IMG/VR virus record: IMGVR_UViG_3300048672_001051 | Coordinates: 165,657 to 229,656 of that record | DNA length: 64,000 nt | Reading direction: 5' to 3' (one strand) | Shown: positions 1 to 64,000 of the stretch, piece by piece | Layout: every line of letters starts with the position of its first letter | Numbering within the stretch: the stretch's first letter is position 1 | Made by a program: the position numbers and the translations under genes | Notes under the pieces: generated by a model | The model's database searches: none | The model's input: the letters and a program-made list of their open reading frames with translations, nothing else | What the model was told of the DNA's origin: nothing

Positions 1-247
1 GTATACACTATATTTTAGTATATTAGTGTATTTCTCAACGCTTAAAAAATTGCTTTTTGACTAAACAAACGGTACGGTTGTCGCACTTTTTAGTCGCTAT
101 AATATTTTAAAAAGTGCGACATTTACTCAGAAAGATGGAATGCCACTTTTGGACATTCAATATACACCCCCTGAGCTATGCTATAAGCGTAAGACGCCTT
201 TTACAAGGCGTCCGGTGACTTTCACACCTTTAAGTACCTAGGGCATT

Positions 248-673
248 TTAAGTGCGGGCTGGTTTTTTGATCTTTGCCAACTCTTTCAAATCTTTTGGAT
301 CCAGAAGAATTTCAAGCGCTTGATCTTTCAATTGGCACTTGCCAACTAGCAACTGCAAAAGCGGTACAGGATTCGAAGATTCACATGCGTAATTTTCTGC
401 TTCTGTAACGTCTTTAAGCAACTTTGTTAGGCGAGTTTCTTGCGCGCGAAGCGAACGAAGCTCGGCCACCATCTTAATGCGAGTTTCTTGGCTGATATTA
501 ATCAAGCGAGTTACACCAGTAGCGTAAACAGTAGCTTTCTCAATTTCAGCTGCAGCATTTTGTTGCGCTAAGATTTGCTTGACCAAGTCGATATTTACAC
601 CAGCTGGTGCCATACTTGTCAAGTCGTCAGGTTTCAAATGTGCTTGAGCAGCACGGCTCAATACGCTAGACAT
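248..673 (-). CDS. Hypothetical protein (coiled-coil)
   Basis: 141-aa ORF with GAGG SD upstream. Confidence 0.7.
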   Translation of the reverse strand: MSSVLSRAAQAHLKPDDLTSMAPAGVNIDLVKQILAQQNAAAEIEKATVYATGVTRLINISQETRIKMVAELRSLRAQETRLTKLLKDVTEAENYACESSNPVPLLQLLVGKCQLKDQALEILLDPKDLKELAKIKKPART

Positions 674-740
674 GGGCTTATCCTCATAAGGGCGGATTGG
701 TATGAAAGATTACTGCAACAACAACACAAACATGCTTTTA

Positions 741-1193
741 CTACTTTGTTAAAACAACACTTCCATTTTGAAAATGTTTACAAAGTTCGTTCGTAGCTAC
801 AGCAGATAAACTTGTAACTAAAGGCAACATTTGATCTGTTGTGCGTAATGAGTTAGCACTACGTGCAAGTTTTCCATTGTTATCGCGATAAGTTTCGTAA
901 ATAACCTCTGAGTTAATTACTAACTTAAATTTTGAAAAATTGTCAAATGTGCATTTTAAAGTTCGAGATTTATTTGTCAAAACTAAAAGACCATTTACTT
1001 TAGTTTTGACAATATCTTTTCGAGCATAAAGATTAAAAATTGTGTAATAAACAACTTTTTTAACAGGATATTTTTGGATAACAATCCAAAAAAGAATTAA
1101 AATCAATAACAAAAAAGCTAGCAGTGTAAAAATTGCTTGTAAGCTTATAAGTATAAAAGACATGGTGGTTGCTACAGTATATGGAGGACACAC
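741..1193 (-). CDS. Hypothetical membrane-anchored protein
   Basis: N-terminal hydrophobic segment. Confidence 0.6.
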   Translation of the reverse strand: MCPPYTVATTMSFILISLQAIFTLLAFLLLILILFWIVIQKYPVKKVVYYTIFNLYARKDIVKTKVNGLLVLTNKSRTLKCTFDNFSKFKLVINSEVIYETYRDNNGKLARSANSLRTTDQMLPLVTSLSAVATNELCKHFQNGSVVLTK

Positions 1194-1203
1194 ACATGCT
1201 TAT

Positions 1204-1836
1204 TTATGGTGCTAATGTTGTACTATCTAAGTGCAGTCCTGCTTTCAAAGCTTCCATGAAATCTACATCCATTCCAGGCGAATACTGAGATTTAATTTTG
1301 GATGCGACATAAGAGGTTCTAGGCTCTGCTAAACCAGTACCATATTGATATTCCCGACTAAAGAAATCTCTTTGGCCATAGCTACCTAACTCAACACCAT
1401 CATACTCCAAATCGCAGTCTACTTTTTTACAATACAAGCCTATGCTTCTAAAAAAAATCAAAGCATCTTCTTGTATATTTCTAGTTGTAGGTCCAATTGT
1501 ACACAACTCTAATTTTAAAAAAATCTTTTGATGTGTCTCATCTTCTACGTCATTTCTAACACAAGGAGTTAGAGCCATGTAAGCTCCATCTTCAAGTTTA
1601 GGTAGTAGACTAAAGAATGACTGTTCGGCACTACCAACATAATATTGATTTGTTGGTGGATAAGCTTTAGAAATTCCTTCAAAGCTTAAATCAATAAATT
1701 CTTTATCAATGATATATGGCACTGATAATGCTTTATAACCTAAACTTTGATAAAAATTTATTGCAGCAGTCAAGTAAGGTAAGGATATCATCATAGCGTA
1801 AATCTCTGTAAATGATACATTGGAAGTTTTTCGCAA
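1204..1836 (-). CDS. Stand-alone class II aminoacyl-tRNA synthetase-like catalytic domain
   Basis: GSAEQSF, TPCVRND (motif 2-like), FLKLEL, GVELGSYG, YGTGLAEPR (motif 3-like). No anticodon-binding domain. Confidence 0.7.
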   Translation of the reverse strand: MRKTSNVSFTEIYAMMISLPYLTAAINFYQSLGYKALSVPYIIDKEFIDLSFEGISKAYPPTNQYYVGSAEQSFFSLLPKLEDGAYMALTPCVRNDVEDETHQKIFLKLELCTIGPTTRNIQEDALIFFRSIGLYCKKVDCDLEYDGVELGSYGQRDFFSREYQYGTGLAEPRTSYVASKIKSQYSPGMDVDFMEALKAGLHLDSTTLAP

Positions 1837-2387
1837 TTATCTAGAAAGCTTAACTCTAATTTAGATTCATGAATAACTCTAAAAACACTGAAATCATGTG
1901 AATTTTGAACAGCAAGTTTATCAATAATTTCAAGATCATTTGTAAAATACATTTTAGAATTAATTACAGGAGTACCTTTAAGAATCTCTAAAATAGCATT
2001 TTTTGAAAAAATTGTCTGATCATTTGAATTAGGGACTGAGTTTTCTGTAACATAGTAAGTTATGTTACCAATAACTACTACATGACAATTATTCTGGCAA
2101 ACAATATATTCACCATTATCTATCAGATACTCAAATAAGTTAAAACAAGGTCTTGAACCTGTTTCAAATACTTCTTTAGTTTTACTAGCCATTATGTCTA
2201 GATCTTTGACAGTTAAGCCTAATTTAAATGCTTCTGATTTTATACATAAAAATAAATCAGACAACTCTGTAGCTGCCATTATTTTATTTTTATGACTAAG
2301 CGCATCAATATATTCTAAAAATTCTTCATAAATTTTAAAAGGTGATGTGTGCGGAACTTTTGGAATTTCAAGTGTATGATAAGACAT
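1791..2387 (-). CDS. MazG-like NTP pyrophosphohydrolase domain protein
   Basis: KIYEEFLEYIDA...ATELSDLF matches the EExxE...ExxD pattern. Confidence 0.6.
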   Translation of the reverse strand: MSYHTLEIPKVPHTSPFKIYEEFLEYIDALSHKNKIMAATELSDLFLCIKSEAFKLGLTVKDLDIMASKTKEVFETGSRPCFNLFEYLIDNGEYIVCQNNCHVVVIGNITYYVTENSVPNSNDQTIFSKNAILEILKGTPVINSKMYFTNDLEIIDKLAVQNSHDFSVFRVIHESKLELSFLDNCEKLPMYHLQRFTL

Positions 2388-2425
2388 ATTTAAATATTTC
2401 TCTAAATTATAATACTTAAATGCTT

Positions 2426-2890
2426 TTATAAATATCTAAGATTGTGTATAGGTACAACTTCACCTGCAATGTAAAAAATTGAAGAGTATCTTTGTCCAGA
2501 ATTTACATTTGAAATTCGTGCAGTAGATCCGTGTAATAAGCCATTTTTAAAAAATCCTTCAGGTACAGTTGAATTATAAGCTCTGCGGCTATTTTTAAAA
2601 TTACCGAACATACGTCTATTTGAAAGGTAAAAAGAATCTTTAAATGTTGCAACAGTTGATTCATAATCAGTAACACACTTACAAGATTTTGGGATATTAG
2701 GATACGTATTATAAAAAACAACTTGATTATAAAAATATTTTAAAATATTTTCAAATTGAAGTAGTCTGTTAGTTTTTAATAAAAATTTTAAAATTTTTAT
2801 TTTTTCAATTAAAGGATACCTTGAAGTCATCCTGTGAGAATTATTTAAAATAAATGTGTAATATTCTTCAGCTTCACTTCTTTTTAACAT
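2426..2890 (-). CDS. LRxL-array paralog
   Basis: FFKNGLLHG, FYIAG, NLRYL end. Confidence 0.8.
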   Translation of the reverse strand: MLKRSEAEEYYTFILNNSHRMTSRYPLIEKIKILKFLLKTNRLLQFENILKYFYNQVVFYNTYPNIPKSCKCVTDYESTVATFKDSFYLSNRRMFGNFKNSRRAYNSTVPEGFFKNGLLHGSTARISNVNSGQRYSSIFYIAGEVVPIHNLRYL

Positions 2891-2891
2891 A

Positions 2892-3278
2892 TTATAAATC
2901 TCTTAGTTGTAAATATTTTGGTAATTCTTCATCATTAATGATAAAAGAAACTAAACTAGTAGCCATATCTTTAAAAGCTCCGTGAAGTTCATAGCTCTCT
3001 AAAAAATACATTTTATTTTGATAAGCATGTTGAAAGCCACTAACTTGTAAACCAATTTTATTTAATTTAGAAGTTAAATAGTATGAGTTATATCTACTCT
3101 TACAAAAACCTGACGGAATTTTAAGAGAACCTTTTCGACAATAAATATCATGAAGTATCGCTCTAAAATACGCATTAAAATCTTTAGGGTTTTCCATTGT
3201 AATTAGATGTTCGTACTGGCTTTTATTAAACTCTTTAAGGTTTAATAAAAAATCTATATATTCTTTTGTATATATCAT
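2892..3278 (-). CDS. LRxL-array paralog
   Basis: FNAYFR, LHG, LRDL end. Confidence 0.8.
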   Translation of the reverse strand: MIYTKEYIDFLLNLKEFNKSQYEHLITMENPKDFNAYFRAILHDIYCRKGSLKIPSGFCKSRYNSYYLTSKLNKIGLQVSGFQHAYQNKMYFLESYELHGAFKDMATSLVSFIINDEELPKYLQLRDL

Positions 3279-3295
3279 ACTTTAAACCTGTAACT

Positions 3296-3649
3296 TTATA
3301 AATGTGCTAAATTTGTTATATTTAAAACTAGTCGTTTATTTATATAAAAAGAATATTTTTTAGTATATTTTTCAAAGTAGCAGCCGTGTTGATTCCCACA
3401 AGTTAAAAAAGAATTTACATATAAACTTTTAGAAATTCCGAAAATATAATTTTCGGAATGTTGATAAAATTCAACATTTCTCCATTTAGCAAAACCTGCT
3501 TTTTTAAAATGTTTTCTTAAATCTTTAAATAAATTAAGCCTGTAGAAACTATAACGCATTAAAATATCAAAATCTACACAAGAACCTACTTTAGCAGTTT
3601 TTATCAGGTCAGTATACAAATCAGTTAAGTATCTTTCGTTCATACTCAT
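3296..3649 (-). CDS. LRxL-array paralog
   Basis: QHG, FYIN, LAHL end. Confidence 0.8.
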   Translation of the reverse strand: MSMNERYLTDLYTDLIKTAKVGSCVDFDILMRYSFYRLNLFKDLRKHFKKAGFAKWRNVEFYQHSENYIFGISKSLYVNSFLTCGNQHGCYFEKYTKKYSFYINKRLVLNITNLAHL

Positions 3650-3650
3650 A

Positions 3651-4052
3651 TTAAAGCTCTCTTAAATTTGAAATTTTTAATCTTTGATTATTTATTGCAA
3701 AATGTGTTTTTTGATATTCTGATGCAACTGCGCCCAAGAATCTGTTAGCCACAACAAAGCCAGTTCTCCTTGTAGTGCTAGTACAAAGACCTATTGCGTC
3801 ACATTTAGTGGTTAAAAAACCTGACAGGCCAGAATCACTTTTAAATTTACCAGCTAAAGGTTGTTTATAATCCCAAGCAATTGTTCGATTACCAGTTGTT
3901 TTGTTAAGATAAACTATAGACCGAGCATACTCCCAAAACATTTTTTTACTTTTAATTCCTAAAAAATATTTATTATTAAAGTACTTTTTATCCCAATTTT
4001 TTGTAACAAATTTACTAGCTTCTGGGTCGTGTTGCCAATCAAATGTTTGCAT
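3651..4052 (-). CDS. LRxL-array paralog
   Basis: FWEYAR, LREL end. Confidence 0.8.
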   Translation of the reverse strand: MQTFDWQHDPEASKFVTKNWDKKYFNNKYFLGIKSKKMFWEYARSIVYLNKTTGNRTIAWDYKQPLAGKFKSDSGLSGFLTTKCDAIGLCTSTTRRTGFVVANRFLGAVASEYQKTHFAINNQRLKISNLREL

Positions 4053-4450
4053 TATAAGTATCTCAAGTTAGTAATTGGTTTTTTGTATCCAGCTATGTAG
4101 TGCGTCAGCTGAGCGTTATAAACCTCTGCACCATGTTGTGCTGAACTATTTAGATGGTACTTAATTCTATCACCACGAACTGATTTGACTAAACCAATTG
4201 TTTTTGCCTTAGCTGTAATAATATAGCTAATATCTGAGTTAGGTGAATACGCAATTCCACCTATATTATAAAAAATATCTAACAGATCATATCTTAGCAT
4301 GTCTCTAACAAGAGAATAAAATTCTTTAGAATTTTTATTTCTAGTTGTATTTTTAAAAATTCCTATTAGTTGTGGAGTTACTTTTGAACAAGCACTAAAG
4401 CCATCTAAAATTTCTTGCGGTGTTGAATTATTAAAATCAATTTTTTTCAT
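4052..4450 (-). CDS. LRxL-array paralog
   Basis: QHG, YIAG, LRYL end. Confidence 0.8.
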   Translation of the reverse strand: MKKIDFNNSTPQEILDGFSACSKVTPQLIGIFKNTTRNKNSKEFYSLVRDMLRYDLLDIFYNIGGIAYSPNSDISYIITAKAKTIGLVKSVRGDRIKYHLNSSAQHGAEVYNAQLTHYIAGYKKPITNLRYL

Positions 4451-4827
4451 AAATGTCTCAAATGTGTAGCTGCTACACGTTCACCATCAATATAAAGTTT
4501 TAAAGAATTTGCGACAGCACCATGACGGATGTCGTTAGCATAAAATATTCTTAAATCGCCTTCCTCGAAAATCCCAAGCATGCCACTATTTTTTAAATAA
4601 TAATTACAACCGTAAGTACTTCGTATAAAGCCATTTTTTAATTTAGCTAGTAACCTATGATTAAATAGAGAAGGGTATACTTGAATCGTATTTCTCAAGA
4701 ATCCCCAAAAATATTTAGGATTTTTTTCGTATGAATATTTTATCAAATATTTATAATAAAGATTGGAAGTTCCTAAATGTTTTTTTATAAGTTTAATAGC
4801 ATCAAAAACATCTTTAATTTCATGCAT
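4447..4827 (-). CDS. LRxL-array paralog
   Basis: FWGFLR, RHG, YIDG, LRHL end. Confidence 0.8.
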   Translation of the reverse strand: MHEIKDVFDAIKLIKKHLGTSNLYYKYLIKYSYEKNPKYFWGFLRNTIQVYPSLFNHRLLAKLKNGFIRSTYGCNYYLKNSGMLGIFEEGDLRIFYANDIRHGAVANSLKLYIDGERVAATHLRHL

Positions 4828-4828
4828 A

Positions 4829-5266
4829 TTACAAATACCTTAAATGTGTACAGGATACAACTTGATCAGCAATATTAAAATAAGTTTCTACGTAAGAGTG
4901 ATATGTGTCTGTCGCGTCGTCATAATCTTCTCCGCTGTAAATAGTAGCTCCATGCTCCCCAACTGAAGACTTAAACCACTGCGAATCTGAAGTGGTAATT
5001 AAGCCTCTGGTGCTATTGTGGTAAGAACTGTAGTAGTGTGTTGGTGGAGAATGTGTAGACTTGAGTGGATCATAACTCTCAGCCGGTCCAGAACTTACTG
5101 TTATAGTTTCGTTTTTAAATGTTCTTCTAATTTTTAAATATCTAACATACCGCCAAAATGATTTTAGATCTTTTTCTAATAATAATTTTTCAAGCATTAT
5201 TACTTCATGCTGATAATTTTTAATTGAGCTAAGCTCTTTAAGTATTTCAAGAGGTGTACTATACAT
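4829..5266 (-). CDS. LRxL-array paralog
   Basis: FWRYVRY, EHG, LRYL end. Confidence 0.8.
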   Translation of the reverse strand: MYSTPLEILKELSSIKNYQHEVIMLEKLLLEKDLKSFWRYVRYLKIRRTFKNETITVSSGPAESYDPLKSTHSPPTHYYSSYHNSTRGLITTSDSQWFKSSVGEHGATIYSGEDYDDATDTYHSYVETYFNIADQVVSCTHLRYL

Positions 5267-5286
5267 TATAAATCTCTAAATTTTAA

Positions 5287-5697
5287 TTACAAGTATCTTA
5301 AAGATGCCGTATCAATAGGTCTGTTGTTAATCCAAAAGCGTTTTGTTCTGTTAGGTTCATATAAACTCCCATGCACAGAACAACGTTCTTTGCAGAAATA
5401 TTTCCTTTTTGTAGGTGATAAGTGAAAACCAATCAGTTCAAGATTTTTTTTACGATAATAGATTTCACTATTAAAGTCTAAGCTGTTGACATATTTACCA
5501 GCACCTAACTCTTTTTTAAATTTTTTTAAAAATTTAGAATTCTGGGAGTTATAATTTTCTAAAAAATGCCTAATTCTTGGAATAATATTTTTTAAATCTG
5601 TAGAATTTTCAATTTTAATATTATTAAAATAATTAAAAAAAACAGTTTGTTCAGAAATTTTTTTAACAAATTTTCTAAATTTTTTTTCGGTTAACAT
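5287..5697 (-). CDS. LRxL-array paralog
   Basis: VHG, FWIN, LRYL end. Confidence 0.8.
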   Translation of the reverse strand: MLTEKKFRKFVKKISEQTVFFNYFNNIKIENSTDLKNIIPRIRHFLENYNSQNSKFLKKFKKELGAGKYVNSLDFNSEIYYRKKNLELIGFHLSPTKRKYFCKERCSVHGSLYEPNRTKRFWINNRPIDTASLRYL

Positions 5698-5714
5698 TAT
5701 AAAGTCCTTAGTAG

Positions 5715-6104
5715 CTACAAACTTCTTAAAGAAGTTATTAATGTTTGGTGCCCATTTAGATATAAAGATATATCATTAAAATGTTTAGAAGCGCCGTGTT
5801 GTTTAGTATCTAGTAAAAAATACATATATTGCTTATTTTGAAATACTAATTTATGTCTACGATTTGGTGGACCTATAGTGTAAATAGCATAAGTAATTTT
5901 ATTAACTTTTAAATATACGCTACAAACATAACCAAAACTGCTGTTAAAATTTGGTAATTTAATATACTTTCTTGATGCTAAAAATCTAACATAAGCCCAA
6001 AAGTCTTTAAGATTACCATTACTACTTAAAGACAGCATATAATTTGTTCTACTTCCAAGAGTATATTTATCAATTTCATTTAGTACAGTTTGAATTTTAT
6101 TCAT
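5715..6104 (-). CDS. LRxL-array paralog
   Basis: FWAYVRF, QHG, LRSL end; start placed at the ATG just after the upstream stop. Confidence 0.8.
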   Translation of the reverse strand: MNKIQTVLNEIDKYTLGSRTNYMLSLSSNGNLKDFWAYVRFLASRKYIKLPNFNSSFGYVCSVYLKVNKITYAIYTIGPPNRRHKLVFQNKQYMYFLLDTKQHGASKHFNDISLYLNGHQTLITSLRSL

Positions 6105-6105
6105 A

Positions 6106-6531
6106 TTACAATTCACTTAATTTTAAATTTGAAATATGTTTATCATTAACATAAATTAGATAAGAAGTAGTACCAATCTGCGCCATACCGTGAGACTCAT
6201 CCTGTTTTTTATAAGTTTTTTGATTTGACATACTAAGTAAACCAAAAGTATTGTCAGAACTATTAACATAACCTACAACTTTTAAGCTGTGCGGTGCTAT
6301 AAGGTGTCCAGCAATTTTTAATTCTAAATCTTCTAGATTAAAAAAAGTGTAACGTTTATAAAATCGCAGAGTACCAAAAAATTTCATTAAATTTTTATAA
6401 TTATTTAATGAAATTTTTTTCAAAGATATCAAAGCATTTGTTGCAAAGTATGAACTAACTACAGAATTTTGCTCTGCAATAGCCTCTATTTCACCTAATA
6501 TTTGTAAACATGAATCTTTAGTTTCTAGCAT
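6106..6531 (-). CDS. LRxL-array paralog
   Basis: FFGTLRF, SHG, LSEL end. Confidence 0.8.
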   Translation of the reverse strand: MLETKDSCLQILGEIEAIAEQNSVVSSYFATNALISLKKISLNNYKNLMKFFGTLRFYKRYTFFNLEDLELKIAGHLIAPHSLKVVGYVNSSDNTFGLLSMSNQKTYKKQDESHGMAQIGTTSYLIYVNDKHISNLKLSEL

Positions 6532-6546
6532 AATTTGTAATAATCC

Positions 6547-6927
6547 TTAAAGATTTCTTAATGTTCTATATGCAGGTACCCTACAGCCTTCAAAATAGAA
6601 GGTTGTTATATTACCTGTCTTAGAGCAGCCGTGTATAACATTTTTAGAATAAAAATTAACTCTAATAAAAGATACTGAAAAACCTACACAACTATTATTA
6701 CTTGTTAGGTAGTAACTTACTGTATTATCTGTTGAAATTATAGCACCATAGCTTTTAGAGCACAGGTACATCTCAAATAAGCCTCTAGATATTTTTTTTA
6801 AATAGCGCACTTTAGCCCAAAAATACTTATATTCACCAGCATCTAAATGTTTTTTTAAAGTTTGGATACTCTTATCTTCGTATATATCTAAATCTATTAT
6901 ATATTTCAAAACATCTTGTGGGGTCAT
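6547..6927 (-). CDS. LRxL-array paralog
   Basis: FWAKVRY, IHG, LRNL end. Confidence 0.8.
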   Translation of the reverse strand: MTPQDVLKYIIDLDIYEDKSIQTLKKHLDAGEYKYFWAKVRYLKKISRGLFEMYLCSKSYGAIISTDNTVSYYLTSNNSCVGFSVSFIRVNFYSKNVIHGCSKTGNITTFYFEGCRVPAYRTLRNL

Positions 6928-7409
6928 AAGTCTCTCAATCTTAAGTTTTTTGGGGCGTAGCAGTCTGGTTTAAATAAAAATTTAAATTTTATAGACTGGG
7001 CTTCGTATACAGTACCGTGTGACCCAGTAAATTTTGTTTGAAAATGTTTAGAATATGTATGCACTACTAACCCTACGTTGTTTAAATTTTTACCATTTGC
7101 GTAATAACTACAGTTTTCTTTATAATAATATCCAGACATATTTAAATTAAGTCTAAAATAGGTTGGAAGTTGATAATTTATATATCTTGCATACCCCCAA
7201 AATTTTTTAAAATCTTTGTCCATAAAAAATTTTAAAAGTTTATCGTATTTTGCGCTTGATACCGTGTCTAGTGCATAAAAATATTGCAAAACTTTTAAAG
7301 GATTAACAATAACTGTGTAGTTAAAGCTTTTATAAAAAAGCATTAAAGTTTTTGTAGAATTATCATATATCTTAATATTTAAAATATAGTTTATAAGCTT
7401 ATTAAACAT
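6924..7409 (-). CDS. LRxL-array paralog
   Basis: FWGYARY, SHG, LRDL end. Confidence 0.8.
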   Translation of the reverse strand: MFNKLINYILNIKIYDNSTKTLMLFYKSFNYTVIVNPLKVLQYFYALDTVSSAKYDKLLKFFMDKDFKKFWGYARYINYQLPTYFRLNLNMSGYYYKENCSYYANGKNLNNVGLVVHTYSKHFQTKFTGSHGTVYEAQSIKFKFLFKPDCYAPKNLRLRDL

Positions 7410-7411
7410 AG

Positions 7412-7810
7412 TTATAAGTACCTTAAATTTGAAATATGTATAAGGTCACCGTCTAGATAATAAGCTACCTCAGAGGAGTTGTGCTGATATGTGCCGTGCC
7501 TTGAAGAGTTTTTTAAAAAATAATTAAAATAATATTTATTGCTTTTAACTAAGCCAATTAAATCTCTAGCTGTATTTATAGTGTATAGTGCGTTTTCACC
7601 CGGAGTGTTTGCACTCCCCGCTACATTATAAAAGTTAGTTAATTCATAAAAATGTACTATATATCTTAAATATTTTAAAGCTTCGTTAAACATTAAATTT
7701 TTAATATAGTCTTCAGCAGTTTTTATATGACTAAAGTGTATCTGAGGTATTTGTTTTAAAATTTTTAAAATCTGCTGAGGTTTTAAATTATTAAAATCTG
7801 TTGTAATCAT
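7412..7810 (-). CDS. LRxL-array paralog
   Basis: RHG, YLDG, LRYL end. Confidence 0.8.
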   Translation of the reverse strand: MITTDFNNLKPQQILKILKQIPQIHFSHIKTAEDYIKNLMFNEALKYLRYIVHFYELTNFYNVAGSANTPGENALYTINTARDLIGLVKSNKYYFNYFLKNSSRHGTYQHNSSEVAYYLDGDLIHISNLRYL

Positions 7811-8178
7811 AAATTCCTTAAACCTGTATACGGTATTTTTTTACCCATCAGATATAACCTTGTATTCTTGCGATCAACATCATCTTTAAAACTTCCATGT
7901 TGCATATTATTACTTGTAAAATATTTTAAATATTTATATTCTAAATAGCCGACTTTATAAAAATCCTTAGAAGTGCCTATAAAAAAAGTATGCCAATTAT
8001 TAATATCTCTAGTTTGACCGGTTTTAAATTTGCCTAGGTTTAGATGAGGAATTAAATAATATCTAGCGCGCTCCCAAAATAATTTAATATCATTTGTAAG
8101 GTAAATTTTATTCAGTGCATTAAAAATTGAAGCATATTTTAAATATTCTAAAACTTTTTCTGGTGTGTCGTAAATCAT
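7807..8178 (-). CDS. LRxL-array paralog
   Basis: FWERARY, QHG, LRNL end. Confidence 0.8.
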   Translation of the reverse strand: MIYDTPEKVLEYLKYASIFNALNKIYLTNDIKLFWERARYYLIPHLNLGKFKTGQTRDINNWHTFFIGTSKDFYKVGYLEYKYLKYFTSNNMQHGSFKDDVDRKNTRLYLMGKKIPYTGLRNL

Positions 8179-8190
8179 TTTATAAGCCTA

Positions 8191-8622
8191 TTAAAGATTT
8201 CTTAAAGTAGTTTTTAAACTTAACTTTTGTCCATAAATATAGTGAAAAGCTGAAGTAATTTTATAATATTCAAAAATGTTGATATCAAAAAATTGTCCAT
8301 GAGGCAAACTTGCAGTGTAGTAACCTTTTTTTGTAGCCCTTTTATAAAGTCCAAATCTTTCTGAGTTATTTTTAATATAATAGTTTGGTGCGTCATTATA
8401 GTCGAACGCTACATAACCTTTAGCAGTATGTGAATTTAAAAATTTTGCATCTAAGCGCCAACGCATAGTGTTAATATATCTAATATTATTCCAAAAATTA
8501 TTTAAATCATCGTTAATAATATTTGTAACTAATTTTTCATAAGTTTTATTATTAAGATTATTTTTTATATATTTTAAAATATCAAATATTTCTCGAGCTT
8601 CTTCAACACTTACTTTACCCAT
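8191..8622 (-). CDS. LRxL-array paralog
   Basis: FWNNIRY, PHG, LRNL end. Confidence 0.8.
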   Translation of the reverse strand: MGKVSVEEAREIFDILKYIKNNLNNKTYEKLVTNIINDDLNNFWNNIRYINTMRWRLDAKFLNSHTAKGYVAFDYNDAPNYYIKNNSERFGLYKRATKKGYYTASLPHGQFFDINIFEYYKITSAFHYIYGQKLSLKTTLRNL

Positions 8623-8623
8623 A

Positions 8624-9013
8624 TTATAATTCCTTTAAAGCTACATTTAAAATATTATTGTTAACCAACAACTCGTAACGTCGCCTATTTAGTTTTGTTG
8701 TTGCAGGTAAAACTCTACCATTCATAAAAGTTTTATGACTGCGGTTGGCTATTACGAGGCCAACTTTTAAGTTATTACTTTTTATGTAAAAAGTGCTTAA
8801 CATACTATGAGTTATAACAAAAGCTTTACCGATGTTGTAAATACCTAAATCAATTTTTAATTTATAATAGGATTTTATTCCACGCGCAAACATCCAAAAT
8901 AACTTATCGTTTTTAGATAACAATTCACGTCTTAGCTTATAAAATTCTAAATAAACTTGAGAATGATTTCTTAAAAGTTCATCCATAAATTCTTCAGGTG
9001 TGTCAAAAACCAT
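8624..9013 (-). CDS. LRxL-array paralog
   Basis: FWMFAR, LKEL end. Confidence 0.8.
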   Translation of the reverse strand: MVFDTPEEFMDELLRNHSQVYLEFYKLRRELLSKNDKLFWMFARGIKSYYKLKIDLGIYNIGKAFVITHSMLSTFYIKSNNLKVGLVIANRSHKTFMNGRVLPATTKLNRRRYELLVNNNILNVALKEL

Positions 9014-9025
9014 TGCATAATGCTC

Positions 9026-9412
9026 CTATATATATCTTAAATTATTTACATTCAAATTTGAACCATTAATAAAATATACACCTGAAACTTTACTAAATCC
9101 GTTTAGCATGTTTTTATTATAAAAAGAACTCGAAGAATCACGGTTGTGTAGTCCAAATTTTACAAAATTTTTTTTAAAATAGTAAAAATTTCTAAAAGAG
9201 TTGCTTGCAAAACGTCCGGTAGATATTTTAGAATTTTTACTGACAGGTTCTAAATCTAAAATACAGTTATTAGTATATCGGATAATTTCCCAAAACTTTT
9301 TATAATCACCTTCGTTAATACTATTTAATAATCTTACACAGAAAGAGTCTTTAGCGCCTAAATTATTTTCAATATATTTAACTATATTAAATATTTCTAC
9401 AACTTCAGTCAT
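9026..9412 (-). CDS. LRxL-array paralog
   Basis: FWEIIRY, FING, LRYI end. Confidence 0.8.
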   Translation of the reverse strand: MTEVVEIFNIVKYIENNLGAKDSFCVRLLNSINEGDYKKFWEIIRYTNNCILDLEPVSKNSKISTGRFASNSFRNFYYFKKNFVKFGLHNRDSSSSFYNKNMLNGFSKVSGVYFINGSNLNVNNLRYI

Positions 9413-9414
9413 AA

Positions 9415-9789
9415 CTACAAATCTCTTAATTTTAAAAATTTTGGTAAAGGTTTATTATCAATAATAAACCTACCCCTAGTATTTTGTCCGTGATAGCAGT
9501 CATTTTTAAAATATTGTACTTTACGGTCATTATAATGTTTTCCAAATCTCTGTCGACGACTGTTTACATAAAATTTATCGTTAAATAAACTGTATTTTGC
9601 AAAACCAGCTTTACGTTTATCGGATAAAATTTTTAACTCTTGAGTAAATTCAATATGTCTACAAATTTTCCAAAAATCTTCTAAAGATTTTTGGAAAATA
9701 ACTTCAAGAATTTTTTTAAGACCGGGAGATTTATTACCCAAGCTTTTTTGAAATTCTTTATATGTTTGAAATATTTCTTCATGATCCAT
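9415..9789 (-). CDS. LRxL-array paralog
   Basis: FWKICRH, YHG, LRDL end. Confidence 0.8.
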   Translation of the reverse strand: MDHEEIFQTYKEFQKSLGNKSPGLKKILEVIFQKSLEDFWKICRHIEFTQELKILSDKRKAGFAKYSLFNDKFYVNSRRQRFGKHYNDRKVQYFKNDCYHGQNTRGRFIIDNKPLPKFLKLRDL

Positions 9790-9790
9790 T

Positions 9791-10216
9791 TTATATATAC
9801 CTTAAGTTTTTTACAGATAGAGGTCGGCCATTAATAATAATTCCAGTTTCACTGCTAGTACCATGATACTGACTATTATTAAAAAAATTTAATTCGCCAT
9901 TCCAGTTATCAAAACCTAAAATACAATGGTCTTTAACATAATTAGTTACAGTTAAAGTTTTACCAGAAATAGCTTTACCAGTAGGATATTTATTAAATAT
10001 CCTACTTAGGTTTAGCTCTTCATTTAAATTTAAATTTAAATAAATATGTCTAACTACACACCAAAACAAATTTATATTTGGAGGTTCAGCCAAAAGGCTT
10101 AGTCTTAATACTTCAACACTAACTTGTGTATCATAAGCTAAAGAATCGTAACAGTTATCTTCAGCTATAAGATTATTAATATAGTTTAAAAATTCTTCAC
10201 ATTCTAATATGTCCAT
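9791..10216 (-). CDS. LRxL-array paralog
   Basis: FWCVVRH, YHG, LRYI end. Confidence 0.8.
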   Translation of the reverse strand: MDILECEEFLNYINNLIAEDNCYDSLAYDTQVSVEVLRLSLLAEPPNINLFWCVVRHIYLNLNLNEELNLSRIFNKYPTGKAISGKTLTVTNYVKDHCILGFDNWNGELNFFNNSQYHGTSSETGIIINGRPLSVKNLRYI

Positions 10217-10596
10217 TATAAATACCTTAAGTTAGTAACATTGCACGCGACAGCATTTACATAAAATCTTCTTGTGTGTTGACAATAACCGTGAACTTTA
10301 CCTAAAAATCTAGCGCGGTACAAATAGCCTGATACTCCTGGGAGCCGAATAACGCCAAAAACTATAGAATTACTATTTACGTAAATTTTAAGGTCTTCAG
10401 CATGTCGGTTACAGACTCCAGCTTCATATTCATATAGTGTAAAAGTAAAATTACATAAATATTTAAAGTATCTTGCAACTTCCCAAAATCTTTTGAAAGA
10501 CTTTTTAATTAAAAGATTTTCCAAATATTCATAATCACGGTGGCTTAAGTGTATAAATCTTTCTAAAACTTCAGTTGCTTTTTGAAACTCACTCAT
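10216..10596 (-). CDS. LRxL-array paralog
   Basis: FWEVARY, VHG, LRYL end; start placed at MSEFQ. Confidence 0.8.
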   Translation of the reverse strand: MSEFQKATEVLERFIHLSHRDYEYLENLLIKKSFKRFWEVARYFKYLCNFTFTLYEYEAGVCNRHAEDLKIYVNSNSIVFGVIRLPGVSGYLYRARFLGKVHGYCQHTRRFYVNAVACNVTNLRYL

Positions 10597-10598
10597 TC

Positions 10599-10982
10599 TT
10601 ATAAATACCTTAAATTTGAACATTGAATATAAATATTTTTTATATAAAATTCAGGGTTAGTCAGACTGCCTGAGCAGCCATGTAAAGTATCATTCACGTG
10701 AAATTGCTTTTTTTCGCAGTAGTTGTGTCGCCCAATTCTTTTAAAATTACTGTTAAAATAACAAAATTTTTTGTCTGTTAAATCTAGACTATATCCACTA
10801 TTATATTTTCCAAAAGATACGTCGTACCTAAAACCGTGCTTAATATAACGAGCTACACTCCAAAATTTTTTTAAGTCTCCAGTTATTAAAATATTATTTA
10901 AAGTTTTTAATATACGTGTTGGGTACTTAAGTGTAGCCATATGGTCTATTATTACGTTTGGATCTTCAATAACTTGTAACAT
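10599..10982 (-). CDS. LRxL-array paralog
   Basis: FWSVARY, LHG, LRYL end. Confidence 0.8.
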   Translation of the reverse strand: MLQVIEDPNVIIDHMATLKYPTRILKTLNNILITGDLKKFWSVARYIKHGFRYDVSFGKYNSGYSLDLTDKKFCYFNSNFKRIGRHNYCEKKQFHVNDTLHGCSGSLTNPEFYIKNIYIQCSNLRYL

Positions 10983-10983
10983 T

Positions 10984-11346
10984 TTAAAGCTCTCTTAATT
11001 TTAAATCGTAAATTGGCTTACCGTTAATTTTGAAACCTAAATAACCTGTGCCATGCAATTTATCTTTATTTACAAACAAATGTCCAATTAAACATTTGTT
11101 TAGACCTACTCGCTCACTTTTTGAATTTACGTAAAAAGTTATTTGACTACTCATATTTTGTGAAAAACCAGAAGTGTGTGAATTTAACTTTAAGTGTGGA
11201 CACAGACCTTTTAAAAACCTTGCATATATCCAAAAAAATTTAGTATCACAACTTTTAACAATAGCTTTTAAATTTTTAAAAATAGTGTCATTAGACTCAA
11301 ACTTAATTTCGTTTAAAAAAGTTAATATTTCTAATTCTTGATTCAT
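10984..11346 (-). CDS. LRxL-array paralog
   Basis: FWIYARF, LHG, LREL end. Confidence 0.8.
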   Translation of the reverse strand: MNQELEILTFLNEIKFESNDTIFKNLKAIVKSCDTKFFWIYARFLKGLCPHLKLNSHTSGFSQNMSSQITFYVNSKSERVGLNKCLIGHLFVNKDKLHGTGYLGFKINGKPIYDLKLREL

Positions 11347-11348
11347 GC

Positions 11349-11732
11349 TTATAAATGCCTTAAACTTGTTATAGGTCGACTATTACTTTTTATATAAAAT
11401 TTTTTTGTAAAATTAGAATAGCCGTGTGCATAACCGTCAAGTCTAAATGTTTCACAAGATTTTCTCTCTAAAAGAAAAGTTTTACCAAATTTTCTGCCAG
11501 TACTATTTAAATAGTAAGCCCAATTATTATCTGATCTTTTGGCAAGACCAGACTCATATTCATATAATCCAATAGGAAGTCTTGATTCATATTTAATATA
11601 TCTAGCTATTTCCCAAAATATTTTAAAGCATTTCTGCTTTAAAATATAATTAAGATTAATGCAAATAATTTTGTAGCGCGCAAAATTTTCAAAATATTCT
11701 AAAACTCTGGTTGCTTTTTCAGATTCATTCAT
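11349..11732 (-). CDS. LRxL-array paralog
   Basis: FWEIARY, AHG, LRHL end. Confidence 0.8.
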   Translation of the reverse strand: MNESEKATRVLEYFENFARYKIICINLNYILKQKCFKIFWEIARYIKYESRLPIGLYEYESGLAKRSDNNWAYYLNSTGRKFGKTFLLERKSCETFRLDGYAHGYSNFTKKFYIKSNSRPITSLRHL

Positions 11733-11733
11733 A

Positions 11734-12132
11734 TTACAAGTACCTTAAGCTATTAACATGGTTAATAAAATTATTTAAAAAATATTTTTGCATAGTAAAA
11801 TTATAACCGTGAAGTTTGTTTTGAATAGTGAAATAACGTTGAGGATCTTTTCTATTGTCAACAACTTTACCTACTCGTCTGCTAATAGAATTAACATACG
11901 CATAGTAGGTATTTGAGCTGTTTATAGCTTTTCCAGCGCTATATTCTGCTAAGTCTAAAGTTATTAAAGATTGATATTTTAATTTCAAATATCTTACATA
12001 CTCCCAATAACGTTTAAAAATTCCTGTCTTTAAACCAAAATTATATTGCTCAGTTAAAAACTGCAAATTAAATTTCTCTTTAGAATTTTTAATTTGCATA
12101 AAAATATTTGCACCAAATGTCAAAACATTCAT
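11734..12132 (-). CDS. LRxL-array paralog
   Basis: YWEYVRY, LHG, LRYL end. Confidence 0.8.
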   Translation of the reverse strand: MNVLTFGANIFMQIKNSKEKFNLQFLTEQYNFGLKTGIFKRYWEYVRYLKLKYQSLITLDLAEYSAGKAINSSNTYYAYVNSISRRVGKVVDNRKDPQRYFTIQNKLHGYNFTMQKYFLNNFINHVNSLRYL

Positions 12133-12135
12133 CAG

Positions 12136-12570
12136 TTAAAGCTCTCTTAATTTTAAATTAAAAACATCTTCGTCATTAACACTAAATCCGAGACTATGAG
12201 TACCATGGCAGGTACTGTCTGTACAGTAGTACTTATGATCATCTGACGAGATATGCAAACCTATTGTAAAATTATCAGATTTTATATAACTAGTTGTTAT
12301 AAGTTTTATCGGATCTATAATAGCACCTACTGGGTACTTATTATAAAATTTATCTAAGTCTGCGTACCAACTAAATATATCATATGCATATCTGACTACG
12401 CCCCAAAAAAAGACTGAATTTAGAGGTTTTTGAGTTGCAATAAAATCTAGCCTATTTACAATATCTATAAGTGTTGGTGAACACTCACCTTCAATACTTA
12501 TTTTCACTATCTCTAAAACTTCTTTGAAGTATTTAACAACCTCTAAACACTCTTTTAATTTCAAATCCAT
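12136..12570 (-). CDS. LRxL-array paralog
   Basis: FWGVVRY, CHG, LREL end. Confidence 0.8.
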   Translation of the reverse strand: MDLKLKECLEVVKYFKEVLEIVKISIEGECSPTLIDIVNRLDFIATQKPLNSVFFWGVVRYAYDIFSWYADLDKFYNKYPVGAIIDPIKLITTSYIKSDNFTIGLHISSDDHKYYCTDSTCHGTHSLGFSVNDEDVFNLKLREL

Positions 12571-12571
12571 A

Positions 12572-12964
12572 CTATAAATGCCTTAAATGCAGGTCAATCA
12601 TGTCGCCATTAATAATAAAATAACTTTTATCGAGAGTATTACTTTGTCCATGGCTTGTACCTTTAAAACGAAAGCTGTGAGTTTTAATCCAGCCGGCTGC
12701 TACACAATTACCTAGTCTTATACCTGAAGTTGTACAGTAAAATTTTCCAAAAAATTTATTTGGTACTTGGCTAAAACCTTCAGAATATTTTTTTAAATCT
12801 ACATTTTTCGTATGACAATTTTTTAAATAACGAGCTGCTTGCCAAAATACTTTAGCACTTCTTTCAATATTAATGACATTTAATAAAATTTTATAAGCTT
12901 CCTCATTTTCTTTTTTAAAGTCTGTTAAAACTTTAAAAATTTCTAACGCTTGAACTTCATTCAT
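12572..12964 (-). CDS. LRxL-array paralog
   Basis: FWQAARY, SHG, LRHL end. Confidence 0.8.
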   Translation of the reverse strand: MNEVQALEIFKVLTDFKKENEEAYKILLNVINIERSAKVFWQAARYLKNCHTKNVDLKKYSEGFSQVPNKFFGKFYCTTSGIRLGNCVAAGWIKTHSFRFKGTSHGQSNTLDKSYFIINGDMIDLHLRHL

Positions 12965-12966
12965 AT

Positions 12967-13347
12967 TTACAGATACCTGAGAGATTTGATACGATTAGGA
13001 ATACCGTTTAAATAATATTTTTTATCTATTTGGTCATAGCCGTGAAGCTCACCTTTAATATAAAAATATTCACGATTATCAAAAATAGCGCGACCAAATC
13101 TTTCGAGAGAGCTTGATAAATATCCTGGACGTCTAGACTCTGAATTAAATATAGGTCCAGCAGTGTATTCTTTTAAATCTATTTCATGTCCAGCACACGC
13201 TTTAAAAAATCTCAGTATCATCCAGTATTTTTTAAAATTGGCAGTTTTTAATGCCAATTTAAATTCGTCTTTTAGTTCACTGCCTAGCTTATGACGCGTG
13301 TCCGGAATAAGTTGAAAAATATGCTGTGCAAATAGTTCTTCTCTCAT
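12967..13347 (-). CDS. LRxL-array paralog
   Basis: YWMILRF, LHG, LRYL end. Confidence 0.8.
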   Translation of the reverse strand: MREELFAQHIFQLIPDTRHKLGSELKDEFKLALKTANFKKYWMILRFFKACAGHEIDLKEYTAGPIFNSESRRPGYLSSSLERFGRAIFDNREYFYIKGELHGYDQIDKKYYLNGIPNRIKSLRYL

Positions 13348-13799
13348 TATAACTCTCTTAGTCTTAAAGTATTTTTTAGTGCGCGATCATTTATATTGAA
13401 ACTAATACTATTATTAATACTGCAAGTCCCATGCTTCATATCTTTAAGTCTATAACTTGTACTCTCCAAGTAATAATCCAAACCTATTAGTTTAAAATCT
13501 GTTGTAAGATAACTTACAATTTTTAAATCTGTCGGTGATCTAGCCAAACCTGCAGGATATTTATTTAAAGTTTTGTCGAAATAATAAAAATAATTTGCCA
13601 AATTTAAATAGACATAACGGGTTATCTGCCAAAAACAAATAATACTTGGACTAGGAGATTTAAAAATGTAGTCTAAAATTTTACAAGCAAGCGATAATTC
13701 ATCAATATATTTTATACGAACATTTTTAAGCATTTCAGGCGTTTCTAAATATTCTTTAAAATATCTTAAGATTTTTTCAGAGTCTTCTAGTTGTGTCAT
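13347..13799 (-). CDS. LRxL-array paralog
   Basis: FWQITRY, KHG, LREL end. Confidence 0.8.
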   Translation of the reverse strand: MTQLEDSEKILRYFKEYLETPEMLKNVRIKYIDELSLACKILDYIFKSPSPSIICFWQITRYVYLNLANYFYYFDKTLNKYPAGLARSPTDLKIVSYLTTDFKLIGLDYYLESTSYRLKDMKHGTCSINNSISFNINDRALKNTLRLREL

Positions 13800-13801
13800 A
13801 A

Positions 13802-14179
13802 TTACAAATCTCTCAGTTTTAAATTAGAATTTAAAACACAATTATTTATTTTTAAAATAAATATTTTTGAAGCCTTATTAACATACACGCCGTGCATTCC
13901 ACCGTTATTTTGAAAAAATTTTAAATTAATATTGTCATATTCGCCGAAAGACCTGAGATAACTATTAAAATAATATTTTCGATTAGTGCCAGGCGATACA
14001 TACAAACCAGCTCTTGTTAGAAAATTTGGCCGTACTGGACGGCCAACATCATATTGTAATTCTCTTAAAACACCTAGGAATTTAGTTGTCTCACCGTCAG
14101 CTAACATTTTTAAACATAAAATATATGCATACGTATTTTTCGGAATATTTTGTAATAAATCTAAAAATAATATTTTCAT
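13802..14179 (-). CDS. LRxL-array paralog
   Basis: FLGVLR, MHG, LRDL end. Confidence 0.8.
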   Translation of the reverse strand: MKILFLDLLQNIPKNTYAYILCLKMLADGETTKFLGVLRELQYDVGRPVRPNFLTRAGLYVSPGTNRKYYFNSYLRSFGEYDNINLKFFQNNGGMHGVYVNKASKIFILKINNCVLNSNLKLRDL

Positions 14180-14586
14180 TATAAATGCCTTAATTCTCTA
14201 GTTTTTACATCACGGCTGTTAATAATAAAAATAAAGCCTCTCTCAATGTCAAAAACCCCATGTTTTCGACTTTGTTTGTAATGCCTTCTAGCTACACTAT
14301 TAAATTTAGCCATACCAATTACTTTGTCTTGTTTGTTTACATAATAATGATAATTACCTAATATTGATGTAGCTAAGCCTGAACGCATGTGGCCTATATC
14401 TACACCCGAAGGCTTTATAGCTTTATGGTAATTATAATGTCTAATAATCTCCCAAAATTTTTTAAAATTGTTAGTAGCAATTAAACTTTCTAATTTTCTA
14501 GTAGTTTTTTTGTCAATACTTGGTTGATTATACTCTTGTATAATTTTTAAAATTTCATAAGGATTTGTAGTAATCATTTGCCACAC
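14179..14586 (-). CDS. LRxL-array paralog
   Basis: FWEIIRH, KHG, LRHL end. Confidence 0.8.
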   Translation of the reverse strand: MWQMITTNPYEILKIIQEYNQPSIDKKTTRKLESLIATNNFKKFWEIIRHYNYHKAIKPSGVDIGHMRSGLATSILGNYHYYVNKQDKVIGMAKFNSVARRHYKQSRKHGVFDIERGFIFIINSRDVKTRELRHL

Positions 14587-14598
14587 CTTTGTTAATAT

Positions 14599-14985
14599 TT
14601 ATAAATACCTTAGATTTTTTTTGTAAAAAAAATCATTATTAATATACATGGTAGTAATATTATTCAGGAAAGCCATGCCGTGAAAATAATTATTTTTAAA
14701 AAATAAACATTCTTTATTAATACCAGTCTTGTGTAAACCTATTCTTAAGCCTAAGGAGTTAATATAAAAACTTTCATTGCCTGAGTTTAGGCTAACAAAA
14801 CCGCTTGCCTTACTTCCTAGCGGTATTTTTAAATCATAATTTTGATTAACATACCGACATACTTCCCAAAATTTTTTAGTATTATTTTGATAAATCAATT
14901 GTGATAGTATTGCAGGGTAATCTTTTAAAGTAATATACTTTTTTGTATATTTTTCAACTTCTTTTATAATTTCTAAGGGTTGCAT
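14599..14985 (-). CDS. LRxL-array paralog
   Basis: FWEVCRY, FHG, LRYL end; start placed at MQPLE. Confidence 0.8.
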   Translation of the reverse strand: MQPLEIIKEVEKYTKKYITLKDYPAILSQLIYQNNTKKFWEVCRYVNQNYDLKIPLGSKASGFVSLNSGNESFYINSLGLRIGLHKTGINKECLFFKNNYFHGMAFLNNITTMYINNDFFYKKNLRYL

Positions 14986-14987
14986 TT

Positions 14988-15383
14988 CTAGAGATTCCTT
15001 AAAGACTTTGTTGGGCATTCAGAATTATTAATATAATTTTGAAAATAAGAATTCACAGTACGAACTCCGTGTAATTTTCTATTTTTAAAAAATAATTTTG
15101 CTTTATGATGGATTGATAAACCCACCACCTTACCTTTACTATTTAAATAGTAACTACTAGATAAGTTATGCATACAAGCTAAGCCCACTAAACGTGGGCC
15201 TGTAATATATTTTAAATCAAATTCATTTTTTAAATATCTGTACAGTTCCCAAAATTCTTTAACATTTTTAGTAGTACTTAAAAGATTGTAAACATAATGA
15301 TTACAGTCAGCAGGATCTTTTAAAATTAATTTTAAAAGATCATATATTTCAATAATTTCGTGTTGTTCAATTGTCTTAGTCAC
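14988..15383 (-). CDS. LRxL-array paralog
   Basis: FWELYRY, LHG, LRNL end. Confidence 0.8.
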   Translation of the reverse strand: MTKTIEQHEIIEIYDLLKLILKDPADCNHYVYNLLSTTKNVKEFWELYRYLKNEFDLKYITGPRLVGLACMHNLSSSYYLNSKGKVVGLSIHHKAKLFFKNRKLHGVRTVNSYFQNYINNSECPTKSLRNL

Positions 15384-15752
15384 TTATAAATACCTTAAGC
15401 TCCGCCATGTCAGTAAATTGCCTTTAAGCCAGAATTTATGAAATCTATCATCGCAACCATGCCTATAGCCTTGACAATAAAAAACTCTATCTCGAGAGTT
15501 TCTTGCAAATCCAAATTCTCTAGCTTCTCTATTAATATAACTTAAAAAATTAGAATTAGAGTTATAAATTTTACCAGCAGTATACTCACCTAAAATTAAA
15601 TTAAACTTTTCTGTTTTTTTAATTCTACGAGCTACACTCCAAAATTCTTTAAAATTTTGGTTAAGAAGACATTCTTGCAAAAGTCTAGTGTCAATATGGT
15701 AACTAAATCTTAAGTGGTCTAAAACATTTTTAGCTGATTCTAATTCAGTCAT
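15384..15752 (-). CDS. LRxL-array paralog
   Basis: FWSVARR, RHG, LRYL end. Confidence 0.8.
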   Translation of the reverse strand: MTELESAKNVLDHLRFSYHIDTRLLQECLLNQNFKEFWSVARRIKKTEKFNLILGEYTAGKIYNSNSNFLSYINREAREFGFARNSRDRVFYCQGYRHGCDDRFHKFWLKGNLLTWRSLRYL

Positions 15753-15753
15753 A

Positions 15754-16230
15754 TCATAAATACCTTAGCCTAGTCACATTACTTCGTATTCCATCAATAT
15801 AAAAATCAGGTGCATTGAATCTTTTATATGCGCCATGTCTAATATTATTTTTAAAATAACATGATTCATTATCAGACCTTTGACACAGACCTATCATGCC
15901 ACTATTTTTTAATTTATAATAAAAATTATTATAACGCATAAACTTACCATTAAAATAATGTTGTAAGTTTATTTCAGGGCAATAAGAAGTACTAATATAT
16001 TTTATTTTAGGCCAAAAATTTTTGGTATTATTGTCTGATAGAGCATTTTTAAAAAGTCGCAAAATATCTACAGACTTTAAAGATCTTTGATAAACAGTTC
16101 TAACTATATCTTCACGAGTGTGACACTTTTTTAAAATTTCTTTTGTATTACAAGGATTGTAAAAAAAAGGAAAAGGACTTGGTGACAATATGGTTGAATA
16201 AGCCATAGACGTAATATCTGTAGGGTACAT
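15754..16230 (-). CDS. LRxL-array paralog
   Basis: FWPKIKY, RHG, YIDG, LRYL end. Confidence 0.8.
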   Translation of the reverse strand: MYPTDITSMAYSTILSPSPFPFFYNPCNTKEILKKCHTREDIVRTVYQRSLKSVDILRLFKNALSDNNTKNFWPKIKYISTSYCPEINLQHYFNGKFMRYNNFYYKLKNSGMIGLCQRSDNESCYFKNNIRHGAYKRFNAPDFYIDGIRSNVTRLRYL

Positions 16231-16242
16231 AAAATATCCGTT

Positions 16243-16461
16243 TTAAAGTTGTAATAGTGTAATATTTTTTGAAAGTTTTTTACCAGCTATATATAATGTA
16301 ATATTCTCTTGATCCTGTAGCGAAGAACCATGTCTTCCAGCTATAGAGTTAAAGAAACTTTCAAAAGAGTCCATATATAACCCAACAATTCTTGCCAAAC
16401 TATCTCTAAAATAATTGCCGTATTCGCCAGTATAGTAACCTGCAACTTCAGATTTTTCCAT
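16243..16461 (-). CDS. LRxL-array paralog, N-terminally truncated first member
   Basis: Only the G/HG/YIAG half is present; FW helix missing; LLQL end. Confidence 0.65.
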   Translation of the reverse strand: MEKSEVAGYYTGEYGNYFRDSLARIVGLYMDSFESFFNSIAGRHGSSLQDQENITLYIAGKKLSKNITLLQL

Positions 16462-16620
16462 AAAAATGACTCGTTATTGTAAACAAAAAAGGGGTTTTAA
16501 GCTAAGATGCTAAAGCTTTGCACCCCTTAAAATAAGTATACTTAAATAATATTGCTTAAAAAAATGACTCGTTATTGTGATAGAAAAATTTTTTAAAAAC
16601 AATTCTAACAACAATAACGA
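16462..16620. promoter_or_regulatory. 19-bp direct repeat plus inverted half-site at the head of the array
   Basis: AAAAATGACTCGTTATTGT at 16462-16480 and 16560-16578; inverted ACAATAACGA at 16611-16620; terminator-like AAGGGG...CCCCTT hairpin between the copies. Confidence 0.55.
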
Positions 16621-16654
16621 TAAAAAATAAAAAGTCAAAAAAGCCTTATAGCTC

Positions 16655-16948
16655 TTAAAGCTTTAAAAAGAATTTATTAGAATTTTCTAAATTAGAAAGC
16701 AGATATACGTGCTTAATATTCAGAAAAGAGTCAATAAATGAATAACCTAAAATATTATTTTGATTTGAAGTTTTAAGAACCTTCAAATCTTTAATAAGAT
16801 TCAAATTATTAATGAAATAATTCAAATAACTATGATTACCTTGAACATTTGGAAAATTAGAATATAAATCTTCTAAAATTTTCCGAGTAGTATTCAAGTT
16901 ACGAGCACGTGTTAAAACATACCGCGGGCGAGTCATTAAAACCTCCAC
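16655..16948 (-). CDS. Hypothetical protein
   Basis: 97-aa ORF; GGAGG precedes an internal ATG (MTRPR). Confidence 0.55.
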   Translation of the reverse strand: MEVLMTRPRYVLTRARNLNTTRKILEDLYSNFPNVQGNHSYLNYFINNLNLIKDLKVLKTSNQNNILGYSFIDSFLNIKHVYLLSNLENSNKFFLKL

Positions 16949-17114
16949 AAAAAGAAAGAATTTTTGATACGGTAAACCAGAGATTGGGGGATTGTTTGCA
17001 CTAGTCCAAGGGGGTTAGACCAGAATTGCAAATAAAAGAACCACTACTACATAAGTTTTCCAAGACTACTCTAACGATCTTCAATGATCATTGATGCTAT
17101 AATGCTTTTTAATT

Positions 17115-17144
17115 GGTGTTTCGGAAGTTAACTTCCGAAACACC
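17115..17144. terminator. Perfect 30-bp palindrome after RNAP2
   Basis: GGTGTTTCGGAAGTT-AACTTCCGAAACACC, 10 bp past the stop codon; no U tract on the minus strand. Confidence 0.5.
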
Positions 17145-17154
17145 GTGTTAAGGA

Positions 17155-20100
17155 TTACATACCTAAACTTTTCATTAGTGCATCTAAGTCATCTGGCGGA
17201 ACGTTACCATTTGAATTAGCGCCTTCTTGAATGTTAAGGTCACTAAACTCTTCAGGATCTGCACAGAAAGCCTCAAATTTCTGACGGATCTCGAAAAGTT
17301 TTGAAACAAGTGAACCGAAATATGTGTTTTCAGAAATGAATGTCTCCCACATTTTCAATTCACTTTCGTCTACCGGAATTCGACCCTTATTGTATAAAGA
17401 GATAAAATTCCGACAACCTTTTAAAGCCTTCGAATGAGAACCCCAAGTGATAATAAACAAAAGTTTATTAATATCACCAAGGGTCATCCGATATTCAGGT
17501 TTTTGCAATTCAGCAATAATAATCTTACGATTTTCAGGCAATGCCATATTGCGCAGAAAGAACATTTCAAAGTCCTTACTACCATTTTTGGCATGCTTAA
17601 TTGCTTCAATAACTTTTTCCTGAACCAAACGAGTATAAGCAAAAGAGAATTGTTTAAATTCTAAATCGCTAAGGGGCTGCAATAAAACAGGGTTAGGGAC
17701 ATTAGCAGTTTTGTATAAACCTTTATTTGCGACAAAGAATGCTTGATAACACTGCATTAAAGCAGTAGCAGTCCAAATGTCTAGGGTGGCAGGGCCAATA
17801 TTAGCTTTAGCAACAGAGGCATTAAGCAAATACTGTTGATAGCATGGAATGCCATTTTGAGGTGCCATTGGAACTTTGTTCAGTTTATAAACATGTTGAC
17901 CAATAGGTAACAACTTGTTAGTTGTTTCATACTCACCATCAATATACTCTTCATTCCAACATAATTCTTGCTCAAGAGGTTGAGGCCGAACAAATCGACG
18001 AAGAATTTCTTGACCAATTGGATTAGGAATAGCTAATGGTAGAGCATCACCATCACAATCACTTCGTGCTTCCAAAGCAATAGTAGGGCTGATTAACAGA
18101 ATGTCACTATTGTACCGAGGATTCAAATACGCGTGCAAATCAATATTATGCACTGTCTTCAAATACATTCGGAACAAGTTAACATCCCAAATACGAGGTA
18201 CTTGTAGCTGCATTTCCCAAAGTACAGGATTACGCACTGCTAAGCTACGAGGAACTTCGTTTAAAGCACGATCTACAGCTTGTTTGTCTAAAGTGCCATG
18301 CTCATTTAAACGCGCTAAGATGTCAATCTGAGAACTAACAAGACGTTCCCAATCATCACCAAAGGCTTCATTCGAGATACGTTCAAATTTAGACTGACTC
18401 ATAACAACAACAACATCAGGTGGTAGATAATGATCAACTACCTGTTTCATACCAAAGCCTTTCATACGAGGCTTGATAAGATGTTGAATTACCATTTGAG
18501 CGGCTTCTTCGTCTGAATAAAGCGTCGATTTAACTGCACGCAAATACTCGTCTAAAGCATAAGACTGTTGTCGATTGTTGTCAGGCATTAACATGTTTCG
18601 GAAAACTTTATTATACCCTTTCAGGTATTTATAGTTTTCACGAACAAGTCGCAAAATCTTAGACAATCGAATTAAAATGTCTGGATAATTTGTTTCGCCA
18701 CTCATAAGTCGACCAGTAAACCGGTTCAACAAATAAGCACTAGGCATCCGGACACAAGGGCCGCCGAGAGAGCTGAAATCCAAATAAAAACCATTCGGAT
18801 TATATTCAGCATTTAACAAGCGAGAATTAGATGGAAAAATTGCCTTCTTTGTTAATACAAAGTCGTCAGGTCCATACATAGGATTCTTACTAATTAAATC
18901 GGCAGGGGTGATAATTGGAAGTTCATCAACTTCTGAAAATACAGCGCGATCATCTGTTAGAATTTTAAACAATTCATAAACAGCTTTAATAGAATCAGGA
19001 TCACGATAACTTTCAAAAATATGATTTGCAAGTTCAAGCGATACGCCACCTTGGAATGTTAACATCTTCAAGGTTTCAAACATTACAGATTGAGGTTTCC
19101 AATCTGCGTAGATGTCAGTAATTTCAGTGTAGTTGATATAGACAAGTCCAATCTCAACGTTAACTTCATTACCAAAATTATCTACATATTTGTATTCAGG
19201 CAAAGACTGAGACGCAGCATTAATTTCAGCTTCATCCAATGAATTTAAATAGCCTGAATTACCACGTTTAACACTGGGTTTATAGTAGCCCAGCTTAACA
19301 GCTAGAGCAGCTCGTGCTAAAACAATGGTGTTTGATGCAGCTTTAACAGCATTCATACCAGTAACAATGTCCGGTACGAGAAAATCTTTTTCATTCCAAG
19401 TGTTATCTGTCGAGGAATCTCCAAGATATTCAGAAGCATTTGGATAACGTTCAGCAATAGCAGAGTCATCAAAAACATTCTTAAACATAATCTTACCAGT
19501 ATTGGTAAGAACTTTAGTAACACCTTTAAGTCCGGTGCTACTTGTGATACGGCAGTTACCTGCACGGCAAATACCTTTAAAACGAATTTTAAAAGAATTT
19601 GCAATGCTTGTCGCATCAATAGAAAGTACAGTAATGGTTTTAAAATTGTACAAGTCGATAGGACTTGACAAGTTATTCAACCCAACTGTAAATGTTTTAA
19701 AAGAAGGCTGATAAGTCTTGCCAGCTTCTACTAAAACTTCAGAAAAAATTTCTTCAATACTGAAAGAAACTTCTAAAGCTTGAGCTGCAATAGTTGCTGC
19801 AATTTCAATTTCACCGGAAACAAAACGTTTAGTGTCTGGGTCCATTGGATGAAATACAATAAAAGCTTCACGTTGGCAATCGTCTTTACGAGTAAAGACG
19901 TCACCATTAATGATATAATCCTGTGTAAAAACAGAATTACTAGGGTTTTCAATCTTTAGATGCTCTCCTAAAGAATGAGTTTTAAGACGAGCAGCTAACG
20001 ACTGTTTATTATCGAAAATAGTCAAGATCGAAGGAACTGTATCTCGAAGATTTTCAGAATAACCTGTGTTGCGAAACATAAAAGGCTGTTCACCTGTAAA

Positions 20101-20778
20101 CAGGCTAACAGTAGCAGTTTTAGACATACTACCTTCAGATGTCAGATGAATCTGACAATCACGGATAATATTTGGCCAATCTTTTTCACGAGGTTGTGAA
20201 TTAGAAATAATTTGGCCAAGAACAAACTTACCATTATTGATTTTGTCCAGATGTTGATTAAAACTAAGAATAACAAAAGAATGTTCAGATTTTTTCTGAG
20301 CATTAAAACTTACAGGCTTGGTATAATTTGCAAAAGACTGCAAATTATTAATATCAGTGTTTAACAAACCTGTATAGATGTCTTTGCTGTACTGTTGATA
20401 CATATTAAGACGATCTACTAAAATAAGATAAAATACTTGATTTTGATTAAGAATCAAATAATTATGATGACCAAAATAATCAATTCGACTATTAGAAGTC
20501 GAGCTGACTTCTACGAGAAAAGGATAATACGTTGTCTGCACTGGTGCAGTGCTAGGTGAAAACAATGTTTTACGAATAATAACTTCCATTGCATGAGTAT
20601 CACTGCGAGGGAAAGCTATAATAACATCATCATCAGCATTAATAGAATAATTGCACAGCCCACTGTAACCTTGAGGCAGGTGTCCAATAAGTTCTTCAGC
20701 TGTGCAATTTGCCGGAATATCACGAAAGGCTTGTGTGCGTACAATACCATCCAAACGTGCAATCGGAAATGAAGACAT
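17155..20778 (-). CDS. Single-chain two-barrel DNA-directed RNA polymerase 2 (putative)
   Basis: 1207 aa. RSDCDGD, AVRNPVL (beta'-like RxP), GNCRITSSTGLKGV (resembles beta GDKxxxRHGxKGV), KANIG and LVQEKVIEAIKH. Confidence 0.8.
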   Translation of the reverse strand: MSSFPIARLDGIVRTQAFRDIPANCTAEELIGHLPQGYSGLCNYSINADDDVIIAFPRSDTHAMEVIIRKTLFSPSTAPVQTTYYPFLVEVSSTSNSRIDYFGHHNYLILNQNQVFYLILVDRLNMYQQYSKDIYTGLLNTDINNLQSFANYTKPVSFNAQKKSEHSFVILSFNQHLDKINNGKFVLGQIISNSQPREKDWPNIIRDCQIHLTSEGSMSKTATVSLFTGEQPFMFRNTGYSENLRDTVPSILTIFDNKQSLAARLKTHSLGEHLKIENPSNSVFTQDYIINGDVFTRKDDCQREAFIVFHPMDPDTKRFVSGEIEIAATIAAQALEVSFSIEEIFSEVLVEAGKTYQPSFKTFTVGLNNLSSPIDLYNFKTITVLSIDATSIANSFKIRFKGICRAGNCRITSSTGLKGVTKVLTNTGKIMFKNVFDDSAIAERYPNASEYLGDSSTDNTWNEKDFLVPDIVTGMNAVKAASNTIVLARAALAVKLGYYKPSVKRGNSGYLNSLDEAEINAASQSLPEYKYVDNFGNEVNVEIGLVYINYTEITDIYADWKPQSVMFETLKMLTFQGGVSLELANHIFESYRDPDSIKAVYELFKILTDDRAVFSEVDELPIITPADLISKNPMYGPDDFVLTKKAIFPSNSRLLNAEYNPNGFYLDFSSLGGPCVRMPSAYLLNRFTGRLMSGETNYPDILIRLSKILRLVRENYKYLKGYNKVFRNMLMPDNNRQQSYALDEYLRAVKSTLYSDEEAAQMVIQHLIKPRMKGFGMKQVVDHYLPPDVVVVMSQSKFERISNEAFGDDWERLVSSQIDILARLNEHGTLDKQAVDRALNEVPRSLAVRNPVLWEMQLQVPRIWDVNLFRMYLKTVHNIDLHAYLNPRYNSDILLISPTIALEARSDCDGDALPLAIPNPIGQEILRRFVRPQPLEQELCWNEEYIDGEYETTNKLLPIGQHVYKLNKVPMAPQNGIPCYQQYLLNASVAKANIGPATLDIWTATALMQCYQAFFVANKGLYKTANVPNPVLLQPLSDLEFKQFSFAYTRLVQEKVIEAIKHAKNGSKDFEMFFLRNMALPENRKIIIAELQKPEYRMTLGDINKLLFIITWGSHSKALKGCRNFISLYNKGRIPVDESELKMWETFISENTYFGSLVSKLFEIRQKFEAFCADPEEFSDLNIQEGANSNGNVPPDDLDALMKSLGM

Positions 20779-20799
20779 AATACGTTCCTTAAAAAATGT

Positions 20800-21150
20800 C
20801 TAAAGTGTTGTGTATAAAAAACACTCTTGACTGTTGAAAAACAACGGTTCAGTTTGAATAAGATAACCATTGGTCATCAGATTCATCTGAATCCTCTTTA
20901 CAGCAGTATGATTTAAGAGTTCTGAATTTTTTAAAAACAAAAATCCTAAACCAGAATCTTTACAATAATCAATATTATTGAAAAAATCTGTGACATCAAA
21001 GTCTTGATAAGACTTAGAGTCAGAAGCTTTAATGACAGACTCAAGATCAATAAAAACATGTTCAACATTTTCAAAGATGTTGACAGATTGATTTTGAGAT
21101 TGTTTGGGTTGAAGAGCCAGTACAACTGGTTTCAAAATAGTATCAGACAT
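20800..21150 (-). CDS. Hypothetical protein
   Basis: 116-aa ORF with AGGA SD. Confidence 0.65.
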   Translation of the reverse strand: MSDTILKPVVLALQPKQSQNQSVNIFENVEHVFIDLESVIKASDSKSYQDFDVTDFFNNIDYCKDSGLGFLFLKNSELLNHTAVKRIQMNLMTNGYLIQTEPLFFNSQECFLYTTL

Positions 21151-21424
21151 GATAATAAGTCCTAAGAGGTATTGATAATAAAAAATCCATTATAGTCTGA
21201 ATTTAAACATGTGGTAACCTCTTTAACCACATTAAAATTCAAACCCTGAAATCGTAAAAACATTACACGATTCATCCTATCTGTTCAAAAGAATTACTGT
21301 AACCAGTAAAGTATTACAAAAATTGAAAGCAATAAAACAAAAAATGTTACATTAAACATCAAAGATGATTAACATTTTAACCTCCGTTAAAAATTGATTA
21401 AACTTAATGTAATGCTCCAACTTA

Positions 21425-21688
21425 TTAAGTCAGAGCATTTTGAACTTGAATGTTTTTAATACAGGCATTTTGTAAATAATGCCTATAAAAATACATCGCA
21501 ATTCTTTCACAACATAAACCTGCAATAAATGTTGTAGCTAATAGCCAACTAACACTCATTACAGGTGCTAATAATGTAACGGAAAACCATGAAATTAAAC
21601 AAAGAGAACTCAAAAGAACTACTGTATAAATTCTTGTAGAGTTTTCAAAAAATTTCATGTTAAGTGTTACTTGCCGCACGGGTTTCAT
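21425..21688 (-). CDS. Small membrane protein
   Basis: Two hydrophobic segments. Confidence 0.6.
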   Translation of the reverse strand: MKPVRQVTLNMKFFENSTRIYTVVLLSSLCLISWFSVTLLAPVMSVSWLLATTFIAGLCCERIAMYFYRHYLQNACIKNIQVQNALT

Positions 21689-21981
21689 GCAGATACAGTT
21701 CGGATGTTGTTAATCATCGAATTGATACCTTCGCCAGCTAAATAAGCAGCAGCAAAGAGCCCCGCATAGTAAAAAACTTCAATGGCTGCATGTGCAAACA
21801 GCATATGAAAGCCAAAGAAATAACCAGCAGCAGCAACAACTGCCATAGTAGCAGCGGTTACAAGAATACGTTGGCTGGTGTTATTGCTAACACAAATTTT
21901 AGCAGCAGGTGTGGCGGTTGCAGTAGTCATGATTTGAATCCTCAAAATTTGATTATGCAGCAACAGAATTGTTACTTGCAT
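21685..21981 (-). CDS. Small membrane protein
   Basis: Two hydrophobic segments; probable start MTTATA after GAGG. Confidence 0.6.
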   Translation of the reverse strand: MQVTILLLHNQILRIQIMTTATATPAAKICVSNNTSQRILVTAATMAVVAAAGYFFGFHMLFAHAAIEVFYYAGLFAAAYLAGEGINSMINNIRTVSA

Positions 21982-22138
21982 TTAAAAGAGTTGAATTTTC
22001 AGCGTATTGTTTATATAACGCAACGCATAAAAATCCAATGGCACTAACTAGCATAATGTTGGTAAAACCAACAACACTGCCAAGAATAATGCCAACAAAA
22101 AGCAGTAACCAGTCTTGGACACTGACTAAGATTTTCAT
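21953..22138 (-). CDS. Small membrane protein
   Basis: Hydrophobic 61 aa; GGAG SD; ATGA overlap. Confidence 0.55.
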   Translation of the reverse strand: MKILVSVQDWLLLFVGIILGSVVGFTNIMLVSAIGFLCVALYKQYAENSTLLNASNNSVAA

Positions 22139-22482
22139 ACAAAAGCTCCCTGAGGTAAACCTGTCCAGTCGCTATAAGCTTTGCCATAACCATGTTTATA
22201 CTGTAAGCCAATGCTTCTGTAGGCATAAACAAGATTTGTAAACATTGTTTTCAAAGCAAACCCGAATTGACCAAATCGAACATTCATTATGTTATACCTT
22301 GCCATTGCAAAGTAATAAATGAAGTAAGATTTAATAGCCCAAACAGGTAAGAATGCAAACATAGGCTTGCATTCATCTGAAAAGATTAAAACCACATATT
22401 CAAACTGCGTTTCCAGCGATCTTCCCATTATTGGTAAATCCTTTAGCAGTTGATTTAAGTTTAGAGAATACTTTACAGCCAA
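22135..22482 (-). CDS. Hypothetical protein
   Basis: ORF within the operon; start uncertain. Confidence 0.4.
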   Translation of the reverse strand: MAVKYSLNLNQLLKDLPIMGRSLETQFEYVVLIFSDECKPMFAFLPVWAIKSYFIYYFAMARYNIMNVRFGQFGFALKTMFTNLVYAYRSIGLQYKHGYGKAYSDWTGLPQGAFV

Positions 22483-22903
22483 TCAAACGAATACCTTGAC
22501 CAACTGTTTCAGCACCCCATTCACTGGGATATTCTACCCACTTACGTTTGCCAGTCACGATGTCTTTCTCATACTTACGATAGCCTAAAAATTTCTTCGT
22601 GAGAGCCAAAGTAATAGAGATAAAAAATCCAGAGACAACGGAAATAACAAGCGCTATCATTGATCCCGTCGAAGCCGCAGCGATAGTCAATACACCGCCG
22701 AAGAATAAATCAATCCAAACTTCATATCCCAAAGCAGTCTTTAGGAATTTTGGACTAAATTTATACAAGATCGCTAACAACTCGTAAGTAGTAAGACAAG
22801 CAGTCACAATGATTAGAGTCATCATGTTAATCACCTCGCTTAATAAACTTACAAAATAGTGATAAACAGTATCAATACACTGTTCACACATATTAGTATT
22901 CAA
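22400..22903 (-). CDS. Membrane protein
   Basis: About three hydrophobic segments; GAGG SD before MMTLI. Confidence 0.6.
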   Translation of the reverse strand: MNTNMCEQCIDTVYHYFVSLLSEVINMMTLIIVTACLTTYELLAILYKFSPKFLKTALGYEVWIDLFFGGVLTIAAASTGSMIALVISVVSGFFISITLALTKKFLGYRKYEKDIVTGKRKWVEYPSEWGAETVGQGIRLIGCKVFSKLKSTAKGFTNNGKIAGNAV

Positions 22904-22920
22904 AAATAAACACTAATATG

Positions 22921-22948
22921 TGTGAACGGTCTATATAGACCGTTCACA
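22921..22948. terminator. Perfect 28-bp palindrome
   Basis: TGTGAACGGTCTAT-ATAGACCGTTCACA just after the stop of the 521-aa gene. Confidence 0.5.
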
Positions 22949-22954
22949 AAATTG

Positions 22955-24433
22955 TTACATACGCTGATTGACATCATCTTCGAGTGAATCAACAACGACT
23001 TCAACATCTGGTTTAGCTGAATTTGTAACTGCCGATTCAGTTGTATCAGAATCGGTAGTGTCCAAATTCAACATATCCAAAAATTGTTCGCCAAGATTAT
23101 CAATTGAAGTGTCAGATACTGCTTCAATAGGTACAGTTTCAGCAAAATTCGGTACAATATCAACTGTACTATTCGGGCGATTTGGATCGTTATGCCCTTG
23201 ATAAGAGAAATTACCACCAAATACAAAAGTACATGCATTAATACGCATGCCTTGAGCATCTTTGTGATAAATCAAGGACAAAGAAGCATTGACGATTAAA
23301 ATCAATCCCGAATTTTTTTGGATATAATTTGACATGATTTGACCACGCAAATTATTGTTGAAAGCATCTTCCATTGAGATAATAATATCTCGTTTGAGCG
23401 AACGATTAAGGAAATCGTAAGCTTGACACATAGCCGTAAAACGTTGACGGCCAGTGGTGGAAGTTTCGGATGAACTAACACTATCAATATCGCCAGTCAA
23501 AACACTTGCAGCACTTTGTTCGGCGCTCATAGCAGGTGTGCGCTGAGTTTGACGGCTAGTGATAGGGCCATAACCAAAAGTAGCATCAGTCAAAGGATCT
23601 TGACTGATTGATGGGTTAGGCAAAACAAAACCATGAAACTTATTGATAATCGGGGCAAAAGTTGCCTGACTATTTTCGTTCGACAAGATTTTTTCAGCAT
23701 TGAAATCAGCACTAGCAGATGAACTGTTTTGTGCAAGACCGATAATTGGCTGAATACCGCTTGGACGGGCAATAAGAATATGGCTCGACACCAGCTTACC
23801 AGCTTCAATTAAAGCTTGTTCAGAGTCATTATAACGCTTGAAAATTTCAGCTAATGACCGAGCTTTCATTTCGGCAGTAATACCAGTACGCTCTAGAAGT
23901 TTAAGAAGACCGGCATAGGCAATCATAGTGTGCTTATTATCTTCAACACTATCCCAATTAGTCGAAGATACTGGAATATAATCTTCGGCAATAGCGGCAT
24001 CAATAATTAAAGCATTATATGCCGAGTGTTGTTTAGTAACTGAGTCGAGACTTAAAAAACGACTCATAATTTGATAATTTGAGTCTTCGAAAAAAATGGA
24101 AGGTTTACCATTTTGTTGACTGACATATGAACCAGAGTCCATAGTGTGAGACAAAGCAATCGGTTGATACATACGATTACTATATGTTGAACGCGGCGTA
24201 TGCATATTCAACATAACAATTTGGTGTAAAGACACATTACCTGTAGGTGAAATAACCAAATACAGGCGACGAATTTGATTGGTACGATTTTCAAAAAGAC
24301 AAATAGTACCATTCATTGAACGTTCTGCGTTACTGGTAGGTTTACCATAACGAGTTTGAGGATTGAAATTGGGTGGCAATTTCAATGTTGGGAAGGATGA
24401 CTTAGCAACAGGGGCTGCGACAGGTGGTAACAT
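22955..24433 (-). CDS. Hypothetical protein with acidic C-terminal tail
   Basis: Long ORF; start placed at MLPPV after GAGG (ORF extends to 24520); D/E/S/T-rich tail. Confidence 0.75.
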   Translation of the reverse strand: MLPPVAAPVAKSSFPTLKLPPNFNPQTRYGKPTSNAERSMNGTICLFENRTNQIRRLYLVISPTGNVSLHQIVMLNMHTPRSTYSNRMYQPIALSHTMDSGSYVSQQNGKPSIFFEDSNYQIMSRFLSLDSVTKQHSAYNALIIDAAIAEDYIPVSSTNWDSVEDNKHTMIAYAGLLKLLERTGITAEMKARSLAEIFKRYNDSEQALIEAGKLVSSHILIARPSGIQPIIGLAQNSSSASADFNAEKILSNENSQATFAPIINKFHGFVLPNPSISQDPLTDATFGYGPITSRQTQRTPAMSAEQSAASVLTGDIDSVSSSETSTTGRQRFTAMCQAYDFLNRSLKRDIIISMEDAFNNNLRGQIMSNYIQKNSGLILIVNASLSLIYHKDAQGMRINACTFVFGGNFSYQGHNDPNRPNSTVDIVPNFAETVPIEAVSDTSIDNLGEQFLDMLNLDTTDSDTTESAVTNSAKPDVEVVVDSLEDDVNQRM

Positions 24434-24597
24434 GACTATAACCTCATTGATTAAAGAAAAACTCATACGATTTATAAATCGTATGTTGATGTATACAAGA
24501 ATAGTAATACACATCAACATAAAATTTAAAATATAGTCAATAGCAAACGAGTTCGCTGTTTAACTATACAGATGCTTCATTGTACTCCCACACGACC

Positions 24598-24612
24598 GAC
24601 CATTTTGCTTTT
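24598..24612 (-). promoter_or_regulatory. Phage promoter-like motif
   Basis: AAAAGCAAAATGGTC upstream of the RNAP2-containing operon. Confidence 0.7.
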
Positions 24613-24904
24613 GATTTTTAATTTAATTAATACATTAAAAAGCTTAATTATATTAATTAAGCATAGTATTGATTTAAGATAATTATTTAAATAAGTATAA
24701 TATTTATATAAGTTATTATTATATAAGATAAGTTAAATTAAGATTAGTATTCACCATAACTTTTAAATATAATCCTCTTAAATGTTTATCTTATTCTTGC
24801 TTTAACCAATGGATCTCGCTTTACAATTCTGTCCCATACTTTTTTAACCATTCCTTGTTAAATAACAATCATGAAAAAGTCGGAGCGAAGCGACGGCATT
24901 GCTT

Positions 24905-24935
24905 AAAAAAACAGGGGCCAAAGGCCCCTGTTTTT
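24905..24935. terminator. Bidirectional intrinsic terminator
   Basis: AAAAAACAGGGGCC aaa GGCCCCTGTTTTT. Confidence 0.8.
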
Positions 24936-25149
24936 ATGTTGTTAATGCCAGCAAAGCTTCCGCCATTGCAATTGCGTCTTTCTTCTTCTCAAAGACTAAG
25001 CCTTTAACGACAAGTTCATCATAAGTCTCTTCAGTGTAATACTGACAAGAGTAAGCTTACTCATCTTCTTTAACCTCTGGTTTAACAAGGACAGTACTGT
25101 ATGAAATACCAGCAAGTAACTTGATACGTTTACGTAAACTGATTGCCAT
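24934..25149 (-). pseudogene. Small gene with an internal in-frame TAA
   Basis: MAISLRKR...KEDE*AYSCQ...YDELVVKGLVFEKKKDAIAMAEALLALTT; GAGG SD; stop at 25057-25059. Confidence 0.55.
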
Positions 25150-25152
25150 AAG

Positions 25153-25686
25153 TCAATCCTCGCTACATTTTGGGTGATTAATCGCATTAGTTTTACGAAT
25201 GCGTTTGTACATCGAATCAAATTCAGATTTGCTTAAAACAACAACATTAAGTTTAGTCTTAAGCATACGTTTTAATCGACGTTTAACAGTTGAAATCCTC
25301 ATAGAGTAATTCAAATAAACACCTCGTACACGTCCAAATAATTCAGAATCATCTACAGATAAAGCATAAATGTATTCTACACATTTACGATTATATCCAT
25401 GATATTTCATGAATTCTTCTTCAGTCCAACCAACATCGTTATAATAACGAGGATCAACTTCAGTTCGCAAATTGCGTTTAGATACGTAATATAACGAGCC
25501 TTCAGCAATAAAAAGCGTATGTTTAGCTTTTGCAAATTTATGGCGATATTTACGAAGAACTTGGATATGATTACGCTTATCAGCATACATAGCCCAACCT
25601 TCATAATCACCAGAAAATTCACAAATTTTGTCAATGCCTGCCATGAATGTTACTCCATCATAAAGTAGTAGGATACAAATCTTCAT
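25153..25686 (-). CDS. Hypothetical phage protein
   Basis: Probable start MAGIDKICE after GGAG. Confidence 0.7.
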   Translation of the reverse strand: MKICILLLYDGVTFMAGIDKICEFSGDYEGWAMYADKRNHIQVLRKYRHKFAKAKHTLFIAEGSLYYVSKRNLRTEVDPRYYNDVGWTEEEFMKYHGYNRKCVEYIYALSVDDSELFGRVRGVYLNYSMRISTVKRRLKRMLKTKLNVVVLSKSEFDSMYKRIRKTNAINHPKCSED

Positions 25687-26068
25687 TCCATATCAGATCG
25701 TATTCTTCAGCTAAAGTTTCTAAGCTTTCTTTCCAGTTTTCAGGCTCAATGGTATCATGTATACACTGAAGTCTTCTCAATAAGTCTAAAATTATTCCAT
25801 CGTTTACAACAAATTCTTTACTTGAATATTGAAGTTTATCAATAGAGGATTGTTCGTATATTGCATTATATTGTCGGTCTGCAATTAAACATCCAACAGC
25901 ACAAGAAGTATTGTCAGGTCCTCGATAAAGACAGTGGATAATACCAGTGCCATCATTAAGGTGATTTGCAGACCGTTTCATCTGCGTTAACAGATGTTTC
26001 AATACATGGTCGAAAACATGTTGCACACCAAGTGCAACATGCTCTTTAAAAAGAAGTTGAGTTTCCAT
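25658..26068 (-). CDS. Conserved-looking phage protein (CxYR...CAVGCLI...LQxIHD)
   Basis: Cys/His motif pattern recalled from a common phage hypothetical family. Confidence 0.65.
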   Translation of the reverse strand: METQLLFKEHVALGVQHVFDHVLKHLLTQMKRSANHLNDGTGIIHCLYRGPDNTSCAVGCLIADRQYNAIYEQSSIDKLQYSSKEFVVNDGIILDLLRRLQCIHDTIEPENWKESLETLAEEYDLIWNEDLYPTTL

Positions 26069-26279
26069 TGCTTTGTTACTCCGTTACAGGTTGTTGTAGG
26101 GTTAGAGCCACGATTGTGTTAGTCCTTGATGGATACGTTTAACATATCAAACAGTTCCTTTACTGTAGGTCCTGTTGATGTTTCTTCGAATGCTAAGAAA
26201 TCTTCGAGTAATTCGTCAAGATCAGCTTCTGCTAATACTTGACGAGCTTCTTGAAGAATATCTAAAAGATATTCTTCCA

Positions 26280-26549
26280 TTAATAGTCCCCTTTATTCAA
26301 ACAACTGTTCGAATAAACTTGATTAAAATCAATAACTTCTTGCAAAGTTTGACCTTTTTTTACTTCATAAATAATAGTACAACTTTTATAAGTACTATTA
26401 ATATGAAAATCTTGAGAATTGTCCATAGAACTTAAGACAATAATACAAAAAATAGTTGCGATAAATAAAATTATCGCAACATTTTTAGATGAAAGCATAA
26501 GTCGATCCCTTAAAATTTGAATGTCTAGATAATTCACCGTTATCAACAA
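26280..26549 (-). CDS. Small exported or membrane protein
   Basis: Signal-like hydrophobic segment. Confidence 0.5.
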   Translation of the reverse strand: MLITVNYLDIQILRDRLMLSSKNVAIILFIATIFCIIVLSSMDNSQDFHINSTYKSCTIIYEVKKGQTLQEVIDFNQVYSNSCLNKGDY

Positions 26550-26748
26550 GTAATGTTAATAATCGTTGAATACCTCGTAAACTCGTCAAATGACCATACT
26601 CACGGAGTACAAATTCAATCTGACGAGTAGTCATAGGTGTTGGATGGTTTAACCTTACAATACTTAAAATATCATTAATGATAAGATAATTATCATAAGG
26701 TGTACTCTTAGCTACCATAAGACAAATCCTTAAAGTGAAGACTTCCAA
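26485..26748 (-). CDS. Winged-helix DNA-binding protein (putative)
   Basis: MTTRQI...SLRGIQRLLTLLVDNGEL pattern. Confidence 0.55.
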   Translation of the reverse strand: MEVFTLRICLMVAKSTPYDNYLIINDILSIVRLNHPTPMTTRQIEFVLREYGHLTSLRGIQRLLTLLVDNGELSRHSNFKGSTYAFI

Positions 26749-27617
26749 ATTGAAAATGAACCGCTTAAAGTGGCATCTTCAACATAGAAATTCTTTTTCA
26801 AAAATTCAGCAAGCTCACGCTCGCCAGAATTATAATCCCGATTACGATTTAAAAGATTGTCGGTAACAAACCAAGCTTTCGCATTAATTGCAGCCATCAA
26901 ATAAATTTGAATAGCTTCAATTTTAACGGCATCTTTACGATTGCCATTAATTGATACAAAAACTTTCTCAGTTTCAGCATAATTAAGCTTATTAGCCATA
27001 AGCCCATAATTACTACGATAAATATCCGTAGAAGAGCCTTCAGCACCAATACCAATGAAAGACTGAGAAATATCAGCTTTCTTTTGATCTTTAGCTGTAT
27101 AAATAGATTTTGTAGTAAGTTTAACAGGGCCACGATTGGCTGTTGCCGCAGCATAAATGCAATGGCAAAGCAATGGTGCACACCAGCAAACTAAATGTTT
27201 ATTACGCATATTTTTAATATTATTTTGAAAAACTAAATTAGTACTCCATAAAGATTTAAAATCATAAGCATAATGAGCAACAGCTTGATCACGAGTATCA
27301 ACCTTTTTCTCAGCAAGATTTTTTGTTGGCAAATGACTATAAGTATTGCCAAAAATACTAGGACGACCTAAATAAACACCATTTGAGTTATTTTTTTTAT
27401 TAAGAATTAAATGGCCATAAACAGCCATCAAATAATAAGAAATTTTATTACGTTGTTCAAACCACAAGTCATAAACTTGTTGAACTTTAGCAGGATTAGA
27501 TCCAGCAAAACCATTATATTGCATAATCAATTTAATAAAATCTTTACTATTAGAAACAGTAAGATTTCCTACTTCAAGAATAGGGTCAAAACCTAATACA
27601 GTTCGTTTAGCTGCCAT
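26730..27617 (-). CDS. DUF4326-domain fusion protein
   Basis: VYLGRPSIFGN...LVCWCAPLLCH plus an extra C-terminal domain. Confidence 0.7.
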   Translation of the reverse strand: MAAKRTVLGFDPILEVGNLTVSNSKDFIKLIMQYNGFAGSNPAKVQQVYDLWFEQRNKISYYLMAVYGHLILNKKNNSNGVYLGRPSIFGNTYSHLPTKNLAEKKVDTRDQAVAHYAYDFKSLWSTNLVFQNNIKNMRNKHLVCWCAPLLCHCIYAAATANRGPVKLTTKSIYTAKDQKKADISQSFIGIGAEGSSTDIYRSNYGLMANKLNYAETEKVFVSINGNRKDAVKIEAIQIYLMAAINAKAWFVTDNLLNRNRDYNSGERELAEFLKKNFYVEDATLSGSFSIWKSSL

Positions 27618-27684
27618 GTCAAAAATTCCTTAAAAGAGTCTGTCAAAATTAACAGACTTGATTGGGGGGGGGGGGTAGAGGTTG

Positions 27685-28197
27685 TTACACAGACTGGAAT
27701 TTTTTAATAAGGTATTCTTTTATGATAACAATACCTTTTAAAATCCAATCATACTGAGGTAACTCAGTCACACGACCAGCATAAACATAATAATGTTTAA
27801 ATGGTAGTGTAGAATCCGCCAGCATTCTAGCAAATTCAGGATAGGCTAATATTTTCGCTTGGATACACCGAAGAATATCTAAGCGAAATTGGTTTAAATC
27901 AACATGAGAATCATGAAGATTATAATTTTTTTGCATAGCTTGTCCAAACTTTTTAGCTTGAAAGCCATTAAGTTTGAAGATCGAGTCAAGTTGCAAAATA
28001 TCAGCACCTTGTACTAAATCTTTAAGCTTCATGTAATACCAATACTGTTCAACATTTAACAACTTAAAAGTTGTACCATGTCTGTCAGTATAGTCGAAAG
28101 GTGTGTGAGACATATTGGTTAAAAATCTACCCAAATCTGTAGCACCTTTGGTGTAAACATTTATATGTGTTACACCATCTTCAACCGGATTAGTCAT
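27685..28197 (-). CDS. NADAR-like phage protein
   Basis: DGVTHINVYTKGATDLGRFLTN...VEQYW...AKKFG...STLPFKHYY. Confidence 0.55.
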   Translation of the reverse strand: MTNPVEDGVTHINVYTKGATDLGRFLTNMSHTPFDYTDRHGTTFKLLNVEQYWYYMKLKDLVQGADILQLDSIFKLNGFQAKKFGQAMQKNYNLHDSHVDLNQFRLDILRCIQAKILAYPEFARMLADSTLPFKHYYVYAGRVTELPQYDWILKGIVIIKEYLIKKFQSV

Positions 28198-28204
28198 AAA
28201 TCAC

Positions 28205-28612
28205 CTATAAGTTTTTCCAATACTCAACGTTAGTGAACAAAGGATTTGATGAACGAATCTGTGTATCAATTTCACAAAAAACTTGATACATAGCTAATTT
28301 CAAAGATGAACGATCTACTTGAGAAGTAAATTTCAAGTCACCACATGAAATTTCAACAGTAACAGCAACTCGGCCATTATAATAATTCTTTGTATCAACT
28401 TTACGTGAACCTTTAAAATGTTCCCGTAAGAAGATATCCAAAGATAAACTTGTATTACAAGCAACTAAAAAATGCTTGCGTGTAGGTAAAGCTGAAACTT
28501 TAGACATAATAGTCTCCTTGAGTGATTGAACAAACATACATATGAGATTTATAAAATAAAATCCCATAAGTCTGTTTATTACAAAATAAATATATGTATA
28601 TATTTCAAGCAC
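28205..28612 (-). CDS. Hypothetical protein
   Basis: Probable start MSKVSA after AAGGAG. Confidence 0.6.
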   Translation of the reverse strand: MLEIYTYIYFVINRLMGFYFINLICMFVQSLKETIMSKVSALPTRKHFLVACNTSLSLDIFLREHFKGSRKVDTKNYYNGRVAVTVEISCGDLKFTSQVDRSSLKLAMYQVFCEIDTQIRSSNPLFTNVEYWKNL

Positions 28613-28634
28613 TTAGCTTTAAAACCAAATACCT
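28605..28634. repeat. 26-bp direct repeat copy 1, overlapping an IHF-like site
   Basis: GCACTTAGCTTTAAAACCAAATACCT identical at 28609 and 29185. Confidence 0.7.
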
Positions 28635-28648
28635 AATCTATATACATA

Positions 28649-29038
28649 TTAGAGTTCATTAGCCATAAGAACTAATAAACGTCTAAAATGAACAGAACCT
28701 TTATTTAAATAAGTTAATAATATAGTATAAGATTCATTAAGTAAACGTAATACAAGATCATCTCCAATATTATAAATATTAGATACAATAGTCATATTAC
28801 TATAGTCACGAGACAACATAATAATGAATGGTTTCTTATCAGAAGTCTGATATAACAAATATGTATATTTATCAGTGTTGAATGTATACAAACCAAACGG
28901 TAATTGATAAATATCTGCATCAGTAAAAATACGATTCAGATTTAAATTCCATTCAGTTTTGTACAAAATTTTGGCAGCCAAACTCACATTATGAAGAAAT
29001 GCAATTCTAGCTACAGCAGGCACCATTAAAGTAGCCAT
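28649..29038 (-). CDS. Hypothetical protein
   Basis: AGGAG SD; downstream of a promoter-like motif. Confidence 0.65.
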   Translation of the reverse strand: MATLMVPAVARIAFLHNVSLAAKILYKTEWNLNLNRIFTDADIYQLPFGLYTFNTDKYTYLLYQTSDKKPFIIMLSRDYSNMTIVSNIYNIGDDLVLRLLNESYTILLTYLNKGSVHFRRLLVLMANEL

Positions 29039-29078
29039 AATATAAACACTCCTAAAACATGGTATAGATTACATGAAA

Positions 29079-29092
29079 GACCATTTTGCTTT
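29079..29092 (-). promoter_or_regulatory. Phage promoter-like motif
   Basis: AAAGCAAAATGGTC. Confidence 0.65.
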
Positions 29093-29180
29093 ATAGGTAT
29101 TTACTATATAGAGAATAGATACCAATAAAACACAATAAACTATATCAGAATAACTCTGATATATAAAAAGCATAAACAAA

Positions 29181-29210
29181 TCAGGCACTTAGCTTTAAAA
29201 CCAAATACCT
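29181..29210. repeat. 26-bp direct repeat copy 2, overlapping an IHF-like site
   Basis: AATCAGGCACTTA fits WATCARnnnnTTR. Confidence 0.7.
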
Positions 29211-29223
29211 GATACAAGTTATA

Positions 29224-29529
29224 TCAACGTTTAACAGCTTCTGACATAACAACAGGATTAGAACGCATAGCAAGTACAGTCTGATCATTAGGTATAAAAA
29301 CATACCCAATAAGATTAATAACAAATGATACACAAGCAATCTTGAATGATAACAATAACTTATCAAGAGTACCATTAGCTTCAGCTTCAATCATTTCTTT
29401 AGAATCAAGAAACATATAGAAGAGAAACATAAGTATCATAGCAATAACAGTAAGAGTCAGTAAGACAGCAAACATCCAACTCAATGATTCAAACACATCA
29501 ATCATATAAGCAGTAAACAATAGGTCCAT
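29224..29529 (-). CDS. Membrane protein
   Basis: Two hydrophobic segments. Confidence 0.65.
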   Translation of the reverse strand: MDLLFTAYMIDVFESLSWMFAVLLTLTVIAMILMFLFYMFLDSKEMIEAEANGTLDKLLLSFKIACVSFVINLIGYVFIPNDQTVLAMRSNPVVMSEAVKR

Positions 29530-29634
29530 AACAAAATACCCCTATGGTAATAACAACAAAGGAAAGGCTCTAATAACAAAACTGTTAACAGAGCCATACT
29601 GATAATCAATAACAATACATTAAGAAACAATACT

Positions 29635-30198
29635 TTAAATACTAAACTCAGTGTTGATAAGCTTTACAGCTTGCTCAAGCATTGGTTGAATATTCAAGAC
29701 AGTTTCAACAGCGAGATTATTATCAAAAGATACTCTCACAACGCCATAGCCGTCTTTGCATAATTTAAATATTAAATAAGTACCATACTTATTAGCAGTA
29801 TGATACGAAACACTATTAGGCATTTTGTTACCAGAAGAAAATGTCATATAAAAATTTAATATATGACCATAGTCATTAAGTTCAAAAAGTGCAAAAGCAT
29901 CATCGGTACTGTAACGAATAGCTTTACCAGCTAGCTTAAAATTATCGCCACAAGAGATAGCTCTATTTTTAAGCCAATCGTAATTGCCACGGCAAATAGC
30001 CATAAAGGTATCATAATCTTTTGCTTTATAAGCAGTTTCAGCTGGCAAGTAATTACATGCACAAGCTTCAGACATCTTTGCTCGTTTCAAAATACGTTTA
30101 CAGACTTTGTCTAATTCCAAATCAGACTTAGGATCAATAGAATCATCAGTATTCATAGCAATAACTCCTTGTTCAATAGTGAGTAGGTTATAGTTCAA
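29635..30198 (-). CDS. Hypothetical protein
   Basis: Probable start MNTDD after AAGGAG. Confidence 0.65.
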   Translation of the reverse strand: MNYNLLTIEQGVIAMNTDDSIDPKSDLELDKVCKRILKRAKMSEACACNYLPAETAYKAKDYDTFMAICRGNYDWLKNRAISCGDNFKLAGKAIRYSTDDAFALFELNDYGHILNFYMTFSSGNKMPNSVSYHTANKYGTYLIFKLCKDGYGVVRVSFDNNLAVETVLNIQPMLEQAVKLINTEFSI

Positions 30199-30472
30199 TA
30201 GTATCTTTCAAAGTGTAGACAAATTCTACAACTTTGAACGTAAGACTTGTATCTGAGAATTCTTCATCAGACCAATATTGACCAGCATTGAGGTCTTTAC
30301 AAATCTCATCGAGATATTCTTTAGAACTTGCCAAGCAGCTCGATGTGATACGTTCTGTTGGCTTTGGTATGCTATACCGATCAATAGATACAGCAATAGA
30401 GCCATCAGTAGATACGATGGCGTAGAGTGGTAGGGTTTGCATGTTACAGTACCTTCTGTTGTAAATACACAT
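30188..30472 (-). CDS. Hypothetical protein
   Basis: ORF in operon. Confidence 0.6.
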   Translation of the reverse strand: MCIYNRRYCNMQTLPLYAIVSTDGSIAVSIDRYSIPKPTERITSSCLASSKEYLDEICKDLNAGQYWSDEEFSDTSLTFKVVEFVYTLKDTIEL

Positions 30473-30502
30473 ATAGGAACCATATAGATTCCTATAAGTT
30501 TA

Positions 30503-31237
30503 TCAACGATGAGTGATTTTTGAATCTTTCAAAGCCTTCTGAATTTCAGGCTTAACGATCATTTGTCGTAACCAATCTTCAACTGGTATCCAACCATCAG
30601 ATGTTTGGCGTACAGTTTGACTGTATGGTTCTACATAGCTTAACAAATAAACCATGAGTAATTGATAGAATTCTAAATCGAATTCATCACCAATATATTC
30701 ATATTGGTAAGCTTTATCACTGTGAGCTATTAATAGCTCACCAATGCTCTCGGGAAGCTTTAGACTTACTGAGAATTCATTGCAAGCAAGAATCTCCAGA
30801 TGAGTCTTATTGCGTAGTGCCAGAAGTTTTTCTGGCAACTCTTCGCCGTTGTCGAGAGAGTCTACTGAGTTAGTTATAGAACTCTTTTTTGAGTGAGTTA
30901 TAGAACTCTTTGAGTGAGTTAAAGAACTCTTTGAGTGAGTTACTTTCTTACTAAACTTCCATTTAAGATAATCCATTGGCCGAGGACAAGACATTTTCCT
31001 ATCCAAGGCTAGATCTGTGATACTGTATTCTTCAACTGTGCTAATAGTTTCAAACTTATTAGCCAGTTTTATAGCATCTTCGAGTTGATGGTATGCAGTA
31101 CTAGACTGCACACCATTAGTCAGAAGATACTTAACTAGGTATCTTTCTACCATAGTCATTTTGCTCCAAGAACAGTTTAAGATCATTAAGCACTTTTTTC
31201 CTATCAGGAAGTCCCAAATTAAATATTGGAATATCAT
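30503..31237 (-). CDS. Hypothetical protein with internal THSKSS repeats
   Basis: About 21-nt tandem repeat at ~30866-30943; probable start MTMVER. Confidence 0.65.
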   Translation of the reverse strand: MIFQYLIWDFLIGKKCLMILNCSWSKMTMVERYLVKYLLTNGVQSSTAYHQLEDAIKLANKFETISTVEEYSITDLALDRKMSCPRPMDYLKWKFSKKVTHSKSSLTHSKSSITHSKKSSITNSVDSLDNGEELPEKLLALRNKTHLEILACNEFSVSLKLPESIGELLIAHSDKAYQYEYIGDEFDLEFYQLLMVYLLSYVEPYSQTVRQTSDGWIPVEDWLRQMIVKPEIQKALKDSKITHR

Positions 31238-31736
31238 GAGCTTGCGCTAGCAATAGTGCAGTTTTAGTGCCACCTTGAATGTTACCATTAGGTGTCCATG
31301 TGCATACAGCATCGACAGGATTATCTAGGTTATAACCTAGAATCTGATGACAGTTGCGAGAATGCATACCGCGAGCATATTCATTGCAACGGCTCCAGTG
31401 ACGTTCGCCTAGCAGTTGTTCAGTTAATGCTTCAGTCTCTTTAATTAAATTAGGATTACGAATAATCGCTAAATGTTTATTTGGTAGTGGACTGTAGTCA
31501 ATTTCTTTTTGATCTGCTACATATACTTCAAAATGATCAGTTGTTACTAAACCTTCTGATAAAGCTTTGCTGTACATTTTTTGAGCAATGCCATCCATTC
31601 CGTCTTTACAAAGACCGCTAACGAATGTAATACCTAGTTCTGCTAAACGATAGCAGAGCTTCTGACATATTAGAATGTCTTTATGATACTGAGATTGTCT
31701 CTCAAGGTCTCTTGAACCTATCAATGCTATTCGCAT
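31131..31736 (-). CDS. SLOG/DprA-like nucleotide-binding protein
   Basis: RIALIGSR, VSGLCKDGMD, RNCHQILG, GGTKTA, IPIFNL. Confidence 0.75.
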   Translation of the reverse strand: MRIALIGSRDLERQSQYHKDILICQKLCYRLAELGITFVSGLCKDGMDGIAQKMYSKALSEGLVTTDHFEVYVADQKEIDYSPLPNKHLAIIRNPNLIKETEALTEQLLGERHWSRCNEYARGMHSRNCHQILGYNLDNPVDAVCTWTPNGNIQGGTKTALLLAQAHDIPIFNLGLPDRKKVLNDLKLFLEQNDYGRKIPS

Positions 31737-31769
31737 AATAACCTGCTCCTAAAGGGTTATATGAAGCCC

Positions 31770-32177
31770 TTAGTGGGCTTCTTTGAGGTGATTGAATACC
31801 TTCTTGTTGTACTCATGAAAATCAGAGTACTTAGAAAGTAATACATACTTTATATGACGCCATGAGACCATAGTCTCAGCTTCATAGTTGTATGGTTCTA
31901 CAGGCCACATGTCTGCGATATGAGGTCCATAGATAAAGCAATGACAAGGTACACCATTTTCATCAAATGTGATAACACTTTCATGTTCAACATCTGATAA
32001 GTCTACGCCAGTTTCTTCGAGGACTTCTCGTACTAATGCAGTACGAAGATTAGTATCGTCTTCGTCGACTTTGCCGCCGATAAGTCCGAATGAGTTGTTG
32101 GAATGCTTACGAGTGATCGTAAGAACTTCTCCAGCTTCATTCTGAACCCACAGTACTACGCATTCAGGTTTGGACAT
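31770..32177 (-). CDS. Nudix hydrolase
   Basis: GGKVD...ALVREVLEETG Nudix box. Confidence 0.9.
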   Translation of the reverse strand: MSKPECVVLWVQNEAGEVLTITRKHSNNSFGLIGGKVDEDDTNLRTALVREVLEETGVDLSDVEHESVITFDENGVPCHCFIYGPHIADMWPVEPYNYEAETMVSWRHIKYVLLSKYSDFHEYNKKVFNHLKEAH

Positions 32178-32240
32178 GTTATGTCTCCCTATTGTTTAAG
32201 TATTCAAGAGATGCTCACGCATCTCTTGAAACAAGTCAGC

Positions 32241-33254
32241 TTAATCTTCAGAAGGTTCTTCTACAACCTTAGGAAGTTTATCGAACAAGCGTTTAGGAAT
32301 CTTGCTCAATACGCCGTTGATCATTTCTGGAATTTGCATTGTCTGTAGTATTTCACCATACGCTACTGTTAACATAGCGTTACTTACAACTTTAGCGCGA
32401 GGGTCGTCGCTCACTACCGTTACGATTGCACTAGCGCTTGTAGCGATAGCTAGATCAGCAAATGGTGTACTTAACAGTACTTTAGCCATTGGCGGTACGT
32501 AAGGCTTTAGCTGTTCTTTGATCAGCTCAATTGCCATGCGACCAATTTCTAGTTTAGAGGCAAGAATCATTGCTTGAGCATGTTCTTGCGCTTGGTCGGT
32601 GATTACTTCTTTACCAGCTTCGGTTAAAGATTTTTTAGGAGCGGCCATGGTTGTTTCCTCTGTATCAGTGGTTGGTTGTGTTACGGTTGATATACTACTT
32701 GGAATCCAGCTGAAGAACTCTTCAGCCCATTCAGAAGCAGTTTCGTGGTCGTATACGCTGGGTTGAAAACTGTCATCTTGGTGCACCAAAGTTTCAATAC
32801 CGGCATAAGGTTCTTGCCAAGGTTTTAAATCTCCGGCAAATGATGCAAATAGCATATAAAAGAACTGGTCTCTTTTAGCTAAATAATTGATATCAAATAC
32901 ACCTCCACCTAGTTTTGAAGTAACTTCAAGTAAGTCCAAAAATTGCTTTTGCAAATGTTGCTCGACAATATTGTCTGCAGGGCAAGTAAGCCACAGCATA
33001 CCTTTGTATCGTCTCACATTTTGCCACTTACTTAAGAACAGTCTAGATGTTTCCGATGGGTTGGCATTTTCTCTTAAAAATGCTAACACATTTTCAACAT
33101 CTTTAAATGACTGTTTGTTTTTGGTCCAGTCGATAGTTGAAGTAGTAATATTTATCACTATTTCAATAAGTCTTTCGACTGCTTCTCCAAAATCGTTATC
33201 ATTCTCATATTGGCTTTGGTACATAGCCTCACTGAGAAATTCACTAATATCCAT
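32241..33254 (-). CDS. Hypothetical protein (possible internal start at 32648)
   Basis: 337-aa ORF; internal GAGG-ATG. Confidence 0.7.
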   Translation of the reverse strand: MDISEFLSEAMYQSQYENDNDFGEAVERLIEIVINITTSTIDWTKNKQSFKDVENVLAFLRENANPSETSRLFLSKWQNVRRYKGMLWLTCPADNIVEQHLQKQFLDLLEVTSKLGGGVFDINYLAKRDQFFYMLFASFAGDLKPWQEPYAGIETLVHQDDSFQPSVYDHETASEWAEEFFSWIPSSISTVTQPTTDTEETTMAAPKKSLTEAGKEVITDQAQEHAQAMILASKLEIGRMAIELIKEQLKPYVPPMAKVLLSTPFADLAIATSASAIVTVVSDDPRAKVVSNAMLTVAYGEILQTMQIPEMINGVLSKIPKRLFDKLPKVVEEPSED

Positions 33255-33266
33255 AAGGTTTAACCC

Positions 33267-33713
33267 TCATAAAGGTTTTAGATGGTATACATGCACATTG
33301 TCAGGCAATGGTACAAGCATAGGCATAATTTCAGCTACCGTTCTCTTACCATTGTTGATGGCAGGGAAGGGCAATCCGAATATCTTGTTAGGATATTTCC
33401 TAGCAAGTTTGTTAAGGATATCGCATGATTTTTGAACAACCTCCAGAGGTGATGGATCAGCGTAGTGAATCTTAGTTTGGAAGGCAATATACTTACCAAC
33501 TGCAACTAAGTTATATACACCCATACGCTTACCTTTATTAGTGATTAGTTCACCAAACAGTTTAGCAATGTTGGGTATTTTTTTCTGAGCTTGGTCAGCG
33601 TTACCTGCACCCATAACCAATTCTCCGTTTTTCTTAACAACAGAGTTGGTAGTGATACAAATATAGTCTAGCTGCTCGTGATCAAGCCAGATGTTTCGTT
33701 GTTTCAATAGCAT
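33267..33713 (-). CDS. Macro domain (ADP-ribose binding/hydrolase)-like protein
   Basis: CITTNS...LVMGAGNA...FQTK...LPFPAINNG. Confidence 0.7.
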   Translation of the reverse strand: MLLKQRNIWLDHEQLDYICITTNSVVKKNGELVMGAGNADQAQKKIPNIAKLFGELITNKGKRMGVYNLVAVGKYIAFQTKIHYADPSPLEVVQKSCDILNKLARKYPNKIFGLPFPAINNGKRTVAEIMPMLVPLPDNVHVYHLKPL

Positions 33714-33729
33714 ACAATATCTCCTGTTT

Positions 33730-34390
33730 AGGTTGCATTAGACTGAGTATTACTCTATAATGAATTTATCAGTAGGGCATACACACCTGTATGTATACCA
33801 AACTTATTGATAGAAACCCTTCTTGATTAGGGTAGTCTAAATAAAAGGTCAAGCTAGGTGAGGAACGTGCTCACCACCTAATAGTGCTGGCAATGTCGAG
33901 ACTGACAACCAGCGACGTGATTCACTCTATGAGTGTCATGGGCTTATCAACCACTTGCTGAAGAATATCCATACCAACCGTATTCAGCATCTTATAAGAG
34001 ATATAAGAACTACCTATTGTAGAGGTACAATAGGTTTTAGTGTCAATCAGGCTAATTAAGTGATTGAGGATATACTGTACTAAGGACAAGTCAGTTCCCA
34101 TAAGGGAGAGTTAAAACTCTATAATAAAGTAATTAACCACTACTTATATAAGCATTGTTGGGCTTACCGTGCTTGTAATATATCGTTATGGTAAGATATA
34201 TAACAAGGTAGTTATTATAACATCTATTAATATAATAACTATATAGACTATCTGTATTAACATAACTATTGATTAGTTTGTTAAGCTACAGGTATCTATC
34301 ACGGATATAGAGTCTTTAGTCACGTCTGGACTTTATGTTGGCATACATATAGAGACCATTTAGATCTCTATAAGTCTAACAACTAGCTGT
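33730..34390. ncRNA. Candidate large structured non-coding RNA
   Basis: About 660 bp with no ORF of 60 aa or more and more than 10 consecutive hairpins. Confidence 0.4.
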
Positions 34391-34391
34391 A

Positions 34392-34811
34392 TTAAATTAC
34401 AGACAATGCGTCTTGAATAATAGCTAAGACTTTTTTAACTGCAGTCTGACCATTATTCAATATTTCAATCCAACCGTCACCTAGGTCAACAATAGCTGGA
34501 ACCATATCGAATGAAATATTATAGCGAATGGTTGTAGCTACCAATACTTTTGGCGTATCTTCGTTTGGAGTGTAGCGTTCGCTAATAACGAATCCCGTGC
34601 GCTCAGAGTCTTTGAAGAGCACGAGGGTACGATTGTTCACCTCGCCTGTGTTAAGGCCGTAGAGGCCCGCTGGAAGCTCTTTAATGGCATCATCTGCAAG
34701 CATTGCATCGTAGTAGCCACCACGGCGATTCCAATCAGGATTGAAGGTCAGTTGTGGCAATGTTTTTGCCCAAGCTTTGAAGTCTTCGTAACGTTGATTT
34801 TGCATGATCAA
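34392..34811 (-). CDS. Hypothetical protein
   Basis: ORF with AAGG SD. Confidence 0.65.
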   Translation of the reverse strand: MIMQNQRYEDFKAWAKTLPQLTFNPDWNRRGGYYDAMLADDAIKELPAGLYGLNTGEVNNRTLVLFKDSERTGFVISERYTPNEDTPKVLVATTIRYNISFDMVPAIVDLGDGWIEILNNGQTAVKKVLAIIQDALSVI

Positions 34812-34834
34812 TACCTTTCAGAAAGAGGTTGATG

Positions 34835-35398
34835 TTAAACTTTGAATTCACGAAACGTAATGCTAAGACGATCTTTAACATTAAGTTTGTAACCTATACT
34901 GTGCATGTATACACTTTGACAGCCGCCTGCCATTATGAATACATCACCATGTTTCAATTCTACACTGTCAGTTATAGGTGGTGGATAAATACCGCCTTTA
35001 ACAATCTCGTGGAAGTTGAATATACAACTTTCGCCTAACGATACAGATACAACTGCACTGCCTTTAACGAGAGTCGATTCTGAGTCTGAATGTGCGTTGA
35101 TACCGCTACGCTTACCAGCAGGATACCAATTCAATAAAGCACTATTGAAATTAGTACCAAGCATGGCATTTATTCGCTTCATAAGTAATTCAAGTGGCGG
35201 ATAAACAGACCAAGGGTAAGCTTTAGTTACTTGGCCAGAATACGGATAATCTACGCCAAGACTGCAGATACGACGTTCAGAGTTTTTAAAAGGAACCCAA
35301 GGGATCTTTTTAATAATCTGTTCGAGATGTCTGTCAGAATTTTGTATCACTACATCTGTTAAAAATCTTGAATCAGGAGATTTTTTTAACATGGTCAT
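34835..35398 (-). CDS. AlkB-family 2OG-Fe(II) oxygenase
   Basis: FNSALLNWY, HSD, VSVSLG, LKHGDVFIM, HSI, RLSITFR. Confidence 0.9.
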   Translation of the reverse strand: MTMLKKSPDSRFLTDVVIQNSDRHLEQIIKKIPWVPFKNSERRICSLGVDYPYSGQVTKAYPWSVYPPLELLMKRINAMLGTNFNSALLNWYPAGKRSGINAHSDSESTLVKGSAVVSVSLGESCIFNFHEIVKGGIYPPPITDSVELKHGDVFIMAGGCQSVYMHSIGYKLNVKDRLSITFREFKV

Positions 35399-35601
35399 AC
35401 CTCGCGGATTTTCATTAGAAGAGTATTGCCAAGACTCCGACGAGTCATTTGCTTACCTTGGTAGTACACATAATAACTTGTACATGCAGGATAAGCTTCT
35501 AGCAAATTGATTAAATTAGTTAGGCTTCCACCATCACTTAATTTAATCAAACTTGTTTTTGATCCGAGTTGATAGTCAACACGGTAGTGGTCTTTAGTCA
35601 T
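35395..35601 (-). CDS. Hypothetical protein
   Basis: ATGA overlap with AlkB gene. Confidence 0.55.
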   Translation of the reverse strand: MTKDHYRVDYQLGSKTSLIKLSDGGSLTNLINLLEAYPACTSYYVYYQGKQMTRRSLGNTLLMKIREV

Positions 35602-35612
35602 GAGGTTTATAC

Positions 35613-35927
35613 CTAATATGCTAAGAAGTTTTGTTGCCGGAAATTTGAGGAGTCTTGAAGTACTTCTAGAGAACTTCTAAGCCCATTGATAAGATGATAT
35701 GAAATACGCCACAGTTCCATTTGCTGTCTGTCTACAGGGCAAGACATCATTTCCAGTGTATTTAAAGCTACTGGAAATGCCTTAACTGTATTCGATTGTG
35801 CAATATATGTATTGCTAATACTACAAAATCGAATTTCAATGGCGCCTACCTTTAAGTAAGCGCCACTGTATTTATCAAGCGTAGCTACTTTTTGAGCCAT
35901 TAGGATTCTGCCTGAGACCAAGGCCAA
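35613..35927 (-). CDS. Hypothetical protein
   Basis: ORF in operon. Confidence 0.55.
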   Translation of the reverse strand: MALVSGRILMAQKVATLDKYSGAYLKVGAIEIRFCSISNTYIAQSNTVKAFPVALNTLEMMSCPVDRQQMELWRISYHLINGLRSSLEVLQDSSNFRQQNFLAY

Positions 35928-35975
35928 TAGAATAAGGCAATTATCACTAGGATAATTGCCTCACGATGCAAGAGG

Positions 35976-36992
35976 TTAAGTAGCCATTCGAGGATCATGG
36001 TTAAATTCTCCTGCACGAATTTCACGATTGGCCTTCCAAGCTAGCCACGGAGATTTGATGACTTGCCATAGACCAAGGCCTGTACCGACTCCTAGGATGC
36101 TGATAGCACTTGCTGCTGCAATCAAGATTGTTTTAATGCCAGCCCATACAGCATCAAGCCAAGCTAATGCTGTATCGCGCCAGCGACTGAACATACGCTT
36201 TACTTTACCTTCAGCGACAACTTCACCATCTTCGTTGTAGAAATAGACAAGGCCTGTCTTTTCGTCAACGCTTACGCTAGTGTCGTCAGTTAGATTTAGG
36301 TGATGTTCGCCTGCAGGTGGCTCATTGGCTGCGTCTGGATCGACATAATCATCTTCAGGTGGTACTACTGCGTCTTTGATTGTATCAGCAACATCAGCAG
36401 CTTTATCCGCCAGAGTTTCAGCAGAGTCTTGTACGATGCCAGCAGCGGCATCAATCGAGTCGATAGCAGCAGTTTCCAACTTATAAGTGTTAGTTGGTTC
36501 AACTGCTTTTTTCGCAGCTGGAGGCTTTTTAACTGCTTTAGCAGCCTTAGCTTCTGCAACCAACTTTTCAGATTCTTCCAGTGACACAGGTCCGGCGGGT
36601 GTCGTAGGTAGTACTTCTTTGTAATCAAACTCGCTAGTAATAAACTTAGCGACTTCGATAATACTTAGAGGTGTCTCTGAATTGATATTTTCTTTGAGTA
36701 GCTTTTCACGAGCTTTGTCAAAGAATGGTTTCAGCATAGCCTGCTTAGATTTTAACGCGACAATTCGCCCAATATGGCCGTTGACCAGATTGATATACAG
36801 CTTGGGCATATTTTGTTGGTCACACTCAATCAAATGAGCAGCAGCCAGTTTGATAGTGAGCTCAACAACGGCTTGGGTACGTTCTTGATTGCTATTCGCA
36901 GCTGCCGGCGTAAGCGTTTGCAGGACTTTGATGTTTTTGTTGATCTCATCAACAACAACCAGAACATTGTTTGAATCGGTTTTGTTAGTCAT
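35976..36992 (-). CDS. Hypothetical protein, low-complexity linker and C-terminal membrane anchor
   Basis: Ala/Lys/Asp-rich middle; hydrophobic C-terminal segment; GGAG SD. Confidence 0.75.
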   Translation of the reverse strand: MTNKTDSNNVLVVVDEINKNIKVLQTLTPAAANSNQERTQAVVELTIKLAAAHLIECDQQNMPKLYINLVNGHIGRIVALKSKQAMLKPFFDKAREKLLKENINSETPLSIIEVAKFITSEFDYKEVLPTTPAGPVSLEESEKLVAEAKAAKAVKKPPAAKKAVEPTNTYKLETAAIDSIDAAAGIVQDSAETLADKAADVADTIKDAVVPPEDDYVDPDAANEPPAGEHHLNLTDDTSVSVDEKTGLVYFYNEDGEVVAEGKVKRMFSRWRDTALAWLDAVWAGIKTILIAAASAISILGVGTGLGLWQVIKSPWLAWKANREIRAGEFNHDPRMAT

Positions 36993-37040
36993 AACGTATT
37001 ACTCCAAGAATATCGGAATGGATTGGTAAAACAGCCAGTG

Positions 37041-37430
37041 TTAGTACTGGCCAAATTCGGTAAGGATTGCTTCAAGTTCAAATACACCTTCAACTCGTTT
37101 GGTGTATTGACCTTTAACATGATTTACTTGCACATGTTTTTTGCTAAGAACTGCTACAACTACAATGTTCAAATACTCATCACGAGTGTGATGTTGTAAT
37201 GAAATTGTATAACCGCATACCTTACGTACGCCTGTCATGCCATCAGCACGATTGCGATCGTTACAGTTGTTCCACAGATACTCTGCGAGCTTGATCTTCA
37301 GATGATTTTGAAGAATGCTTCGAGCACTTTTGGTCTTGTTTTCAGCAACATCATGACCGAAGTTTTCATTCATGAATGTTTGAATAAGACCAGTGCAATT
37401 GCGAGTCTTACGGTTGATAGTTTTTTGCAT
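37041..37430 (-). CDS. Hypothetical protein
   Basis: GAGG SD; downstream of a promoter-like motif. Confidence 0.65.
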   Translation of the reverse strand: MQKTINRKTRNCTGLIQTFMNENFGHDVAENKTKSARSILQNHLKIKLAEYLWNNCNDRNRADGMTGVRKVCGYTISLQHHTRDEYLNIVVVAVLSKKHVQVNHVKGQYTKRVEGVFELEAILTEFGQY

Positions 37431-37483
37431 GATTGTTTCCTCAATGGTTGTACAACAATGTTAGTATTTCGATCTTCATTACC

Positions 37484-37498
37484 GACCATTTTGCTTTT
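37484..37498 (-). promoter_or_regulatory. Phage promoter-like motif
   Basis: AAAAGCAAAATGGTCGGTAATGAAGAT. Confidence 0.7.
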
Positions 37499-37970
37499 AA
37501 AACCAGACGTAGTGTGCCCACCAACGGACGAGTGCCGTATTGTGGAAAAACACAATCAGTAATAAAAAGAAAAAGGTTGTCAAAGCACAAATAGAACCAA
37601 TCAATTCCATGATTTCAGAGTCTGTTTTTTCAGAGATATAGCAATAGATTGCCAAACCTGAAAATGGCATCGCAGTAGCTAGCGCGCCATAAAACAAATC
37701 TTTTAGATCTAGGTCAAGATTGATCCATGTTTTTAAAGCATCAAGGAAATGGCTGTTCAATGGTAAACATACATTGAAACCAAACCATACCTTGTTATTC
37801 ATTAAGAATGAGAATACATGTAACAAGGCAATGATAGAGGCTAGCTCACCAATGCCTCCGTTAAGTCTATGTCTAAACTTGGCTATTAGAAAACAACCAA
37901 GTAAGCCTGTACCAATAGCACCTAATAGGTACAGGCTCAACAGATATACTACTCCGAGGATGAAGAACAT
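37497..37970 (-). CDS. Multi-pass membrane protein
   Basis: About four hydrophobic segments. Confidence 0.65.
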   Translation of the reverse strand: MFFILGVVYLLSLYLLGAIGTGLLGCFLIAKFRHRLNGGIGELASIIALLHVFSFLMNNKVWFGFNVCLPLNSHFLDALKTWINLDLDLKDLFYGALATAMPFSGLAIYCYISEKTDSEIMELIGSICALTTFFFLLLIVFFHNTALVRWWAHYVWF

Positions 37971-38485
37971 GTGGCAGGCTCCTTCGGAATATCCATTGTG
38001 AACTTGACATACGCTGAGGCTTGCTTGAATTCAACTTTCTTGGTGTGAATATAAGCACCATCAAGCCGATTCATTGTTGTCTTAGCATCAACGTTCTTTT
38101 CTGGATCATTGAAGTCTTTAACAAACGTCAGAATAATACGAATCATTTTCAAAGCTAACTTAATTTTTTGAGTATTAAGCTGACGTTGAAATGAATATAC
38201 CTGACGCATCATACTTTTCGGAGTCGAGGTGGAATAAATTTCCAACTCATACTTCAATACAAGTTCTGATTCTTGCATAACAGATACAATTACACTGTTG
38301 TTATCAGTGAATACTACTTTAGCCGTGTACGCTGAAGGCCAGCAGTTAAAACTACGTTGGGCTACATTGTATGAGCAGCCGATGAATATAGTGCTTGCCA
38401 ACATGTCTAACACATCTTTTTGTGTAGGACGTGTTACAGTTGGAACAACTTCAGGAACAGTTTGATTGATAGTCATGACGAGCAC
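37949..38485 (-). CDS. Hypothetical protein
   Basis: ORF in operon. Confidence 0.65.
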   Translation of the reverse strand: MLVMTINQTVPEVVPTVTRPTQKDVLDMLASTIFIGCSYNVAQRSFNCWPSAYTAKVVFTDNNSVIVSVMQESELVLKYELEIYSTSTPKSMMRQVYSFQRQLNTQKIKLALKMIRIILTFVKDFNDPEKNVDAKTTMNRLDGAYIHTKKVEFKQASAYVKFTMDIPKEPATCSSSSE

Positions 38486-38582
38486 CTTGTAATAAAGAGA
38501 TGACTGGAGGATGGGTTTTGTGTTACAGGTTTAGATAAACCACATGATGAATCTCTTTTAAGAAATCCATCAAGTTGTGTAT

Positions 38583-38909
38583 CTACAGCTTTACACCGAG
38601 GTTTTCAAAGACATTTTCGAGCAAATCAAGAATCTGATTGCGACCCCAACTAGTACGCGCCTCAAGAGCTGTCTTGAGCTCATCGTACACTGTCTGCATC
38701 ATTTTGTTGTCTGCGGCTTGACTGCCGTAGACTACTTGGATGTTAAGGGTCTCGCAGGCTTCTAGGAGCTCTTCATAGCCGTGTGGGATTTCGTCTGGTA
38801 CGATTACAGCGAAGTCTCCTGAAAAGGCCTTCACGGCAGCCATAGGTCCAAGAGGGTTCAATGTCCCGACGATTTGACGGAGTTGAGACAACTTAATTGT
38901 TTTTGACAT
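38583..38909 (-). CDS. Hypothetical protein
   Basis: ORF in operon. Confidence 0.65.
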   Translation of the reverse strand: MSKTIKLSQLRQIVGTLNPLGPMAAVKAFSGDFAVIVPDEIPHGYEELLEACETLNIQVVYGSQAADNKMMQTVYDELKTALEARTSWGRNQILDLLENVFENLGVKL

Positions 38910-39240
38910 AACCGGCAGCCTTGATAATGTGCAAGTGTTGTAGCAGTCTATTCATGATAGCTACAAAACTTTGCTTTTTGGTTGAGGGGAGAATTTCAAT
39001 AGCATGCTTAACATGTGGAGACTCTAGTACACGTACCATTTTATTGATGTGTGTACCAGAATGTTTTCCAAATTTAATGTTAAGTTGCCGCCGATTGTGA
39101 CAATCGGATACTTCATTGAAGAGACTATGCAGAACATTTTCAAAATCTTCTACATTTGATGGTGTTGGACTGTCTAGGCACTCGAACCATCTTGCTGTTC
39201 GATGAGCGTACTGGAGATTTTTGTACTCAGGTTTGACCAT
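38893..39240 (-). CDS. Hypothetical protein
   Basis: GGAG SD. Confidence 0.6.
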   Translation of the reverse strand: MVKPEYKNLQYAHRTARWFECLDSPTPSNVEDFENVLHSLFNEVSDCHNRRQLNIKFGKHSGTHINKMVRVLESPHVKHAIEILPSTKKQSFVAIMNRLLQHLHIIKAAGYVKNN

Positions 39241-39550
39241 TGACTTTTACTCCGCCTAGAATACTGACCACAATAATGTTGACATGTAAGTCATCACCTT
39301 TGCGGTAAGTATTTACACGCCCTTTAATGGCCACTGTTAAACTTTTGTCCATAGTAGGACAGGCTCGTCGAAGATATTCCACAATGTTTCGAGGCAACGT
39401 TAATGGAATAGCATCTGTAACAATGCTAGTGCTGTGTTCATTAGAAGGCCTTTCACAATATAGTGTTGCCATCATTGAACCGTGAGCACCAATACCTACA
39501 AAGATTTTACCTGTGTTACCAGATAAGAAAACCGTATTTTCATTGGACAT
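39227..39550 (-). CDS. SSB-like OB-fold protein
   Basis: NTVFLSGNTG...LTVAIKGRVNTYR resembles the SSB OB fold; no acidic tail. Confidence 0.55.
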   Translation of the reverse strand: MSNENTVFLSGNTGKIFVGIGAHGSMMATLYCERPSNEHSTSIVTDAIPLTLPRNIVEYLRRACPTMDKSLTVAIKGRVNTYRKGDDLHVNIIVVSILGGVKVNGQT

Positions 39551-39616
39551 GATATACCTCGTTCAAAAAGGATTTTTGGTAAAGCTTATCCGGAGTTGAA
39601 CAAGCTTCTCTTTGAA

Positions 39617-39631
39617 GACCATTTTGCTTTT
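39617..39631 (-). promoter_or_regulatory. Phage promoter-like motif
   Basis: AAGATCAAAAGCAAAATGGTCT. Confidence 0.7.
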
Positions 39632-39668
39632 GATCTTCGTGTTATGTATCCTAATTGAATACATAACA

Positions 39669-39938
39669 TCAAGATTTAAGCTTACTTGCCTTCTTGTAGA
39701 GTTCTGTAAGAACTCTCACACGAACTAATTTTTCATTGTCAGTTTTTAAATCTAAAGACAACAAGTTGTCTATAGAGTTTCTATATGTTTGTAGTTGTTT
39801 AGCTTTCTTTTTTGATACGCTGTACATAAGTATTACCTTAATAATTAAATAGTTTAAGTTGTTTTTTAACTGACTGACGACATGTCTTAGCTTTACGCTT
39901 CTGATCAACATGGGTCTGTGCTTTGCAGCCTGCGGCAT
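39669..39938 (-). CDS. Small basic hypothetical protein
   Basis: Probable start MYSVSK after AAGG. Confidence 0.45.
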   Translation of the reverse strand: MPQAAKHRPMLIRSVKLRHVVSQLKNNLNYLIIKVILMYSVSKKKAKQLQTYRNSIDNLLSLDLKTDNEKLVRVRVLTELYKKASKLKS

Positions 39939-40172
39939 GCATATGTTTTTTCACAAGATTGTTCATAACAATTTCCTTTAAAGTGAAGTGGATTGAAGTA
40001 GACATAATACTTCAATCCACTATTCAGAGCAAGTTCTAAAAATGGTAAAACCATCCTGTCTTAATACCTAATGTATCGTAAGGTGGAATATAACCTTTAA
40101 ACATAGACGGGATGTAGTATGTTGGTTTCCGTTGACGTTTTAACGGAAACCATTCAATGTCTTTTTCAAGAG

Positions 40173-40868
40173 TCATTTAGTAGAACCTTCGGCATTCAAA
40201 AAGTTTTTAAACTTTTTATGCCAGTCTTCTGTTGATAGATTGAACACTGGAATATCAAAGTGTTCTGCCAGACAAATTTGCAATGAGCAGTTACGTGTTA
40301 ACTCACTGCAATCAGCAGCTACTGTTTCACCATAATATGTTGCACATAAAACTGCATCAATAGGTGAACACAGGTCAGTGCCTAAGATTTCGAATACACT
40401 ACGAATTGCATATTGTTGTGCATTAAAACCTAAGTCACGACCTTTAGCTAACATTGAAGCCCAACCCTTATGGTGTCTTTGGGCAAGTTTACGAGCTTCA
40501 TTCCACAGCTCAGTTTTGTACATCATGTGATATACAGCTGTGCTAGTGTCAAGAGTCCACCCATAATTATCATAAGGTAGGTATATGTTCAAAGCTGTTT
40601 TAGAAAGTTTACCTTCTGCAATAGCTTTTACAAATCCTGCTTGAAATGCTTCTTCTGCCCCTCTAGAATTTCCTGTGTTCAGAGTGACAGTCATGTTCAA
40701 CTCTGGTCGAGAATGTTCAAGAGTGGCTAACCAATAAGACAGTTTTCCAATATTAGTTATTACTTCAGGTTCTAATGTTTTAAGATTATCCGTACCCAAT
40801 CCTGCTAAAGTCAATTTCTTCATACAGTTTATCTTAACCTCTGCTGTTGTGAAAGGAATGAGTTTCAT
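40173..40868 (-). CDS. Second, diverged SLOG/DprA-like protein
   Basis: LNTGNSRGAEEAF, IYLP, RSVFEILG, IPVFNL; paralog of 31131-31736. Confidence 0.65.
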   Translation of the reverse strand: MKLIPFTTAEVKINCMKKLTLAGLGTDNLKTLEPEVITNIGKLSYWLATLEHSRPELNMTVTLNTGNSRGAEEAFQAGFVKAIAEGKLSKTALNIYLPYDNYGWTLDTSTAVYHMMYKTELWNEARKLAQRHHKGWASMLAKGRDLGFNAQQYAIRSVFEILGTDLCSPIDAVLCATYYGETVAADCSELTRNCSLQICLAEHFDIPVFNLSTEDWHKKFKNFLNAEGSTK

Positions 40869-40945
40869 GGCTGCCTACTGTTAGCAATTTAACGCGTAGA
40901 CAGCCATTACTTTTGAAACGTCTTTACTACCTTCGCGGAGCGGTT

Positions 40946-41332
40946 TTATCCAATGCGGAGTTGAGCTGCTAAGCGAGTTACAACTTCAGCATGTTCTTTT
41001 TTATTTTTATAGGCCGACCATACATTGTAAGGTCGTTGGCATTGTACACCACGCACATCGTTACCAGCATTATAGTAGTAAGCTGCTGAATCATTGTATA
41101 CAGTGATTTCATACTCTTCTAATACGAGAGATGTTTCACTGTCTCCTTCGCTGGCCAAGCGCTGATATACATCTGGCGCTACAGCAATTGTGATATCATC
41201 TGCTTCGACAATACCACCAAGTTGTTGTAACGCTAATGCTGAATAACCTGTGACTACATAGTCTTGGTCATCCATACCTTCGCCGATATTGAAAGCTAAA
41301 AGCTTTTGACGGATTTCACTAGGGTTCAACAT
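40946..41332 (-). CDS. Degenerate nucleotidyltransferase-like protein
   Basis: YVVTGYSALALQ...ADDITIAV resembles the GS...DxD pattern but is degenerate. Confidence 0.4.
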   Translation of the reverse strand: MLNPSEIRQKLLAFNIGEGMDDQDYVVTGYSALALQQLGGIVEADDITIAVAPDVYQRLASEGDSETSLVLEEYEITVYNDSAAYYYNAGNDVRGVQCQRPYNVWSAYKNKKEHAEVVTRLAAQLRIG

Positions 41333-41334
41333 GG

Positions 41335-41982
41335 TTAATTTCCTTTGACATAAGTGAATAAATCGCAGTCTAATAATAGACCAGCCTCAGTTTGACCTTT
41401 AAATCCAAAAGGATTCTCAGATCCGATTCCAATCACACTTACTTTAACGTTACCAGTGGCACGATCAACATAGATGTCACCTAATACAGGTTTCATCTCC
41501 GCGATTTGTTTAGCATATTGTTTTGAGCTAGCAGCCCAAGGCAATAACATATCAATATTATCTACACCCACACACTTGTGGTATTCTCGGTACTGATCAG
41601 TCACTGTATAAATAATACCACCAACAGTTGGTTGTACTTCCGTTGCTGTGTGATCAGCAACGTATGCAACATTCACCATAGCACCAATATTCACTAGGTG
41701 AGTTACATTATGCAGGTCTATTACAAGAGCCTTTGCAGCCGGTGTTCTACCAACAGCAATGAAGCCTTTCTTGCTAGCAAATGCTTGATGCTGATCTGTA
41801 ACCTGCCGAGCAAATAATGTACTAGGCATGCCTGTCTTTTCATTGCACTTTTTGCTATACCCAGTAAACATAACATTGTGCTTACCCACCAGTTTAGCTT
41901 TACAGAGAACAACAATACCATCGCGCGTATGCGCAATAGAGTTTGTTGTTCTATTCAGAGCTTCTTTAAATTCAAGAATCAT
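41335..41982 (-). CDS. Hypothetical protein
   Basis: GGAG SD. Confidence 0.65.
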   Translation of the reverse strand: MILEFKEALNRTTNSIAHTRDGIVVLCKAKLVGKHNVMFTGYSKKCNEKTGMPSTLFARQVTDQHQAFASKKGFIAVGRTPAAKALVIDLHNVTHLVNIGAMVNVAYVADHTATEVQPTVGGIIYTVTDQYREYHKCVGVDNIDMLLPWAASSKQYAKQIAEMKPVLGDIYVDRATGNVKVSVIGIGSENPFGFKGQTEAGLLLDCDLFTYVKGN

Positions 41983-42051
41983 GATTGTAACTCCAGTACT
42001 AAAGGAATGGTGGACTGTTTAGATGGGCACAGTCCTGAAGCCTTTATACGC

Positions 42052-42828
42052 TTAGATAAACTTTTTAAGCTTACGCTGAGCTTTTTCAAACAGTGTTTCT
42101 GGTGGCAATTTTGAAACGTGTTGCCACCAGTTTGCAGGTTGATGTTCAGGCTTCAATACATTGTGGCTATATAACAGATTGTTATTCCGTTGATTCGGCT
42201 TAACAACCCGACTGATGCATTCGCTGGCTACATAATATGCAGTAGTAAATACAATTGCCCGTACAGTATTTTTTTTGAAATCAGGCCACTTTTTAGCATT
42301 GTACACTGCCGCTAATCCGGCGATCATCAACTCTGCCTTCAAGCTGTAAGATACACAAGTAACTCCAGTAAGTAAGATTTCACTTGCTGAGGCACCTTGC
42401 CATTTCATAAGCAATGGGATAAGAACAGCATTGCGGCCAATGTTAAGGCCATGCGCACTTGCGTTATATTGAATCTTATCCAAGAACTTGTTCAGGCTAT
42501 CTTGCTGAACTTTAGTATTGCACGGATTAATTTTGTAGCGAAGTTTGTCTTCACCTAGCACTTCGCAATGGCAGTAAAATACTTCTAACCCTGCCTTGCG
42601 TAGCAGACCATAAGTCCGTACAAGTTGTAACTTGTTTTTGAACACAAATGGCGCAACAGCCTTAAAAACTTTCCCATCAACTGTCAGCGGATCAGTCACA
42701 GGCAACTCAATGTTACCAACAGTCAGATAGCCTTCAGTTGTGTCATACAACTGATCATTAACCAATACGAGTAGGGTTAAAGCGATATTTGTAGCAGTCA
42801 TCATACACCTCCAAGGTGTTTTGAACAA
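42052..42828 (-). CDS. Hypothetical protein
   Basis: Probable start MMTATN after GGAGG. Confidence 0.65.
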   Translation of the reverse strand: MFKTPWRCMMTATNIALTLLVLVNDQLYDTTEGYLTVGNIELPVTDPLTVDGKVFKAVAPFVFKNKLQLVRTYGLLRKAGLEVFYCHCEVLGEDKLRYKINPCNTKVQQDSLNKFLDKIQYNASAHGLNIGRNAVLIPLLMKWQGASASEILLTGVTCVSYSLKAELMIAGLAAVYNAKKWPDFKKNTVRAIVFTTAYYVASECISRVVKPNQRNNNLLYSHNVLKPEHQPANWWQHVSKLPPETLFEKAQRKLKKFI

Positions 42829-42843
42829 AGAAACAACGGGGAT

Positions 42844-43098
42844 TTACTGAGGAAATCGGTTTGTACGTCTACGGCGTCTTACAACTGTAGGTACGATAAC
42901 TTTTACGATGTCGTGCTTACAGCGCATGTAGTGGTGTTGACCACTCCACATATAGGAACGAGTAGTTCCATCATCAAACGACAACTTGATCGGATACCAT
43001 GGGATATCATGAGCAGTTACGCCAGTCACAATCAATGTTCGATCATCTTTTGTGACAACTGCATGCCCTACAGCTATGCTTTCTAACATAGTATTCAC
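42844..43098 (-). CDS. Hypothetical protein, Arg-rich C-terminus
   Basis: ORF in operon. Confidence 0.6.
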   Translation of the reverse strand: MNTMLESIAVGHAVVTKDDRTLIVTGVTAHDIPWYPIKLSFDDGTTRSYMWSGQHHYMRCKHDIVKVIVPTVVRRRRRTNRFPQ

Positions 43099-43192
43099 CT
43101 GTTCAAAAGGTTTAGGATTGAAAAACTGTTAACAGTTTATTGACTTATTAAGGTCACATGGATATAGGTTTCATTGTATCATCCTCATTACA

Positions 43193-43207
43193 GACCATTT
43201 TGCTTTT
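43193..43207 (-). promoter_or_regulatory. Phage promoter-like motif
   Basis: AAAAGCAAAATGGTCTGTAATGAGGAT. Confidence 0.75.
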
Positions 43208-43227
43208 AAGATCAATAGGTTAGCAAT

Positions 43228-43488
43228 TCAACGCCACTTATCAATCATGTTAATCAAATCAGTCTGACCACCATTGATGCGAATAAGTCTTGGGTGACTA
43301 CGATACAATTGATGGGCTGTGTGTGAACAAAACTTCACACACAGAATAACTACATCATAAGCACCTTTCTGAAGCTTAGATTGGTTGTCTTGCTGAGTTA
43401 CCCAAGTAAACTTCACTTTGCTACCAAACTTACGTGTTAGATCGTTTGCAGCTTTAGCTCTAACACCAATCACAAGAATGTGTTTCAT
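43228..43488 (-). CDS. DUF2325-like small protein
   Basis: ILVIG...YDVVILCVKFCSH pattern. Confidence 0.5.
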   Translation of the reverse strand: MKHILVIGVRAKAANDLTRKFGSKVKFTWVTQQDNQSKLQKGAYDVVILCVKFCSHTAHQLYRSHPRLIRINGGQTDLINMIDKWR

Positions 43489-43533
43489 AATCCCTCCATA
43501 CGGGGCCGTAGAAGCCCCGTAGAGCGACGTTAG

Positions 43534-43782
43534 TTAAGGGTGTAGACGTTGGTCCCATTCTGCAGTCTTGAGGGCTTCTTGAGCCTCTTCTGCGGTTTTC
43601 CAGTATTGTACGGATTCACGGCTAATAGGCTCACCTTCATGTTCAGTGCCTAAAAAGAAACCGTTATGACTCTTACACACTTTAAGTGGTAAGCGCATGT
43701 TTACGTATTGCAACGCAAGAATACCAATTGCCATAAGAACTGCTCCAAGAGTCCATGTTAAAAAAGAATACAACAATAACAA
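43534..43782 (-). CDS. Phage hypothetical protein
   Basis: LKVCKSHNGFFLG...PISRESVQYW pattern. Confidence 0.6.
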   Translation of the reverse strand: MLLLYSFLTWTLGAVLMAIGILALQYVNMRLPLKVCKSHNGFFLGTEHEGEPISRESVQYWKTAEEAQEALKTAEWDQRLHP

Positions 43783-43985
43783 TAGTCAGTTTACCGTCAT
43801 GACTAAGACCTACAGTATTATCATAAGGAGATTCCTTTAAGATGATGGTTGAAGTTGAGCCCATTGTTCTGTATTAGGTATGGGATTATCAAATCCGTGA
43901 AGATTTGAAAGCCTAAATTCACATTGCAATAATTCACATTAGCATGCGTATATATAACCAGTACATATACGCATTGTAATATAAA

Positions 43986-44513
43986 TTAATGATACTTCAT
44001 TACAATAAAGGGATAGTCTTTACGTTTGGCCTTACCAGCCCATAAAGAGTCCCCAATAGCTGATTCAACACCGATATCTGGTACCAGTGTTTCATCAACA
44101 ACAATGAAGAAACGATCATCACCTTGTTCAGTATTGAAGTCATACTCTGCATGCAATGTAGCACCCACAGAGGTAACAACATATACATCGTATTTCTTCA
44201 ACTCTTCAACACAGAACTCGAGCAACTCCCAACGAAGGGCGCCATATACTGTATGTTTGCTCCAACGATAGGTATAGTCTCGTGTTTTTTCATACGCATC
44301 TTCAGCACTCACGCCATACATGCCAGAAGGAACTGGATAACGTTTATCACCAGAGTGTTTAGGCCATTTCTTCATAACTTTAGCCAATAACTTGCCCATA
44401 TTTCCTCCGTGGCAAGTTATTGTTTCAGCAACTAAGTTACAGATTCCACTCTTTTTGTCAGGCCTGCGTTTAACATAGACTAAGCTCTCGCTTAATTCAT
44501 TTACAATATCCAT
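43986..44513 (-). CDS. Hypothetical phage protein
   Basis: WPKHSGDKRYPVP...YGALRWELL; AGGAG SD. Confidence 0.65.
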   Translation of the reverse strand: MDIVNELSESLVYVKRRPDKKSGICNLVAETITCHGGNMGKLLAKVMKKWPKHSGDKRYPVPSGMYGVSAEDAYEKTRDYTYRWSKHTVYGALRWELLEFCVEELKKYDVYVVTSVGATLHAEYDFNTEQGDDRFFIVVDETLVPDIGVESAIGDSLWAGKAKRKDYPFIVMKYH

Positions 44514-44523
44514 AACAATACTC

Positions 44524-44733
44524 CTATGGCAGATGAGGGACTACGATTGAACCTTTGTGAACATCTTTAAGGATATTCACAGCTTCATCCAGTGTGTGAA
44601 TATTAGCTTTGTGCTGATAATATTCTTCACCACCTTCATGTACAACAATAGTGAATCGACCACCTTGCCACAGGACAGTGGATTGTTCAACCCAAGCTAA
44701 GATGCAAGGTCTTACCGCTATTGATTCAAACAT
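44524..44733 (-). CDS. Hypothetical protein
   Basis: GGAG SD; overlap-coupled. Confidence 0.55.
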   Translation of the reverse strand: MFESIAVRPCILAWVEQSTVLWQGGRFTIVVHEGGEEYYQHKANIHTLDEAVNILKDVHKGSIVVPHLP

Positions 44734-44980
44734 TACTTTGCTCCAAGTGGTAGTGCATGTTTTCTAACAACATTGCACATTGAGACTCAGTAAGCTCAGG
44801 TTTAGCTTGGATGATGCGATGTTGACCGTTGCTCAAGTGTATTGCGATAGTCGCTAAACGCCGACCATCTTCGTAAATTGTGCCTGGAGTGTATTCCAGA
44901 GCAACAACATGTTGTGAAACAGGGCGCCAATAGAGCTGATCCTTGGCAAACTGCTTAAGCTCAATAATGAAATTGGACAT
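44726..44980 (-). CDS. Hypothetical protein
   Basis: GAGG SD. Confidence 0.6.
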   Translation of the reverse strand: MSNFIIELKQFAKDQLYWRPVSQHVVALEYTPGTIYEDGRRLATIAIHLSNGQHRIIQAKPELTESQCAMLLENMHYHLEQSNV

Positions 44981-44989
44981 AGTACCACC

Positions 44990-45403
44990 TCACTTGAAAA
45001 ATGATAACAAAGATTTTGGGATGTCGAGACTCTTGTGAGTGCTCAATACACTGTATAGCGAAGTATCCAGCGTGTGACCCCAGCCTGAAACAAAGTCATA
45101 TACAGCAATTTGCATACTGTATTTTTCCGCATTGATGAGGATGCCTGGACCCCCATCAGTCTCAACTACACCACGCAGTTGCTGATGTAGATATTTCAAA
45201 TCAATCTTCTTGTGCACCAATACAAGGATTGGATTCACACGGCTTGTCTTGATAAGAATACCGTACACCTCTAACGGCTGTGCCGAGTTGTCACGATCCT
45301 TAAAGCATTTAGCCTGAACATCAATAGTCAGGCGATCTGCATCTAAAAATAGTGTCGGAGGAACAGCATCAATAACAGCGTTAAATTCTTGCATGACAGT
45401 CAT
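44990..45403 (-). CDS. Hypothetical protein
   Basis: ORF in operon. Confidence 0.6.
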   Translation of the reverse strand: MTVMQEFNAVIDAVPPTLFLDADRLTIDVQAKCFKDRDNSAQPLEVYGILIKTSRVNPILVLVHKKIDLKYLHQQLRGVVETDGGPGILINAEKYSMQIAVYDFVSGWGHTLDTSLYSVLSTHKSLDIPKSLLSFFK

Positions 45404-45525
45404 CCTAAAATGAGATAGAGGGTTAATAACACACTCAGAACTATGAGTAGATTTCTGAATGTATTAAGCCGTTTTGCATGAGCATTGAGAATACGCTCAA
45501 GCTCTTTACTATAGTCGTCAGTCAT
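45400..45525 (-). CDS. 41-aa membrane-anchored protein (not in ORF track)
   Basis: AGGAG SD; MTDDYSKELER...LLIVLSVLLTLYLILG; ATGA overlap. Confidence 0.6.
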   Translation of the reverse strand: MTDDYSKELERILNAHAKRLNTFRNLLIVLSVLLTLYLILG

Positions 45526-45630
45526 CAGAGACTACTCCTAGTAGTTTTAAGAAAGGTTTACACCTTAAGATTATACTGGCAGGTGCTTACCAGTGAAGAC
45601 TATTATCATAGCTATTTAATCCTCATTAAA

Positions 45631-45651
45631 GACCATTTCGCTTGTGCTTTT
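45631..45651 (-). promoter_or_regulatory. Phage promoter-like motif (variant)
   Basis: AAAAGCACAAGCGAAATGGTCTTTAATGAGGAT. Confidence 0.65.
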
Positions 45652-45659
45652 GAACACAG

Positions 45660-46100
45660 TTATTCAGTGGTCGCGTAGGCAGACGGGATTTTGCTTAAGT
45701 CAATATTAACTTCGCGGCGCGGGTTTTGACTTTGAACTAGATGCCCTGTGCTGCTAATAGCGCTAGACGCCGCTTTAGCTTGCTTAATCACTGCAATAAA
45801 CTCTTCACGAGATAGTGTAGGGATTTCGCTAAGAAAGACAGGTGAGCCGTTATGGAATACACCTTGAATTACCTTAGAGCCGCCTAAGTAGTCTTGGCTT
45901 TGGGTAATACAGGTATAAGGCCCCTTGTTATACTTGTAGACCTTAACAAAGTTACTTGAATAAATAGCAGTAACTTTACTTGATCCAGTAATACCACAGA
46001 TGTCCACTACTGCGATATTTGTATCGTCAGTAGTTAAGTCATATGTGAGTACACTGGCAAAAATAGAAGCCAAAACAACACACAGTATTAGTTTAAACAT
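45660..46100 (-). CDS. Exported hypothetical protein
   Basis: N-terminal signal peptide; GAGGAG SD. Confidence 0.65.
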   Translation of the reverse strand: MFKLILCVVLASIFASVLTYDLTTDDTNIAVVDICGITGSSKVTAIYSSNFVKVYKYNKGPYTCITQSQDYLGGSKVIQGVFHNGSPVFLSEIPTLSREEFIAVIKQAKAASSAISSTGHLVQSQNPRREVNIDLSKIPSAYATTE

Positions 46101-46173
46101 GGTAAGTCTCCTCAGACTTGGTTGAAAGTTTATTCACATGTGGGAACTATAAAAATTCCCACAAATTAATAAA

Positions 46174-46665
46174 CTAAAAAGGTACTTCGAAGCCAGTGTA
46201 TTGACCTGCTTTAATAGCAGAGTCTAAATCACTGTAACGAAAATCTCTTACATGGTCGTTAGAAAATCCTTTACCAACAATCCAATAAATAGTTGGATAC
46301 GCTTGGATTAGAATTTTCTTTTCACCTGAATAGGCTTCGTATGCAAGGTATGCTTCGAAAGGCAGGTCGTACACAGTTAAGCTATTAGCTCTACGGTACT
46401 CAATAACTTCATTAAGCCTAGAGATCTCCAACACAATGCACTCTGCAGGGCTAGTCAAGTTATCAACTAGAGCATGTGACAGCATATGTATATGTTCTAA
46501 ACTACCCGAGCCCATGTACACTATCTGACCATCCTTATGTTCCATTTCATACATATCTGGAAAACAAGAAGATTCCCACTCAAGCTCACCTGCAATATCG
46601 TCGAAGTAAGCACTTGATTCACCTTCGTACATCAGGCTTATTTTAAAATCTGGATGTAAATTCAT
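46174..46665 (-). CDS. Hypothetical acidic protein
   Basis: AAGGAG SD. Confidence 0.65.
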   Translation of the reverse strand: MNLHPDFKISLMYEGESSAYFDDIAGELEWESSCFPDMYEMEHKDGQIVYMGSGSLEHIHMLSHALVDNLTSPAECIVLEISRLNEVIEYRRANSLTVYDLPFEAYLAYEAYSGEKKILIQAYPTIYWIVGKGFSNDHVRDFRYSDLDSAIKAGQYTGFEVPF

Positions 46666-46725
46666 AACAATGCTCCTTGGTTATAATTGTCGTTACTCCG
46701 GAATTAGAGTAACGACATGAAAAGG

Positions 46726-47217
46726 TTAGACCGATGGTTTGTGCAAAGACTTACGAATAGTCTTTGACACCTTAATTGCATCTTTACACCGTAAAAATAA
46801 CAACCCATCAGCTAAAAGCTGTTGATAACTGGGACAACTGGGATTGACTGTTAGCGTCTTGTAAAACGCATGTTGATCCCAGATCTCTTTTTGTACCAAA
46901 TGTAACACAGGCGTATAAACCTGTTTAATGGTACTGCCAAGCACCGTGTCAACACGAATCGGTGCAATAATAGAGCCGTTACCAACATCCATAGACTCCG
47001 GCTTTGTTGGATAACATACCAAGTCGCAGTGCCAAGAGATGTTAGCCATGAGGTATTCCATTGAAGTAACCTCTGTGAACTCTTTGTGCTTGCGTGGCTT
47101 AATCCACAGCTTGTGCTGCGAGCTCATCAACCAGAGGCCTATTTGGCCTCTGTGTTTTGCGAATGATTGACGCTTAGTTGCTTTCATAACAATACTCCAA
47201 AGTGCGACATTGCACAC
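46726..47217 (-). CDS. Hypothetical protein
   Basis: Probable start MKATK after GGAG. Confidence 0.6.
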   Translation of the reverse strand: MCNVALWSIVMKATKRQSFAKHRGQIGLWLMSSQHKLWIKPRKHKEFTEVTSMEYLMANISWHCDLVCYPTKPESMDVGNGSIIAPIRVDTVLGSTIKQVYTPVLHLVQKEIWDQHAFYKTLTVNPSCPSYQQLLADGLLFLRCKDAIKVSKTIRKSLHKPSV

Positions 47218-47427
47218 ATGTACGACCCATAATAAGAGTCGTACAAGTTTGAAATGTCAATCTTCTTCAAGATACAAATAGTCCATTGCGCTATTGTAGT
47301 CGATAACTACAGCTGCAATTTGACCATGAGTAAATTTACCTGAGAACATCTCAAATAAATCTTCTTCACAAGCACCGTTCTCCAGTGCTTGTATTATTTC
47401 TGAAGTGTCCATAGCGTCAGTCCTTTG

Positions 47428-47781
47428 CTAGTAGTCATCACCGTATTCGTTGTCTAGAGCCCTTCTATAACAAGGGTTACAGACTTCGTGTACTGGACCA
47501 CCACCTTCGCTAGGATCGCTGCGGAAATGAACGCGTAAGCCGCTCTTATGGCACCAATCACAAGTACCTGTAGGATTCTCATCCTCAGCCTCTTGCGCGG
47601 CCTTATAAGCGTCTACACACTCTTGACACATAGGGTGATACTCAGACCCCCAAGAGTCTGTCTCACCTACAAGAGTCAAAACCGCAGGCCGATTTTCATG
47701 CCCATCGGTGTGACATAGACTCCCCCACTGTTTTGCAACAGCAGACACTTCTATTAACATACCTGTGATATGTCTTCTCAT
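47428..47781 (-). CDS. Zn-finger (CxxC) protein
   Basis: CQEC, CDWC, CNPC. Confidence 0.65.
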   Translation of the reverse strand: MRRHITGMLIEVSAVAKQWGSLCHTDGHENRPAVLTLVGETDSWGSEYHPMCQECVDAYKAAQEAEDENPTGTCDWCHKSGLRVHFRSDPSEGGGPVHEVCNPCYRRALDNEYGDDY

Positions 47782-47990
47782 GCCTTAACTCCTTTAGCAA
47801 TGCATTGACAAGTATTATCTAGGTTGCCACAAAACTGGCAACCAGACTCGTAGATCGCAAGATGATAATTCAACTGCAACTCGAGCACTTCAATTTCTTG
47901 AAGTGCTTTCTCCCAAGCTGGCCCACACTCTTGCGGAAGCTTTTCTGCGAGGTCTGCAATCTTGGCCTCAATTTCATATGACGGATTCAT
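47778..47990 (-). CDS. Small Cys-rich protein
   Basis: CQFCG...CQC; AGGAG SD. Confidence 0.6.
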   Translation of the reverse strand: MNPSYEIEAKIADLAEKLPQECGPAWEKALQEIEVLELQLNYHLAIYESGCQFCGNLDNTCQCIAKGVKA

Positions 47991-48015
47991 ACTTAACTCC
48001 TAAGCGAGCTGATCC

Positions 48016-48411
48016 TCATAACAGACCATTTTGCTTTTGCTTTTGATTCGCTCCGGCGATACCAGTACAGTTATCCTGCGCTGCTTTAAGCCGCTGAATA
48101 TACACTGTTAAGTCCTGGCCGGTCTTTACGCGAACGTTATTAATAAACAAGGCGATAACACCTTGAGCGAATGAGATGCCTAGCCAGACATTAGCCTTCT
48201 TAGCCAAATAGGCTTCGTCAGAAGGTTTGATGCCAGCCGCTTCCAGCACCAAGTCAGGCGTTACGCCGCTACTAGAGGGCTCGAACGCACCGAAGAGTAT
48301 CGGCACAAAATCATTCGCGCCATACTCTTCGGTGGTATGAGAATCTGCAAAGCATACCATTATGGTGCTCCTAATAATTAACCTTGAAGTGTTTAGCTTC
48401 AAGTGCCGCAA
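48016..48411 (-). CDS. Hypothetical protein
   Basis: Probable start MVCFAD after AGGAG; C-terminus runs through the promoter-like motif. Confidence 0.55.
   Translation of the reverse strand: MRHLKLNTSRLIIRSTIMVCFADSHTTEEYGANDFVPILFGAFEPSSSGVTPDLVLEAAGIKPSDEAYLAKKANVWLGISFAQGVIALFINNVRVKTGQDLTVYIQRLKAAQDNCTGIAGANQKQKQNGLL
48024..48044 (-). promoter_or_regulatory. Phage promoter-like motif
   Basis: AAAAGCAAAAGCAAAATGGTCTGTTATGAGGAT. Confidence 0.75.
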
Positions 48412-48676
48412 TCACATCCGCTTTGTACTGCGGATGATCTTCGGCAGAGTCACTGATGTTCACCTCTTGAGTAGTAGAGGTGAAATGATTCTGCCACGAA
48501 TCATCTGGCCACTGGGCCTGTGGATCGTTACAAGCTGAGTCGTGGCAAGATGCCGACCATAGCTCGTAGCAAGCACTGGCCACTTCGGACGGCGTACCAC
48601 CGTCCGCTATTATTACATCCAAAGCCTTCTTAGCTTTGGCATTTTGATTCTGATGGTGAGTCAGGTTAATTTTCAT
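48371..48676 (-). CDS. Hypothetical protein
   Basis: GAGG SD. Confidence 0.6.
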   Translation of the reverse strand: MKINLTHHQNQNAKAKKALDVIIADGGTPSEVASACYELWSASCHDSACNDPQAQWPDDSWQNHFTSTTQEVNISDSAEDHPQYKADVIAALEAKHFKVNY

Positions 48677-48740
48677 GATGAATCCTCAAGAGCTTTTAGA
48701 AGGGAGCTCTTATTATAAACCCTAAAATCCGAGTGCAGCG

Positions 48741-49004
48741 TTAGTTCAGAAGAAGAAACTCTGGGTCTACTAATTCTTCGATGTAGACCTCCAAAGTTTC
48801 TTCCGCTTTATACCGGCGCACGATGTCGTGCTTGATCCCTGAAGCGACTACCAGAAAATGGTAGTCCCGCTCAAATATCAGGAATGTGCCATCGACGTTT
48901 ATGTCGATGTCGCGCGCTTTAAATGCAGCGCGCAGTTCTTGCACTTGTTGCTCGTTCATGTATTTTCTCCTTATTAAGATGGGCATGACCCCGAATAATA
49001 ACAA
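48741..49004 (-). CDS. Hypothetical protein
   Basis: Probable start MNEQQ after TAAGGAG. Confidence 0.6.
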   Translation of the reverse strand: MLLFGVMPILIRRKYMNEQQVQELRAAFKARDIDINVDGTFLIFERDYHFLVVASGIKHDIVRRYKAEETLEVYIEELVDPEFLLLN

Positions 49005-49015
49005 ACCTCATAACA

Positions 49016-49030
49016 GACCATTTTGCTTTT
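49016..49030 (-). promoter_or_regulatory. Phage promoter-like motif
   Basis: AAGATCAAAAGCAAAATGGTCTGTTATGAGG. Confidence 0.75.
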
Positions 49031-49182
49031 GATCTTTATGGGACGCCAGTGTTTAACGGTACATTGGAAACCGATAGGTTATTATTTTCATAATAATTCC
49101 TCTTTGTTAGCAATCAAACATATAAGTACTATTATCAAATACTTATATGTTTGATTGAGGGTTGTGAGAAACCCTCAAAATA

Positions 49183-49368
49183 TTACTTCTTCCGTCTAGG
49201 TCGCCGACCTTTCCCTGACCCCTTTTTAAGGATCAGGGTTTTAACAATACGATGCTTCCCAAGGCGCATATCACGGGAGGCATAGTACTCTCCGTTATAT
49301 TCAGCTGGCCAAATACTCCAGTCTATTCCTTTGTATTCATCGGGTCCTTCCATTACAAGGACCCCCAA
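49183..49368 (-). CDS. Small basic protein
   Basis: Lys/Arg-rich tail. Confidence 0.5.
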   Translation of the reverse strand: MGVLVMEGPDEYKGIDWSIWPAEYNGEYYASRDMRLGKHRIVKTLILKKGSGKGRRPRRKK

Positions 49369-49646
49369 CCATTAGCCACAGCCCAGTCTCGAGCTGCCTC
49401 AACAGTCTGGAAAGTGTTAAAGGCTACTTTGCTGTAGCCTTTTGAGCGGAAAGGAGAGCACAAATACGTGCTCAAAATTCCTTTAACATGGAGAGTGAAT
49501 ACACCTTCACTCTCTTTCCGGACTATGAATCCGTTAAAACTCCAAGTTTCCATAATGAAACTCCTTAATAAGAACAGGCTCATTACACCTGTACACACTT
49601 TTGGAATGGAGAGTGTGCAAAAGAACTCCAAGGAATTATTCCACAT
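49353..49646 (-). CDS. Hypothetical protein
   Basis: Probable start METWS after TAAGGAG. Confidence 0.55.
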   Translation of the reverse strand: MWNNSLEFFCTLSIPKVCTGVMSLFLLRSFIMETWSFNGFIVRKESEGVFTLHVKGILSTYLCSPFRSKGYSKVAFNTFQTVEAARDWAVANGWGSL

Positions 49647-49732
49647 ATGGATATTATAAAACTAATACCCATAAATTGAATAACTTAAGTAGTTCTTTAT
49701 TTATACTGCCGAACTACGTGAGCAGTCTTCTT

Positions 49733-50035
49733 TTAAAGACCGAAGAGGTCTGCAATGGCATTAGCCACTGCAAGAAGGTCTTGGTCAATGCAGCTCAGGG
49801 GTGTGTCCCCTAAGCTAACGTGTCCGTCAATGACGACCCACAAATAGCGGCCTTCGTCGCCAAAGGTGACAAAGATTTCCGCCATGCCGCCAGCCTCTGC
49901 AGCTTCGACGAGTTGCTCGAAGCTTGCGACCTTTCCGTCAATCTCGACGGACTTTATCAGGCCTTGCAGTTGGTTAATATCCATAATGTATTCTCCAAAA
50001 TGATGGGCATCACCCCAATGTTGACACTTTACCAA
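49733..50035 (-). CDS. Hypothetical acidic protein
   Basis: Probable start MDINQ after GGAG. Confidence 0.6.
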   Translation of the reverse strand: MVKCQHWGDAHHFGEYIMDINQLQGLIKSVEIDGKVASFEQLVEAAEAGGMAEIFVTFGDEGRYLWVVIDGHVSLGDTPLSCIDQDLLAVANAIADLFGL

Positions 50036-50148
50036 TGCGGCAGGTGGTCAACGATAACCCGTATTACAATTATAAGAACCAACTAAGGATTCTCATAAGT
50101 GTAACATGTATGCAATTATACTCCCGCATACAAGGGGAGTTTCGCATG

Positions 50149-50334
50149 TTAGGGATAAACACGAACCCCTAACATGCAAGCCTTCACCTCGATCTCGCGA
50201 GGTGAAGGAGGTAATTGCGTGAACTGGGCGGGGTGGACTTCCCCCAAGACCAGTTCGACCATTGCGTCATACTCGGCCTGACGCGCGGCCTTTTCAGACT
50301 TGCGGGAAGCCTGAAAGAGATCTATGCTGAACAT
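50149..50334 (-). CDS. Hypothetical protein
   Basis: AGGAG SD; downstream of a promoter-like motif. Confidence 0.6.
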   Translation of the reverse strand: MFSIDLFQASRKSEKAARQAEYDAMVELVLGEVHPAQFTQLPPSPREIEVKACMLGVRVYP

Positions 50335-50370
50335 AGAGCACTCCTAAGAAAGAGGACAATCCTCACAAAA

Positions 50371-50391
50371 GACCATTTTGCTTTTGCTTTT
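50371..50391 (-). promoter_or_regulatory. Phage promoter-like motif
   Basis: AAAAGCAAAAGCAAAATGGTCTTTTGTGAGGAT. Confidence 0.75.
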
Positions 50392-50541
50392 GGTCTCGCG
50401 GAGGTACGAATTGGTGAGTTGGTTACAAGTTAGATTTCCCGTCTAACCAACTCACCGCACTATTGTTTCTGCTTCGGATCTTGATCTTGATCTTGATCCT
50501 AGTAGAAACAACCTACAGGGTTTGTGGCAACCCTCGTAACA

Positions 50542-50612
50542 GACCATTTTGCTTTTGCTTTTGCTTTGGCTTTTGCTTTTGCTTTTGCTTTTGCTTTTGC
50601 TTTTGCTTTTGC
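50542..50612 (-). promoter_or_regulatory. Phage promoter-like motif with 10 tandem AAAAGC hexamers
   Basis: Plus strand GACCATTTT then (GCTTTT)x10 at 50551-50610, one copy GCTTTG. Confidence 0.75.
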
Positions 50613-50649
50613 GGAGTGTAGAGAAATTCTACACTCCACCAATAACCCC

Positions 50650-51078
50650 TTAAAGGACAGTTAGATTGCACGGAATAACTGCTAACAATTTAGTCAGCTC
50701 CTCCTTATTTAGAACTGTGTCTCCATTTTTCTTCCTCCAATCATTAGCAGACCAGTACTTGACGTATTTTAGAACCATCTTAAGGTAATCTACCTCTTTA
50801 GCTGGGCCTGACAATATCAAATCGACAGGTCTAGACCTGTCTTTAATTAACCCTAACGAACTAGTTAAGGTGAGGATTGCCTTTGCAGATGGCAATCCTG
50901 TGCTAAATATTTCTAGCTGTTTATGTTTACTCATAGAGAGACCTTGGTAATCTGCCGTCAACAATACGTCTGACTTGTAAGGCACTACTACCTTTTTGTA
51001 GTCCTTGTCTTGTAGGGGTACAGACAATTCTAAATGAATTGTAACTGTGTTATCTGCAGTTTTACTTGATAAGTTCAT
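50650..51078 (-). CDS. Degenerate RNase H-like protein
   Basis: YVKYWSANDWRKKNGDTVLNKEE resembles the RNase HI WxxxGWxxxxxxPVKNxDL segment; catalytic acids not evident. Confidence 0.45.
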   Translation of the reverse strand: MNLSSKTADNTVTIHLELSVPLQDKDYKKVVVPYKSDVLLTADYQGLSMSKHKQLEIFSTGLPSAKAILTLTSSLGLIKDRSRPVDLILSGPAKEVDYLKMVLKYVKYWSANDWRKKNGDTVLNKEELTKLLAVIPCNLTVL

Positions 51079-51124
51079 AATTGTATCCTAGAAGTGGGGC
51101 TGCTATTACACAGCCCCGTTGGGT

Positions 51125-54100
51125 TTAAGCTTGTAAAGCTTGGATTAAACGGTACATCATTGACTCTGTATACATGTCGTATACTTTGCCATCAATGACC
51201 GCACCTTCAGCATCTTTCAACAAGACAAAGTTACTTGTCAATGGTGATTGATCGCTGAACATCAACGCATCGAGGGATGGTGCGCTCAAGTGCAAGGCAG
51301 CTACTTGACGCATCACTGCCATGAACTTAGCGCAGAACTGGTCTACGCTCATGTTCAATGAGCTGAAGTTGAACAGCAAGCCATTTGTGAAAACATCCAC
51401 AACAGCCTCTTTAGCCGCAGCTAGCCGGGCGATATACTCATCACGGCTTTCATCTTTTTTCTGCAAGATGAAACCAGGACGTATTATCTCGCTGACAGCC
51501 AGCTTCGAGCCAAGGCTTGAATGCTTCATGCCGTTCATAGCCTCTTCCTGCACCAACACACCAATTACGTATGCAACGGTGTTAAAGAATTCCTCATGCA
51601 TAGCTGCAGGAATGTCCGCCAATCCTTTACCATCCATACGTACAGAAGTATGGTATGTGAAGAATCGTTGTAGGTTCTTGGTATAAGAACCTACGTTGGC
51701 TTTCGCATCAGCAGATTCCTTGATAGTTGCAAACAACTCAACCCAAGAGAACTGATTAACGCTTGCGCCGCCAAAGCCAAGAGCGTTCATCTCTTTGGCC
51801 AGGTAGTTTTGATGCCACTTAGCAGCGAAGTACTTATCATCAAGCACCTTAGCTTCAAAAGTGTTCAACTTCACTTTACCATGTGAAGTCAAGCGAACCA
51901 AGTCACCGTCTGCATCATTTTGCAATGATAACAAGTAGTTAGCTGGCGCGAACACCGCGCAGTTGAAGATCTCAGCCATGTCTTTGTTCAACATGTCTTC
52001 TTCTACGAAGTTGGCCTCGGCTTCAGCTGCGATGCGCTTAGCTTTCAGGTAAGCGTTGCTGTCACGGCCTTGACCAGCTTTTTCAAACTTGGCGTTGGCC
52101 CGGTTAAGCTGTTGCAGCGCGTGGTGACGCTTAGGCAGCTTACTGTGTACCATCATACCAGTTTGTAGCTCTGGCATGATTACAGGATGCTTGGTAGCCA
52201 GCATTGTGCCACCATTACGCATGGCCAGGCACCACAGCTCATTGGCTTTAGAAGCCCAAGGAGCGCAGATCAAAGCGCCATACATACCCTCAACTTTCAG
52301 GCGACCCAACTGCTTACCCAAGATCTCGCATTGGGTGTATTGGAGCATGTTGACCGAGAAGTTCTCGACAAATGCTCCGATTGTTGGTTTGGCTTTTAAG
52401 TTCAAGGTGTACTCATCAACCTCATACTGACCAACCAGACCGCGAACGGCCTTGAGGAAGGTGTTAAAGTACCCTTGACTTTGAATCATTGTTGCATAGG
52501 CAGATGTTTCAGCCATATTCCCACAAAGGATGCGTTGCCCTGTTAAGTAGGTCAGTGGTGTACCTGCCTTGTCAGTCAACTCAACCCAACGTACATTAGG
52601 ATCGTTGATACCTAATACACAGGCAACGTCCACAAAGAACGCGCGGTGAACATACCCTTCACCTAATGTGTCTAGGTCTAGCCCATATGTTGCCACCAAA
52701 CGGGCGATCTTACCAACAACAGAAGCTAGTGGTAGTGTATATACCCCAGCGGCTGTTTTGTCGCTCAGACGACCCTGCACCCAATCTAGGGCCATGTTGA
52801 CGTCGTCTTTCTTGTCAGAATTAAGCTCGAGAGACATTGCATGTTGCAGCATGTCTTGAACCATCTGTTGGCCGTGAGTGGTACGCATCATGTCGAACTC
52901 GCTCGACACGACGTTAACCACTTTTGGTTTGCGAGTGATAACACCAGACTCGCGCAACTCACGTAGCGCATCTGGCAGTGGAGCCATAGAGCCAGCGTCT
53001 GCCAACTCTGCGACTTTGTTAAACACGACAGCTATCAGCAATGGATCATCGCCAATGATGTCATGTTTCTTATACGCTGCTTCCAACAACTTAGCAGCGT
53101 TATCAATGTAGCTGTTGACCACAAAGTCACGGTCAACAAACTTATAACCATGACTAATTGTGTAATGGTTAGTCGCAACCATCTGTACATCGTTCAGCAC
53201 ACAGACTTCGACCTCAAGTCCGTTGATCTCAACAACTTCCCAAATTGAGTTCAACTCGGTTGGATCGTTGATGATGTCCATAACTTCGCAGTTAGGATGT
53301 TTGGCTTGATACAGACCAGCCAAACCACCTTTATATGAAGCTTTTGAAGCCAGAGATACGCCAGCATCAGCCAAGTCTTTATCGACAAAACCTGCCCATG
53401 AGAGGGTTGACTTAATCAAGCCTTCGGTATTATCGCCAACAGCACGACAGAAACCAACTGTCAGCATTGTATCGCTGTCAGCCAAAATATTACCTGCCAC
53501 AAGAGCGTTACGCAGCTCAGTGGCAGTCTTAAGGTTGCGCTTGGCAACAGCTTTAGCCTTACCGGCTTTAGACGCCTTTACAGCGTCGTAGGCAGCTGTT
53601 GCAGCGTCAAGTGCTACGTTAGGGTCACGCAACACCCAAACCTCACCAAAGGCGAATCCGACGCCGTCCTTATTGCACAGCTTCTCAAAGCGAGAAGCTG
53701 TGTGCTTGATGCTCAAGGCTGACAGCAGTGAACCATCAGCTTGTTCAGTCAGCATGTAGCCTAACTGTTCATGCTCACGAATGTAACCGTCAGCAGCGTG
53801 GCTGCCAGATACCAAGCCATAAACACCTGGCTTGAAATGCTCCAGATACTGGTTTACAGGGTACTTACTGTAAACCATTGGATGTGAAACGGGTGTAACA
53901 GCACCGTTCGCTGCGCGAAGTACGAGGTGCTTCGCTGGATCAGCGATCAGCGCTTCGTAAGACAGGTTGCCAGCGCGCAGGAGGATCAATTTCTCGATCC
54001 AACTCAAGCTCATGAGCTTGATATTAAAGCCACGAGCACCAGTGTCGTGAAACACATGGATACGGCTCAGCGCATCAACCACTTCAGCAGTGGTATTACT

Positions 54101-54760
54101 GCTAGTGATCTTGACACTAGCTTGAACAAAGCCTAGCACAGATTCAACTGCACTGTACTTCATTGCAGTGGCCTTCATGCCATGACCTAGGCGGATATTA
54201 ACACCACCTTTGTCAAACTGAGGCTTTTCCGCAATGTTACGGCGGAAAGCCTCAGCCATCGGCTGAATTGGGTACGAGTCCAATTGGCCCGCGCACTTCA
54301 CAGCCCACTCTATTAGAGCGAGCTTGTCATCTGTCAAGCCGTGACCGAAATAGACCAACACTTTGGCGATGGAGTTAGAGTACTCCAGGCCACGGGTGTT
54401 GACGAATATTGAATAAAGCTCAAGCATCGCCCGAGCCTTGTTCAAACCTCCGACAACTTCTAGGTCCTCCTGATCCAATTCCACTTTCGTGAAACCAGAT
54501 ACAGCAGGGGCGTTAATGACACGCAAGATGTCACCCTTCGCAACGGCCATTGATTCTACATAGTAGAACTCTTTGGCCATGTGCTGGATGGTGGCATCCA
54601 GCTTATCGCGGTCGACAAGGTGTGGGTACACCTCAGCACGGTCTTTTTTGGAGCCGGAAACATAGGCCAAAACAGCGGCCTTGTTGGACCAGTTCAGGAC
54701 TGATTGATACATAGCTGTGGTCTTCATGGTTGAAGTTCCTTTGGTGGTTGAGTTAGTCAT
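51125..54760 (-). CDS. Single-chain two-barrel DNA-directed RNA polymerase 1 (YonO/QDE-1-like fold, putative)
   Basis: 1211 aa. Catalytic-type QNDADGD, upstream ATKHP (RxP-like), beta-like RAVG..GLIKS, C-terminal KANVG and LVQEEAMNGMKH shared with 17155-20778. Confidence 0.75.
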   Translation of the reverse strand: MTNSTTKGTSTMKTTAMYQSVLNWSNKAAVLAYVSGSKKDRAEVYPHLVDRDKLDATIQHMAKEFYYVESMAVAKGDILRVINAPAVSGFTKVELDQEDLEVVGGLNKARAMLELYSIFVNTRGLEYSNSIAKVLVYFGHGLTDDKLALIEWAVKCAGQLDSYPIQPMAEAFRRNIAEKPQFDKGGVNIRLGHGMKATAMKYSAVESVLGFVQASVKITSSNTTAEVVDALSRIHVFHDTGARGFNIKLMSLSWIEKLILLRAGNLSYEALIADPAKHLVLRAANGAVTPVSHPMVYSKYPVNQYLEHFKPGVYGLVSGSHAADGYIREHEQLGYMLTEQADGSLLSALSIKHTASRFEKLCNKDGVGFAFGEVWVLRDPNVALDAATAAYDAVKASKAGKAKAVAKRNLKTATELRNALVAGNILADSDTMLTVGFCRAVGDNTEGLIKSTLSWAGFVDKDLADAGVSLASKASYKGGLAGLYQAKHPNCEVMDIINDPTELNSIWEVVEINGLEVEVCVLNDVQMVATNHYTISHGYKFVDRDFVVNSYIDNAAKLLEAAYKKHDIIGDDPLLIAVVFNKVAELADAGSMAPLPDALRELRESGVITRKPKVVNVVSSEFDMMRTTHGQQMVQDMLQHAMSLELNSDKKDDVNMALDWVQGRLSDKTAAGVYTLPLASVVGKIARLVATYGLDLDTLGEGYVHRAFFVDVACVLGINDPNVRWVELTDKAGTPLTYLTGQRILCGNMAETSAYATMIQSQGYFNTFLKAVRGLVGQYEVDEYTLNLKAKPTIGAFVENFSVNMLQYTQCEILGKQLGRLKVEGMYGALICAPWASKANELWCLAMRNGGTMLATKHPVIMPELQTGMMVHSKLPKRHHALQQLNRANAKFEKAGQGRDSNAYLKAKRIAAEAEANFVEEDMLNKDMAEIFNCAVFAPANYLLSLQNDADGDLVRLTSHGKVKLNTFEAKVLDDKYFAAKWHQNYLAKEMNALGFGGASVNQFSWVELFATIKESADAKANVGSYTKNLQRFFTYHTSVRMDGKGLADIPAAMHEEFFNTVAYVIGVLVQEEAMNGMKHSSLGSKLAVSEIIRPGFILQKKDESRDEYIARLAAAKEAVVDVFTNGLLFNFSSLNMSVDQFCAKFMAVMRQVAALHLSAPSLDALMFSDQSPLTSNFVLLKDAEGAVIDGKVYDMYTESMMYRLIQALQA

Positions 54761-54763
54761 TAA

Positions 54764-55225
54764 TCAGCACTCCTGTGTGAACATGACAGTAAGATCATGG
54801 AACGTTTCATTGCCCCAAGACCAAGGTGTGTCAGTCAGTATCAACAAATCTGACCGACGGTTAATAAACTGCACTAAGCGATAGCTCGTAGACTCACGAG
54901 CATCTAGGCTAAACTTCTTAATGCCAAAATGTTTTTTCAAACACTCCTTAATACTAAGAAGCTCAGCTACGCCGAGCTTGCCGACACACGCGAGATCAAC
55001 TACCTCTCGTTTCGTTACAATGAGGTAACAGTTGTGTGTATAAAACACTGTTACCTTTTTAGCCTCTGCATAGTCCAACACGCACTCGGGGCTTACGATA
55101 TCCTGTAAGCCATGCATGTACTCAGGATACGCCTGAGCTTCGATTGATTGCACCTGAGTACAAACAGCCATGAACTGGGTCAGATCCATGTTCTTGGTGA
55201 CGATAATATTATCCATATTATGCAA
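54764..55225 (-). CDS. GNAT-like fold protein (putative)
   Basis: IEAQAYP...VVDLA...SLDARESTSY. Confidence 0.4.
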   Translation of the reverse strand: MHNMDNIIVTKNMDLTQFMAVCTQVQSIEAQAYPEYMHGLQDIVSPECVLDYAEAKKVTVFYTHNCYLIVTKREVVDLACVGKLGVAELLSIKECLKKHFGIKKFSLDARESTSYRLVQFINRRSDLLILTDTPWSWGNETFHDLTVMFTQEC

Positions 55226-57350
55226 TCACCTGAACACAGTTAGTGCCATCATAGTCCATATAGCTGTACTCACTAATGGATTTAACGGTACCTCGGGCCA
55301 CGTTGACCGTGTCGGCATACCTTGCAACTTGGCTTGTTACACCGTAAGAAGTTGCTGACAAGTACACTGGTACACCTACAGCTCGGACAAAGTCCAAAAT
55401 CATCGGCGTTACCACGCTTGCCGATATTTGTGAACGACCTTCGATAGAGTCGATCATGTACCCACCACATGCGGTTTTAAATACCCACATGTGTCCAAGG
55501 ATGGTGCTACCTTGGCGGAACACGTAGTTAGCCGACTTAGAATCAGTCCAGCTTTCTACGCATACAGCATGGCCTGCACCGCCAAGCTTCTGGCAGCAAG
55601 AGGTCAGCTCTCCGATGTACAAGTTGCGTACATCATTCTTAGCCAACTTCTCCATGACGAACTTGTCATTCTCTGCCACAATTTCTGGCAGTTCACAAAC
55701 AACATGGGAGTTGTTTGTTTTCACGGCAAAAGTCAGTGCCGCCTGAACATCAGGAGTTACCAAGTACTGCTCAGCAGTCTCTTTGGACACTCCTCGGCTC
55801 ACCAGAGTGTTGACAATTGCAGTCTTTGGCGAGTTGCCCAAAGTCCAATCAATTTCAAGCATGTGCTCAAAAATGATTGTTTGCAATTGCTCAGTAGAGG
55901 CAACTTGCTTCTTGAATTTCTCTGGCATTGCAGCCGCACTTGCGTACAAATGCTCGCTACGCCAGTCGATGTGGCGCATCAAATAAATTGCACGGTACTC
56001 TTCCAACGTATCTGCCGCAGCACCCAAATAGTGGCTCATGCGGATTTTTGCAATGACAGCCTCGCCATTGCAGTCGGTGTGCTTGCTGATACGCAAGGAC
56101 TTATCGACTTTAACAAATCCTTCTACTACAAGCATATTGAGCTCGTGCAGATCTTTCACTCCAGCACGCGTCACTAATGTGCCAGCTGGCAAATGTTTTG
56201 CCAACCCTAAGGCTGCAAAAGTGATGAAAGGGTTGAACGCCGAACACACTGGCGTCATTTTGGCCTTTCTCACATGACCTTCTGCGAGGGCTGGCAACAT
56301 CTTGGCCCCGTCCCACCGTGCCTCGTTATACTCGGTCGGGAGCATTGCGTTTTTCTCGCAAAACTGACCACTTGCATACAACCACGCAAGGTCAGTAGTT
56401 GGGTACGAGGAAACTTTCACGCCCCAGTCTGCCTGGTTGCGGTAATACGTAGCCGACTCTTCCAACATAACGACTTGGCTCTCAGTGCCACGGTAGTCTT
56501 GTAGGATATCGAGCGCTACACTTTTTGTAGCTGGGTACCCAGCAGACTCGAGTGCCCAAAAATTTGGGTACTCTTTTGTAAGCTCGCCGTTGCTTATGTT
56601 CAAGCTGTGAACATAGCCGATTAGGCTATGGCCGCAAGTCTCCAAAGACTCTAAGCTTTTCTTGCTGACCGGGTAGGCTCTGTTCACATCGGATTTGAGC
56701 TGGTCTAAAGCAATCAACTGCAGCTTAGGCCAGGCAGCCCGTTCCCCATACAAGCTATACATTAAATCGTACAGCCCAACAACAAAATTATGGGCCGCGT
56801 CAGATCCAACGTCTGGAGCCACTTTATAGTACATGTTGTCGAGTAGACATCCATAGTACTTAAAGCTGTCGACAGCAGCAGATATATCTGCTGACCAGAG
56901 GCAATGGTCAGCCAAGGAGTTAACTTCCCAGCCAGCAAACGCGTTGAAGCGTTTATCCCAGTAACTACAGCGAGCTATGTCGCAGAATTCATCGCGAATA
57001 TCCGCAGTGATCCTAACTGTCATGTCGTGTCTTGTCACGACAATGTTCCACATGTCCAATTCAAAGCCATTTACGGCTGTAATTTGAACATCGTGATTGT
57101 AGCCATCATGGTCGCACAAGGCGTGAATAGCCGCCGCATCGCCAGCGAGTTCTGCTGGGATCAACACCATACGGCTAGATGTATCATAGCCGTAGTCCGG
57201 ATCACACACTGAGAAGCATGTGATCTCAATGTCGATTTGCTCGCCGGCCAACAGCCCACCGATAGCTTGACGACGATCAGCTTTCAAAGCAGCGTAAGCT
57301 GCTTTTTGTGCTGAACGCATGGCTGACTCTTTACGGGTCATATTAGTCAT
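55218..57350 (-). CDS. Large early protein with C-terminal GxxTxCCQ (PcfJ/GNAT-like) domain
   Basis: IGELTSCCQKLGGAG...MWV...IDSIE; start placed at MTNMT after AAGG. Confidence 0.6.
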   Translation of the reverse strand: MTNMTRKESAMRSAQKAAYAALKADRRQAIGGLLAGEQIDIEITCFSVCDPDYGYDTSSRMVLIPAELAGDAAAIHALCDHDGYNHDVQITAVNGFELDMWNIVVTRHDMTVRITADIRDEFCDIARCSYWDKRFNAFAGWEVNSLADHCLWSADISAAVDSFKYYGCLLDNMYYKVAPDVGSDAAHNFVVGLYDLMYSLYGERAAWPKLQLIALDQLKSDVNRAYPVSKKSLESLETCGHSLIGYVHSLNISNGELTKEYPNFWALESAGYPATKSVALDILQDYRGTESQVVMLEESATYYRNQADWGVKVSSYPTTDLAWLYASGQFCEKNAMLPTEYNEARWDGAKMLPALAEGHVRKAKMTPVCSAFNPFITFAALGLAKHLPAGTLVTRAGVKDLHELNMLVVEGFVKVDKSLRISKHTDCNGEAVIAKIRMSHYLGAAADTLEEYRAIYLMRHIDWRSEHLYASAAAMPEKFKKQVASTEQLQTIIFEHMLEIDWTLGNSPKTAIVNTLVSRGVSKETAEQYLVTPDVQAALTFAVKTNNSHVVCELPEIVAENDKFVMEKLAKNDVRNLYIGELTSCCQKLGGAGHAVCVESWTDSKSANYVFRQGSTILGHMWVFKTACGGYMIDSIEGRSQISASVVTPMILDFVRAVGVPVYLSATSYGVTSQVARYADTVNVARGTVKSISEYSYMDYDGTNCVQVIA

Positions 57351-57366
57351 ATTGAATGGCACCTTA

Positions 57367-57552
57367 TTAAGCTGCAAGAGCTTTGATGGCCATTTGATGA
57401 TCAATCATCGCCTCAGCAGCATCGTGCAGATGCTCAGACAATAATGACCAGTCGATTAGTTGATCTTTAGTGTTACAATCAACGGCGTAGGTAACGAAGT
57501 TCAACAAAGGAAGAAAATCCTTTGCTGAAACTTTAACTGCGCAGGCCAGCAT
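57367..57552 (-). CDS. Hypothetical protein
   Basis: TAATG overlap with the upstream gene; AAGG SD. Confidence 0.55.
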   Translation of the reverse strand: MLACAVKVSAKDFLPLLNFVTYAVDCNTKDQLIDWSLLSEHLHDAAEAMIDHQMAIKALAA

Positions 57553-58334
57553 TATGCTGCTACCTTCAAGGCAGCACGCAGGGAGCGGCTTGTAAGAGCC
57601 GCTGCGTTTGCACTCAAGCCATATACCGCCTCAAAGTCGCTGGCAGCCAGAGCTGCTTTCTTACTCAGAGCTGCAACGCGTGCAGCTCCTGCTTTGGTGA
57701 CAACACCACCGTCTTGGGCCGCAACCCACACGAGGTGGGCGCGGGCCTTTTCAGCACGCTTGACCATACGCAGGATTTCTCCTGCGGTTTTGACAGCTTC
57801 TGCTGTCAGTTTACGAGCAGCTGGCGTTGCAGCTTTGACAGCTGCAACTTTAGCTTTTGGTACATACACTTCCGCCGCAAGACGGTGGGTGTACACGTTT
57901 CGACGTACATCCCGGGCTTTGAAGCCAGTGCCACGTTTGGCACGTTTGGCTGCCTTGATGCCACAAGCGTGGCTGCCTGTCGCAGCGATTGCTGCGACCA
58001 CTGCCTTACGGCGAGCGGTTACAACCTCACGGGCGCTGTGCCCGTACTTAGCCGCAACAGCGGCGCTTGCGGCCTTACGGGCTACATTACGTGCAGCACG
58101 TGCAGCAGCGCTGGCTATGTTGCCAGCACGGGTTTTGCTACCGTCCGAACGACGGTTACGTTTGGTGCGTGCTGCGTTACGAGCAGCCTTGCGAGCTGCT
58201 CCTTCAAGTGCACCGTCAATGATGCTTGGGTAAACCCAAGCACCAGCAACTTCGTTAACAAGTTGGGTGTCAAAATCGACACCCATGATGACTGCGAGTA
58301 GTGCAAGCACTGACTCGATGAAGAAATTTTCCAT
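57552..58334 (-). CDS. Very basic Ala/Arg/Lys-rich early protein (histone H1-like composition)
   Basis: AARKAARNAAR-type repeats; AAGGAG SD before MENFF; hydrophobic N-terminus. Confidence 0.7.
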   Translation of the reverse strand: MENFFIESVLALLAVIMGVDFDTQLVNEVAGAWVYPSIIDGALEGAARKAARNAARTKRNRRSDGSKTRAGNIASAAARAARNVARKAASAAVAAKYGHSAREVVTARRKAVVAAIAATGSHACGIKAAKRAKRGTGFKARDVRRNVYTHRLAAEVYVPKAKVAAVKAATPAARKLTAEAVKTAGEILRMVKRAEKARAHLVWVAAQDGGVVTKAGAARVAALSKKAALAASDFEAVYGLSANAAALTSRSLRAALKVAA

Positions 58335-58409
58335 GATTTTGCTCCTTAACAATGAGGTTGGGATCATTAAACCCAAACTGCCTAGTACAGTGGGATAGGA
58401 TAACTAGGA

Positions 58410-58464
58410 TGCTGTTTCGTCCTTGATTGGACTCATCAGTTAGGCAAAGAAGCCTAATACAGCA
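58410..58464 (-). ncRNA. Hammerhead ribozyme, type III (HH-A)
   Basis: Minus strand reads UGCUGU A | UUAGGC uucuuu GCCUAA CUGAUGA GUCC aaucaa GGAC GAA ACAGCA. Complete CUGAUGA/GAAA core, GUA cleavage triplet, three perfect stems. Predicted cut between 58458 and 58457. Confidence 0.93.
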
Positions 58465-58502
58465 GGTAGTTTTTTATAGAAGCATACCTAGGCTTCTCTC
58501 TC

Positions 58503-58670
58503 TTATTTAAGCGCGAGGATTTCTCCTGTGCGCTTAATGAAGAACAGATTAAACCCAACAACTTCCGAAGAAGTTGTTGGGTTGACAATGCTAGCTACGA
58601 ACACGCCTTGGCCGTGCACGGCCAAGGCGTGTGTGTAGTCAGCGACTACGCGAACTTTTGGCTTGTTCAT
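58503..58670 (-). CDS. 55-aa early protein between HH-B and HH-A (not in ORF track)
   Basis: AAGGAG SD; MNKPKVRVVADYTHALAVHGQGVFVASIVNPTTSSEVVGFNLFFIKRTGEILALK. Confidence 0.65.
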   Translation of the reverse strand: MNKPKVRVVADYTHALAVHGQGVFVASIVNPTTSSEVVGFNLFFIKRTGEILALK

Positions 58671-58755
58671 ATGATTTTCTCCTTGAATGAAAGGCTCATT
58701 ACACCTTATCTCTACCTAGTATCGAGATGAATTTATCTAGGATGCTGATGTTACA

Positions 58756-58829
58756 TGTTTGCCTCATCAGTGCATAAGGAACAACCTATATGCAGACGCC
58801 CTTATAAGAATCTATAAGGGCGTTTCGGC
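58756..58829 (-). ncRNA. Hammerhead ribozyme, type II (HH-B)
   Basis: Minus strand: GCC GAAA CGCCCUUAUA gauucu UAUAAGGGCG UC | UGCAUAuAGG uuguu CCUUAUGCA CUGAUGA GGC aAACA. GUC triplet, cut 58795/58794. Loop I UGUU can pair with the 3' tail AACA. Confidence 0.9.
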
Positions 58830-58830
58830 C

Positions 58831-59247
58831 TTATTTCTGGAGCTTATCTAGCTCCTCAGCGAGGAGGTCGCTAAGCTCAACTTTGATCAGCGCTAGCTGA
58901 TCAAGACGGGTGTGGTGACGCGCGTGATACGCGTCATTGAGGGCCTCTTGATGTTCCTTGCGGAACGAGGTCGTAACCTCCTCATGGTAGTACGAGTGGA
59001 GTTTGTACACCAAACTTATTGCATCCTCTCGGGATGCAATTGCAGTGAGAGCCCATTCACGGGCCATCAGCGAACGGCCAGTATTAAGACGGTCAAGACC
59101 GTCACGGACAGCAGCCTCGTACAGTGCTTTGCGAGCAGCGCTCGCATTGTCACGGATGGCGGTGGTACGTTTGGCGTTGCTTGGAGCAACCTCCAGAATA
59201 ATGACGAGCAATGCCAACAACAAGAGTACAACACAATATGACAACAT
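58831..59247 (-). CDS. Membrane-anchored early protein between HH-C and HH-B
   Basis: N-terminal hydrophobic segment; AAGGA SD. Confidence 0.7.
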   Translation of the reverse strand: MLSYCVVLLLLALLVIILEVAPSNAKRTTAIRDNASAARKALYEAAVRDGLDRLNTGRSLMAREWALTAIASREDAISLVYKLHSYYHEEVTTSFRKEHQEALNDAYHARHHTRLDQLALIKVELSDLLAEELDKLQK

Positions 59248-59280
59248 AATGGTATTCCTTTGGTAAGACAGTGATAGACA

Positions 59281-59344
59281 GGTTTGCCTTCATCAGTGCA
59301 TGAGTAACCAACTCATACAGACCTTACAATGTAAGGTTTCGGCA
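59281..59344 (-). ncRNA. Hammerhead ribozyme, type II (HH-C)
   Basis: Minus strand: UGCC GAAA CCUUAC auu GUAAGG UC | UGUAUGAGU ugguu ACUCAUGCA CUGAUGA A GGCA AACC. GUC triplet, cut 59320/59319. One extra A after the core; loop I GGUU can pair with tail AACC. Confidence 0.88.
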
Positions 59345-59388
59345 CAACCCTTTACTTATATACCACCAAGGGTTGGGTGGTCAGTGGA

Positions 59389-59460
59389 TCATTTGTACTC
59401 AGGGAAGAGTACTTTGATCCACTGCTCGTTCTCTAGAACGAGGATTTGAATTTGGTCCAT
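59389..59460 (-). CDS. 23-aa leader ORF (putative)
   Basis: AGGAG SD; MDQIQILVLENEQWIKVLFPEYK. Confidence 0.45.
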   Translation of the reverse strand: MDQIQILVLENEQWIKVLFPEYK

Positions 59461-59762
59461 GACTGGACTCCTATTCAGGTATTGAATCATGTTTGATTAG
59501 GCAATGATCCTTAGCCTTTGAAACGGGGGTAGGGGGCTCAACAGATGGTACCCCCCTATGTTTCCGAGGGTACCCACCCTATACAACACCTAGTCCACAA
59601 AAATAAAAATATTATTTTTAAGATTTTTTAAAGGAATTTTTTAAAGGAAACAAAAATATTTGGGGGTGGGGGCTAAAAACTAACTTTATCTTTGTATGCT
59701 ATCAACTTATTTCAAAAATAATATTTATATAAAATAATAACTATATAAGTATTATTTATACA

Positions 59763-59791
59763 TTGATTTTTATTCAAAACTAGCTCATAAT
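59763..59791 (+). promoter_or_regulatory. sigma70-like promoter
   Basis: TTGATT-17 bp-CATAAT upstream of the 59857 gene. Confidence 0.45.
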
Positions 59792-59856
59792 GTTAAAAAC
59801 AATTCTACTATTTTTATAGTAGGGAAACTATAACTATATTATGGAGGCTGTTAACG

Positions 59857-60162
59857 ATGGTCAATGTTGGTGCTAGAAAACTTACAGATAATTCACTGAT
59901 GCGTTATGGTGTATTGCCAATAGCTGGCGGTACTATGGTTGGAGGTGCTTTTGGAGTTAATGATAAGTATTTTAAAGACAACCCTAACACTAGTGTAATG
60001 GAGAGTATGGGTATTGGAGCTTTAGCTGGAGCAGGTTTGGGATTTGCTGGTATTGGTTTTTCTAAAGGCTACAAGTCTTACAAAACTTCTCTGTTTATTG
60101 AAAACAATGGCGGCTTGTCTGCTGCTCAACAACAAATGGCTAGGAAACTTAATATAACTTAA
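59857..60162 (+). CDS. Glycine-zipper membrane protein
   Basis: GGxxxGGAFG...GIGALAGAGLG; GGAGG SD. Confidence 0.65.
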   Translation: MVNVGARKLTDNSLMRYGVLPIAGGTMVGGAFGVNDKYFKDNPNTSVMESMGIGALAGAGLGFAGIGFSKGYKSYKTSLFIENNGGLSAAQQQMARKLNIT

Positions 60163-60236
60163 GTTTAAATAATGCTGGCCGGTTTAAAAAGAACTAACTG
60201 TATGTGTTGTTTACTAATAACATATATAAAATATAA

Positions 60237-60731
60237 ATGAGAAGAACTAATATGCAAGAACATATTCAAGGAGATACGTCAGCTGTTATAAATGATGACC
60301 TAGGGACAGAAACAACTTATATTAGGTTTACTACTGAAGAACAGATTGATTATAAAATCATAGACGAAGCTCCTGATGGTAGTTTTAAGGTTATTATGGA
60401 CTCTGTTCAAAGTGACCCTGACCCCTCAGGTCACGTATCTATCACTCTACCTAATAGGTTACCATTACCTGTAGTATTTGCTGGTGCTTCATCTTTTGCT
60501 ACTATCATGTTTGGTATACTTGTTATATACTTTACACAACAATCTATTAACGATAGACTTCTTAGTCAATTAGATGATATGTCTAAAGGTCAAGCTGAGA
60601 TACAATCAGAGATTTATACCAAGAAAGAAGCTGCTTTACAATTTGCTGGTTTGAAAGATGAGAACTCTAGGCAAGATGAATCTATACGTGATCTTAGAGA
60701 AGAGTTACGTCAAGTTAAGTATAAACAATGA
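60237..60731 (+). CDS. Single-TM coiled-coil protein
   Basis: Central hydrophobic segment followed by a coiled coil. Confidence 0.65.
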   Translation: MRRTNMQEHIQGDTSAVINDDLGTETTYIRFTTEEQIDYKIIDEAPDGSFKVIMDSVQSDPDPSGHVSITLPNRLPLPVVFAGASSFATIMFGILVIYFTQQSINDRLLSQLDDMSKGQAEIQSEIYTKKEAALQFAGLKDENSRQDESIRDLREELRQVKYKQ

Positions 60732-60756
60732 TGGTTGTATTCGGAGGAAAAGGTAA

Positions 60757-61083
60757 GTGACTGATATTCAAGAAGATTTACTACCAGATCTAGTAATAAA
60801 AAATATTAAAGATAATGGTGATACTAAAACTACTGAGACTATCAAGGTCAATGATAAAGATATTTTATCATTGGGGGACTTTTATAAAGACTGTCGTACA
60901 TTTTTTGAAAAAGCAAGCTCTACGAAGTTTGTAGTGACTATGTTTGTATTGATAACAAACCCACTACTATTGTATTTTGGAGTTTTGCCTTCTCAGGTCT
61001 ATCAAGAAATAATATTATTAACAACACTCACATATCTCGGTGTCGATGTATATGAGAAAAAGATTACACGTAAAAAGGTATAA
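60757..61083 (+). CDS. Holin-like two-TM protein (putative)
   Basis: Two hydrophobic segments; basic C-terminus; GGAGG SD. Confidence 0.45.
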   Translation: MTDIQEDLLPDLVIKNIKDNGDTKTTETIKVNDKDILSLGDFYKDCRTFFEKASSTKFVVTMFVLITNPLLLYFGVLPSQVYQEIILLTTLTYLGVDVYEKKITRKKV

Positions 61084-61086
61084 AAA

Positions 61087-61419
61087 ATGGGTGTAAATGC
61101 AAGTGTAGGTAACTACGCACACGGCCTATTAACTGCAGGTGGTGCACAAGGCGGTATGGCACATATCGGTTGGGGTGCCGCAGGTGGTGCCGGTGTGGGT
61201 GCAGGCGTAGGTCTGTTCTCAGATAATGAATCAATGTTCGGTGGAGCTTTTAAAGGAGCACTGGCAGGCGCTGCAGGTGGTGCCGGCTCGAAATACGTCT
61301 CAGGTCGTTATGCTGCAGGAGTCGAGAGAGCTATGGCAGCTGATCCAATGGGCTACGCTTCCGGCTATAAAACAAGTCATTTTGTAGGTGTTAAATCTAC
61401 AGATTGGAAGTATTGGTAA
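61087..61419 (+). CDS. Glycine-zipper protein
   Basis: GAAGGAGVGAGVG...SMFGGAFKGALAGAAGG. Confidence 0.65.
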   Translation: MGVNASVGNYAHGLLTAGGAQGGMAHIGWGAAGGAGVGAGVGLFSDNESMFGGAFKGALAGAAGGAGSKYVSGRYAAGVERAMAADPMGYASGYKTSHFVGVKSTDWKYW

Positions 61420-61430
61420 TTATATAATTT

Positions 61431-61457
61431 AAAGGCTCTTCTACAAAAGAGCCTTTT
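61431..61457 (+). terminator. Intrinsic terminator
   Basis: AAAGGCTCTT ctacaa AAGAGCCTTTT. Confidence 0.6.
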
Positions 61458-61477
61458 ATAAAAAGGTTTAAATATTT

Positions 61478-62254
61478 ATGGAAATAAAAGCAGAAGGGCT
61501 TAAAAATTTATTAGGCTCAGTAAATGCAAAAAAGATGGGTGCACATGCACTTGTAGGTGGTGGTATAGGTTTAGCTGGTACAGCAGGTTATAATGCTTAT
61601 ACAGGGCAAGACCATAGTATGATGGGTGGTGCTCTTTTAGGCGCTATCGGTGGCGCTGGAGCTGGACCTGCACGTAGAGCTATGAGAGGTACTGCCAACG
61701 GCACAGATGTCCAAGTTGCTGTGACACAGCACGGTCAAATGCCTACTGAGCGACAGCTGGCAGAGTCTTTTGACACACTGACTGGACGCCGTGGAGATAG
61801 CCTAACTGCCTTGCAAAGACAAAACATCGCCAGTGAAGATGCGCGTTACGCAAAGCAGCAAAATAGAATAATTCGCGGAACTAGTACTCTTGGATCTAGT
61901 GGTGAGAGTCCTGTGGCAGCGCCTTTTTGGAGTAAGAGTGCAGAAAAAGCTTCTAAGGACGTAAGTACACGCAACAGAATTCGAACTGCCGGTATAAACA
62001 GAGCTAGTGATGACTTGTACGTAGCTACAGCTGAGGATGCTGCACTAAACTCAGGTAGACAGGGTATAGACGATCGTGTAAGGCCTTTACCTGCGACACC
62101 AAGAGGGACGTCAACTGCTGAAAAAGATGCAATGAGAGATAAGATTAGCTTGCAGGGCAGACAACGACTTGCAGGGAGACCGGCTATAGTTGGAGATCCT
62201 TCGACAATTGAGCAAAGATTTCTAGGACGGCCAGGCCGTGCACCACGAGATTAG
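61478..62254 (+). CDS. Glycine-zipper protein with disordered tail
   Basis: ALVGGGIG...SMMGGALLGAIGGAG. Confidence 0.65.
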   Translation: MEIKAEGLKNLLGSVNAKKMGAHALVGGGIGLAGTAGYNAYTGQDHSMMGGALLGAIGGAGAGPARRAMRGTANGTDVQVAVTQHGQMPTERQLAESFDTLTGRRGDSLTALQRQNIASEDARYAKQQNRIIRGTSTLGSSGESPVAAPFWSKSAEKASKDVSTRNRIRTAGINRASDDLYVATAEDAALNSGRQGIDDRVRPLPATPRGTSTAEKDAMRDKISLQGRQRLAGRPAIVGDPSTIEQRFLGRPGRAPRD

Positions 62255-62315
62255 TGGTTCAGAGTGTAACAACACTTTAAAGAGTGTAAAATAATAACTA
62301 AGATACTGAATTAAA

Positions 62316-63071
62316 ATGACAGCATATATAAATAATGATGTATACACATCACACTTTTTTACAGCATTATCAACAATGTTCCCAGATGGTGAATTGTTTT
62401 TTGTAGAGGCAGTACGAGCAGTACGAGACTTAGTAAAAACACCTGAACTAAAAGAAGACATTAAAAGATTTATTAAACAAGAAGCTATGCATCGAAAAGA
62501 GCATACTAAGTTTAATAAGATGTGGTGGGAGTTAGGCTACAGAACAGACAAGCTAGAGGCTGCAACACGAGCACTTCTTGGCTTGTCTAAAAAGCTTAAG
62601 TTGAGTAACAAATCTAACTTAGCTATAACTGTAGGTTTAGAACATTTTACAGCCACATTATCAGCTATGTTTTTAAGTACAGCAGAACTTAGAGATGGAC
62701 TAGACGATAAATATAAAGACTTATGGCTTTGGCACACTTCAGAAGAAATTGACCACAAGTCAGTAGCTTTTGAAGTGTACCAAGAAATTTTTGGAGATGA
62801 CTCAAACGTATCTGCTTATTTATATAGAGTTCTCTATATGACTCTAGTTACAATAGCTATATTAATAGCTGTACACAAATATACATACACGCTACTTAAA
62901 GATGATAATACAAATACTGTATTAACTATTTTAAAAGGCTTGAACAAAACTTGGGGTGTAAATGGGTATATCTCTAAACTAATTCCAGATATCTTGGATT
63001 ATTATAGACCCGGTTTTCACCCTGCAGATCATGACCACAGAGAGCTTTTAATAAAGTACTTTAAAGGATAA
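62316..63071 (+). CDS. Predicted metal-dependent hydrolase (ferritin-like diiron, PF10118-like)
   Basis: ALSTMFPDGELFF, QEAMHRKEH, LEHFTA, WHTSEEIDHKSVAF, PGFHP. Confidence 0.85.
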   Translation: MTAYINNDVYTSHFFTALSTMFPDGELFFVEAVRAVRDLVKTPELKEDIKRFIKQEAMHRKEHTKFNKMWWELGYRTDKLEAATRALLGLSKKLKLSNKSNLAITVGLEHFTATLSAMFLSTAELRDGLDDKYKDLWLWHTSEEIDHKSVAFEVYQEIFGDDSNVSAYLYRVLYMTLVTIAILIAVHKYTYTLLKDDNTNTVLTILKGLNKTWGVNGYISKLIPDILDYYRPGFHPADHDHRELLIKYFKG

Positions 63072-63078
63072 TACAAAA

Positions 63079-63480
63079 ATGAATAGAACTTTAGCATTAA
63101 ACACAGTAAATAGCTGGGCAGAAGGTTTAAGAGAATTGTTTGCGACAAATATAAAACCAATAGAATTGTTAACTTTTGTCCTTCGGAAAGGTGCGGCTGA
63201 AAGGCTGGTTGCTGGCACAGCAACAGCTACTGACAATTTCTTCATGAACAACCTCGTTGCAAGTAGAGGAGTTTCAGGAGAGACTGTAAGTTCTTTTTGC
63301 CAAGCAGTTATGCAAGATGCTCAAACAATGATGTATATAGTGGCTGTAATAGATGGTTTCAAAAAAAGATGTAGCGACTCGTTGAAAAATTGTGCTGACG
63401 AGGAAGTAGCGGCTAAATTTGAAATTGCGCGTAATGATATGAACTCAATTCGTGATATAATTCTAGGTAACCAAGGATGA
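63079..63480 (+). CDS. Hypothetical protein
   Basis: AAGGA SD. Confidence 0.6.
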   Translation: MNRTLALNTVNSWAEGLRELFATNIKPIELLTFVLRKGAAERLVAGTATATDNFFMNNLVASRGVSGETVSSFCQAVMQDAQTMMYIVAVIDGFKKRCSDSLKNCADEEVAAKFEIARNDMNSIRDIILGNQG

Positions 63481-63486
63481 CCATAG

Positions 63487-63939
63487 ATGCTAGACTACAC
63501 AGAACTTCGCAATACGCTTAAGACTGGCGACCTTGTATTTATACAAGGTACTAGCATCTACTCTAAGATTACAAAAGGACTTCAATATTTAGAAGGTTTT
63601 TCGACATATAGAACAACGCACTGTGGAGTAGTTATTTGGCTAGAAGGTAGATTACTACTCGCAGAGATGGATGGTAAATACAATGTACTCAGACCGCTAT
63701 CTCAACACAAAGAGCATATAATTTATGTATATCATAATCAAGGGTTAATAAAACCTGTTGATAAGCTCTTTACAGATTTGCTTGACATCAAGTTAGAGTA
63801 TGACATTAAAGATTTTTTAAGTATTGCGTTACACAAACTTTTTGGTTTTTATTTGAAAGATGACAAAAATGCTATTGTGTGTAGCGAGTATTGCGCCCGT
63901 TGGTTGGCGCTGTGCGGTTATAACATACCAAACACTTAA
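63487..63939 (+). CDS. Permuted papain-like (YiiX/YaeF NlpC/P60) amidase
   Basis: LKTGDLVF, THCGVV, EYD, IVCSEY (His before Cys). Confidence 0.8.
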   Translation: MLDYTELRNTLKTGDLVFIQGTSIYSKITKGLQYLEGFSTYRTTHCGVVIWLEGRLLLAEMDGKYNVLRPLSQHKEHIIYVYHNQGLIKPVDKLFTDLLDIKLEYDIKDFLSIALHKLFGFYLKDDKNAIVCSEYCARWLALCGYNIPNT

Positions 63940-64000
63940 TGTCTCCAAGCACTTTACACAGTCTACTACTACACAATAATTTTAATATAGGTTAAAAATG

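What the first reader, a model, noticed from the sequence alone, without database searches (positions are those of the whole stretch)
16462..16620. Array leader: repeated 19-mer related to the promoter motif but on the opposite strand
AAAAATGACTCGTTATTGT occurs twice, 98 bp apart. It matches AAAATG-nnnn-GTTAT of the RNAP1-type motif (AAAATGGTCTGTTAT) but with a different core, and it points away from the array. One copy abuts the ATG of the truncated first array gene, a hairpin lies between the copies, and an inverted half-site follows. Candidates are an RNAP2-specific promoter (short or antisense RNA), an operator, or a recombination scar that truncated the first gene.
Basis: partly seen in the sequence, partly recalled or inferred. 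Interest (0 to 1): 0.6.

Follow-up and report, generated by a model that had tools for sequence, protein, structure and literature searches.

The report
Conserved tandem signal before phage gene array
The repeated 19-mer is real and is kept in at least four related giant phages, always just downstream of a phage RNA polymerase gene and reading toward the genes, so it is most likely a phage-specific start signal for transcription, not an antisense promoter or a recombination scar.

Summary
The 19-mer occurs exactly twice, 98 bp apart, and nowhere else in the 229.7-kb phage genome. One copy abuts the ATG of a half-length first array gene. A terminator-like hairpin lies between the copies and an inverted 10-mer follows.

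The interpretation needs revision. The likeness to the RNAP1-type promoter is not real: a matrix built from true sites scores them 27-49 bits and the 19-mers about -20 bits.

Comparative data show function. The core ACGAGTCA(TTTT) recurs on the gene-sense strand downstream of the homologous polymerase gene ("RNAP2", YonO-like) in four related phages whose RNAP2 is 84, 59, 42 and 35% identical. It is usually a tandem pair. In four phages the proximal copy abuts the ATG of the next gene, and those genes are of three unrelated kinds. Flanking coding DNA has diverged to about 60% at third positions.

Best reading (about 0.4): tandem promoters read toward the array by a phage polymerase, probably RNAP2, giving leaderless or near-leaderless mRNA. 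This parallels the single YonO promoter of SPbeta.

The scar idea is rejected. No transcription start data could be obtained.

The parts
16462..16480 (-). Proximal copy of the repeat. Read on the minus strand it is ACAATAACGAGTCATTTTT, and its last T touches the ATG of the first array gene. Conserved core ACGAGTCATTTT.
   Evidence: identical 18 nt in L003; core kept in L023, L024 and L028
16560..16578 (-). Distal copy of the repeat, 98 bp upstream of the proximal copy in the direction of the genes. No start codon follows it. Its 5' ten bases form the right arm of the palindrome.
   Evidence: identical in L003
16611..16620 (-). Inverted 10-mer (TCGTTATTGT on the minus strand), the left arm of the palindrome, centre 42 bp from the right arm. 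It contains the -10-like hexamer TATTGT.
   Evidence: sequence and 42-bp spacing identical in L003; absent in L023, L024 and L028
16568..16621 (-). AT-rich imperfect palindrome (hairpin A). As minus-strand RNA it folds at -16.5 kcal/mol (z -5.1) and is followed by a U7 run four bases after the stem.
   Evidence: 66-nt module with only 3 differences from L003; the sense strand is more stable than the antisense in both phages
16489..16528 (-). Hairpin B, like an intrinsic terminator on the minus strand (G/C-rich base, then T6-G-T3). It ends 8 nt before the proximal copy.
   Evidence: its 5' arm is not kept in L003; a much stronger hairpin sits in the same place in L024
16611..16638 (-). Sigma-70-like hexamer pair on the minus strand: TTGACT (16638-16633), 16 nt, TATTGT (16616-16611); 9 of 12 matches.
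   Evidence: the number of such matches in the region is no more than chance; TTGACG-17-TATTGT at the same place in L003; not seen in L023
16243..16461 (-). First array gene, 72 aa, homologous only to the C-terminal beta-hairpin half of the ~130-aa paralogs.
   Evidence: the first gene of the array in L003 is likewise C-terminal-half only
2426..16230 (-). About 36 tightly packed full-length paralogs, with no intergenic gaps above about 20 nt and no intergenic terminator-like hairpin (one weak candidate lies inside a gene near 12060). They form the presumed operon served by the leader.
16655..16936 (-). 93-aa gene between the RNAP2 gene and the leader (ATG 16936, Shine-Dalgarno GGAGG). Its fold weakly resembles the N-terminal half of a GNAT acetyltransferase, and it has no DNA-binding motif.
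17155..20778 (-). 1207-aa 'RNAP2', probably a single-chain two-barrel (YonO-like) RNA polymerase. GLKGVTK and D-x-D-G-D are invariant in 12 homologs.

Best explanation
The two 19-mers are tandem copies of a cis-acting signal that is read in the direction of the genes (the minus strand of the window). Its conserved core is ACGAGTCA followed by four or more T.

The most likely function is a promoter for a phage-encoded RNA polymerase, with the neighbouring YonO-like RNAP2 as the best candidate. Upstream transcripts would stop at the hairpin and T-run. New transcripts would start at or just after the T-run of the motif. From the proximal copy the mRNA of the first array gene would then begin at or within a few bases of its AUG, making it leaderless or nearly so. 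From the distal copy a short leader RNA would be made; in this phage it would run into hairpin B.

Shown here: the repeat is real, is unique in the genome, is under strong purifying selection, has a fixed orientation, and has a fixed place downstream of the RNAP2 gene.

Inferred: that it is a promoter, which polymerase reads it, and where transcription starts.
For: 1. Selection.
- In L003 (RNAP2 84% identical) the neighbouring 93-aa gene is 67% identical in DNA and about 60% at third positions. Both 18-nt motif copies are 100% identical, and the 66-nt palindrome module has 3 differences.

2. Depth of conservation.
- The core recurs downstream of the RNAP2 gene in L023 (59%; two copies), L024 (42%; one intergenic copy) and L028 (35%; two copies).
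- In these 35 kb ACGAGTCA occurs 7 times on the sense strand and 0 times on the antisense strand, against 0.36 expected per strand.

3. The motif goes with the place, not with the downstream gene.
- The gene after it is a half-length array gene (window, L003), a lipoprotein-like gene (L023), an unrelated 96-aa gene (L024) or a DksA/TraR-like gene (L028).

4. Terminator-then-promoter layout.
- In L024 a -26 kcal/mol hairpin plus T7 ends 4 nt before the motif, and the ATG follows the motif directly. Only the motif is left to serve as promoter for the next operon.
- In the window, hairpin B plus its T-run ends 8 nt before the proximal copy.

5. Not tied to translation.
- In L028 both copies lie 70-95 nt upstream of a gene that has its own Shine-Dalgarno sequence, so the motif does not need an adjacent ATG.

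6. Shared reader.
- An A-to-G change in L023 is present in both of its copies, as expected if one factor reads both.

7. One promoter would suffice.
- The array has no internal gaps or intergenic terminator-like hairpins.

8. Precedent.
- YonO of SPbeta starts its 37 late genes from a single site just downstream of yonO. Its promoter sequence was not determined in that study (PMC5467207).
Against: - No transcription start data.
- The motif is absent elsewhere in this genome, so it is not a general late promoter. It is also absent before the structural-gene block.
- It was not found in the available flanks of L026, L027, L029 or ME3.
- A 12-nt core unchanged at 35% polymerase identity is unusually stable for a phage-polymerase promoter.
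- The distal copies would start at T rather than at a purine.
- One L023 copy has AATT instead of TTTT.
- The palindrome and the sigma-70-like hexamers, conserved in the window and L003, suggest a protein-binding operator. The promoter model does not need them.
Confidence: 0.4

Rival explanations
1. The repeats are operator sites on DNA. A sequence-specific phage regulator binds the three 10-mers (two direct, one inverted) and controls a host-type promoter whose -10 hexamer lies inside the inverted copy. The palindrome brackets the start site, and the third site sits at the first ATG.
For: - TTGACT-16-TATTGT on the minus strand is matched by TTGACG-17-TATTGT in L003, although the sequence around it does not align.
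- The half-site spacing of 42 bp (four helical turns) is identical in both phages.
- The whole 66-nt palindrome is 95% conserved.
- L023 has a 14-bp perfect palindrome that includes the 5' half of its proximal copy.
Against: - The hexamer pair is only 9 of 12, and such pairs are as frequent as chance in this region.
- The palindrome and hexamers are absent in L023, L024 and L028, while the direct motif persists.
- The copy-to-copy spacing varies (98, 81, 45 and 26 bp), which argues against fixed looping geometry.
- The conserved part (ACGAGTCATTTT) lies mostly outside the 10-mer shared with the inverted copy.
- The adjacent 93-aa protein shows no DNA-binding fold.
Confidence: 0.17
2. The element acts in RNA at the translation start. 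The proximal copy is the initiation region of the next gene, with GAG 7 nt before the AUG, and is bound by a translational repressor or a processing nuclease. The distal copy is a decoy or cooperative site. In this phage the inverted 10-mer can pair with either copy.
For: - In four phages, with three unrelated kinds of downstream gene, the ATG follows ACGAGTCA after exactly 4-5 T.
- Hairpin A is more stable on the sense strand in both phages (-16.5 and -15.4 against -13.0 and -11.5 kcal/mol). The two substitutions in L003 improve pairing, G.U to A-U and U.U to G.U.
Against: - Five of the nine intergenic copies have no start codon after them.
- In L028 the served gene has its own Shine-Dalgarno sequence 70 nt downstream.
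- GAG alone is a weak ribosome-binding site next to the AGGAG used by other genes of this phage.
Confidence: 0.15
3. The element is a sequence-specific pause or termination signal for a phage polymerase: a conserved 8-mer followed by a U-run, doubled for efficiency. It would close the RNAP2 operon. Downstream genes would be expressed by read-through.
For: - The layout, an invariant 8-mer followed at once by T4-T7 in 8 of 9 intergenic copies, resembles the class II termination signals of T7 RNA polymerase (my own knowledge).
- It always lies after the RNAP2 operon and next to hairpin terminators.
- It occurs as tandem copies.
Against: - It leaves the 36-gene array, and the operon after the L024 terminator, without any room for a promoter.
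- It does not explain why the ATG distance is fixed.
Confidence: 0.1
4. One reading: a promoter on the + strand that fires away from the array and makes antisense RNA against the 93-aa and RNAP2 genes.
For: - Read on the + strand, the conserved core starts with AAAATG, as do the RNAP1-type promoters.
- Its orientation relative to the RNAP2 gene is constant in five phages, so an antisense feedback loop is not excluded.
- RNAP1 and RNAP2 are distant paralogs.
Against: - PWM scores are -20 and -24 bits; the invariant GGTC, the upstream AAAGC and the downstream GAGG are all missing.
- The GTTAT part is not kept in L028, and AAAATG is not kept in one L023 copy.
- No + strand sigma-70-like site is present.
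- This model does not explain the ATG abutment or the preceding T-runs.
- In L024 an antisense transcript would meet a two-way terminator after about 20 nt.
Confidence: 0.08
5. The repeat is a recombination scar or chance duplication that truncated the first array gene and has no function.
For: The first gene lacks the N-terminal helical half, and the homology between the window and L003 ends exactly at the ATG.
Against: - Both copies are 100% kept in L003 while neutral sites are about 60% identical.
- The same motif abuts unrelated genes in L023 and L024.
- The first gene is half-length in L003 too.
- No coding remnant of the missing half is found in the leader.
Confidence: 0.02

Closest known systems
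The YonO promoter (PYONO) of Bacillus prophage SPbeta
   Same: A single-chain two-barrel polymerase gene is followed, after one small gene and in the same direction, by a start site that serves a long run of genes (37 in SPbeta, at least 36 here). There are very few such sites per genome (PMC5467207).
   Different: The promoter sequence of PYONO was not determined in that study, so no sequence comparison is possible. RNAP2 has no detectable sequence match to solved polymerases. No start site has been mapped here. The genes served are a paralog array, not known late genes.
Promoters of T7-type single-subunit polymerases
   Same: Similar length and layout: a conserved recognition block, then a 4-5 nt A/T stretch, then a purine. 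The 8-mer differs by one base from the ACGACTCA block of the T7 consensus (my own knowledge of the T7 promoter).
   Different: No T7-type polymerase gene was detected in the genome, though the PF00940 search was not conclusive. There are only two copies per genome. The resemblance is probably a coincidence.
The RNAP1-type promoter of this same phage: (AAAAGC)n, then AAAATGGTC, then TGAGG
   Same: A short conserved phage-specific motif in intergenic DNA. Both contain AAAATG when the 19-mer is read on the + strand.
   Different: Ten copies, all on the minus strand between 24603 and 50547, each 20-40 nt upstream of a gene with a strong Shine-Dalgarno sequence. The 19-mer lacks every invariant position beyond AAAATG and scores about -20 bits.
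Operators and iterons of phage regulators, and translational operators of the T4 RegA type
   Same: Two or three copies of a 10-19 bp site clustered at one control region, one of them overlapping a start codon.
   Different: No cognate binding protein has been identified. The spacing is not conserved. The core is conserved over a far wider range of phages than the palindrome.

Membership tests
RNAP1-type promoter of this phage | Invariant AAAATGGTC core with AAAGC upstream and (T)GAGG downstream | tested here: not met
   A PWM built from 9 sites gives true sites 27-49 bits and the two 19-mers -19.7 and -24.1 bits (ranks 5,731 and 13,813 of 459,250).
RNAP1-type promoter of this phage | Lies upstream of a gene on the same strand, with a 20-40 nt leader carrying AGGAG | tested here: not met
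   On the + strand no gene follows. On the minus strand the ATG follows with no leader.
Sigma-70-type promoter | -35 and -10 hexamers 16-18 nt apart | tested here: inconclusive
   There is none within or downstream of the 19-mers on the + strand. On the minus strand a 9/12 pair overlaps the inverted 10-mer. It is kept in L003 but not in L023, and such pairs are no more frequent than chance.
Intrinsic (hairpin) terminator, for hairpin B | G+C-rich stem followed directly by a T-run on the transcribed strand | tested here: met
   -15.6 kcal/mol, with T6-G-T3 on the minus strand only.
Intrinsic (hairpin) terminator, for hairpin B | Stem maintained in relatives | tested here: not met
   In L003 the 5' arm is lost and only a 5-bp stem remains. 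L024 has an unrelated strong hairpin at the same place.
Promoter of a YonO-like polymerase | A YonO-like (single-chain, two-barrel) polymerase is encoded by the phage | tested here: inconclusive
   D-x-D-G-D and GLKGVTK are invariant in 12 homologs. RNAP1 and RNAP2 align over that region. There are no Pfam or PDB sequence hits, and no structure was predicted.
Promoter of a YonO-like polymerase | The site lies downstream of the polymerase gene, co-directional, at the head of a long operon | tested here: met
   This holds in five phages. The array has no internal gaps or intergenic terminator-like hairpins.
Promoter of a YonO-like polymerase | Transcripts start at the site and depend on the polymerase | not testable with these tools
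T7-type promoter | A cognate T7-type polymerase gene is in the genome | tested here: not met
   PF00940 gave no match in the genome, but the tool warns that this does not prove absence.
Operator or iteron set | Repeated sites conserved together with a DNA-binding protein gene | tested here: inconclusive
   The sites are conserved. The adjacent 93-aa protein has a beta-alpha-alpha-beta-beta-beta fold with weak GNAT-like matches and no helix-turn-helix.

The most novel reading that the evidence does not exclude
ACGAGTCA followed by a T-run is the promoter of a YonO-like single-chain two-barrel RNA polymerase, conserved across a clade of giant phages. It fires so close to the start codon that it makes leaderless mRNAs. 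That would make it a sequence-defined promoter for this polymerase class, whose promoter was left undetermined in the SPbeta study.
Probability: 0.3. Interest if true: 0.75.

Novelty: new variant of a known kind. Interest (0 to 1): 0.55.

Why it matters
Single-chain two-barrel RNA polymerases (YonO, the crAss-like phage enzymes) are the smallest relatives of the cellular polymerases, and how they find their start sites is poorly known.

This element is a short, deeply conserved, strand-specific motif. It sits directly downstream of such a polymerase gene in five phages, which makes it a concrete candidate that can be tested on the bench.

If confirmed, it would:
- define a minimal promoter for this enzyme class;
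- explain how a 36-gene paralog array is switched on as one unit;
- add a case of programmed leaderless mRNA in a giant phage.

If it proves to be an operator or a terminator instead, it still marks the control point between the polymerase operon and the array.

Tried and rejected
- Close relatives by DNA or protein in the phage collection. None was found for the leader or the array. Only Acinetobacter phage ME3 matched RNAP2, at 31%, and it lacks the motif.
- Word searches with an array protein and with the 93-aa protein found only the query itself.
- IMG/VR and JGI scans with the 19-mer, the 18-mer, the conserved non-coding block, the tandem core, core+ATG, and protein patterns of the 93-aa and RNAP2 proteins gave nothing or only single chance hits in unrelated contexts.
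- A profile of the array was too divergent for the search for related loci. The genome search cannot draw relatives for a virus or reach L024's record.
- A coding remnant of the missing N-terminal half in the leader, and homology of the 93-aa protein to the array: both rejected.
- Small + strand ORFs (MTRYC...). They have no ribosome-binding site and their lengths are not conserved. Rejected.
- Pairing of the motif with the start of the 93-aa gene (9 nt shared). It is not kept in L003, so it is a coincidence.
- Genome-wide k-mer enrichment found other intergenic words (GACTATATCT, GACTAGTT) that are unrelated to the 19-mer.
- Rfam had nothing above threshold.
- A T7-type polymerase was not detected.
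- The folds of the 93-aa protein and of an array protein gave no PDB match with E below 0.001.
- The last contig look-up returned no DNA.
- The SPbeta PYONO region was not fetched for comparison.

Full report
**Setting**

The window is the last 64 kb of a single 229,656-bp contig with 34.7% G+C. The contig is a giant phage only distantly related to Acinetobacter phage vB_AbaM_ME3. From about 59,250 down to 250 almost all genes lie on the minus strand.

Two ORFs of about 1,200 aa carry a D-x-D-G-D motif: 51125-54760 and 17155-20778.
- In twelve homologs of the second ORF, D-x-D-G-D and a GLKGVTK motif are invariant.
- The first ORF aligns to that family over the same region (hhalign E 2e-5).
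- Pfam, PHROGs and PDB sequence searches are silent.

This is an inference from motifs, not from a structure.

Downstream of RNAP2 on the minus strand come:
- a perfect palindrome;
- a conserved non-coding block;
- a 93-aa gene;
- the 193-bp leader;
- an array of about 36 tightly packed paralogs of about 130 aa (2426-16461).

**The observation**

- The 19-mer is at 16462-16480 and 16560-16578. With up to 3 mismatches allowed, 0.03 matches are expected by chance.
- It has no other copy in the genome, even with four mismatches allowed.
- The similarity runs to 29 nt at 86%.
- An inverted copy of its last ten bases lies at 16611-16620, and that 10-mer occurs nowhere else in the genome.
- Copy 1 touches the ATG of ORF 16243-16461. 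That ORF matches only the C-terminal half of the array family.
- Between the copies is a hairpin at 16489-16528 (-15.6 kcal/mol). On the minus strand only, it is followed by T6-G-T3, so it looks like an intrinsic terminator for transcription toward the array.

**The claimed link to the RNAP1 motif**

It has one or more AAAAGC units, then AAAATGGTC, then [T/G][G/T]T, then TGAGG after two or three variable bases. It has ten copies, all on the minus strand between 24603 and 50547. Each lies 20-40 nt before a gene with a strong Shine-Dalgarno sequence.

A weight matrix from nine sites scores real sites at 27-49 bits. The next best position in the genome scores 12 bits. The two 19-mers score -19.7 and -24.1 bits, ranks 5,731 and 13,813 of 459,250 positions.

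The resemblance is therefore not evidence, and the direction inferred from it falls with it.

**Relatives**

A profile of the array family, searched against 1.84 billion proteins, found 13 foreign members. All lie on two contigs of one metagenome. One of these contigs, L003, covers the homologous junction.

Searching with RNAP2 gave further phages:

| Locus | RNAP2 identity |
|---|---|
| L022 (same phage as L003) | 84% |
| L023 | 59% |
| L024 | 42% |
| L026, L027, L029 | 36-37% |
| L028 | 35% |

**Window against L003**

- The 93-aa protein is 60% identical. Its gene is 67% identical in DNA and about 60% at third positions. The wider region is 77% identical.
- Against that background, both motif copies are identical over 18 nt.
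- The 66-nt block from the inverted 10-mer through the distal copy has three differences. The 42-bp spacing of the two palindrome arms is the same.
- The spacer has a 17-nt indel, so the copies are 81 bp apart instead of 98.
- The 5' arm of hairpin B is lost.
- Homology stops exactly at the ATG. The first gene of the L003 array has a different N-terminus but is again only the C-terminal half of the family.

**More distant phages**

- L023. After the homolog of the 93-aa gene come two copies of ACAGTAACGAGTCA, 45 nt apart. The proximal copy plus TTTT abuts the ATG of an 81-aa lipoprotein-like gene unrelated to the array. The A-to-G change is present in both copies.
- L024. The RNAP2 stop is followed by a -26 kcal/mol hairpin with T7, then four bases, then ACTATAACGAGTCATTTT, then the ATG of an unrelated 96-aa gene.
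- L028. Two copies of GACGAGTCATTTTT, 26 nt apart, lie at the end of a long non-coding stretch. They are 70-95 nt before a DksA/TraR-like gene that has its own Shine-Dalgarno sequence.
- Across these 35 kb, ACGAGTCA occurs seven times on the gene-sense strand and never on the other, against 0.36 expected per strand.
- The flanks available for L026, L027, L029 and ME3 lack the motif.

**What this shows**

The repeat is a functional element. Its invariant part is ACGAGTCA, usually followed by at least four T. It is read in a fixed orientation, that of the genes. It is tied to the position downstream of the RNAP2 gene rather than to any particular downstream gene. It tends to come in pairs.

The scar hypothesis is therefore rejected. 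The leader also holds no coding remnant of the missing domain, and the 93-aa gene is unrelated to the array.

**Mechanism**

I favour tandem promoters for a phage polymerase, firing toward the array. The reasons are these.
- The element follows terminator-like structures. In L024 it is the only sequence left between a strong terminator and the next ATG.
- In L028 it sits at promoter distance from a gene with a normal ribosome-binding site. This separates it from translation initiation.
- The array has no internal gaps or intergenic terminator-like hairpins, so it needs just one promoter.
- Both copies changed together in L023.
- SPbeta gives a precedent. YonO starts 37 late genes from one site just downstream of yonO, after one small gene, and the promoter sequence was left undetermined (PMC5467207).

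On this reading, having only two copies in the genome is not a refutation. The fixed 4-5 T between the core and the ATG in four phages would mean a start at or next to the A of the ATG, giving leaderless or near-leaderless mRNA.

The layout also recalls T7-type promoters: a recognition block, an A/T stretch and a purine. The 8-mer differs by one base from the T7 block (my own knowledge). No T7-type polymerase was detected, so I treat this as a coincidence.

**Weak points**

- There is no start-site evidence.
- The motif is absent before the structural genes.
- The core is unusually stable across very divergent polymerases.
- The distal copies would start at T.
- The promoter model does not use the palindrome or the conserved sigma-70-like hexamers (TTGACT-16-TATTGT here, TTGACG-17-TATTGT in L003). 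These features point to a DNA operator in the window/L003 lineage. They are missing in L023, L024 and L028.
- An RNA-level role at the start codon is supported by the ATG abutment and by a hairpin A that is more stable on the sense strand in both phages. It cannot explain the five copies that have no start codon.
- A sequence-specific terminator would fit the 8-mer plus U-run. It leaves no room for a promoter.
It explains neither the ATG abutment nor the preceding T-runs.

**Context of the array**

- A 44-sequence alignment gave a confident model (pLDDT 90.6): a three-helix bundle followed by beta-hairpin repeats that weakly resemble MORN or choline-binding repeats. No PDB match reached E below 0.001.
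- The half-length first gene is the beta-hairpin part alone.
- The 93-aa protein models as beta-alpha-alpha-beta-beta-beta with weak GNAT-like matches. It shows no DNA-binding motif.

**Verdict**

The element is a conserved control signal of a little-known clade of giant phages. It is worth a bench test, mainly as a candidate promoter for a YonO-like polymerase.

Noticed in passing
window 16995-17032 (minus strand), inside a conserved block at about 16975-17062: A 15-bp hairpin with a C5 loop lies between the RNAP2 gene and the 93-aa gene. It is 100% identical in L003 and is kept in L023 through three double (compensatory) changes. The surrounding ~90 nt are 98-100% identical to L003, far above the coding flanks. 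It is a candidate structured RNA or hairpin-type control site. Its 12-mer TGGTCTAACCCC recurs once, in another intergenic region (genome position 70128).
   Followed up: partly
window 17115-17144; L003 1-28; L023 about 7686-7710: A perfect 15+15 palindrome (-22 kcal/mol) lies right after the RNAP2 stop codon, with no T-run on either strand. The relatives have a different sequence there that is again a perfect palindrome, so the structure is conserved rather than the sequence.
   Followed up: partly
window 24603-50547, minus strand; tandem units at about 50551-50610: There are ten copies of the RNAP1-type promoter. One site is preceded by about ten tandem AAAAGC units. The site at 24603 is kept in L022.
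   Followed up: partly
window 2426-16230, gene junctions of the array: Nearly all array proteins end in Leu-Arg-(Tyr/His/Glu/Asp)-Leu. The AGG or AGA arginine codon lies 8-12 nt before the next ATG, so it can also serve as the next gene's ribosome-binding site. The conserved C-terminus may be constrained at both levels.
   Followed up: no
window 2426-16461; L002; L003: The array family (about 36 copies here and at least 14 in one metagenome phage) has no Pfam or PHROG match. Its confident model shows a three-helix bundle plus MORN-like or choline-binding-like beta-hairpins. In the searched databases it was found only in these two phages.
   Followed up: partly
L024 9813 and 10479: Two further copies of TAACGAGTCA lie on the sense strand inside a 653-aa ORF of the 216-kb sewage phage contig. 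They could be internal signals or chance; this was not examined.
   Followed up: no
L001 (phage ME3) 8052-12787: The ME3 homolog of RNAP2 is interrupted by an annotated endonuclease gene, so it is a split or intron-bearing polymerase gene.
   Followed up: no
window 52000-58000 against 2000-16000: G+C falls from about 50% at the head of the minus-strand block (around RNAP1) to 26-29% in the array. This is a very steep gradient within one phage genome.
   Followed up: no

What the first reader, a model, noticed from the sequence alone, without database searches (positions are those of the whole stretch)
17155..54760. Two paralogous single-chain two-barrel RNA polymerases in one phage
Both ORFs are ~1210 aa with the same order of motifs: a beta-like R...GxK motif, (R/K)xP, DxDGD (SDCDGD / NDADGD), KAN(I/V)G and LVQE.....KH. 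They are otherwise very diverged and sit in regions of different GC content. Established: DxDGD binds the catalytic Mg of two-barrel polymerases, and single-chain versions include SPbeta YonO and crAss-like virion RNAPs. Inference: an early/middle and a middle/late enzyme arose by ancient duplication.
Basis: partly seen in the sequence, partly recalled or inferred. Interest (0 to 1): 0.85.

Follow-up and report, generated by a model that had tools for sequence, protein, structure and literature searches.

The report
Two divergent single-chain phage RNA polymerases
A 230-kb uncultured jumbo phage carries two very distantly related ~1,210-residue genes that both look like single-chain versions of the cellular two-barrel RNA polymerase, from families no database annotates, and one of them sits just upstream of a run of ten identical promoter-like sequences.

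Summary
ORF A (17155-20778, minus strand, 1207 aa) and ORF B (51125-54760, minus strand, 1211 aa) carry the same ordered motifs, and those motifs are invariant in each protein's family.

- **ORF A:** its AlphaFold model (pLDDT 84) gives 41 significant Foldseek PDB hits. All are beta/Rpb2 or beta' subunits of multisubunit RNA polymerases.
- **ORF B:** its model has no significant PDB hit. It does match a phage protein annotated "RNA dependent RNA polymerase" (E 3.7e-5). Its family profile aligns to A's family over the catalytic half (hhalign 97%, E 1e-10).
- **Databases:** Pfam, PHROGs, NCBIfam and PDB sequence searches find nothing for either protein.
- **Relationship:** A and B belong to two old, separate clades. 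Homology is supported. A duplication inside this phage lineage is not shown, and the GC3 gap (26% vs 52%) also fits acquisition of one gene.
- **Promoter-like motif:** AAAGCAAAATGGTC occurs ten times, always co-oriented with the genes, and only downstream of B. Another phage with a B-family gene has the same layout with a different motif.

Phages with two two-barrel polymerases are already known (phiKZ, AR9, P23-45). I class this as a new variant of a known kind. Activity, timing and virion packaging are all untested.

The parts
17155..20778 (-). RNAP-A: 1207-aa single-chain two-barrel RNA polymerase candidate (family A)
   Evidence: ORF. 23 homologues, none annotated. AlphaFold2 pLDDT 84.3, pTM 0.79. 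Foldseek PDB: 41 hits at E<=1e-3, all RNAP beta/Rpb2 or beta' chains.
19513..19551 (-). A: beta-like barrel motif R410ITSSTGLKGVTK422
   Evidence: G416 and K418 invariant, and K422 invariant or nearly so, in family A. Coordinates checked. From my memory of E. coli beta, it resembles the 'RHGNKGV' lysine loop.
19339..19359 (-). A: second beta-like motif G474MNAVKA480
Evidence: G474, M475, N476 and K479 invariant. Aligns with 'S.GS.KG' of family B in the collinear hhalign.
18226..18234 (-). A: R849-N-P851, start of the beta'-like barrel
   Evidence: R849 and P851 invariant. The best, non-significant, hhalign stretch against bacterial beta' covers A 834-927 against E. coli beta' 411-481.
18046..18060 (-). 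A: D907CDGD911, predicted Mg-binding aspartate triad
   Evidence: D907, D909, G910 and D911 invariant. Coordinates checked.
17794..17808 (-). A: K991ANIG995 inside a 38-residue helix (980-1017), bridge-helix-like
   Evidence: K991 and G995 invariant. Helix seen in the model.
17593..17628 (-). A: L1051VQE...K1061H1062 in the next long helix, trigger-loop-base-like
   Evidence: K1061 and H1062 invariant. Helix 1038-1061 in the model.
51125..54760 (-). RNAP-B: 1211-aa single-chain two-barrel RNA polymerase candidate (family B)
   Evidence: ORF. 40 representatives by exhaustive phmmer. pLDDT 77.6, pTM 0.76. hhalign to family A 97%, E 1.1e-10. BFVD Foldseek hits to a phage 'RNA dependent RNA polymerase' at 3.7e-5 and to a 'minor tail protein' at 4.3e-5. 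No significant PDB fold hit.
53411..53446 (-). B: beta-like motif R439AVGDNTEGLIK450
   Evidence: G436, R439 and K450 invariant in family B. Aligned with A's motif, but alone it reaches only E 0.023.
52184..52192 (-). B: K857-H-P859
   Evidence: K857 and P859 invariant.
51902..51916 (-). B: D949ADGD953, predicted Mg-binding triad
   Evidence: D949 invariant; D951, G952 and D953 in 36 of 37.
51689..51703 (-). B: K1020ANVG1024 in a 38-residue helix, bridge-helix-like
   Evidence: K1020 nearly invariant. Helix at model residues 995-1032, which is protein 1006-1043.
51521..51556 (-). B: L1069VQE...K1079H1080
   Evidence: Q1071, M1075 and K1079 nearly invariant.
50542..50555 (-). Promoter-like motif AAAGCAAAATGGTC, first copy, about 570 nt downstream of the stop codon of B
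   Evidence: 10 copies found against 1.06 expected, all on the minus strand.
50547..50612 (-). (GCAAAA)x11 hexamer array, overlapping and upstream of the first motif copy
50371..50384 (-). Motif copy
49016..49029 (-). Motif copy, 11 nt upstream of a start codon
48024..48037 (-). Motif copy, 33 nt upstream of the next gene. It lies inside one mechanically called ORF.
45631..45644 (-). Motif copy with 2 mismatches
43193..43206 (-). Motif copy
39617..39630 (-). Motif copy
37484..37497 (-). Motif copy
29079..29092 (-). Motif copy
24598..24611 (-). Last motif copy, 77 nt upstream of the 521-aa ORF that heads the gene run ending in RNAP-A. Conserved at the matching site in relative L036.

Best explanation
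The window is the last 64 kb of a 229,656-bp uncultured jumbo-phage contig. It encodes two single-chain DNA-dependent RNA polymerases of the two-barrel superfamily. In each, a beta-like barrel carrying the conserved lysines lies near residues 400-480, and a beta'-like barrel carrying [RK]xP...DxDGD lies near residues 850-950. A long bridge-like helix (KANxG) and a second helix (LVQE..KH) follow. The barrel order is that of known single-chain two-barrel enzymes.

**Shown:**
- The ORFs, the motifs and their conservation.
- A's structural likeness to RNAP beta/beta'.
- Homology of A and B over the catalytic half.
- The ten-copy motif and where it lies.

**Inferred working model:**
- The long minus-strand transcription unit starts near 59.3 kb.
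- B is its fifth gene and is made first, by host RNAP or by an injected enzyme.
- B then initiates at the AAAGCAAAATGGTC sites, which begin about 570 nt after its stop codon and run to 24.6 kb.
- The last of these sites heads the gene run that contains A.
- A then transcribes a further gene class from promoters that I could not define.

A and B belong to two old sister families. Whether this phage holds both through an ancient duplication or through acquisition of one gene is open.
For: **A is RNAP-like**
- Model pLDDT 84.3, pTM 0.79.
- All 41 Foldseek PDB hits at E<=1e-3 are RNAP second-largest or largest subunits. The best are 7d58_B (1.6e-5), poxvirus 7amv_B and M. tuberculosis 9e84_C, with probability 1.00 for the beta/Rpb2 chains and 0.77-0.87 for the beta' chains.

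**A and B are homologous**
- hhalign 97%, E 1.1e-10 over 233 columns.
- The B-core HMM hits A-family members directly: L008 3e-6, L036 9e-6, L020 1e-11.
- The joint core has invariant D-x-D-G-D, E, K, T and K.
- The strand and helix order around RxP...DxDGD is the same in both models.

**B is structurally RNAP-like**
- BFVD hits to a phage 'RNA dependent RNA polymerase' (E 3.7e-5, 858 columns) and two others at E<=4.3e-5.
- A weak hhalign to a YonO profile with the motifs in register (E 0.0023).

**Both are under selection**
- Motif residues are invariant across 20 and 37 family members.
- A-family genes are interrupted by homing-endonuclease-type inserts in ME3 and other phages, as yonO is.

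**Promoter model**
- 10 motif copies against 1.06 expected, all co-oriented with the genes and all between 50.6 and 24.6 kb.
- 9 of 10 are intergenic, mostly 11-94 nt upstream of a start codon.
- One copy is conserved at the matching site in a relative.
- There is no consistent hairpin.
- Locus L028, which has a B-family gene, carries 11 co-oriented copies of a different 16-mer, all downstream of the polymerase gene.
- B-family genes lie 1-5 kb after a divergent junction in L025, L028 and L029, as in the window.

**Pair in a relative**
- The closest A homologue (84%) and the closest B homologue (90%) come from one metagenome, SRR28032195.
Against: - No enzymatic, transcriptomic or proteomic data exist.
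- The B model has no significant PDB fold match. The best is E 1.4; crAss-like gp66 scores E 4.9 and a beta' chain 5.4.
- No sequence method links either family to a characterised RNAP. Pfam, PHROGs and NCBIfam give nothing. PDB HMM searches give nothing. hhalign against 39 bacterial beta' and 33 beta sequences gives E 0.17-0.8.
- The N-terminal halves of A and B are not significantly alike on their own (E 0.023).
- Foldseek TM-scores for A are low (0.12-0.17), so the matches are partial.
- Assigning the motif to B rather than to A, to host RNAP plus a phage factor, or to RNA processing rests only on position and on one parallel locus.
- No second promoter class for A was found.
Confidence: 0.8

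Rival explanations
1. One of the two enzymes is packaged in the virion and injected, as in N4, phiKZ, AR9, crAss-like phages and P23-45. The other is the non-virion enzyme. The motif would then be the early promoter of the injected enzyme, not of B.
For: Every well-studied phage with two of its own RNAPs packages one of them (PMC7598289, PMC10770324). The B model matches a chunk of a protein annotated 'minor tail protein' (E 4.3e-5), which recalls the tape-measure-fused vRNAP of P23-45. No convincing sigma-70 promoter excess was found upstream of B's operon: 15 sites against 11.2 expected.
Against: Neither gene lies in a structural module. Both sit among small early-type ORFs. Both are compact at about 1,210 aa with no fused structural domain. 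The motif begins only after B, and in L028 only after the B-family gene. That layout is what a polymerase made first would give.
Confidence: 0.3
2. A and B are two-barrel polymerases with a job other than general transcription. Candidates are priming DNA replication, or RNA-templated RNA synthesis as in QDE-1-type enzymes.
For: The two-barrel fold also serves RdRPs and archaeal PolD (PMC7824862, PMC10770324). The best named BFVD match of B is annotated 'RNA dependent RNA polymerase'. B-family neighbours include RNase H and SSB. Iyer et al. raise RNAP-based priming for some jumbo phages (PMC7824862).
Against: The 'RdRP' label on phage YonO-like proteins is inherited from Pfam naming, and YonO itself is a DNA-dependent RNAP (PMC5467207). 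A's PDB hits are all DNA-dependent RNAPs, and no PolD chain appears among the 50 best listed. The repeated, oriented, gene-proximal motif is typical of promoters.
Confidence: 0.1
3. B is not a polymerase. The shared motifs and the hhalign hit reflect a shared non-catalytic module or chance, and only A is an RNAP.
For: There is no significant PDB fold match for B. No sequence match to any characterised polymerase exists. The first 172 residues of the B model are poorly predicted.
Against: The region shared with A is exactly the catalytic one, [RK]xP...DxDGD...AKxxVG...Q....KH, with the acidic triad invariant in 36-37 of 37 B-family members. Residues 200-1170 of the model are confident. BFVD gives probability-1.00 matches over 858-971 columns to phage proteins, one of them annotated as a polymerase.
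Confidence: 0.07

Closest known systems
Thermus phage P23-45 gp64 (non-virion) and gp96 (virion, tape-measure-fused) RNA polymerases (Chaban et al. 2024, PMC10770324)
   Same: One phage carries two single-chain two-barrel RNAPs. They are homologous to each other but very diverged, and are proposed to act in sequence.
   Different: In P23-45 one enzyme is the N-terminus of a 5,002-residue tape-measure protein, and late genes use host RNAP. Here both are free-standing proteins of about 1,210 aa in non-structural regions of a 230-kb genome. No sequence relationship to gp64 or gp96 was found or tested directly. In-phage duplication is not shown here.
YonO of Bacillus prophage SPbeta and YonO-like 'RdRP' proteins of phages (Forrest et al. 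2017, PMC5467207; Iyer et al. 2021, PMC7824862)
   Same: A single polypeptide with both barrels, [RK]xP...DxDGD, phage-encoded, and often split by homing-endonuclease inserts.
   Different: YonO is about 840 aa. A and B are about 1,210 aa. hhalign of family A against a 6-sequence YonO profile finds nothing, and family B reaches only E 0.0023 at 12.5% probability. Pfam RdRP does not hit any member.
Multisubunit RNAPs: bacterial beta/beta', eukaryotic Rpb2/Rpb1, poxvirus and ASFV enzymes, and the split msRNAPs of phiKZ/AR9-type jumbo phages (PMC7598289)
   Same: All significant PDB fold matches of A are to these enzymes. The motifs map to the beta lysine loop, beta' RxP...NADFDGD and the bridge helix. 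phiKZ and AR9 also carry two sets.
   Different: A and B are single chains of about 135 kDa, not 4-5 subunits. There is no significant sequence or profile similarity to beta or beta'. TM-scores are only 0.12-0.17.
crAss-like phage phi14:2 gp66 virion RNAP (PDB 6VR4) and Neurospora QDE-1
   Same: Single-chain two-barrel architecture.
   Different: gp66 is 2,180 aa and virion-packaged. It appears for B only at E 4.9 and is not among A's 50 best listed hits.
Acinetobacter phage vB_AbaM_ME3 gp152 + gp154 (annotated 'hypothetical protein')
   Same: True family-A member: 31% identity over 91% of A, HMM E 2e-199 and 1e-99. It is the only cultured-phage relative found.
   Different: It is split by an endonuclease gene (gp153). 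ME3 has no family-B gene. Its A-type gene lies about 8 kb from the genome end, roughly where B lies in this contig.

Membership tests
Two-barrel (double-psi beta-barrel) RNA polymerase superfamily | beta'-type barrel carrying the [RK]xP ... DxDGD/DxDxD metal-binding loop | tested here: met
   A has R849xP...D907CDGD and B has K857xP...D949ADGD, invariant in their families. The strand / helix / strand / DxDGD / strand order is identical in both models.
Two-barrel (double-psi beta-barrel) RNA polymerase superfamily | Second (beta-type) barrel supplying conserved basic residues, N-terminal to the beta'-type barrel in single-chain enzymes | tested here: inconclusive
   A has G416-x-K418...K422 plus G474MN..K479. 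B has R439...K450 plus K477. All are invariant or nearly so, and they are collinear. A's fold hits are mainly to beta/Rpb2 chains. I could not inspect coordinates to confirm the barrel topology. The A-B similarity here is not significant alone (E 0.023).
Two-barrel (double-psi beta-barrel) RNA polymerase superfamily | Overall fold similarity to solved two-barrel polymerases | tested here: met
   Met for A: 41 PDB hits at E<=1e-3, all RNAP beta or beta' chains. Not met directly for B against the PDB. B is linked through BFVD phage 'RdRP' hits and through homology to A.
Two-barrel (double-psi beta-barrel) RNA polymerase superfamily | Bridge helix and trigger-loop base after the catalytic barrel | tested here: inconclusive
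   In both models a 38-residue helix carries KANxG and a following helix carries LVQE..KH. Equating them with the bridge helix ('KTA..GY', recalled from E. coli beta') and the trigger loop is my inference, not a superposition.
Two-barrel (double-psi beta-barrel) RNA polymerase superfamily | Template-dependent RNA synthesis | not testable with these tools
   Needs biochemistry.
YonO-like / eukaryotic-RdRP-like family (Pfam RdRP) | Significant sequence or profile match to YonO or to Pfam RdRP | tested here: not met
   Pfam finds nothing for any of the 57 family members. hhalign against a YonO profile gives no relevant hit for A, and E 0.0023 at 12.5% probability for B.
Multisubunit RNAP beta / beta' (Pfam RNA_pol_Rpb2_*, RNA_pol_Rpb1_*) | Significant sequence or profile match to beta or beta' | tested here: not met
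   Pfam finds nothing. hhalign against 39 beta' and 33 beta sequences gives E 0.17-0.8, although the best local stretches fall on RxP...NADFDGD.
Family A (ME3 gp152/gp154-like proteins; unnamed) | Full-length HMM match with conserved motif set | tested here: met
   ORF A has 23 homologues from E 0 to 2e-97, 14 IMG/VR loci and ME3. It forms a clade with SH-aLRT 100.
Family B (unnamed; metagenomic only) | Full-length HMM match with conserved motif set | tested here: met
   ORF B has 40 representatives at E<=1e-3, 19 of them at E<=1e-30. It forms a clade with SH-aLRT 100.
Virion-packaged phage RNAP (N4 gp50, phiKZ vRNAP, crAss gp66, P23-45 gp96) | Presence in virions, or fusion to or placement within a structural module | not testable with these tools
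   The window has no structural genes. Neighbours are small unknown ORFs, a DprA-like protein and DUF4326. Needs virion proteomics.

The most novel reading that the evidence does not exclude
This phage runs a largely host-independent transcription cascade on two free-standing single-chain two-barrel polymerases from two previously undescribed families. B reads the AAAGCAAAATGGTC promoters. A is structurally closer to cellular beta/beta' than to YonO, QDE-1 or gp66. On this reading A would be a compact fused beta-beta' enzyme bridging the multisubunit and single-chain clades. It would also be a minimal, promoter-specific RNAP usable as a tool.
Probability: 0.25. Interest if true: 0.85.

Novelty: new variant of a known kind. 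Interest (0 to 1): 0.68.

Why it matters
Single-chain two-barrel RNA polymerases are rare windows onto how the cellular transcription machine can be pared down. Only a few have been studied: YonO, crAss gp66, P23-45 gp64 and gp96, and QDE-1.

Two more families appear here, each with dozens of members and invisible to Pfam, PHROGs, NCBIfam and PDB sequence searches. One of them is present, unannotated, in the cultured Acinetobacter phage ME3, which gives an experimental entry point.

The pairing of a B-family gene with a run of identical downstream motifs, seen in two unrelated phages, offers a directly testable enzyme-promoter pair. It also means that some jumbo phages currently described as lacking an RNA polymerase, ME3 among them, probably have one.

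Tried and rejected
**Searches that found nothing**
- Pfam, PHROGs and NCBIfam on A and B, and Pfam on every family member: no hit.
- PDB sequence and profile searches with A, B, both family profiles and a joint core profile: no relevant hit. The only near-hit was a NusG KOW stretch at E 0.98.
- tblastn of B against 50,697 phage records: nothing.
- Word-indexed search with the B alignment: only B itself and its 90% relative.
- IMG/VR scans for family B, by protein pattern and by a degenerate DNA pattern: only the window's own contig.

**Comparisons that were not significant**
- hhalign of the N-terminal halves of A and B.
- hhalign against a shallow YonO profile.
- hhalign against proteobacteria-dominated beta and beta' profiles.

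**Other leads that went nowhere**
- ME3 gp187 (1183 aa) as a possible second polymerase: it has no DxDGD and no HMM hit.
- A second promoter class (AATAATAACTA): not clearly above chance.
- A hairpin or terminator reading of the main motif: stems form at 3 of 7 sites only, and z-scores are unremarkable.
- Sigma-70-type promoters upstream of B: no excess.
- The 21-bp repeat at the end of L038 is a terminal tandem repeat, not a promoter.
- Neighbours of B have no homologues near other family members.

I did not fetch the YonO-like genes of Clostridium botulinum phages, because those records are toxin-carrying phage genomes.


Full report
**What is in the sequence**

The window is contig positions 165,657-229,656 of IMGVR_UViG_3300048672_001051, a 229,656-bp uncultured viral genome, and the window's end is the contig's end. 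From 59.3 kb down to position 1, nearly all genes lie on the minus strand. A short plus-strand block begins at 59.8 kb.

The two largest ORFs are A (17155-20778, 1207 aa) and B (51125-54760, 1211 aa), both on the minus strand. There is one correction: B's beta-like motif is R439...G-L-I-K450, not G-x-K.

The two proteins are otherwise almost unrecognisable to each other (BLASTP E 0.01-0.03). GC differs as reported: 36.5% against 48.3%, and GC3 26% against 52%.

**Families**

A has 23 homologues in the 5.8-billion-protein collection, none with a Pfam domain or an informative name, and 14 loci in IMG/VR, mostly on 140-243-kb contigs. Its only relative in a cultured phage is Acinetobacter jumbo phage vB_AbaM_ME3. 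There the gene is annotated as two hypothetical proteins (gp152 and gp154) split by an endonuclease gene. Similar splits occur in several IMG/VR relatives. The same happens to yonO in SPbeta-like phages.

B had only one word-index hit. An exhaustive phmmer search of 1.84 billion representatives found 40 relatives of about 1,000-1,500 aa.

In both families the motif residues are invariant or nearly so. Pfam, PHROGs, NCBIfam and PDB sequence searches find nothing for either protein or for any family member.

**Are they two-barrel polymerases?**

For A, the AlphaFold2 model is confident (pLDDT 84.3, pTM 0.79). All 41 Foldseek PDB hits with E<=1e-3 are the second-largest or largest subunit of multisubunit RNAPs, from human Pol III, poxvirus, mycobacteria, archaea, yeast Pol I-III, ASFV and Thermus. 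TM-scores are low (0.12-0.17), so the match covers a core, not the whole protein. No single-chain enzyme appears among the 50 best hits listed.

For B, the model is good from about residue 185 on (pLDDT 77.6) but has no significant PDB match. Against BFVD it has three probability-1.00 matches:
- an unnamed 529-aa protein (E 1e-7);
- a 1,048-aa 'RNA dependent RNA polymerase' of a podovirus (E 3.7e-5, 858 columns);
- a chunk of a siphovirus 'minor tail protein' (E 4.3e-5).

The family profiles of A and B align at 97% probability, E 1.1e-10, over A 838-1112 and B 848-1155. This is the region holding [RK]xP, DxDGD, KANxG and LVQE..KH. An HMM of B's core hits A-family proteins directly. A joint core alignment keeps D-x-D-G-D, E, K, T and K invariant.

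The N-terminal halves align collinearly, with the lysine motifs in register, but not significantly on their own.

Against a small YonO profile, B gives a weak alignment with motifs in register (E 0.0023) and A gives nothing. Against bacterial beta' and beta profiles nothing is significant, although the best local stretches fall on RxP...NADFDGD. This matches the published remark that two-barrel families share little beyond the DxDxD region (PMC10770324).

My reading: A is a two-barrel RNAP with high confidence. B is one with good confidence, through homology to A plus the BFVD matches.

**Are they paralogues from a duplication?**

They are homologous. A maximum-likelihood tree of 70 catalytic cores gives two clean clades (SH-aLRT 100 each) separated by about 3.2 substitutions per site.

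Each clade is widespread without the other:
- ME3 has A only.
- L025 carries two B-type genes in tandem, of 1,209 and 1,107 aa.

The A+B pair probably recurs in one close relative, because the 84% A homologue and the 90% B homologue come from the same metagenome.

In ME3 and in the 216-kb contig of P0004, the A-type gene lies 4-8 kb from the genome or contig end. That is roughly where B lies here. Together with the two-fold GC3 gap, this makes acquisition of the B segment at least as plausible as an ancient in-lineage duplication. The data do not decide between them.

**How it probably works**

AAAGCAAAATGGTC occurs ten times (nine exact copies) against 1.06 expected. Every copy is on the minus strand, and all lie between 50,555 and 24,598. 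The extended consensus is about 30 nt long. Nine of the ten copies are intergenic, mostly 11-94 nt upstream of a start codon.

None lies upstream of B or downstream of 24.6 kb. The first copy is about 570 nt after B's stop codon and is preceded by (GCAAAA)x11. The last copy heads the gene run that ends with A, and it is conserved at the matching position in relative L036. No consistent hairpin forms at the motif.

In L028, a different phage with a B-family gene, a different 16-mer (AATTTAAATGCTTTGA) occurs 11 times. All copies are co-oriented with the genes and all lie downstream of the polymerase gene. B-family genes in L025, L028 and L029 also sit 1-5 kb after a divergent junction.

I infer that B is made early and initiates at these sites. 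This would include transcription of A, which then serves another gene class. None of this is tested. A virion-packaged role for one enzyme remains a live rival.

**Comparison with what is known**

Two two-barrel RNAPs in one phage are established for phiKZ and AR9 (multisubunit; PMC7598289). For P23-45 they are two single chains proposed to come from an ancient duplication (PMC10770324). [quoted passage not shown]

YonO-like single-chain enzymes are known in 0305phi8-36-type jumbo phages (PMC7824862). ME3 shares its structural genes with that phage.

What is new here:
- two sequence families outside every library searched;
- both present as free-standing proteins of about 1,210 aa in one jumbo phage;
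- A resembling cellular beta/beta' more than the solved single-chain enzymes;
- a candidate cognate promoter.

I found no paper that calls ME3 gp152/gp154 a polymerase.

**Verdict**

This is a new variant of a known kind, with interest 0.68.

Noticed in passing
window 2892-16230 (minus strand): A tandem array of about 34-37 consecutive ORFs of 120-160 aa, directly downstream of RNAP-A. 31 of them are linked as paralogues at 20-46% identity. GC is 27.5% and GC3 19%. No Pfam, PHROGs or NCBIfam match. This is a very large lineage-specific gene expansion of unknown function.
   Followed up: partly
window 1-64000: A strong compositional gradient along one transcription direction: GC rises from about 26-29% (2-16 kb) through 32-42% (16-48 kb) to 44-50% (48-58 kb). 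Gene GC3 runs from 19% to 53%. This suggests a mosaic origin, or strong class-specific codon usage.
   Followed up: partly
window 50547-50612: (TTTTGC)x11 on the plus strand, which reads (GCAAAA)n in the direction of transcription. It repeats the upstream half of the promoter-like motif and abuts the motif's first copy. It could be a polymerase-binding array or a slippage product.
   Followed up: no
L001 (ME3 222114-226849); L008, L014, L015, L016, L018: Family-A genes are repeatedly split or interrupted. ME3 has an endonuclease gene between the two halves. In L014 and L016 the break falls just after the KANxG helix motif, and L016 has a 1.4-kb insert there. yonO is interrupted in the same way in SPbeta-like phages.
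   Followed up: partly
L025 5994-9623 and 10001-13324: Two family-B paralogues in tandem (1,209 aa with DADGD, 1,107 aa with DGDGD) on a 15-kb metagenomic contig. A third ORF of at least 1,096 aa lies on the opposite strand and matches neither family.
   Followed up: partly
L028 10859-15942: Eleven co-oriented copies of AATTTAAATGCTTTGA downstream of a family-B gene. Several are followed about 35 nt later by a conserved 'AAGGCAGCAGTTTCC' element.
   Followed up: partly
L020 8756-11908 (IMGVR_UViG_3300027419_000035): A 1,051-aa protein that scores with both family HMMs (A 8e-85, B 3.4e-9). It is a useful bridge sequence for profile building.
   Followed up: partly
window 40173-40868, 26730-27617, 32241-33254: These are the only other recognisable genes in 64 kb: a DprA-like protein (PHROG 768), a DUF4326 protein and a DUF7566 protein. 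Only five window ORFs besides A have ME3 homologues. There are no tRNA genes.
   Followed up: yes
window 59450-59856: A 400-bp AT-rich divergent intergenic region between the leftward and rightward gene blocks. It contains short tandem repeats (59623-59649, 59715-59760) and G-rich blocks (GGGGGTAGGGGG, GGGGGTGGGGG). It may be an origin or an early control region.
   Followed up: no

Follow-up and report, generated by a model that had tools for sequence, protein, structure and literature searches.

Ten copies of a conserved motif as the likely promoter set of a candidate RNA polymerase in a 230-kb freshwater phage

Several phages transcribe part of their genes with polymerases of their own. In T7, the polymerase gene appears to be followed by tandem promoters (phi1.1A/phi1.1B), and the same contiguous promoter (class II/III) is probably repeated before gene blocks. 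The Thermus phage P23-45 has two very divergent single-chain two-barrel RNA polymerases, gp96 (virion) and gp64 (non-virion), each with its own promoter motif, while the host polymerase transcribes the middle and late genes (PMC10770324). YonO of the Bacillus prophage SPbeta is a PF05183-like single-chain polymerase of 839 aa that uses one promoter of undefined sequence for a single late operon, and its only mapped start site lies just downstream of yonO, ahead of a non-coding RNA (PMC5467207). The non-virion polymerases of the jumbo phages AR9 and phiKZ, on the other hand, are split into 4-5 subunits and need a specificity subunit, and their late promoter is very short (AACA-N6-TA/G) and is read in the template strand of uracil-containing DNA (PMC5449584, PMC4666361).

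Here we describe a locus in a freshwater phage of 230 kb in which ten copies of a motif of 25-30 bases are found downstream of a large polymerase-like gene, RNAP1, and in which a second such gene, RNAP2, lies in the unit headed by the last copy. The analysed stretch, hereafter the window, is 64,000 nucleotides long (positions 165,657 to 229,656 of IMG/VR record IMGVR_UViG_3300048672_001051). A preliminary description, made from the sequence alone, had listed the ten copies, noted that they are co-oriented with the genes and absent upstream of RNAP1, and inferred that they are promoters of RNAP1 with a T7-like logic but a two-barrel enzyme. Our analysis confirms the ten sites, and every part of the interpretation that could be tested by computation held up. 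The features of the locus are collected in Table 1.

Table 1. Coordinates of the genes, motif copies and associated elements in the window. Anchors are the first A of AATGGTC on the minus strand.
Position (strand)	Feature	Observations
51125..54760 (-)	RNAP1, 1211 aa, candidate single-chain two-barrel RNA polymerase	NDADGD at about aa 948-953; KHPVIM at about aa 857
50650..51078 (-)	Small gene (142 aa) between RNAP1 and the first motif copy	Conserved in the 89%-identical relative
50613..50637 (-)	Hairpin with a 10-bp stem that closes the RNAP1 transcription unit, directly before the (AAAAGC) array	A hairpin of different sequence sits at the same place in relative L052
50547..50612 (-)	(AAAAGC)x11 array that runs into the first motif copy	Tandem Repeats Finder: period 6, 11 copies, 96% match; two independent assemblies break here
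50530..50561 (-)	Motif copy 1	Anchor 50548; 46.8 bits; no ORF follows
50391..50529 (-)	Non-coding, strongly structured spacer between copies 1 and 2; may be a leader or a small RNA	(GATCAA)x4 at 50477-50498 and a 13-bp hairpin; MFE -71.3 kcal/mol against -42.8 +/- 4.0 for shuffles, z = -7.2; no Rfam family matches
50359..50390 (-)	Motif copy 2	Anchor 50377; 47.0 bits; ATG 43 nt downstream
49004..49035 (-)	Motif copy 3	Anchor 49022; 47.3 bits
48012..48043 (-)	Motif copy 4	Anchor 48030; 49.5 bits; equal to the consensus; ATG 40 nt downstream
45619..45650 (-)	Motif copy 5	Anchor 45637; 43.9 bits
43181..43212 (-)	Motif copy 6	Anchor 43199; 44.6 bits
39605..39636 (-)	Motif copy 7	Anchor 39623; 38.2 bits
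37472..37503 (-)	Motif copy 8	Anchor 37490; 37.1 bits
34342..34373 (-)	Possible weak eleventh copy	GATC-TAAATGGTCTCT, lacking AAAAGC; intergenic; identical in relative L071
29067..29098 (-)	Motif copy 9	Anchor 29085; 28.9 bits, the weakest; no counterpart seen in relative L071
24905..24935 (-)	Canonical hairpin-plus-T-run terminator about 300 nt upstream of the last copy	Relative L071 carries a compensatory stem change
24586..24617 (-)	Motif copy 10	Anchor 24604; 41.8 bits; heads the gene run 24520 to 17155 that ends with RNAP2; core conserved in relative L071
17155..20778 (-)	RNAP2, 1207 aa, distant paralogue of RNAP1	SDCDGD at about aa 906-911
16462..16578 (-)	Two copies of ACAATAACGAGTCATTTTT (16560-16578 and 16462-16480) flanking a hairpin-plus-T-run; candidate RNAP2-specific promoter pair ahead of the low-GC paralogue array	The second copy abuts ATG 16461; the same core directly follows the RNAP2 homologue of locus L072

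A pattern search with up to 3 mismatches found 8 copies of the motif, against 0.10 expected by chance, and anchoring on AATGGTC recovered all ten. The consensus is atcAAAAGCAAAATGGTCTgT.ATGAGGat. A position weight matrix built from the ten sites scores them 29-49 bits (15-48 bits when each site is left out in turn), whereas the next best site on either strand of the window scores 9.6 bits. Each anchor is 6 nt from the coordinate given in the preliminary description. All ten copies are on the minus strand and co-oriented with the genes, and they lie in intergenic DNA, which makes up about 11% of the window, or in the last 15 nt of the upstream ORF. Nine of them are followed by a start codon 40-112 nt downstream, and in the copies that we read a GGAG-type ribosome site precedes it. 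The first copy is followed instead by a non-coding spacer of 170 nt and then by the second copy. None lies upstream of RNAP1, where the best score in 51-64 kb is 4.7 bits, and the first copy is found 577 nt after the RNAP1 stop. The AAAAGC unit occurs 1-11 times, but AAGATC, which the preliminary description had included in the consensus, precedes only 2-3 copies. The exact 16-mer AAAAGCAAAATGGTCT occurs six times in the 229,656-bp source contig, and all six are inside the window. A possible weak eleventh copy, GATCTAAATGGTCTCTATATG, lies at 34360.

RNAP1 belongs to an unannotated family of about 40 cluster representatives. In 36 sequences of this family the signature KHPxLFxES ... LQNDxDGDLxR, with D938, D940, G941 and D942 in the 1200-residue numbering, is invariant or nearly so, and the DxDGD loop lies in a beta-prime-like context. 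In 19 sequences of the RNAP2 family, which counts 23 proteins, the corresponding D907, D909, G910 and D911 are invariant. The two families are homologous (hhalign of the RNAP1 profile against RNAP2, E 7e-6; family against family, probability 99.55% and E 2e-23 over 224 columns). Clusters carrying PF05183, the YonO/QDE-1 type, make up 67 of 100, 89 of 100 and at least 60 of 100 protein-language-model neighbours for RNAP1, its catalytic part and RNAP2, respectively. However, no significant match of RNAP1 to any known polymerase was found by Pfam, PHROGs, PDB sequence or profile search, and the alignment to YonO, although collinear over four motifs, is not significant (hhalign E 0.15). AlphaFold2 modelled the whole protein with pLDDT 78.9 and the core with pLDDT 83.6. 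A Foldseek search with the full-length model gave nothing below E 1, while the best hit of the core model is chain d of the AR9 non-virion polymerase (7s01_d; E 0.03, probability 0.66), and largest-subunit or two-barrel polymerase chains (beta-prime, Rpb1, poxvirus and gp96) are among the weak hits. The predicted order of strand, helix, DxDGD loop and strand seems to agree with that of the beta-prime barrel. Assignment to the two-barrel superfamily is therefore likely but not proven.

The new evidence is comparative. In four other phages (loci L058, L063, L068 and L070), whose RNAP1-family polymerases are only 25-50% identical to one another and to that of the window, 32 further copies of a related motif were found (9, 4, 11 and 8, respectively), giving 42 sites in five phages. 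All are on the strand of the RNAP1-family gene and downstream of it, and the first site is 30-1605 nt after the stop codon. Tandem arrays of 2-6 copies occur, and in two of the phages the sites start 30-60 nt after the stop codon. In L068, 10 of 11 copies fall between called genes. The phages carry lineage-specific variants around the shared core AAATGnTyTG. The motif was not seen next to several other family members (L053-L057, L067 and L069), but their flanks are short and specificity may have diverged. Moreover, in the close relative L071 the flanks of the orthologous site are nearly as conserved as the motif, and hence that comparison does not show selection on the motif.

We suggest that the ten sites are promoters of a middle-gene class, read by the phage's own RNAP1 as a single-chain polymerase of the two-barrel (beta/beta-prime-like) superfamily. 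A T7-like cascade is the best reading and seems probable, although it is inferred without transcript evidence (no RNA run was listed for this sequence, and two DNA runs gave no relevant information). The RNAP1 operon (about 59.2 to 50.65 kb, minus strand) carries no copy of the motif, so another polymerase must transcribe it, which could be the host enzyme or a virion-delivered one. The operon ends at a hairpin. Once made, RNAP1 would recognise a contiguous element of about 25-30 bp with the core AAAAGCAAAATGGTCT, start transcription near the 3' end of that element, and express about 26 kb of small genes from ten entry points. The last copy follows a canonical terminator and an AT-rich spacer, so the downstream unit needs a new promoter, and the motif is the conserved, recurrent element there. 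The gene run that it heads reaches RNAP2 with no intergenic terminator-like hairpin. RNAP2 then probably uses a different promoter, ATAACGAGTCATTTT, placed right after its own gene, to express the downstream array of paralogous genes. This motif also follows a 42%-identical homologue in another jumbo phage.

The best alternative, which we consider unlikely, is that the sites are promoters read by a different enzyme, either RNAP2 delivered from the virion, as in phiKZ, P23-45 or crAss-like phages, or the host polymerase redirected by a phage factor, in which case the cascade would run in another order. Phages with two polymerases usually package one of them (PMC10770324; PMC7598289), the genes behind the motif are small ORFans of the kind typical of early regions, and something other than RNAP1 must transcribe the RNAP1 operon. 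Co-location cannot tell RNAP1 apart from another factor encoded in the same module, for instance a 728-aa protein that is conserved next to RNAP1-family genes and could be a specificity factor. However, the motif follows RNAP1-family genes in five phages, RNAP2 has its own distinct conserved motif directly after its gene in this phage and in L072, and the 18 kb around the L072 RNAP2 homologue hold no RNAP1-type motif. The consensus has no bipartite -35/-10 form with a TTGACA/TATAAT pair, and sigma-70-like hits in the region are no more frequent than in shuffles and do not coincide with the sites.

It is still less likely that the motif acts in RNA, as a processing or stabilising site or as an antitermination site of the nut/put type in a long transcript that starts upstream. 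Strict co-orientation and intergenic placement would fit RNA-level signals as well, and the motif holds an ATG and, in the relatives, a minimal ATG-NNN-TGA frame. On the other hand, the motif has no hairpin character, its variable distance to the start codon indicates that it is not a translational operator, the last copy lies behind a strong terminator and 300 nt of spacer, tandem arrays of 4-6 copies within 200 nt (L058 and L070) are hard to explain as processing sites, and the motif is absent from the RNAP1 operon itself. The least likely alternative, that the sites bind a DNA-binding regulator or are iterons of a replication origin, is suggested by tandem arrays next to microsatellite-like repeats, (AAAAGC)x11 and (GATCAA)x4 at 50.5 kb, by the six copies in L058 and by the primary origin of T7, which seems to coincide with its tandem promoters after gene 1, but the copies are spread over 26 kb, one per gene block, always on the coding strand and at promoter-like distance from start codons, a strand rule that iterons and operators do not need, and an origin role for the first tandem pair would add to promoter function rather than replace it.

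A broader reading is possible but remains tentative. This phage and its relatives may carry a previously unrecognised, deeply divergent branch of single-chain two-barrel RNA polymerases, present as two paralogous families, each reading its own long, T7-style promoter placed directly after its own gene (core AAATGnTyTG for RNAP1, and for RNAP2 the motif ATAACGAGTCATTTT, which abuts the start codon and would give near-leaderless mRNAs). Together they would form a largely host-independent two-step transcription cascade, and the lineage-specific promoter variants would amount to a natural set of orthogonal polymerase-promoter pairs. The tandem pair, the (AAAAGC)x11 array and the structured RNA after RNAP1 might also serve as a transcription-primed replication origin, as is probably the case in T7.

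The logic of such a system is known from T7, P23-45 and YonO, while the enzyme family and the promoter consensus are new. As is apparently the case in T7, one contiguous element of about 23-30 bp is repeated before gene blocks and co-oriented with them, is absent upstream of the polymerase gene, and has its first copies in tandem just after that gene and a terminator-like hairpin, with a single polypeptide as the presumed reader. However, RNAP1 is not a T7-type (Pol A-like) polymerase, as it has no Pfam or PHROGs hit at E 0.01 and carries a DxDGD beta-prime-like loop, the consensus is unrelated, and the genome of 230 kb has a second, paralogous polymerase, so the resemblance is in genome logic only. 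P23-45 likewise carries two very divergent single-chain DxDGD polymerases of extremely low similarity to known polymerases, each associated with its own DNA motif and together forming a cascade, but we detected no sequence relation to either (gp96 appears only as a non-significant fold hit at E 2.4-9), neither polymerase of our phage is fused to a tape-measure protein, and the motifs differ. YonO shares the single chain with a DxDGD loop, and its start site ahead of a non-coding RNA resembles copy 1 followed by a structured spacer, but the proteins described here are about 1200 aa long and there are ten defined copies of the motif. With AR9 and phiKZ our phage shares the jumbo-phage context and a transcription that would be independent of the host enzyme, whereas here there is one chain and a long element.

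Almost all genes up to about 59.2 kb are on the minus strand, so transcription runs from high to low coordinates. GC content falls steadily along that direction across window 1-64000, from about 0.50 in the RNAP1 operon through 0.33-0.44 in the motif-driven region to 0.26-0.29 in an array of paralogous genes. No nucleotide or protein match to the window, which is the last 64 kb of a 229,656-bp IMG/VR contig from a freshwater metagenome, was found in the phage genome collection. Only a few genes could be annotated, among them a PHROG annotated as histidyl-tRNA synthetase, a 2OG-Fe(II) oxygenase and a PF10118 metal-dependent hydrolase. The oxygenase recurs next to RNAP1-family genes in the loci L053 and L054, and the hydrolase recurs near the RNAP2 homologue in L072, a 216-kb sewage phage contig. 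The RNAP1 operon and the plus-strand genes are separated by a 609-nt non-coding divergent region with AT-rich direct repeats (ATTTTTTAAAGGA x2 and a 16-mer x3) and odd G/C-rich blocks, which is the likely site of the earliest promoters.

The motif is real and sharply bounded. The pattern proposed in the preliminary description, searched with up to 3 mismatches, gives 8 hits against 0.10 expected, and anchoring on AATGGTC recovers all ten of the copies claimed there. A weight matrix built from the ten sites scores them 29-49 bits (leave-one-out scores 15-48 bits), while the next best position on either strand of the window scores 9.6 bits. The consensus is atcAAAAGCAAAATGGTCTgT.ATGAGGat, with AAATGGTCT as its core. 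All ten sites are on the coding strand, in intergenic DNA or in the last 15 nt of the preceding ORF, although intergenic DNA makes up only about 11% of the window. Nine copies lie 40-112 nt before a start codon, which in the copies we read is preceded by a GGAG-type ribosome site, and none lies in the 13 kb upstream of the RNAP1 stop codon. The exact 16-mer occurs six times in the whole 230-kb contig, all within the window. A weak eleventh candidate, the degenerate copy GATCTAAATGGTCTCTATATG, is found in a 290-nt intergenic gap and is 100% identical over 64 nt in the close relative L071. A k-mer search of intergenic DNA for other motif classes in the window gave only AT-rich words, and a TTCCTTTAAAGGAA-like palindrome is at chance level. 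The ATG within the motif is not preceded by a ribosome site.

Copy 1 is fused to an (AAAAGC)x11 array, which together with (GATCAA)x4 flanks it. This copy is followed not by a gene but by a 170-nt non-coding spacer that folds far better than shuffled sequence (-71 kcal/mol, z = -7.2), includes a 13-bp hairpin and matches no Rfam family, and copy 2 comes next; the spacer may be a small RNA or a leader. The Logan assemblies of the source sample and of the 89%-identical relative (L052) both break in the (AAAAGC) array. Sequencing reads placed on 45100-51000 added only scattered fragments from run X2 that miss the candidate promoters. Two 94%-identical copies of a 33-nt hairpin-forming element, one of them about 95 nt upstream of motif copy 9, may represent a repeated terminator. 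A 21-nt tandem repeat of 3.5 copies (TGAGTGAGTTATAGAACTCTT) was also observed inside a 244-aa ORF.

Coordinates of the features discussed in the text, in the window and in related loci
Sequence	Position	Strand	Feature
Window	1204-1836	minus	PHROG annotated as histidyl-tRNA synthetase
Window	2892-16230	minus	Head-to-tail array of paralogous genes
Window	16462-16480	minus	ATAACGAGTCATTTT, candidate RNAP2 promoter
Window	16560-16578	minus	ATAACGAGTCATTTT, candidate RNAP2 promoter
Window	17155-20778		RNAP2
Window	21151-21424		274-nt AT-rich gap
Window	24604		Motif copy 10
Window	28605-28637		33-nt hairpin-forming element
Window	29181-29213		33-nt hairpin-forming element
Window	30866-30942		21-nt tandem repeat
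Window	34342-34373	minus	Weak eleventh candidate (34360)
Window	34835-35398	minus	2OG-Fe(II) oxygenase
Window	50391-50529	minus	Spacer between motif copies 1 and 2
Window	50477-50498		(GATCAA)x4
Window	50547-50612		(AAAAGC)x11
Window	51125-54760		RNAP1
Window	55218-57404	minus	728-aa protein just upstream of RNAP1
Window	59248-59856		609-nt divergent region
Window	62316-63071	plus	PF10118 metal-dependent hydrolase
L053	5994-9623		RNAP1-family paralogue, 1209 aa
L053	10001-13324		RNAP1-family paralogue, 1107 aa
L056	7784-9964		Homologue of the 728-aa protein
L071	about 1010-1070		Counterpart of the weak eleventh candidate
L072	1-147		21-nt repeat at contig end
L072	8156-8175		Motif after the RNAP2 homologue

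Pfam, PHROGs and PDB sequence or profile searches gave no match for RNAP1, RNAP2 and most of their neighbours. A full HMMER scan of 1.84 billion representatives, however, revealed an unannotated family of about 40 cluster representatives around RNAP1, 1000-1230 aa long, 20-30% identical and derived from freshwater, marine, wastewater and sewage samples. The alignment shows the invariant blocks GxCRxVSxxxxGGIKxT, KHPxLFxES, LQNDxDGDLxR, AKxxVGxYT and VQxxAMNxIKH, of which the second and third seem to resemble RAPTLHRLG and NADFDGDQM of the beta-prime subunit. These two also align collinearly with RSPHLYREH and LQFDNDGDK of YonO, though without statistical significance (hhalign E 0.15), and hhalign against both YonO and a YonO-family profile was not significant. 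An apparent hit between the RNAP2 and YonO profiles (E 1.7e-15) aligns an unconserved tail and is an artefact. One relative, L053, carries two RNAP1-family paralogues side by side, the first of which matches the family profile with an hhalign E of 1e-21. RNAP2 has its own family of 23 proteins, and the two family profiles align over 224 columns around the DxDGD loop (probability 99.55%, E 2e-23).

AlphaFold2 with the RNAP1 family alignment gave confident models (pLDDT 78.9 for the whole protein and 83.6 for the core), in which the DxDGD loop lies between a short helix and a strand, probably the same arrangement as in the beta-prime barrel. Foldseek on the whole model gave no usable hit in the PDB, and against BFVD the two significant hits were unnamed or labelled "minor tail protein", with crAss-like phage proteins only at E 0.2-0.8, a result that we could not interpret. 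On the core model the top hit was a chain of the AR9 phage polymerase (E 0.03, probability 0.66), and the weak hits included largest-subunit or two-barrel polymerase chains. Protein-language-model neighbours are dominated by PF05183 clusters, the YonO/QDE-1 family (67 of 100 for RNAP1, 89 of 100 for its catalytic part with a top score of 0.90, and at least 60 of 100 for RNAP2). We conclude that both proteins are very probably two-barrel polymerases of an undescribed branch, although formal membership by sequence or fold statistics is not established. The 728-aa protein just upstream of RNAP1 has a homologue in the same position next to a distant RNAP1-family gene in the locus L056 (35% identity over the C-terminal 230 aa, E 1e-35), where a second paralogue lies beside it; its function is unknown, but it could be a polymerase partner.

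The main new result comes from the contigs that encode family members. A de novo repeat search showed that four of these carry repeated motifs downstream of the polymerase gene, namely L058 (9 copies of AATTGAAATGTTTTGA), L063 (4 copies of AAATTGAAATGgTTtGA), L068 (11 copies of AATTTAAATGCTTTGAg) and L070 (8 copies of TCGAAATGtT.tGAGAgg). With the window this makes 42 sites, all on the strand of the polymerase gene and downstream of it, and the first site is found 30 nt (L070), 60 nt (L058), 578 nt (window), 1536 nt (L063) or 1605 nt (L068) after the stop codon. Tandem arrays of 2-6 copies follow the gene, and in L068 10 of 11 copies fall between called genes. The variants share AA..nAAATGnTyTGw with AAAAGCAAAATGGTCTGT of the window, while most copies in the relatives also contain a minimal frame ATG-NNN-TGA that is absent from the window's version. 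The polymerases of these phages, sampled from freshwater, wastewater and other environmental metagenomes, are only 25-50% identical to each other. A motif that stays next to a diverging polymerase gene, and drifts with it, is what a cognate promoter would do. Six other loci showed no such motif, but their downstream flanks are short (0.2-3.7 kb) and specificity may differ.

The RNAP1 unit ends with a 10-bp hairpin just before the (AAAAGC) array, and L052 has a hairpin of different sequence at the same place. Copy 10 lies 300 nt behind a canonical hairpin-plus-T7 terminator, which shows a compensatory stem change in L071. The orthologous copy in L071 keeps an invariant 21-nt core, but because its flanks are equally conserved this comparison is uninformative about selection on the motif. 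From copy 10 the genes run to RNAP2 with no intergenic terminator-like hairpin, although an AT-rich gap on the way could hold another promoter. The layout after RNAP2 repeats the layout after RNAP1, with a hairpin, a small gene and then two copies of ACAATAACGAGTCATTTTT flanking a hairpin, the second abutting an ATG. In L072, whose RNAP2 homologue is 42% identical, ACTATAACGAGTCATTTTATG lies 59 nt after the stop codon of the homologue and abuts the next gene. Each polymerase gene is therefore followed by its own conserved motif. In two of the three cases the second motif abuts the next ATG with no ribosome site, and it is a candidate RNAP2 promoter that would give near-leaderless mRNAs. A search for ATAACGAGTCATTTT in IMG/VR gave 98 single hits, but none of the loci fetched for these hits encodes a polymerase homologue and we take them as chance. 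The end of the L072 contig consists of about 6.5 exact copies of a 21-nt repeat, which may be a genome terminus. In the window, the motif of RNAP2 heads a tightly packed, low-GC (about 0.27) array of about 33 paralogous genes of about 130 aa (117-161 aa, median pairwise identity 29%), with almost no intergenic gaps and no family annotation in the few members scanned against PHROGs.

The best reading is the one proposed in the preliminary description, in which the sites are RNAP1-specific promoters in a T7-like layout, leading to RNAP2; we consider this likely, although promoter function is inferred, there are no RNA data and none of this replaces start-site mapping. It is unlikely, but possible, that another polymerase reads the sites. 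Phages with two polymerases often package one of them (PMC10770324, PMC7598289), and RNAP2 may therefore act at the start of the next infection rather than late in the current one, in which case the RNAP1 operon might be read by it rather than by the host enzyme. RNA-level signals, and even more so regulator sites or iterons, are improbable; these fit the strand rule or the arrays but not both, and explain neither the terminator-then-motif layout nor the absence of the motif from the polymerase operon.

Phage-encoded polymerases with their own promoters are a known strategy, but the known single-chain two-barrel examples are few (YonO, crAss-like gp66, and P23-45 gp64 and gp96), and their promoters are either undefined, as for YonO, or less sharply defined than the consensus found here. 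What is new is the protein branch, which is invisible to standard annotation, together with a long, information-rich consensus with natural variants in relatives and the pairing of two paralogous families. This makes polymerase-promoter recognition in this ancient fold directly testable and could also yield new orthogonal transcription parts. For annotation, it would split 26 kb of ORFan genes into transcription units and assign a probable function to two 1200-aa "hypothetical" proteins of a jumbo phage. The logic seems to match that of T7, but the enzyme is not T7-like. The single start site of YonO lies just downstream of its gene, and its promoter is undefined (PMC5467207). The enzymes of AR9 and phiKZ are multisubunit and use very short promoters, AACA-N6-TA/G in AR9 (PMC5449584).
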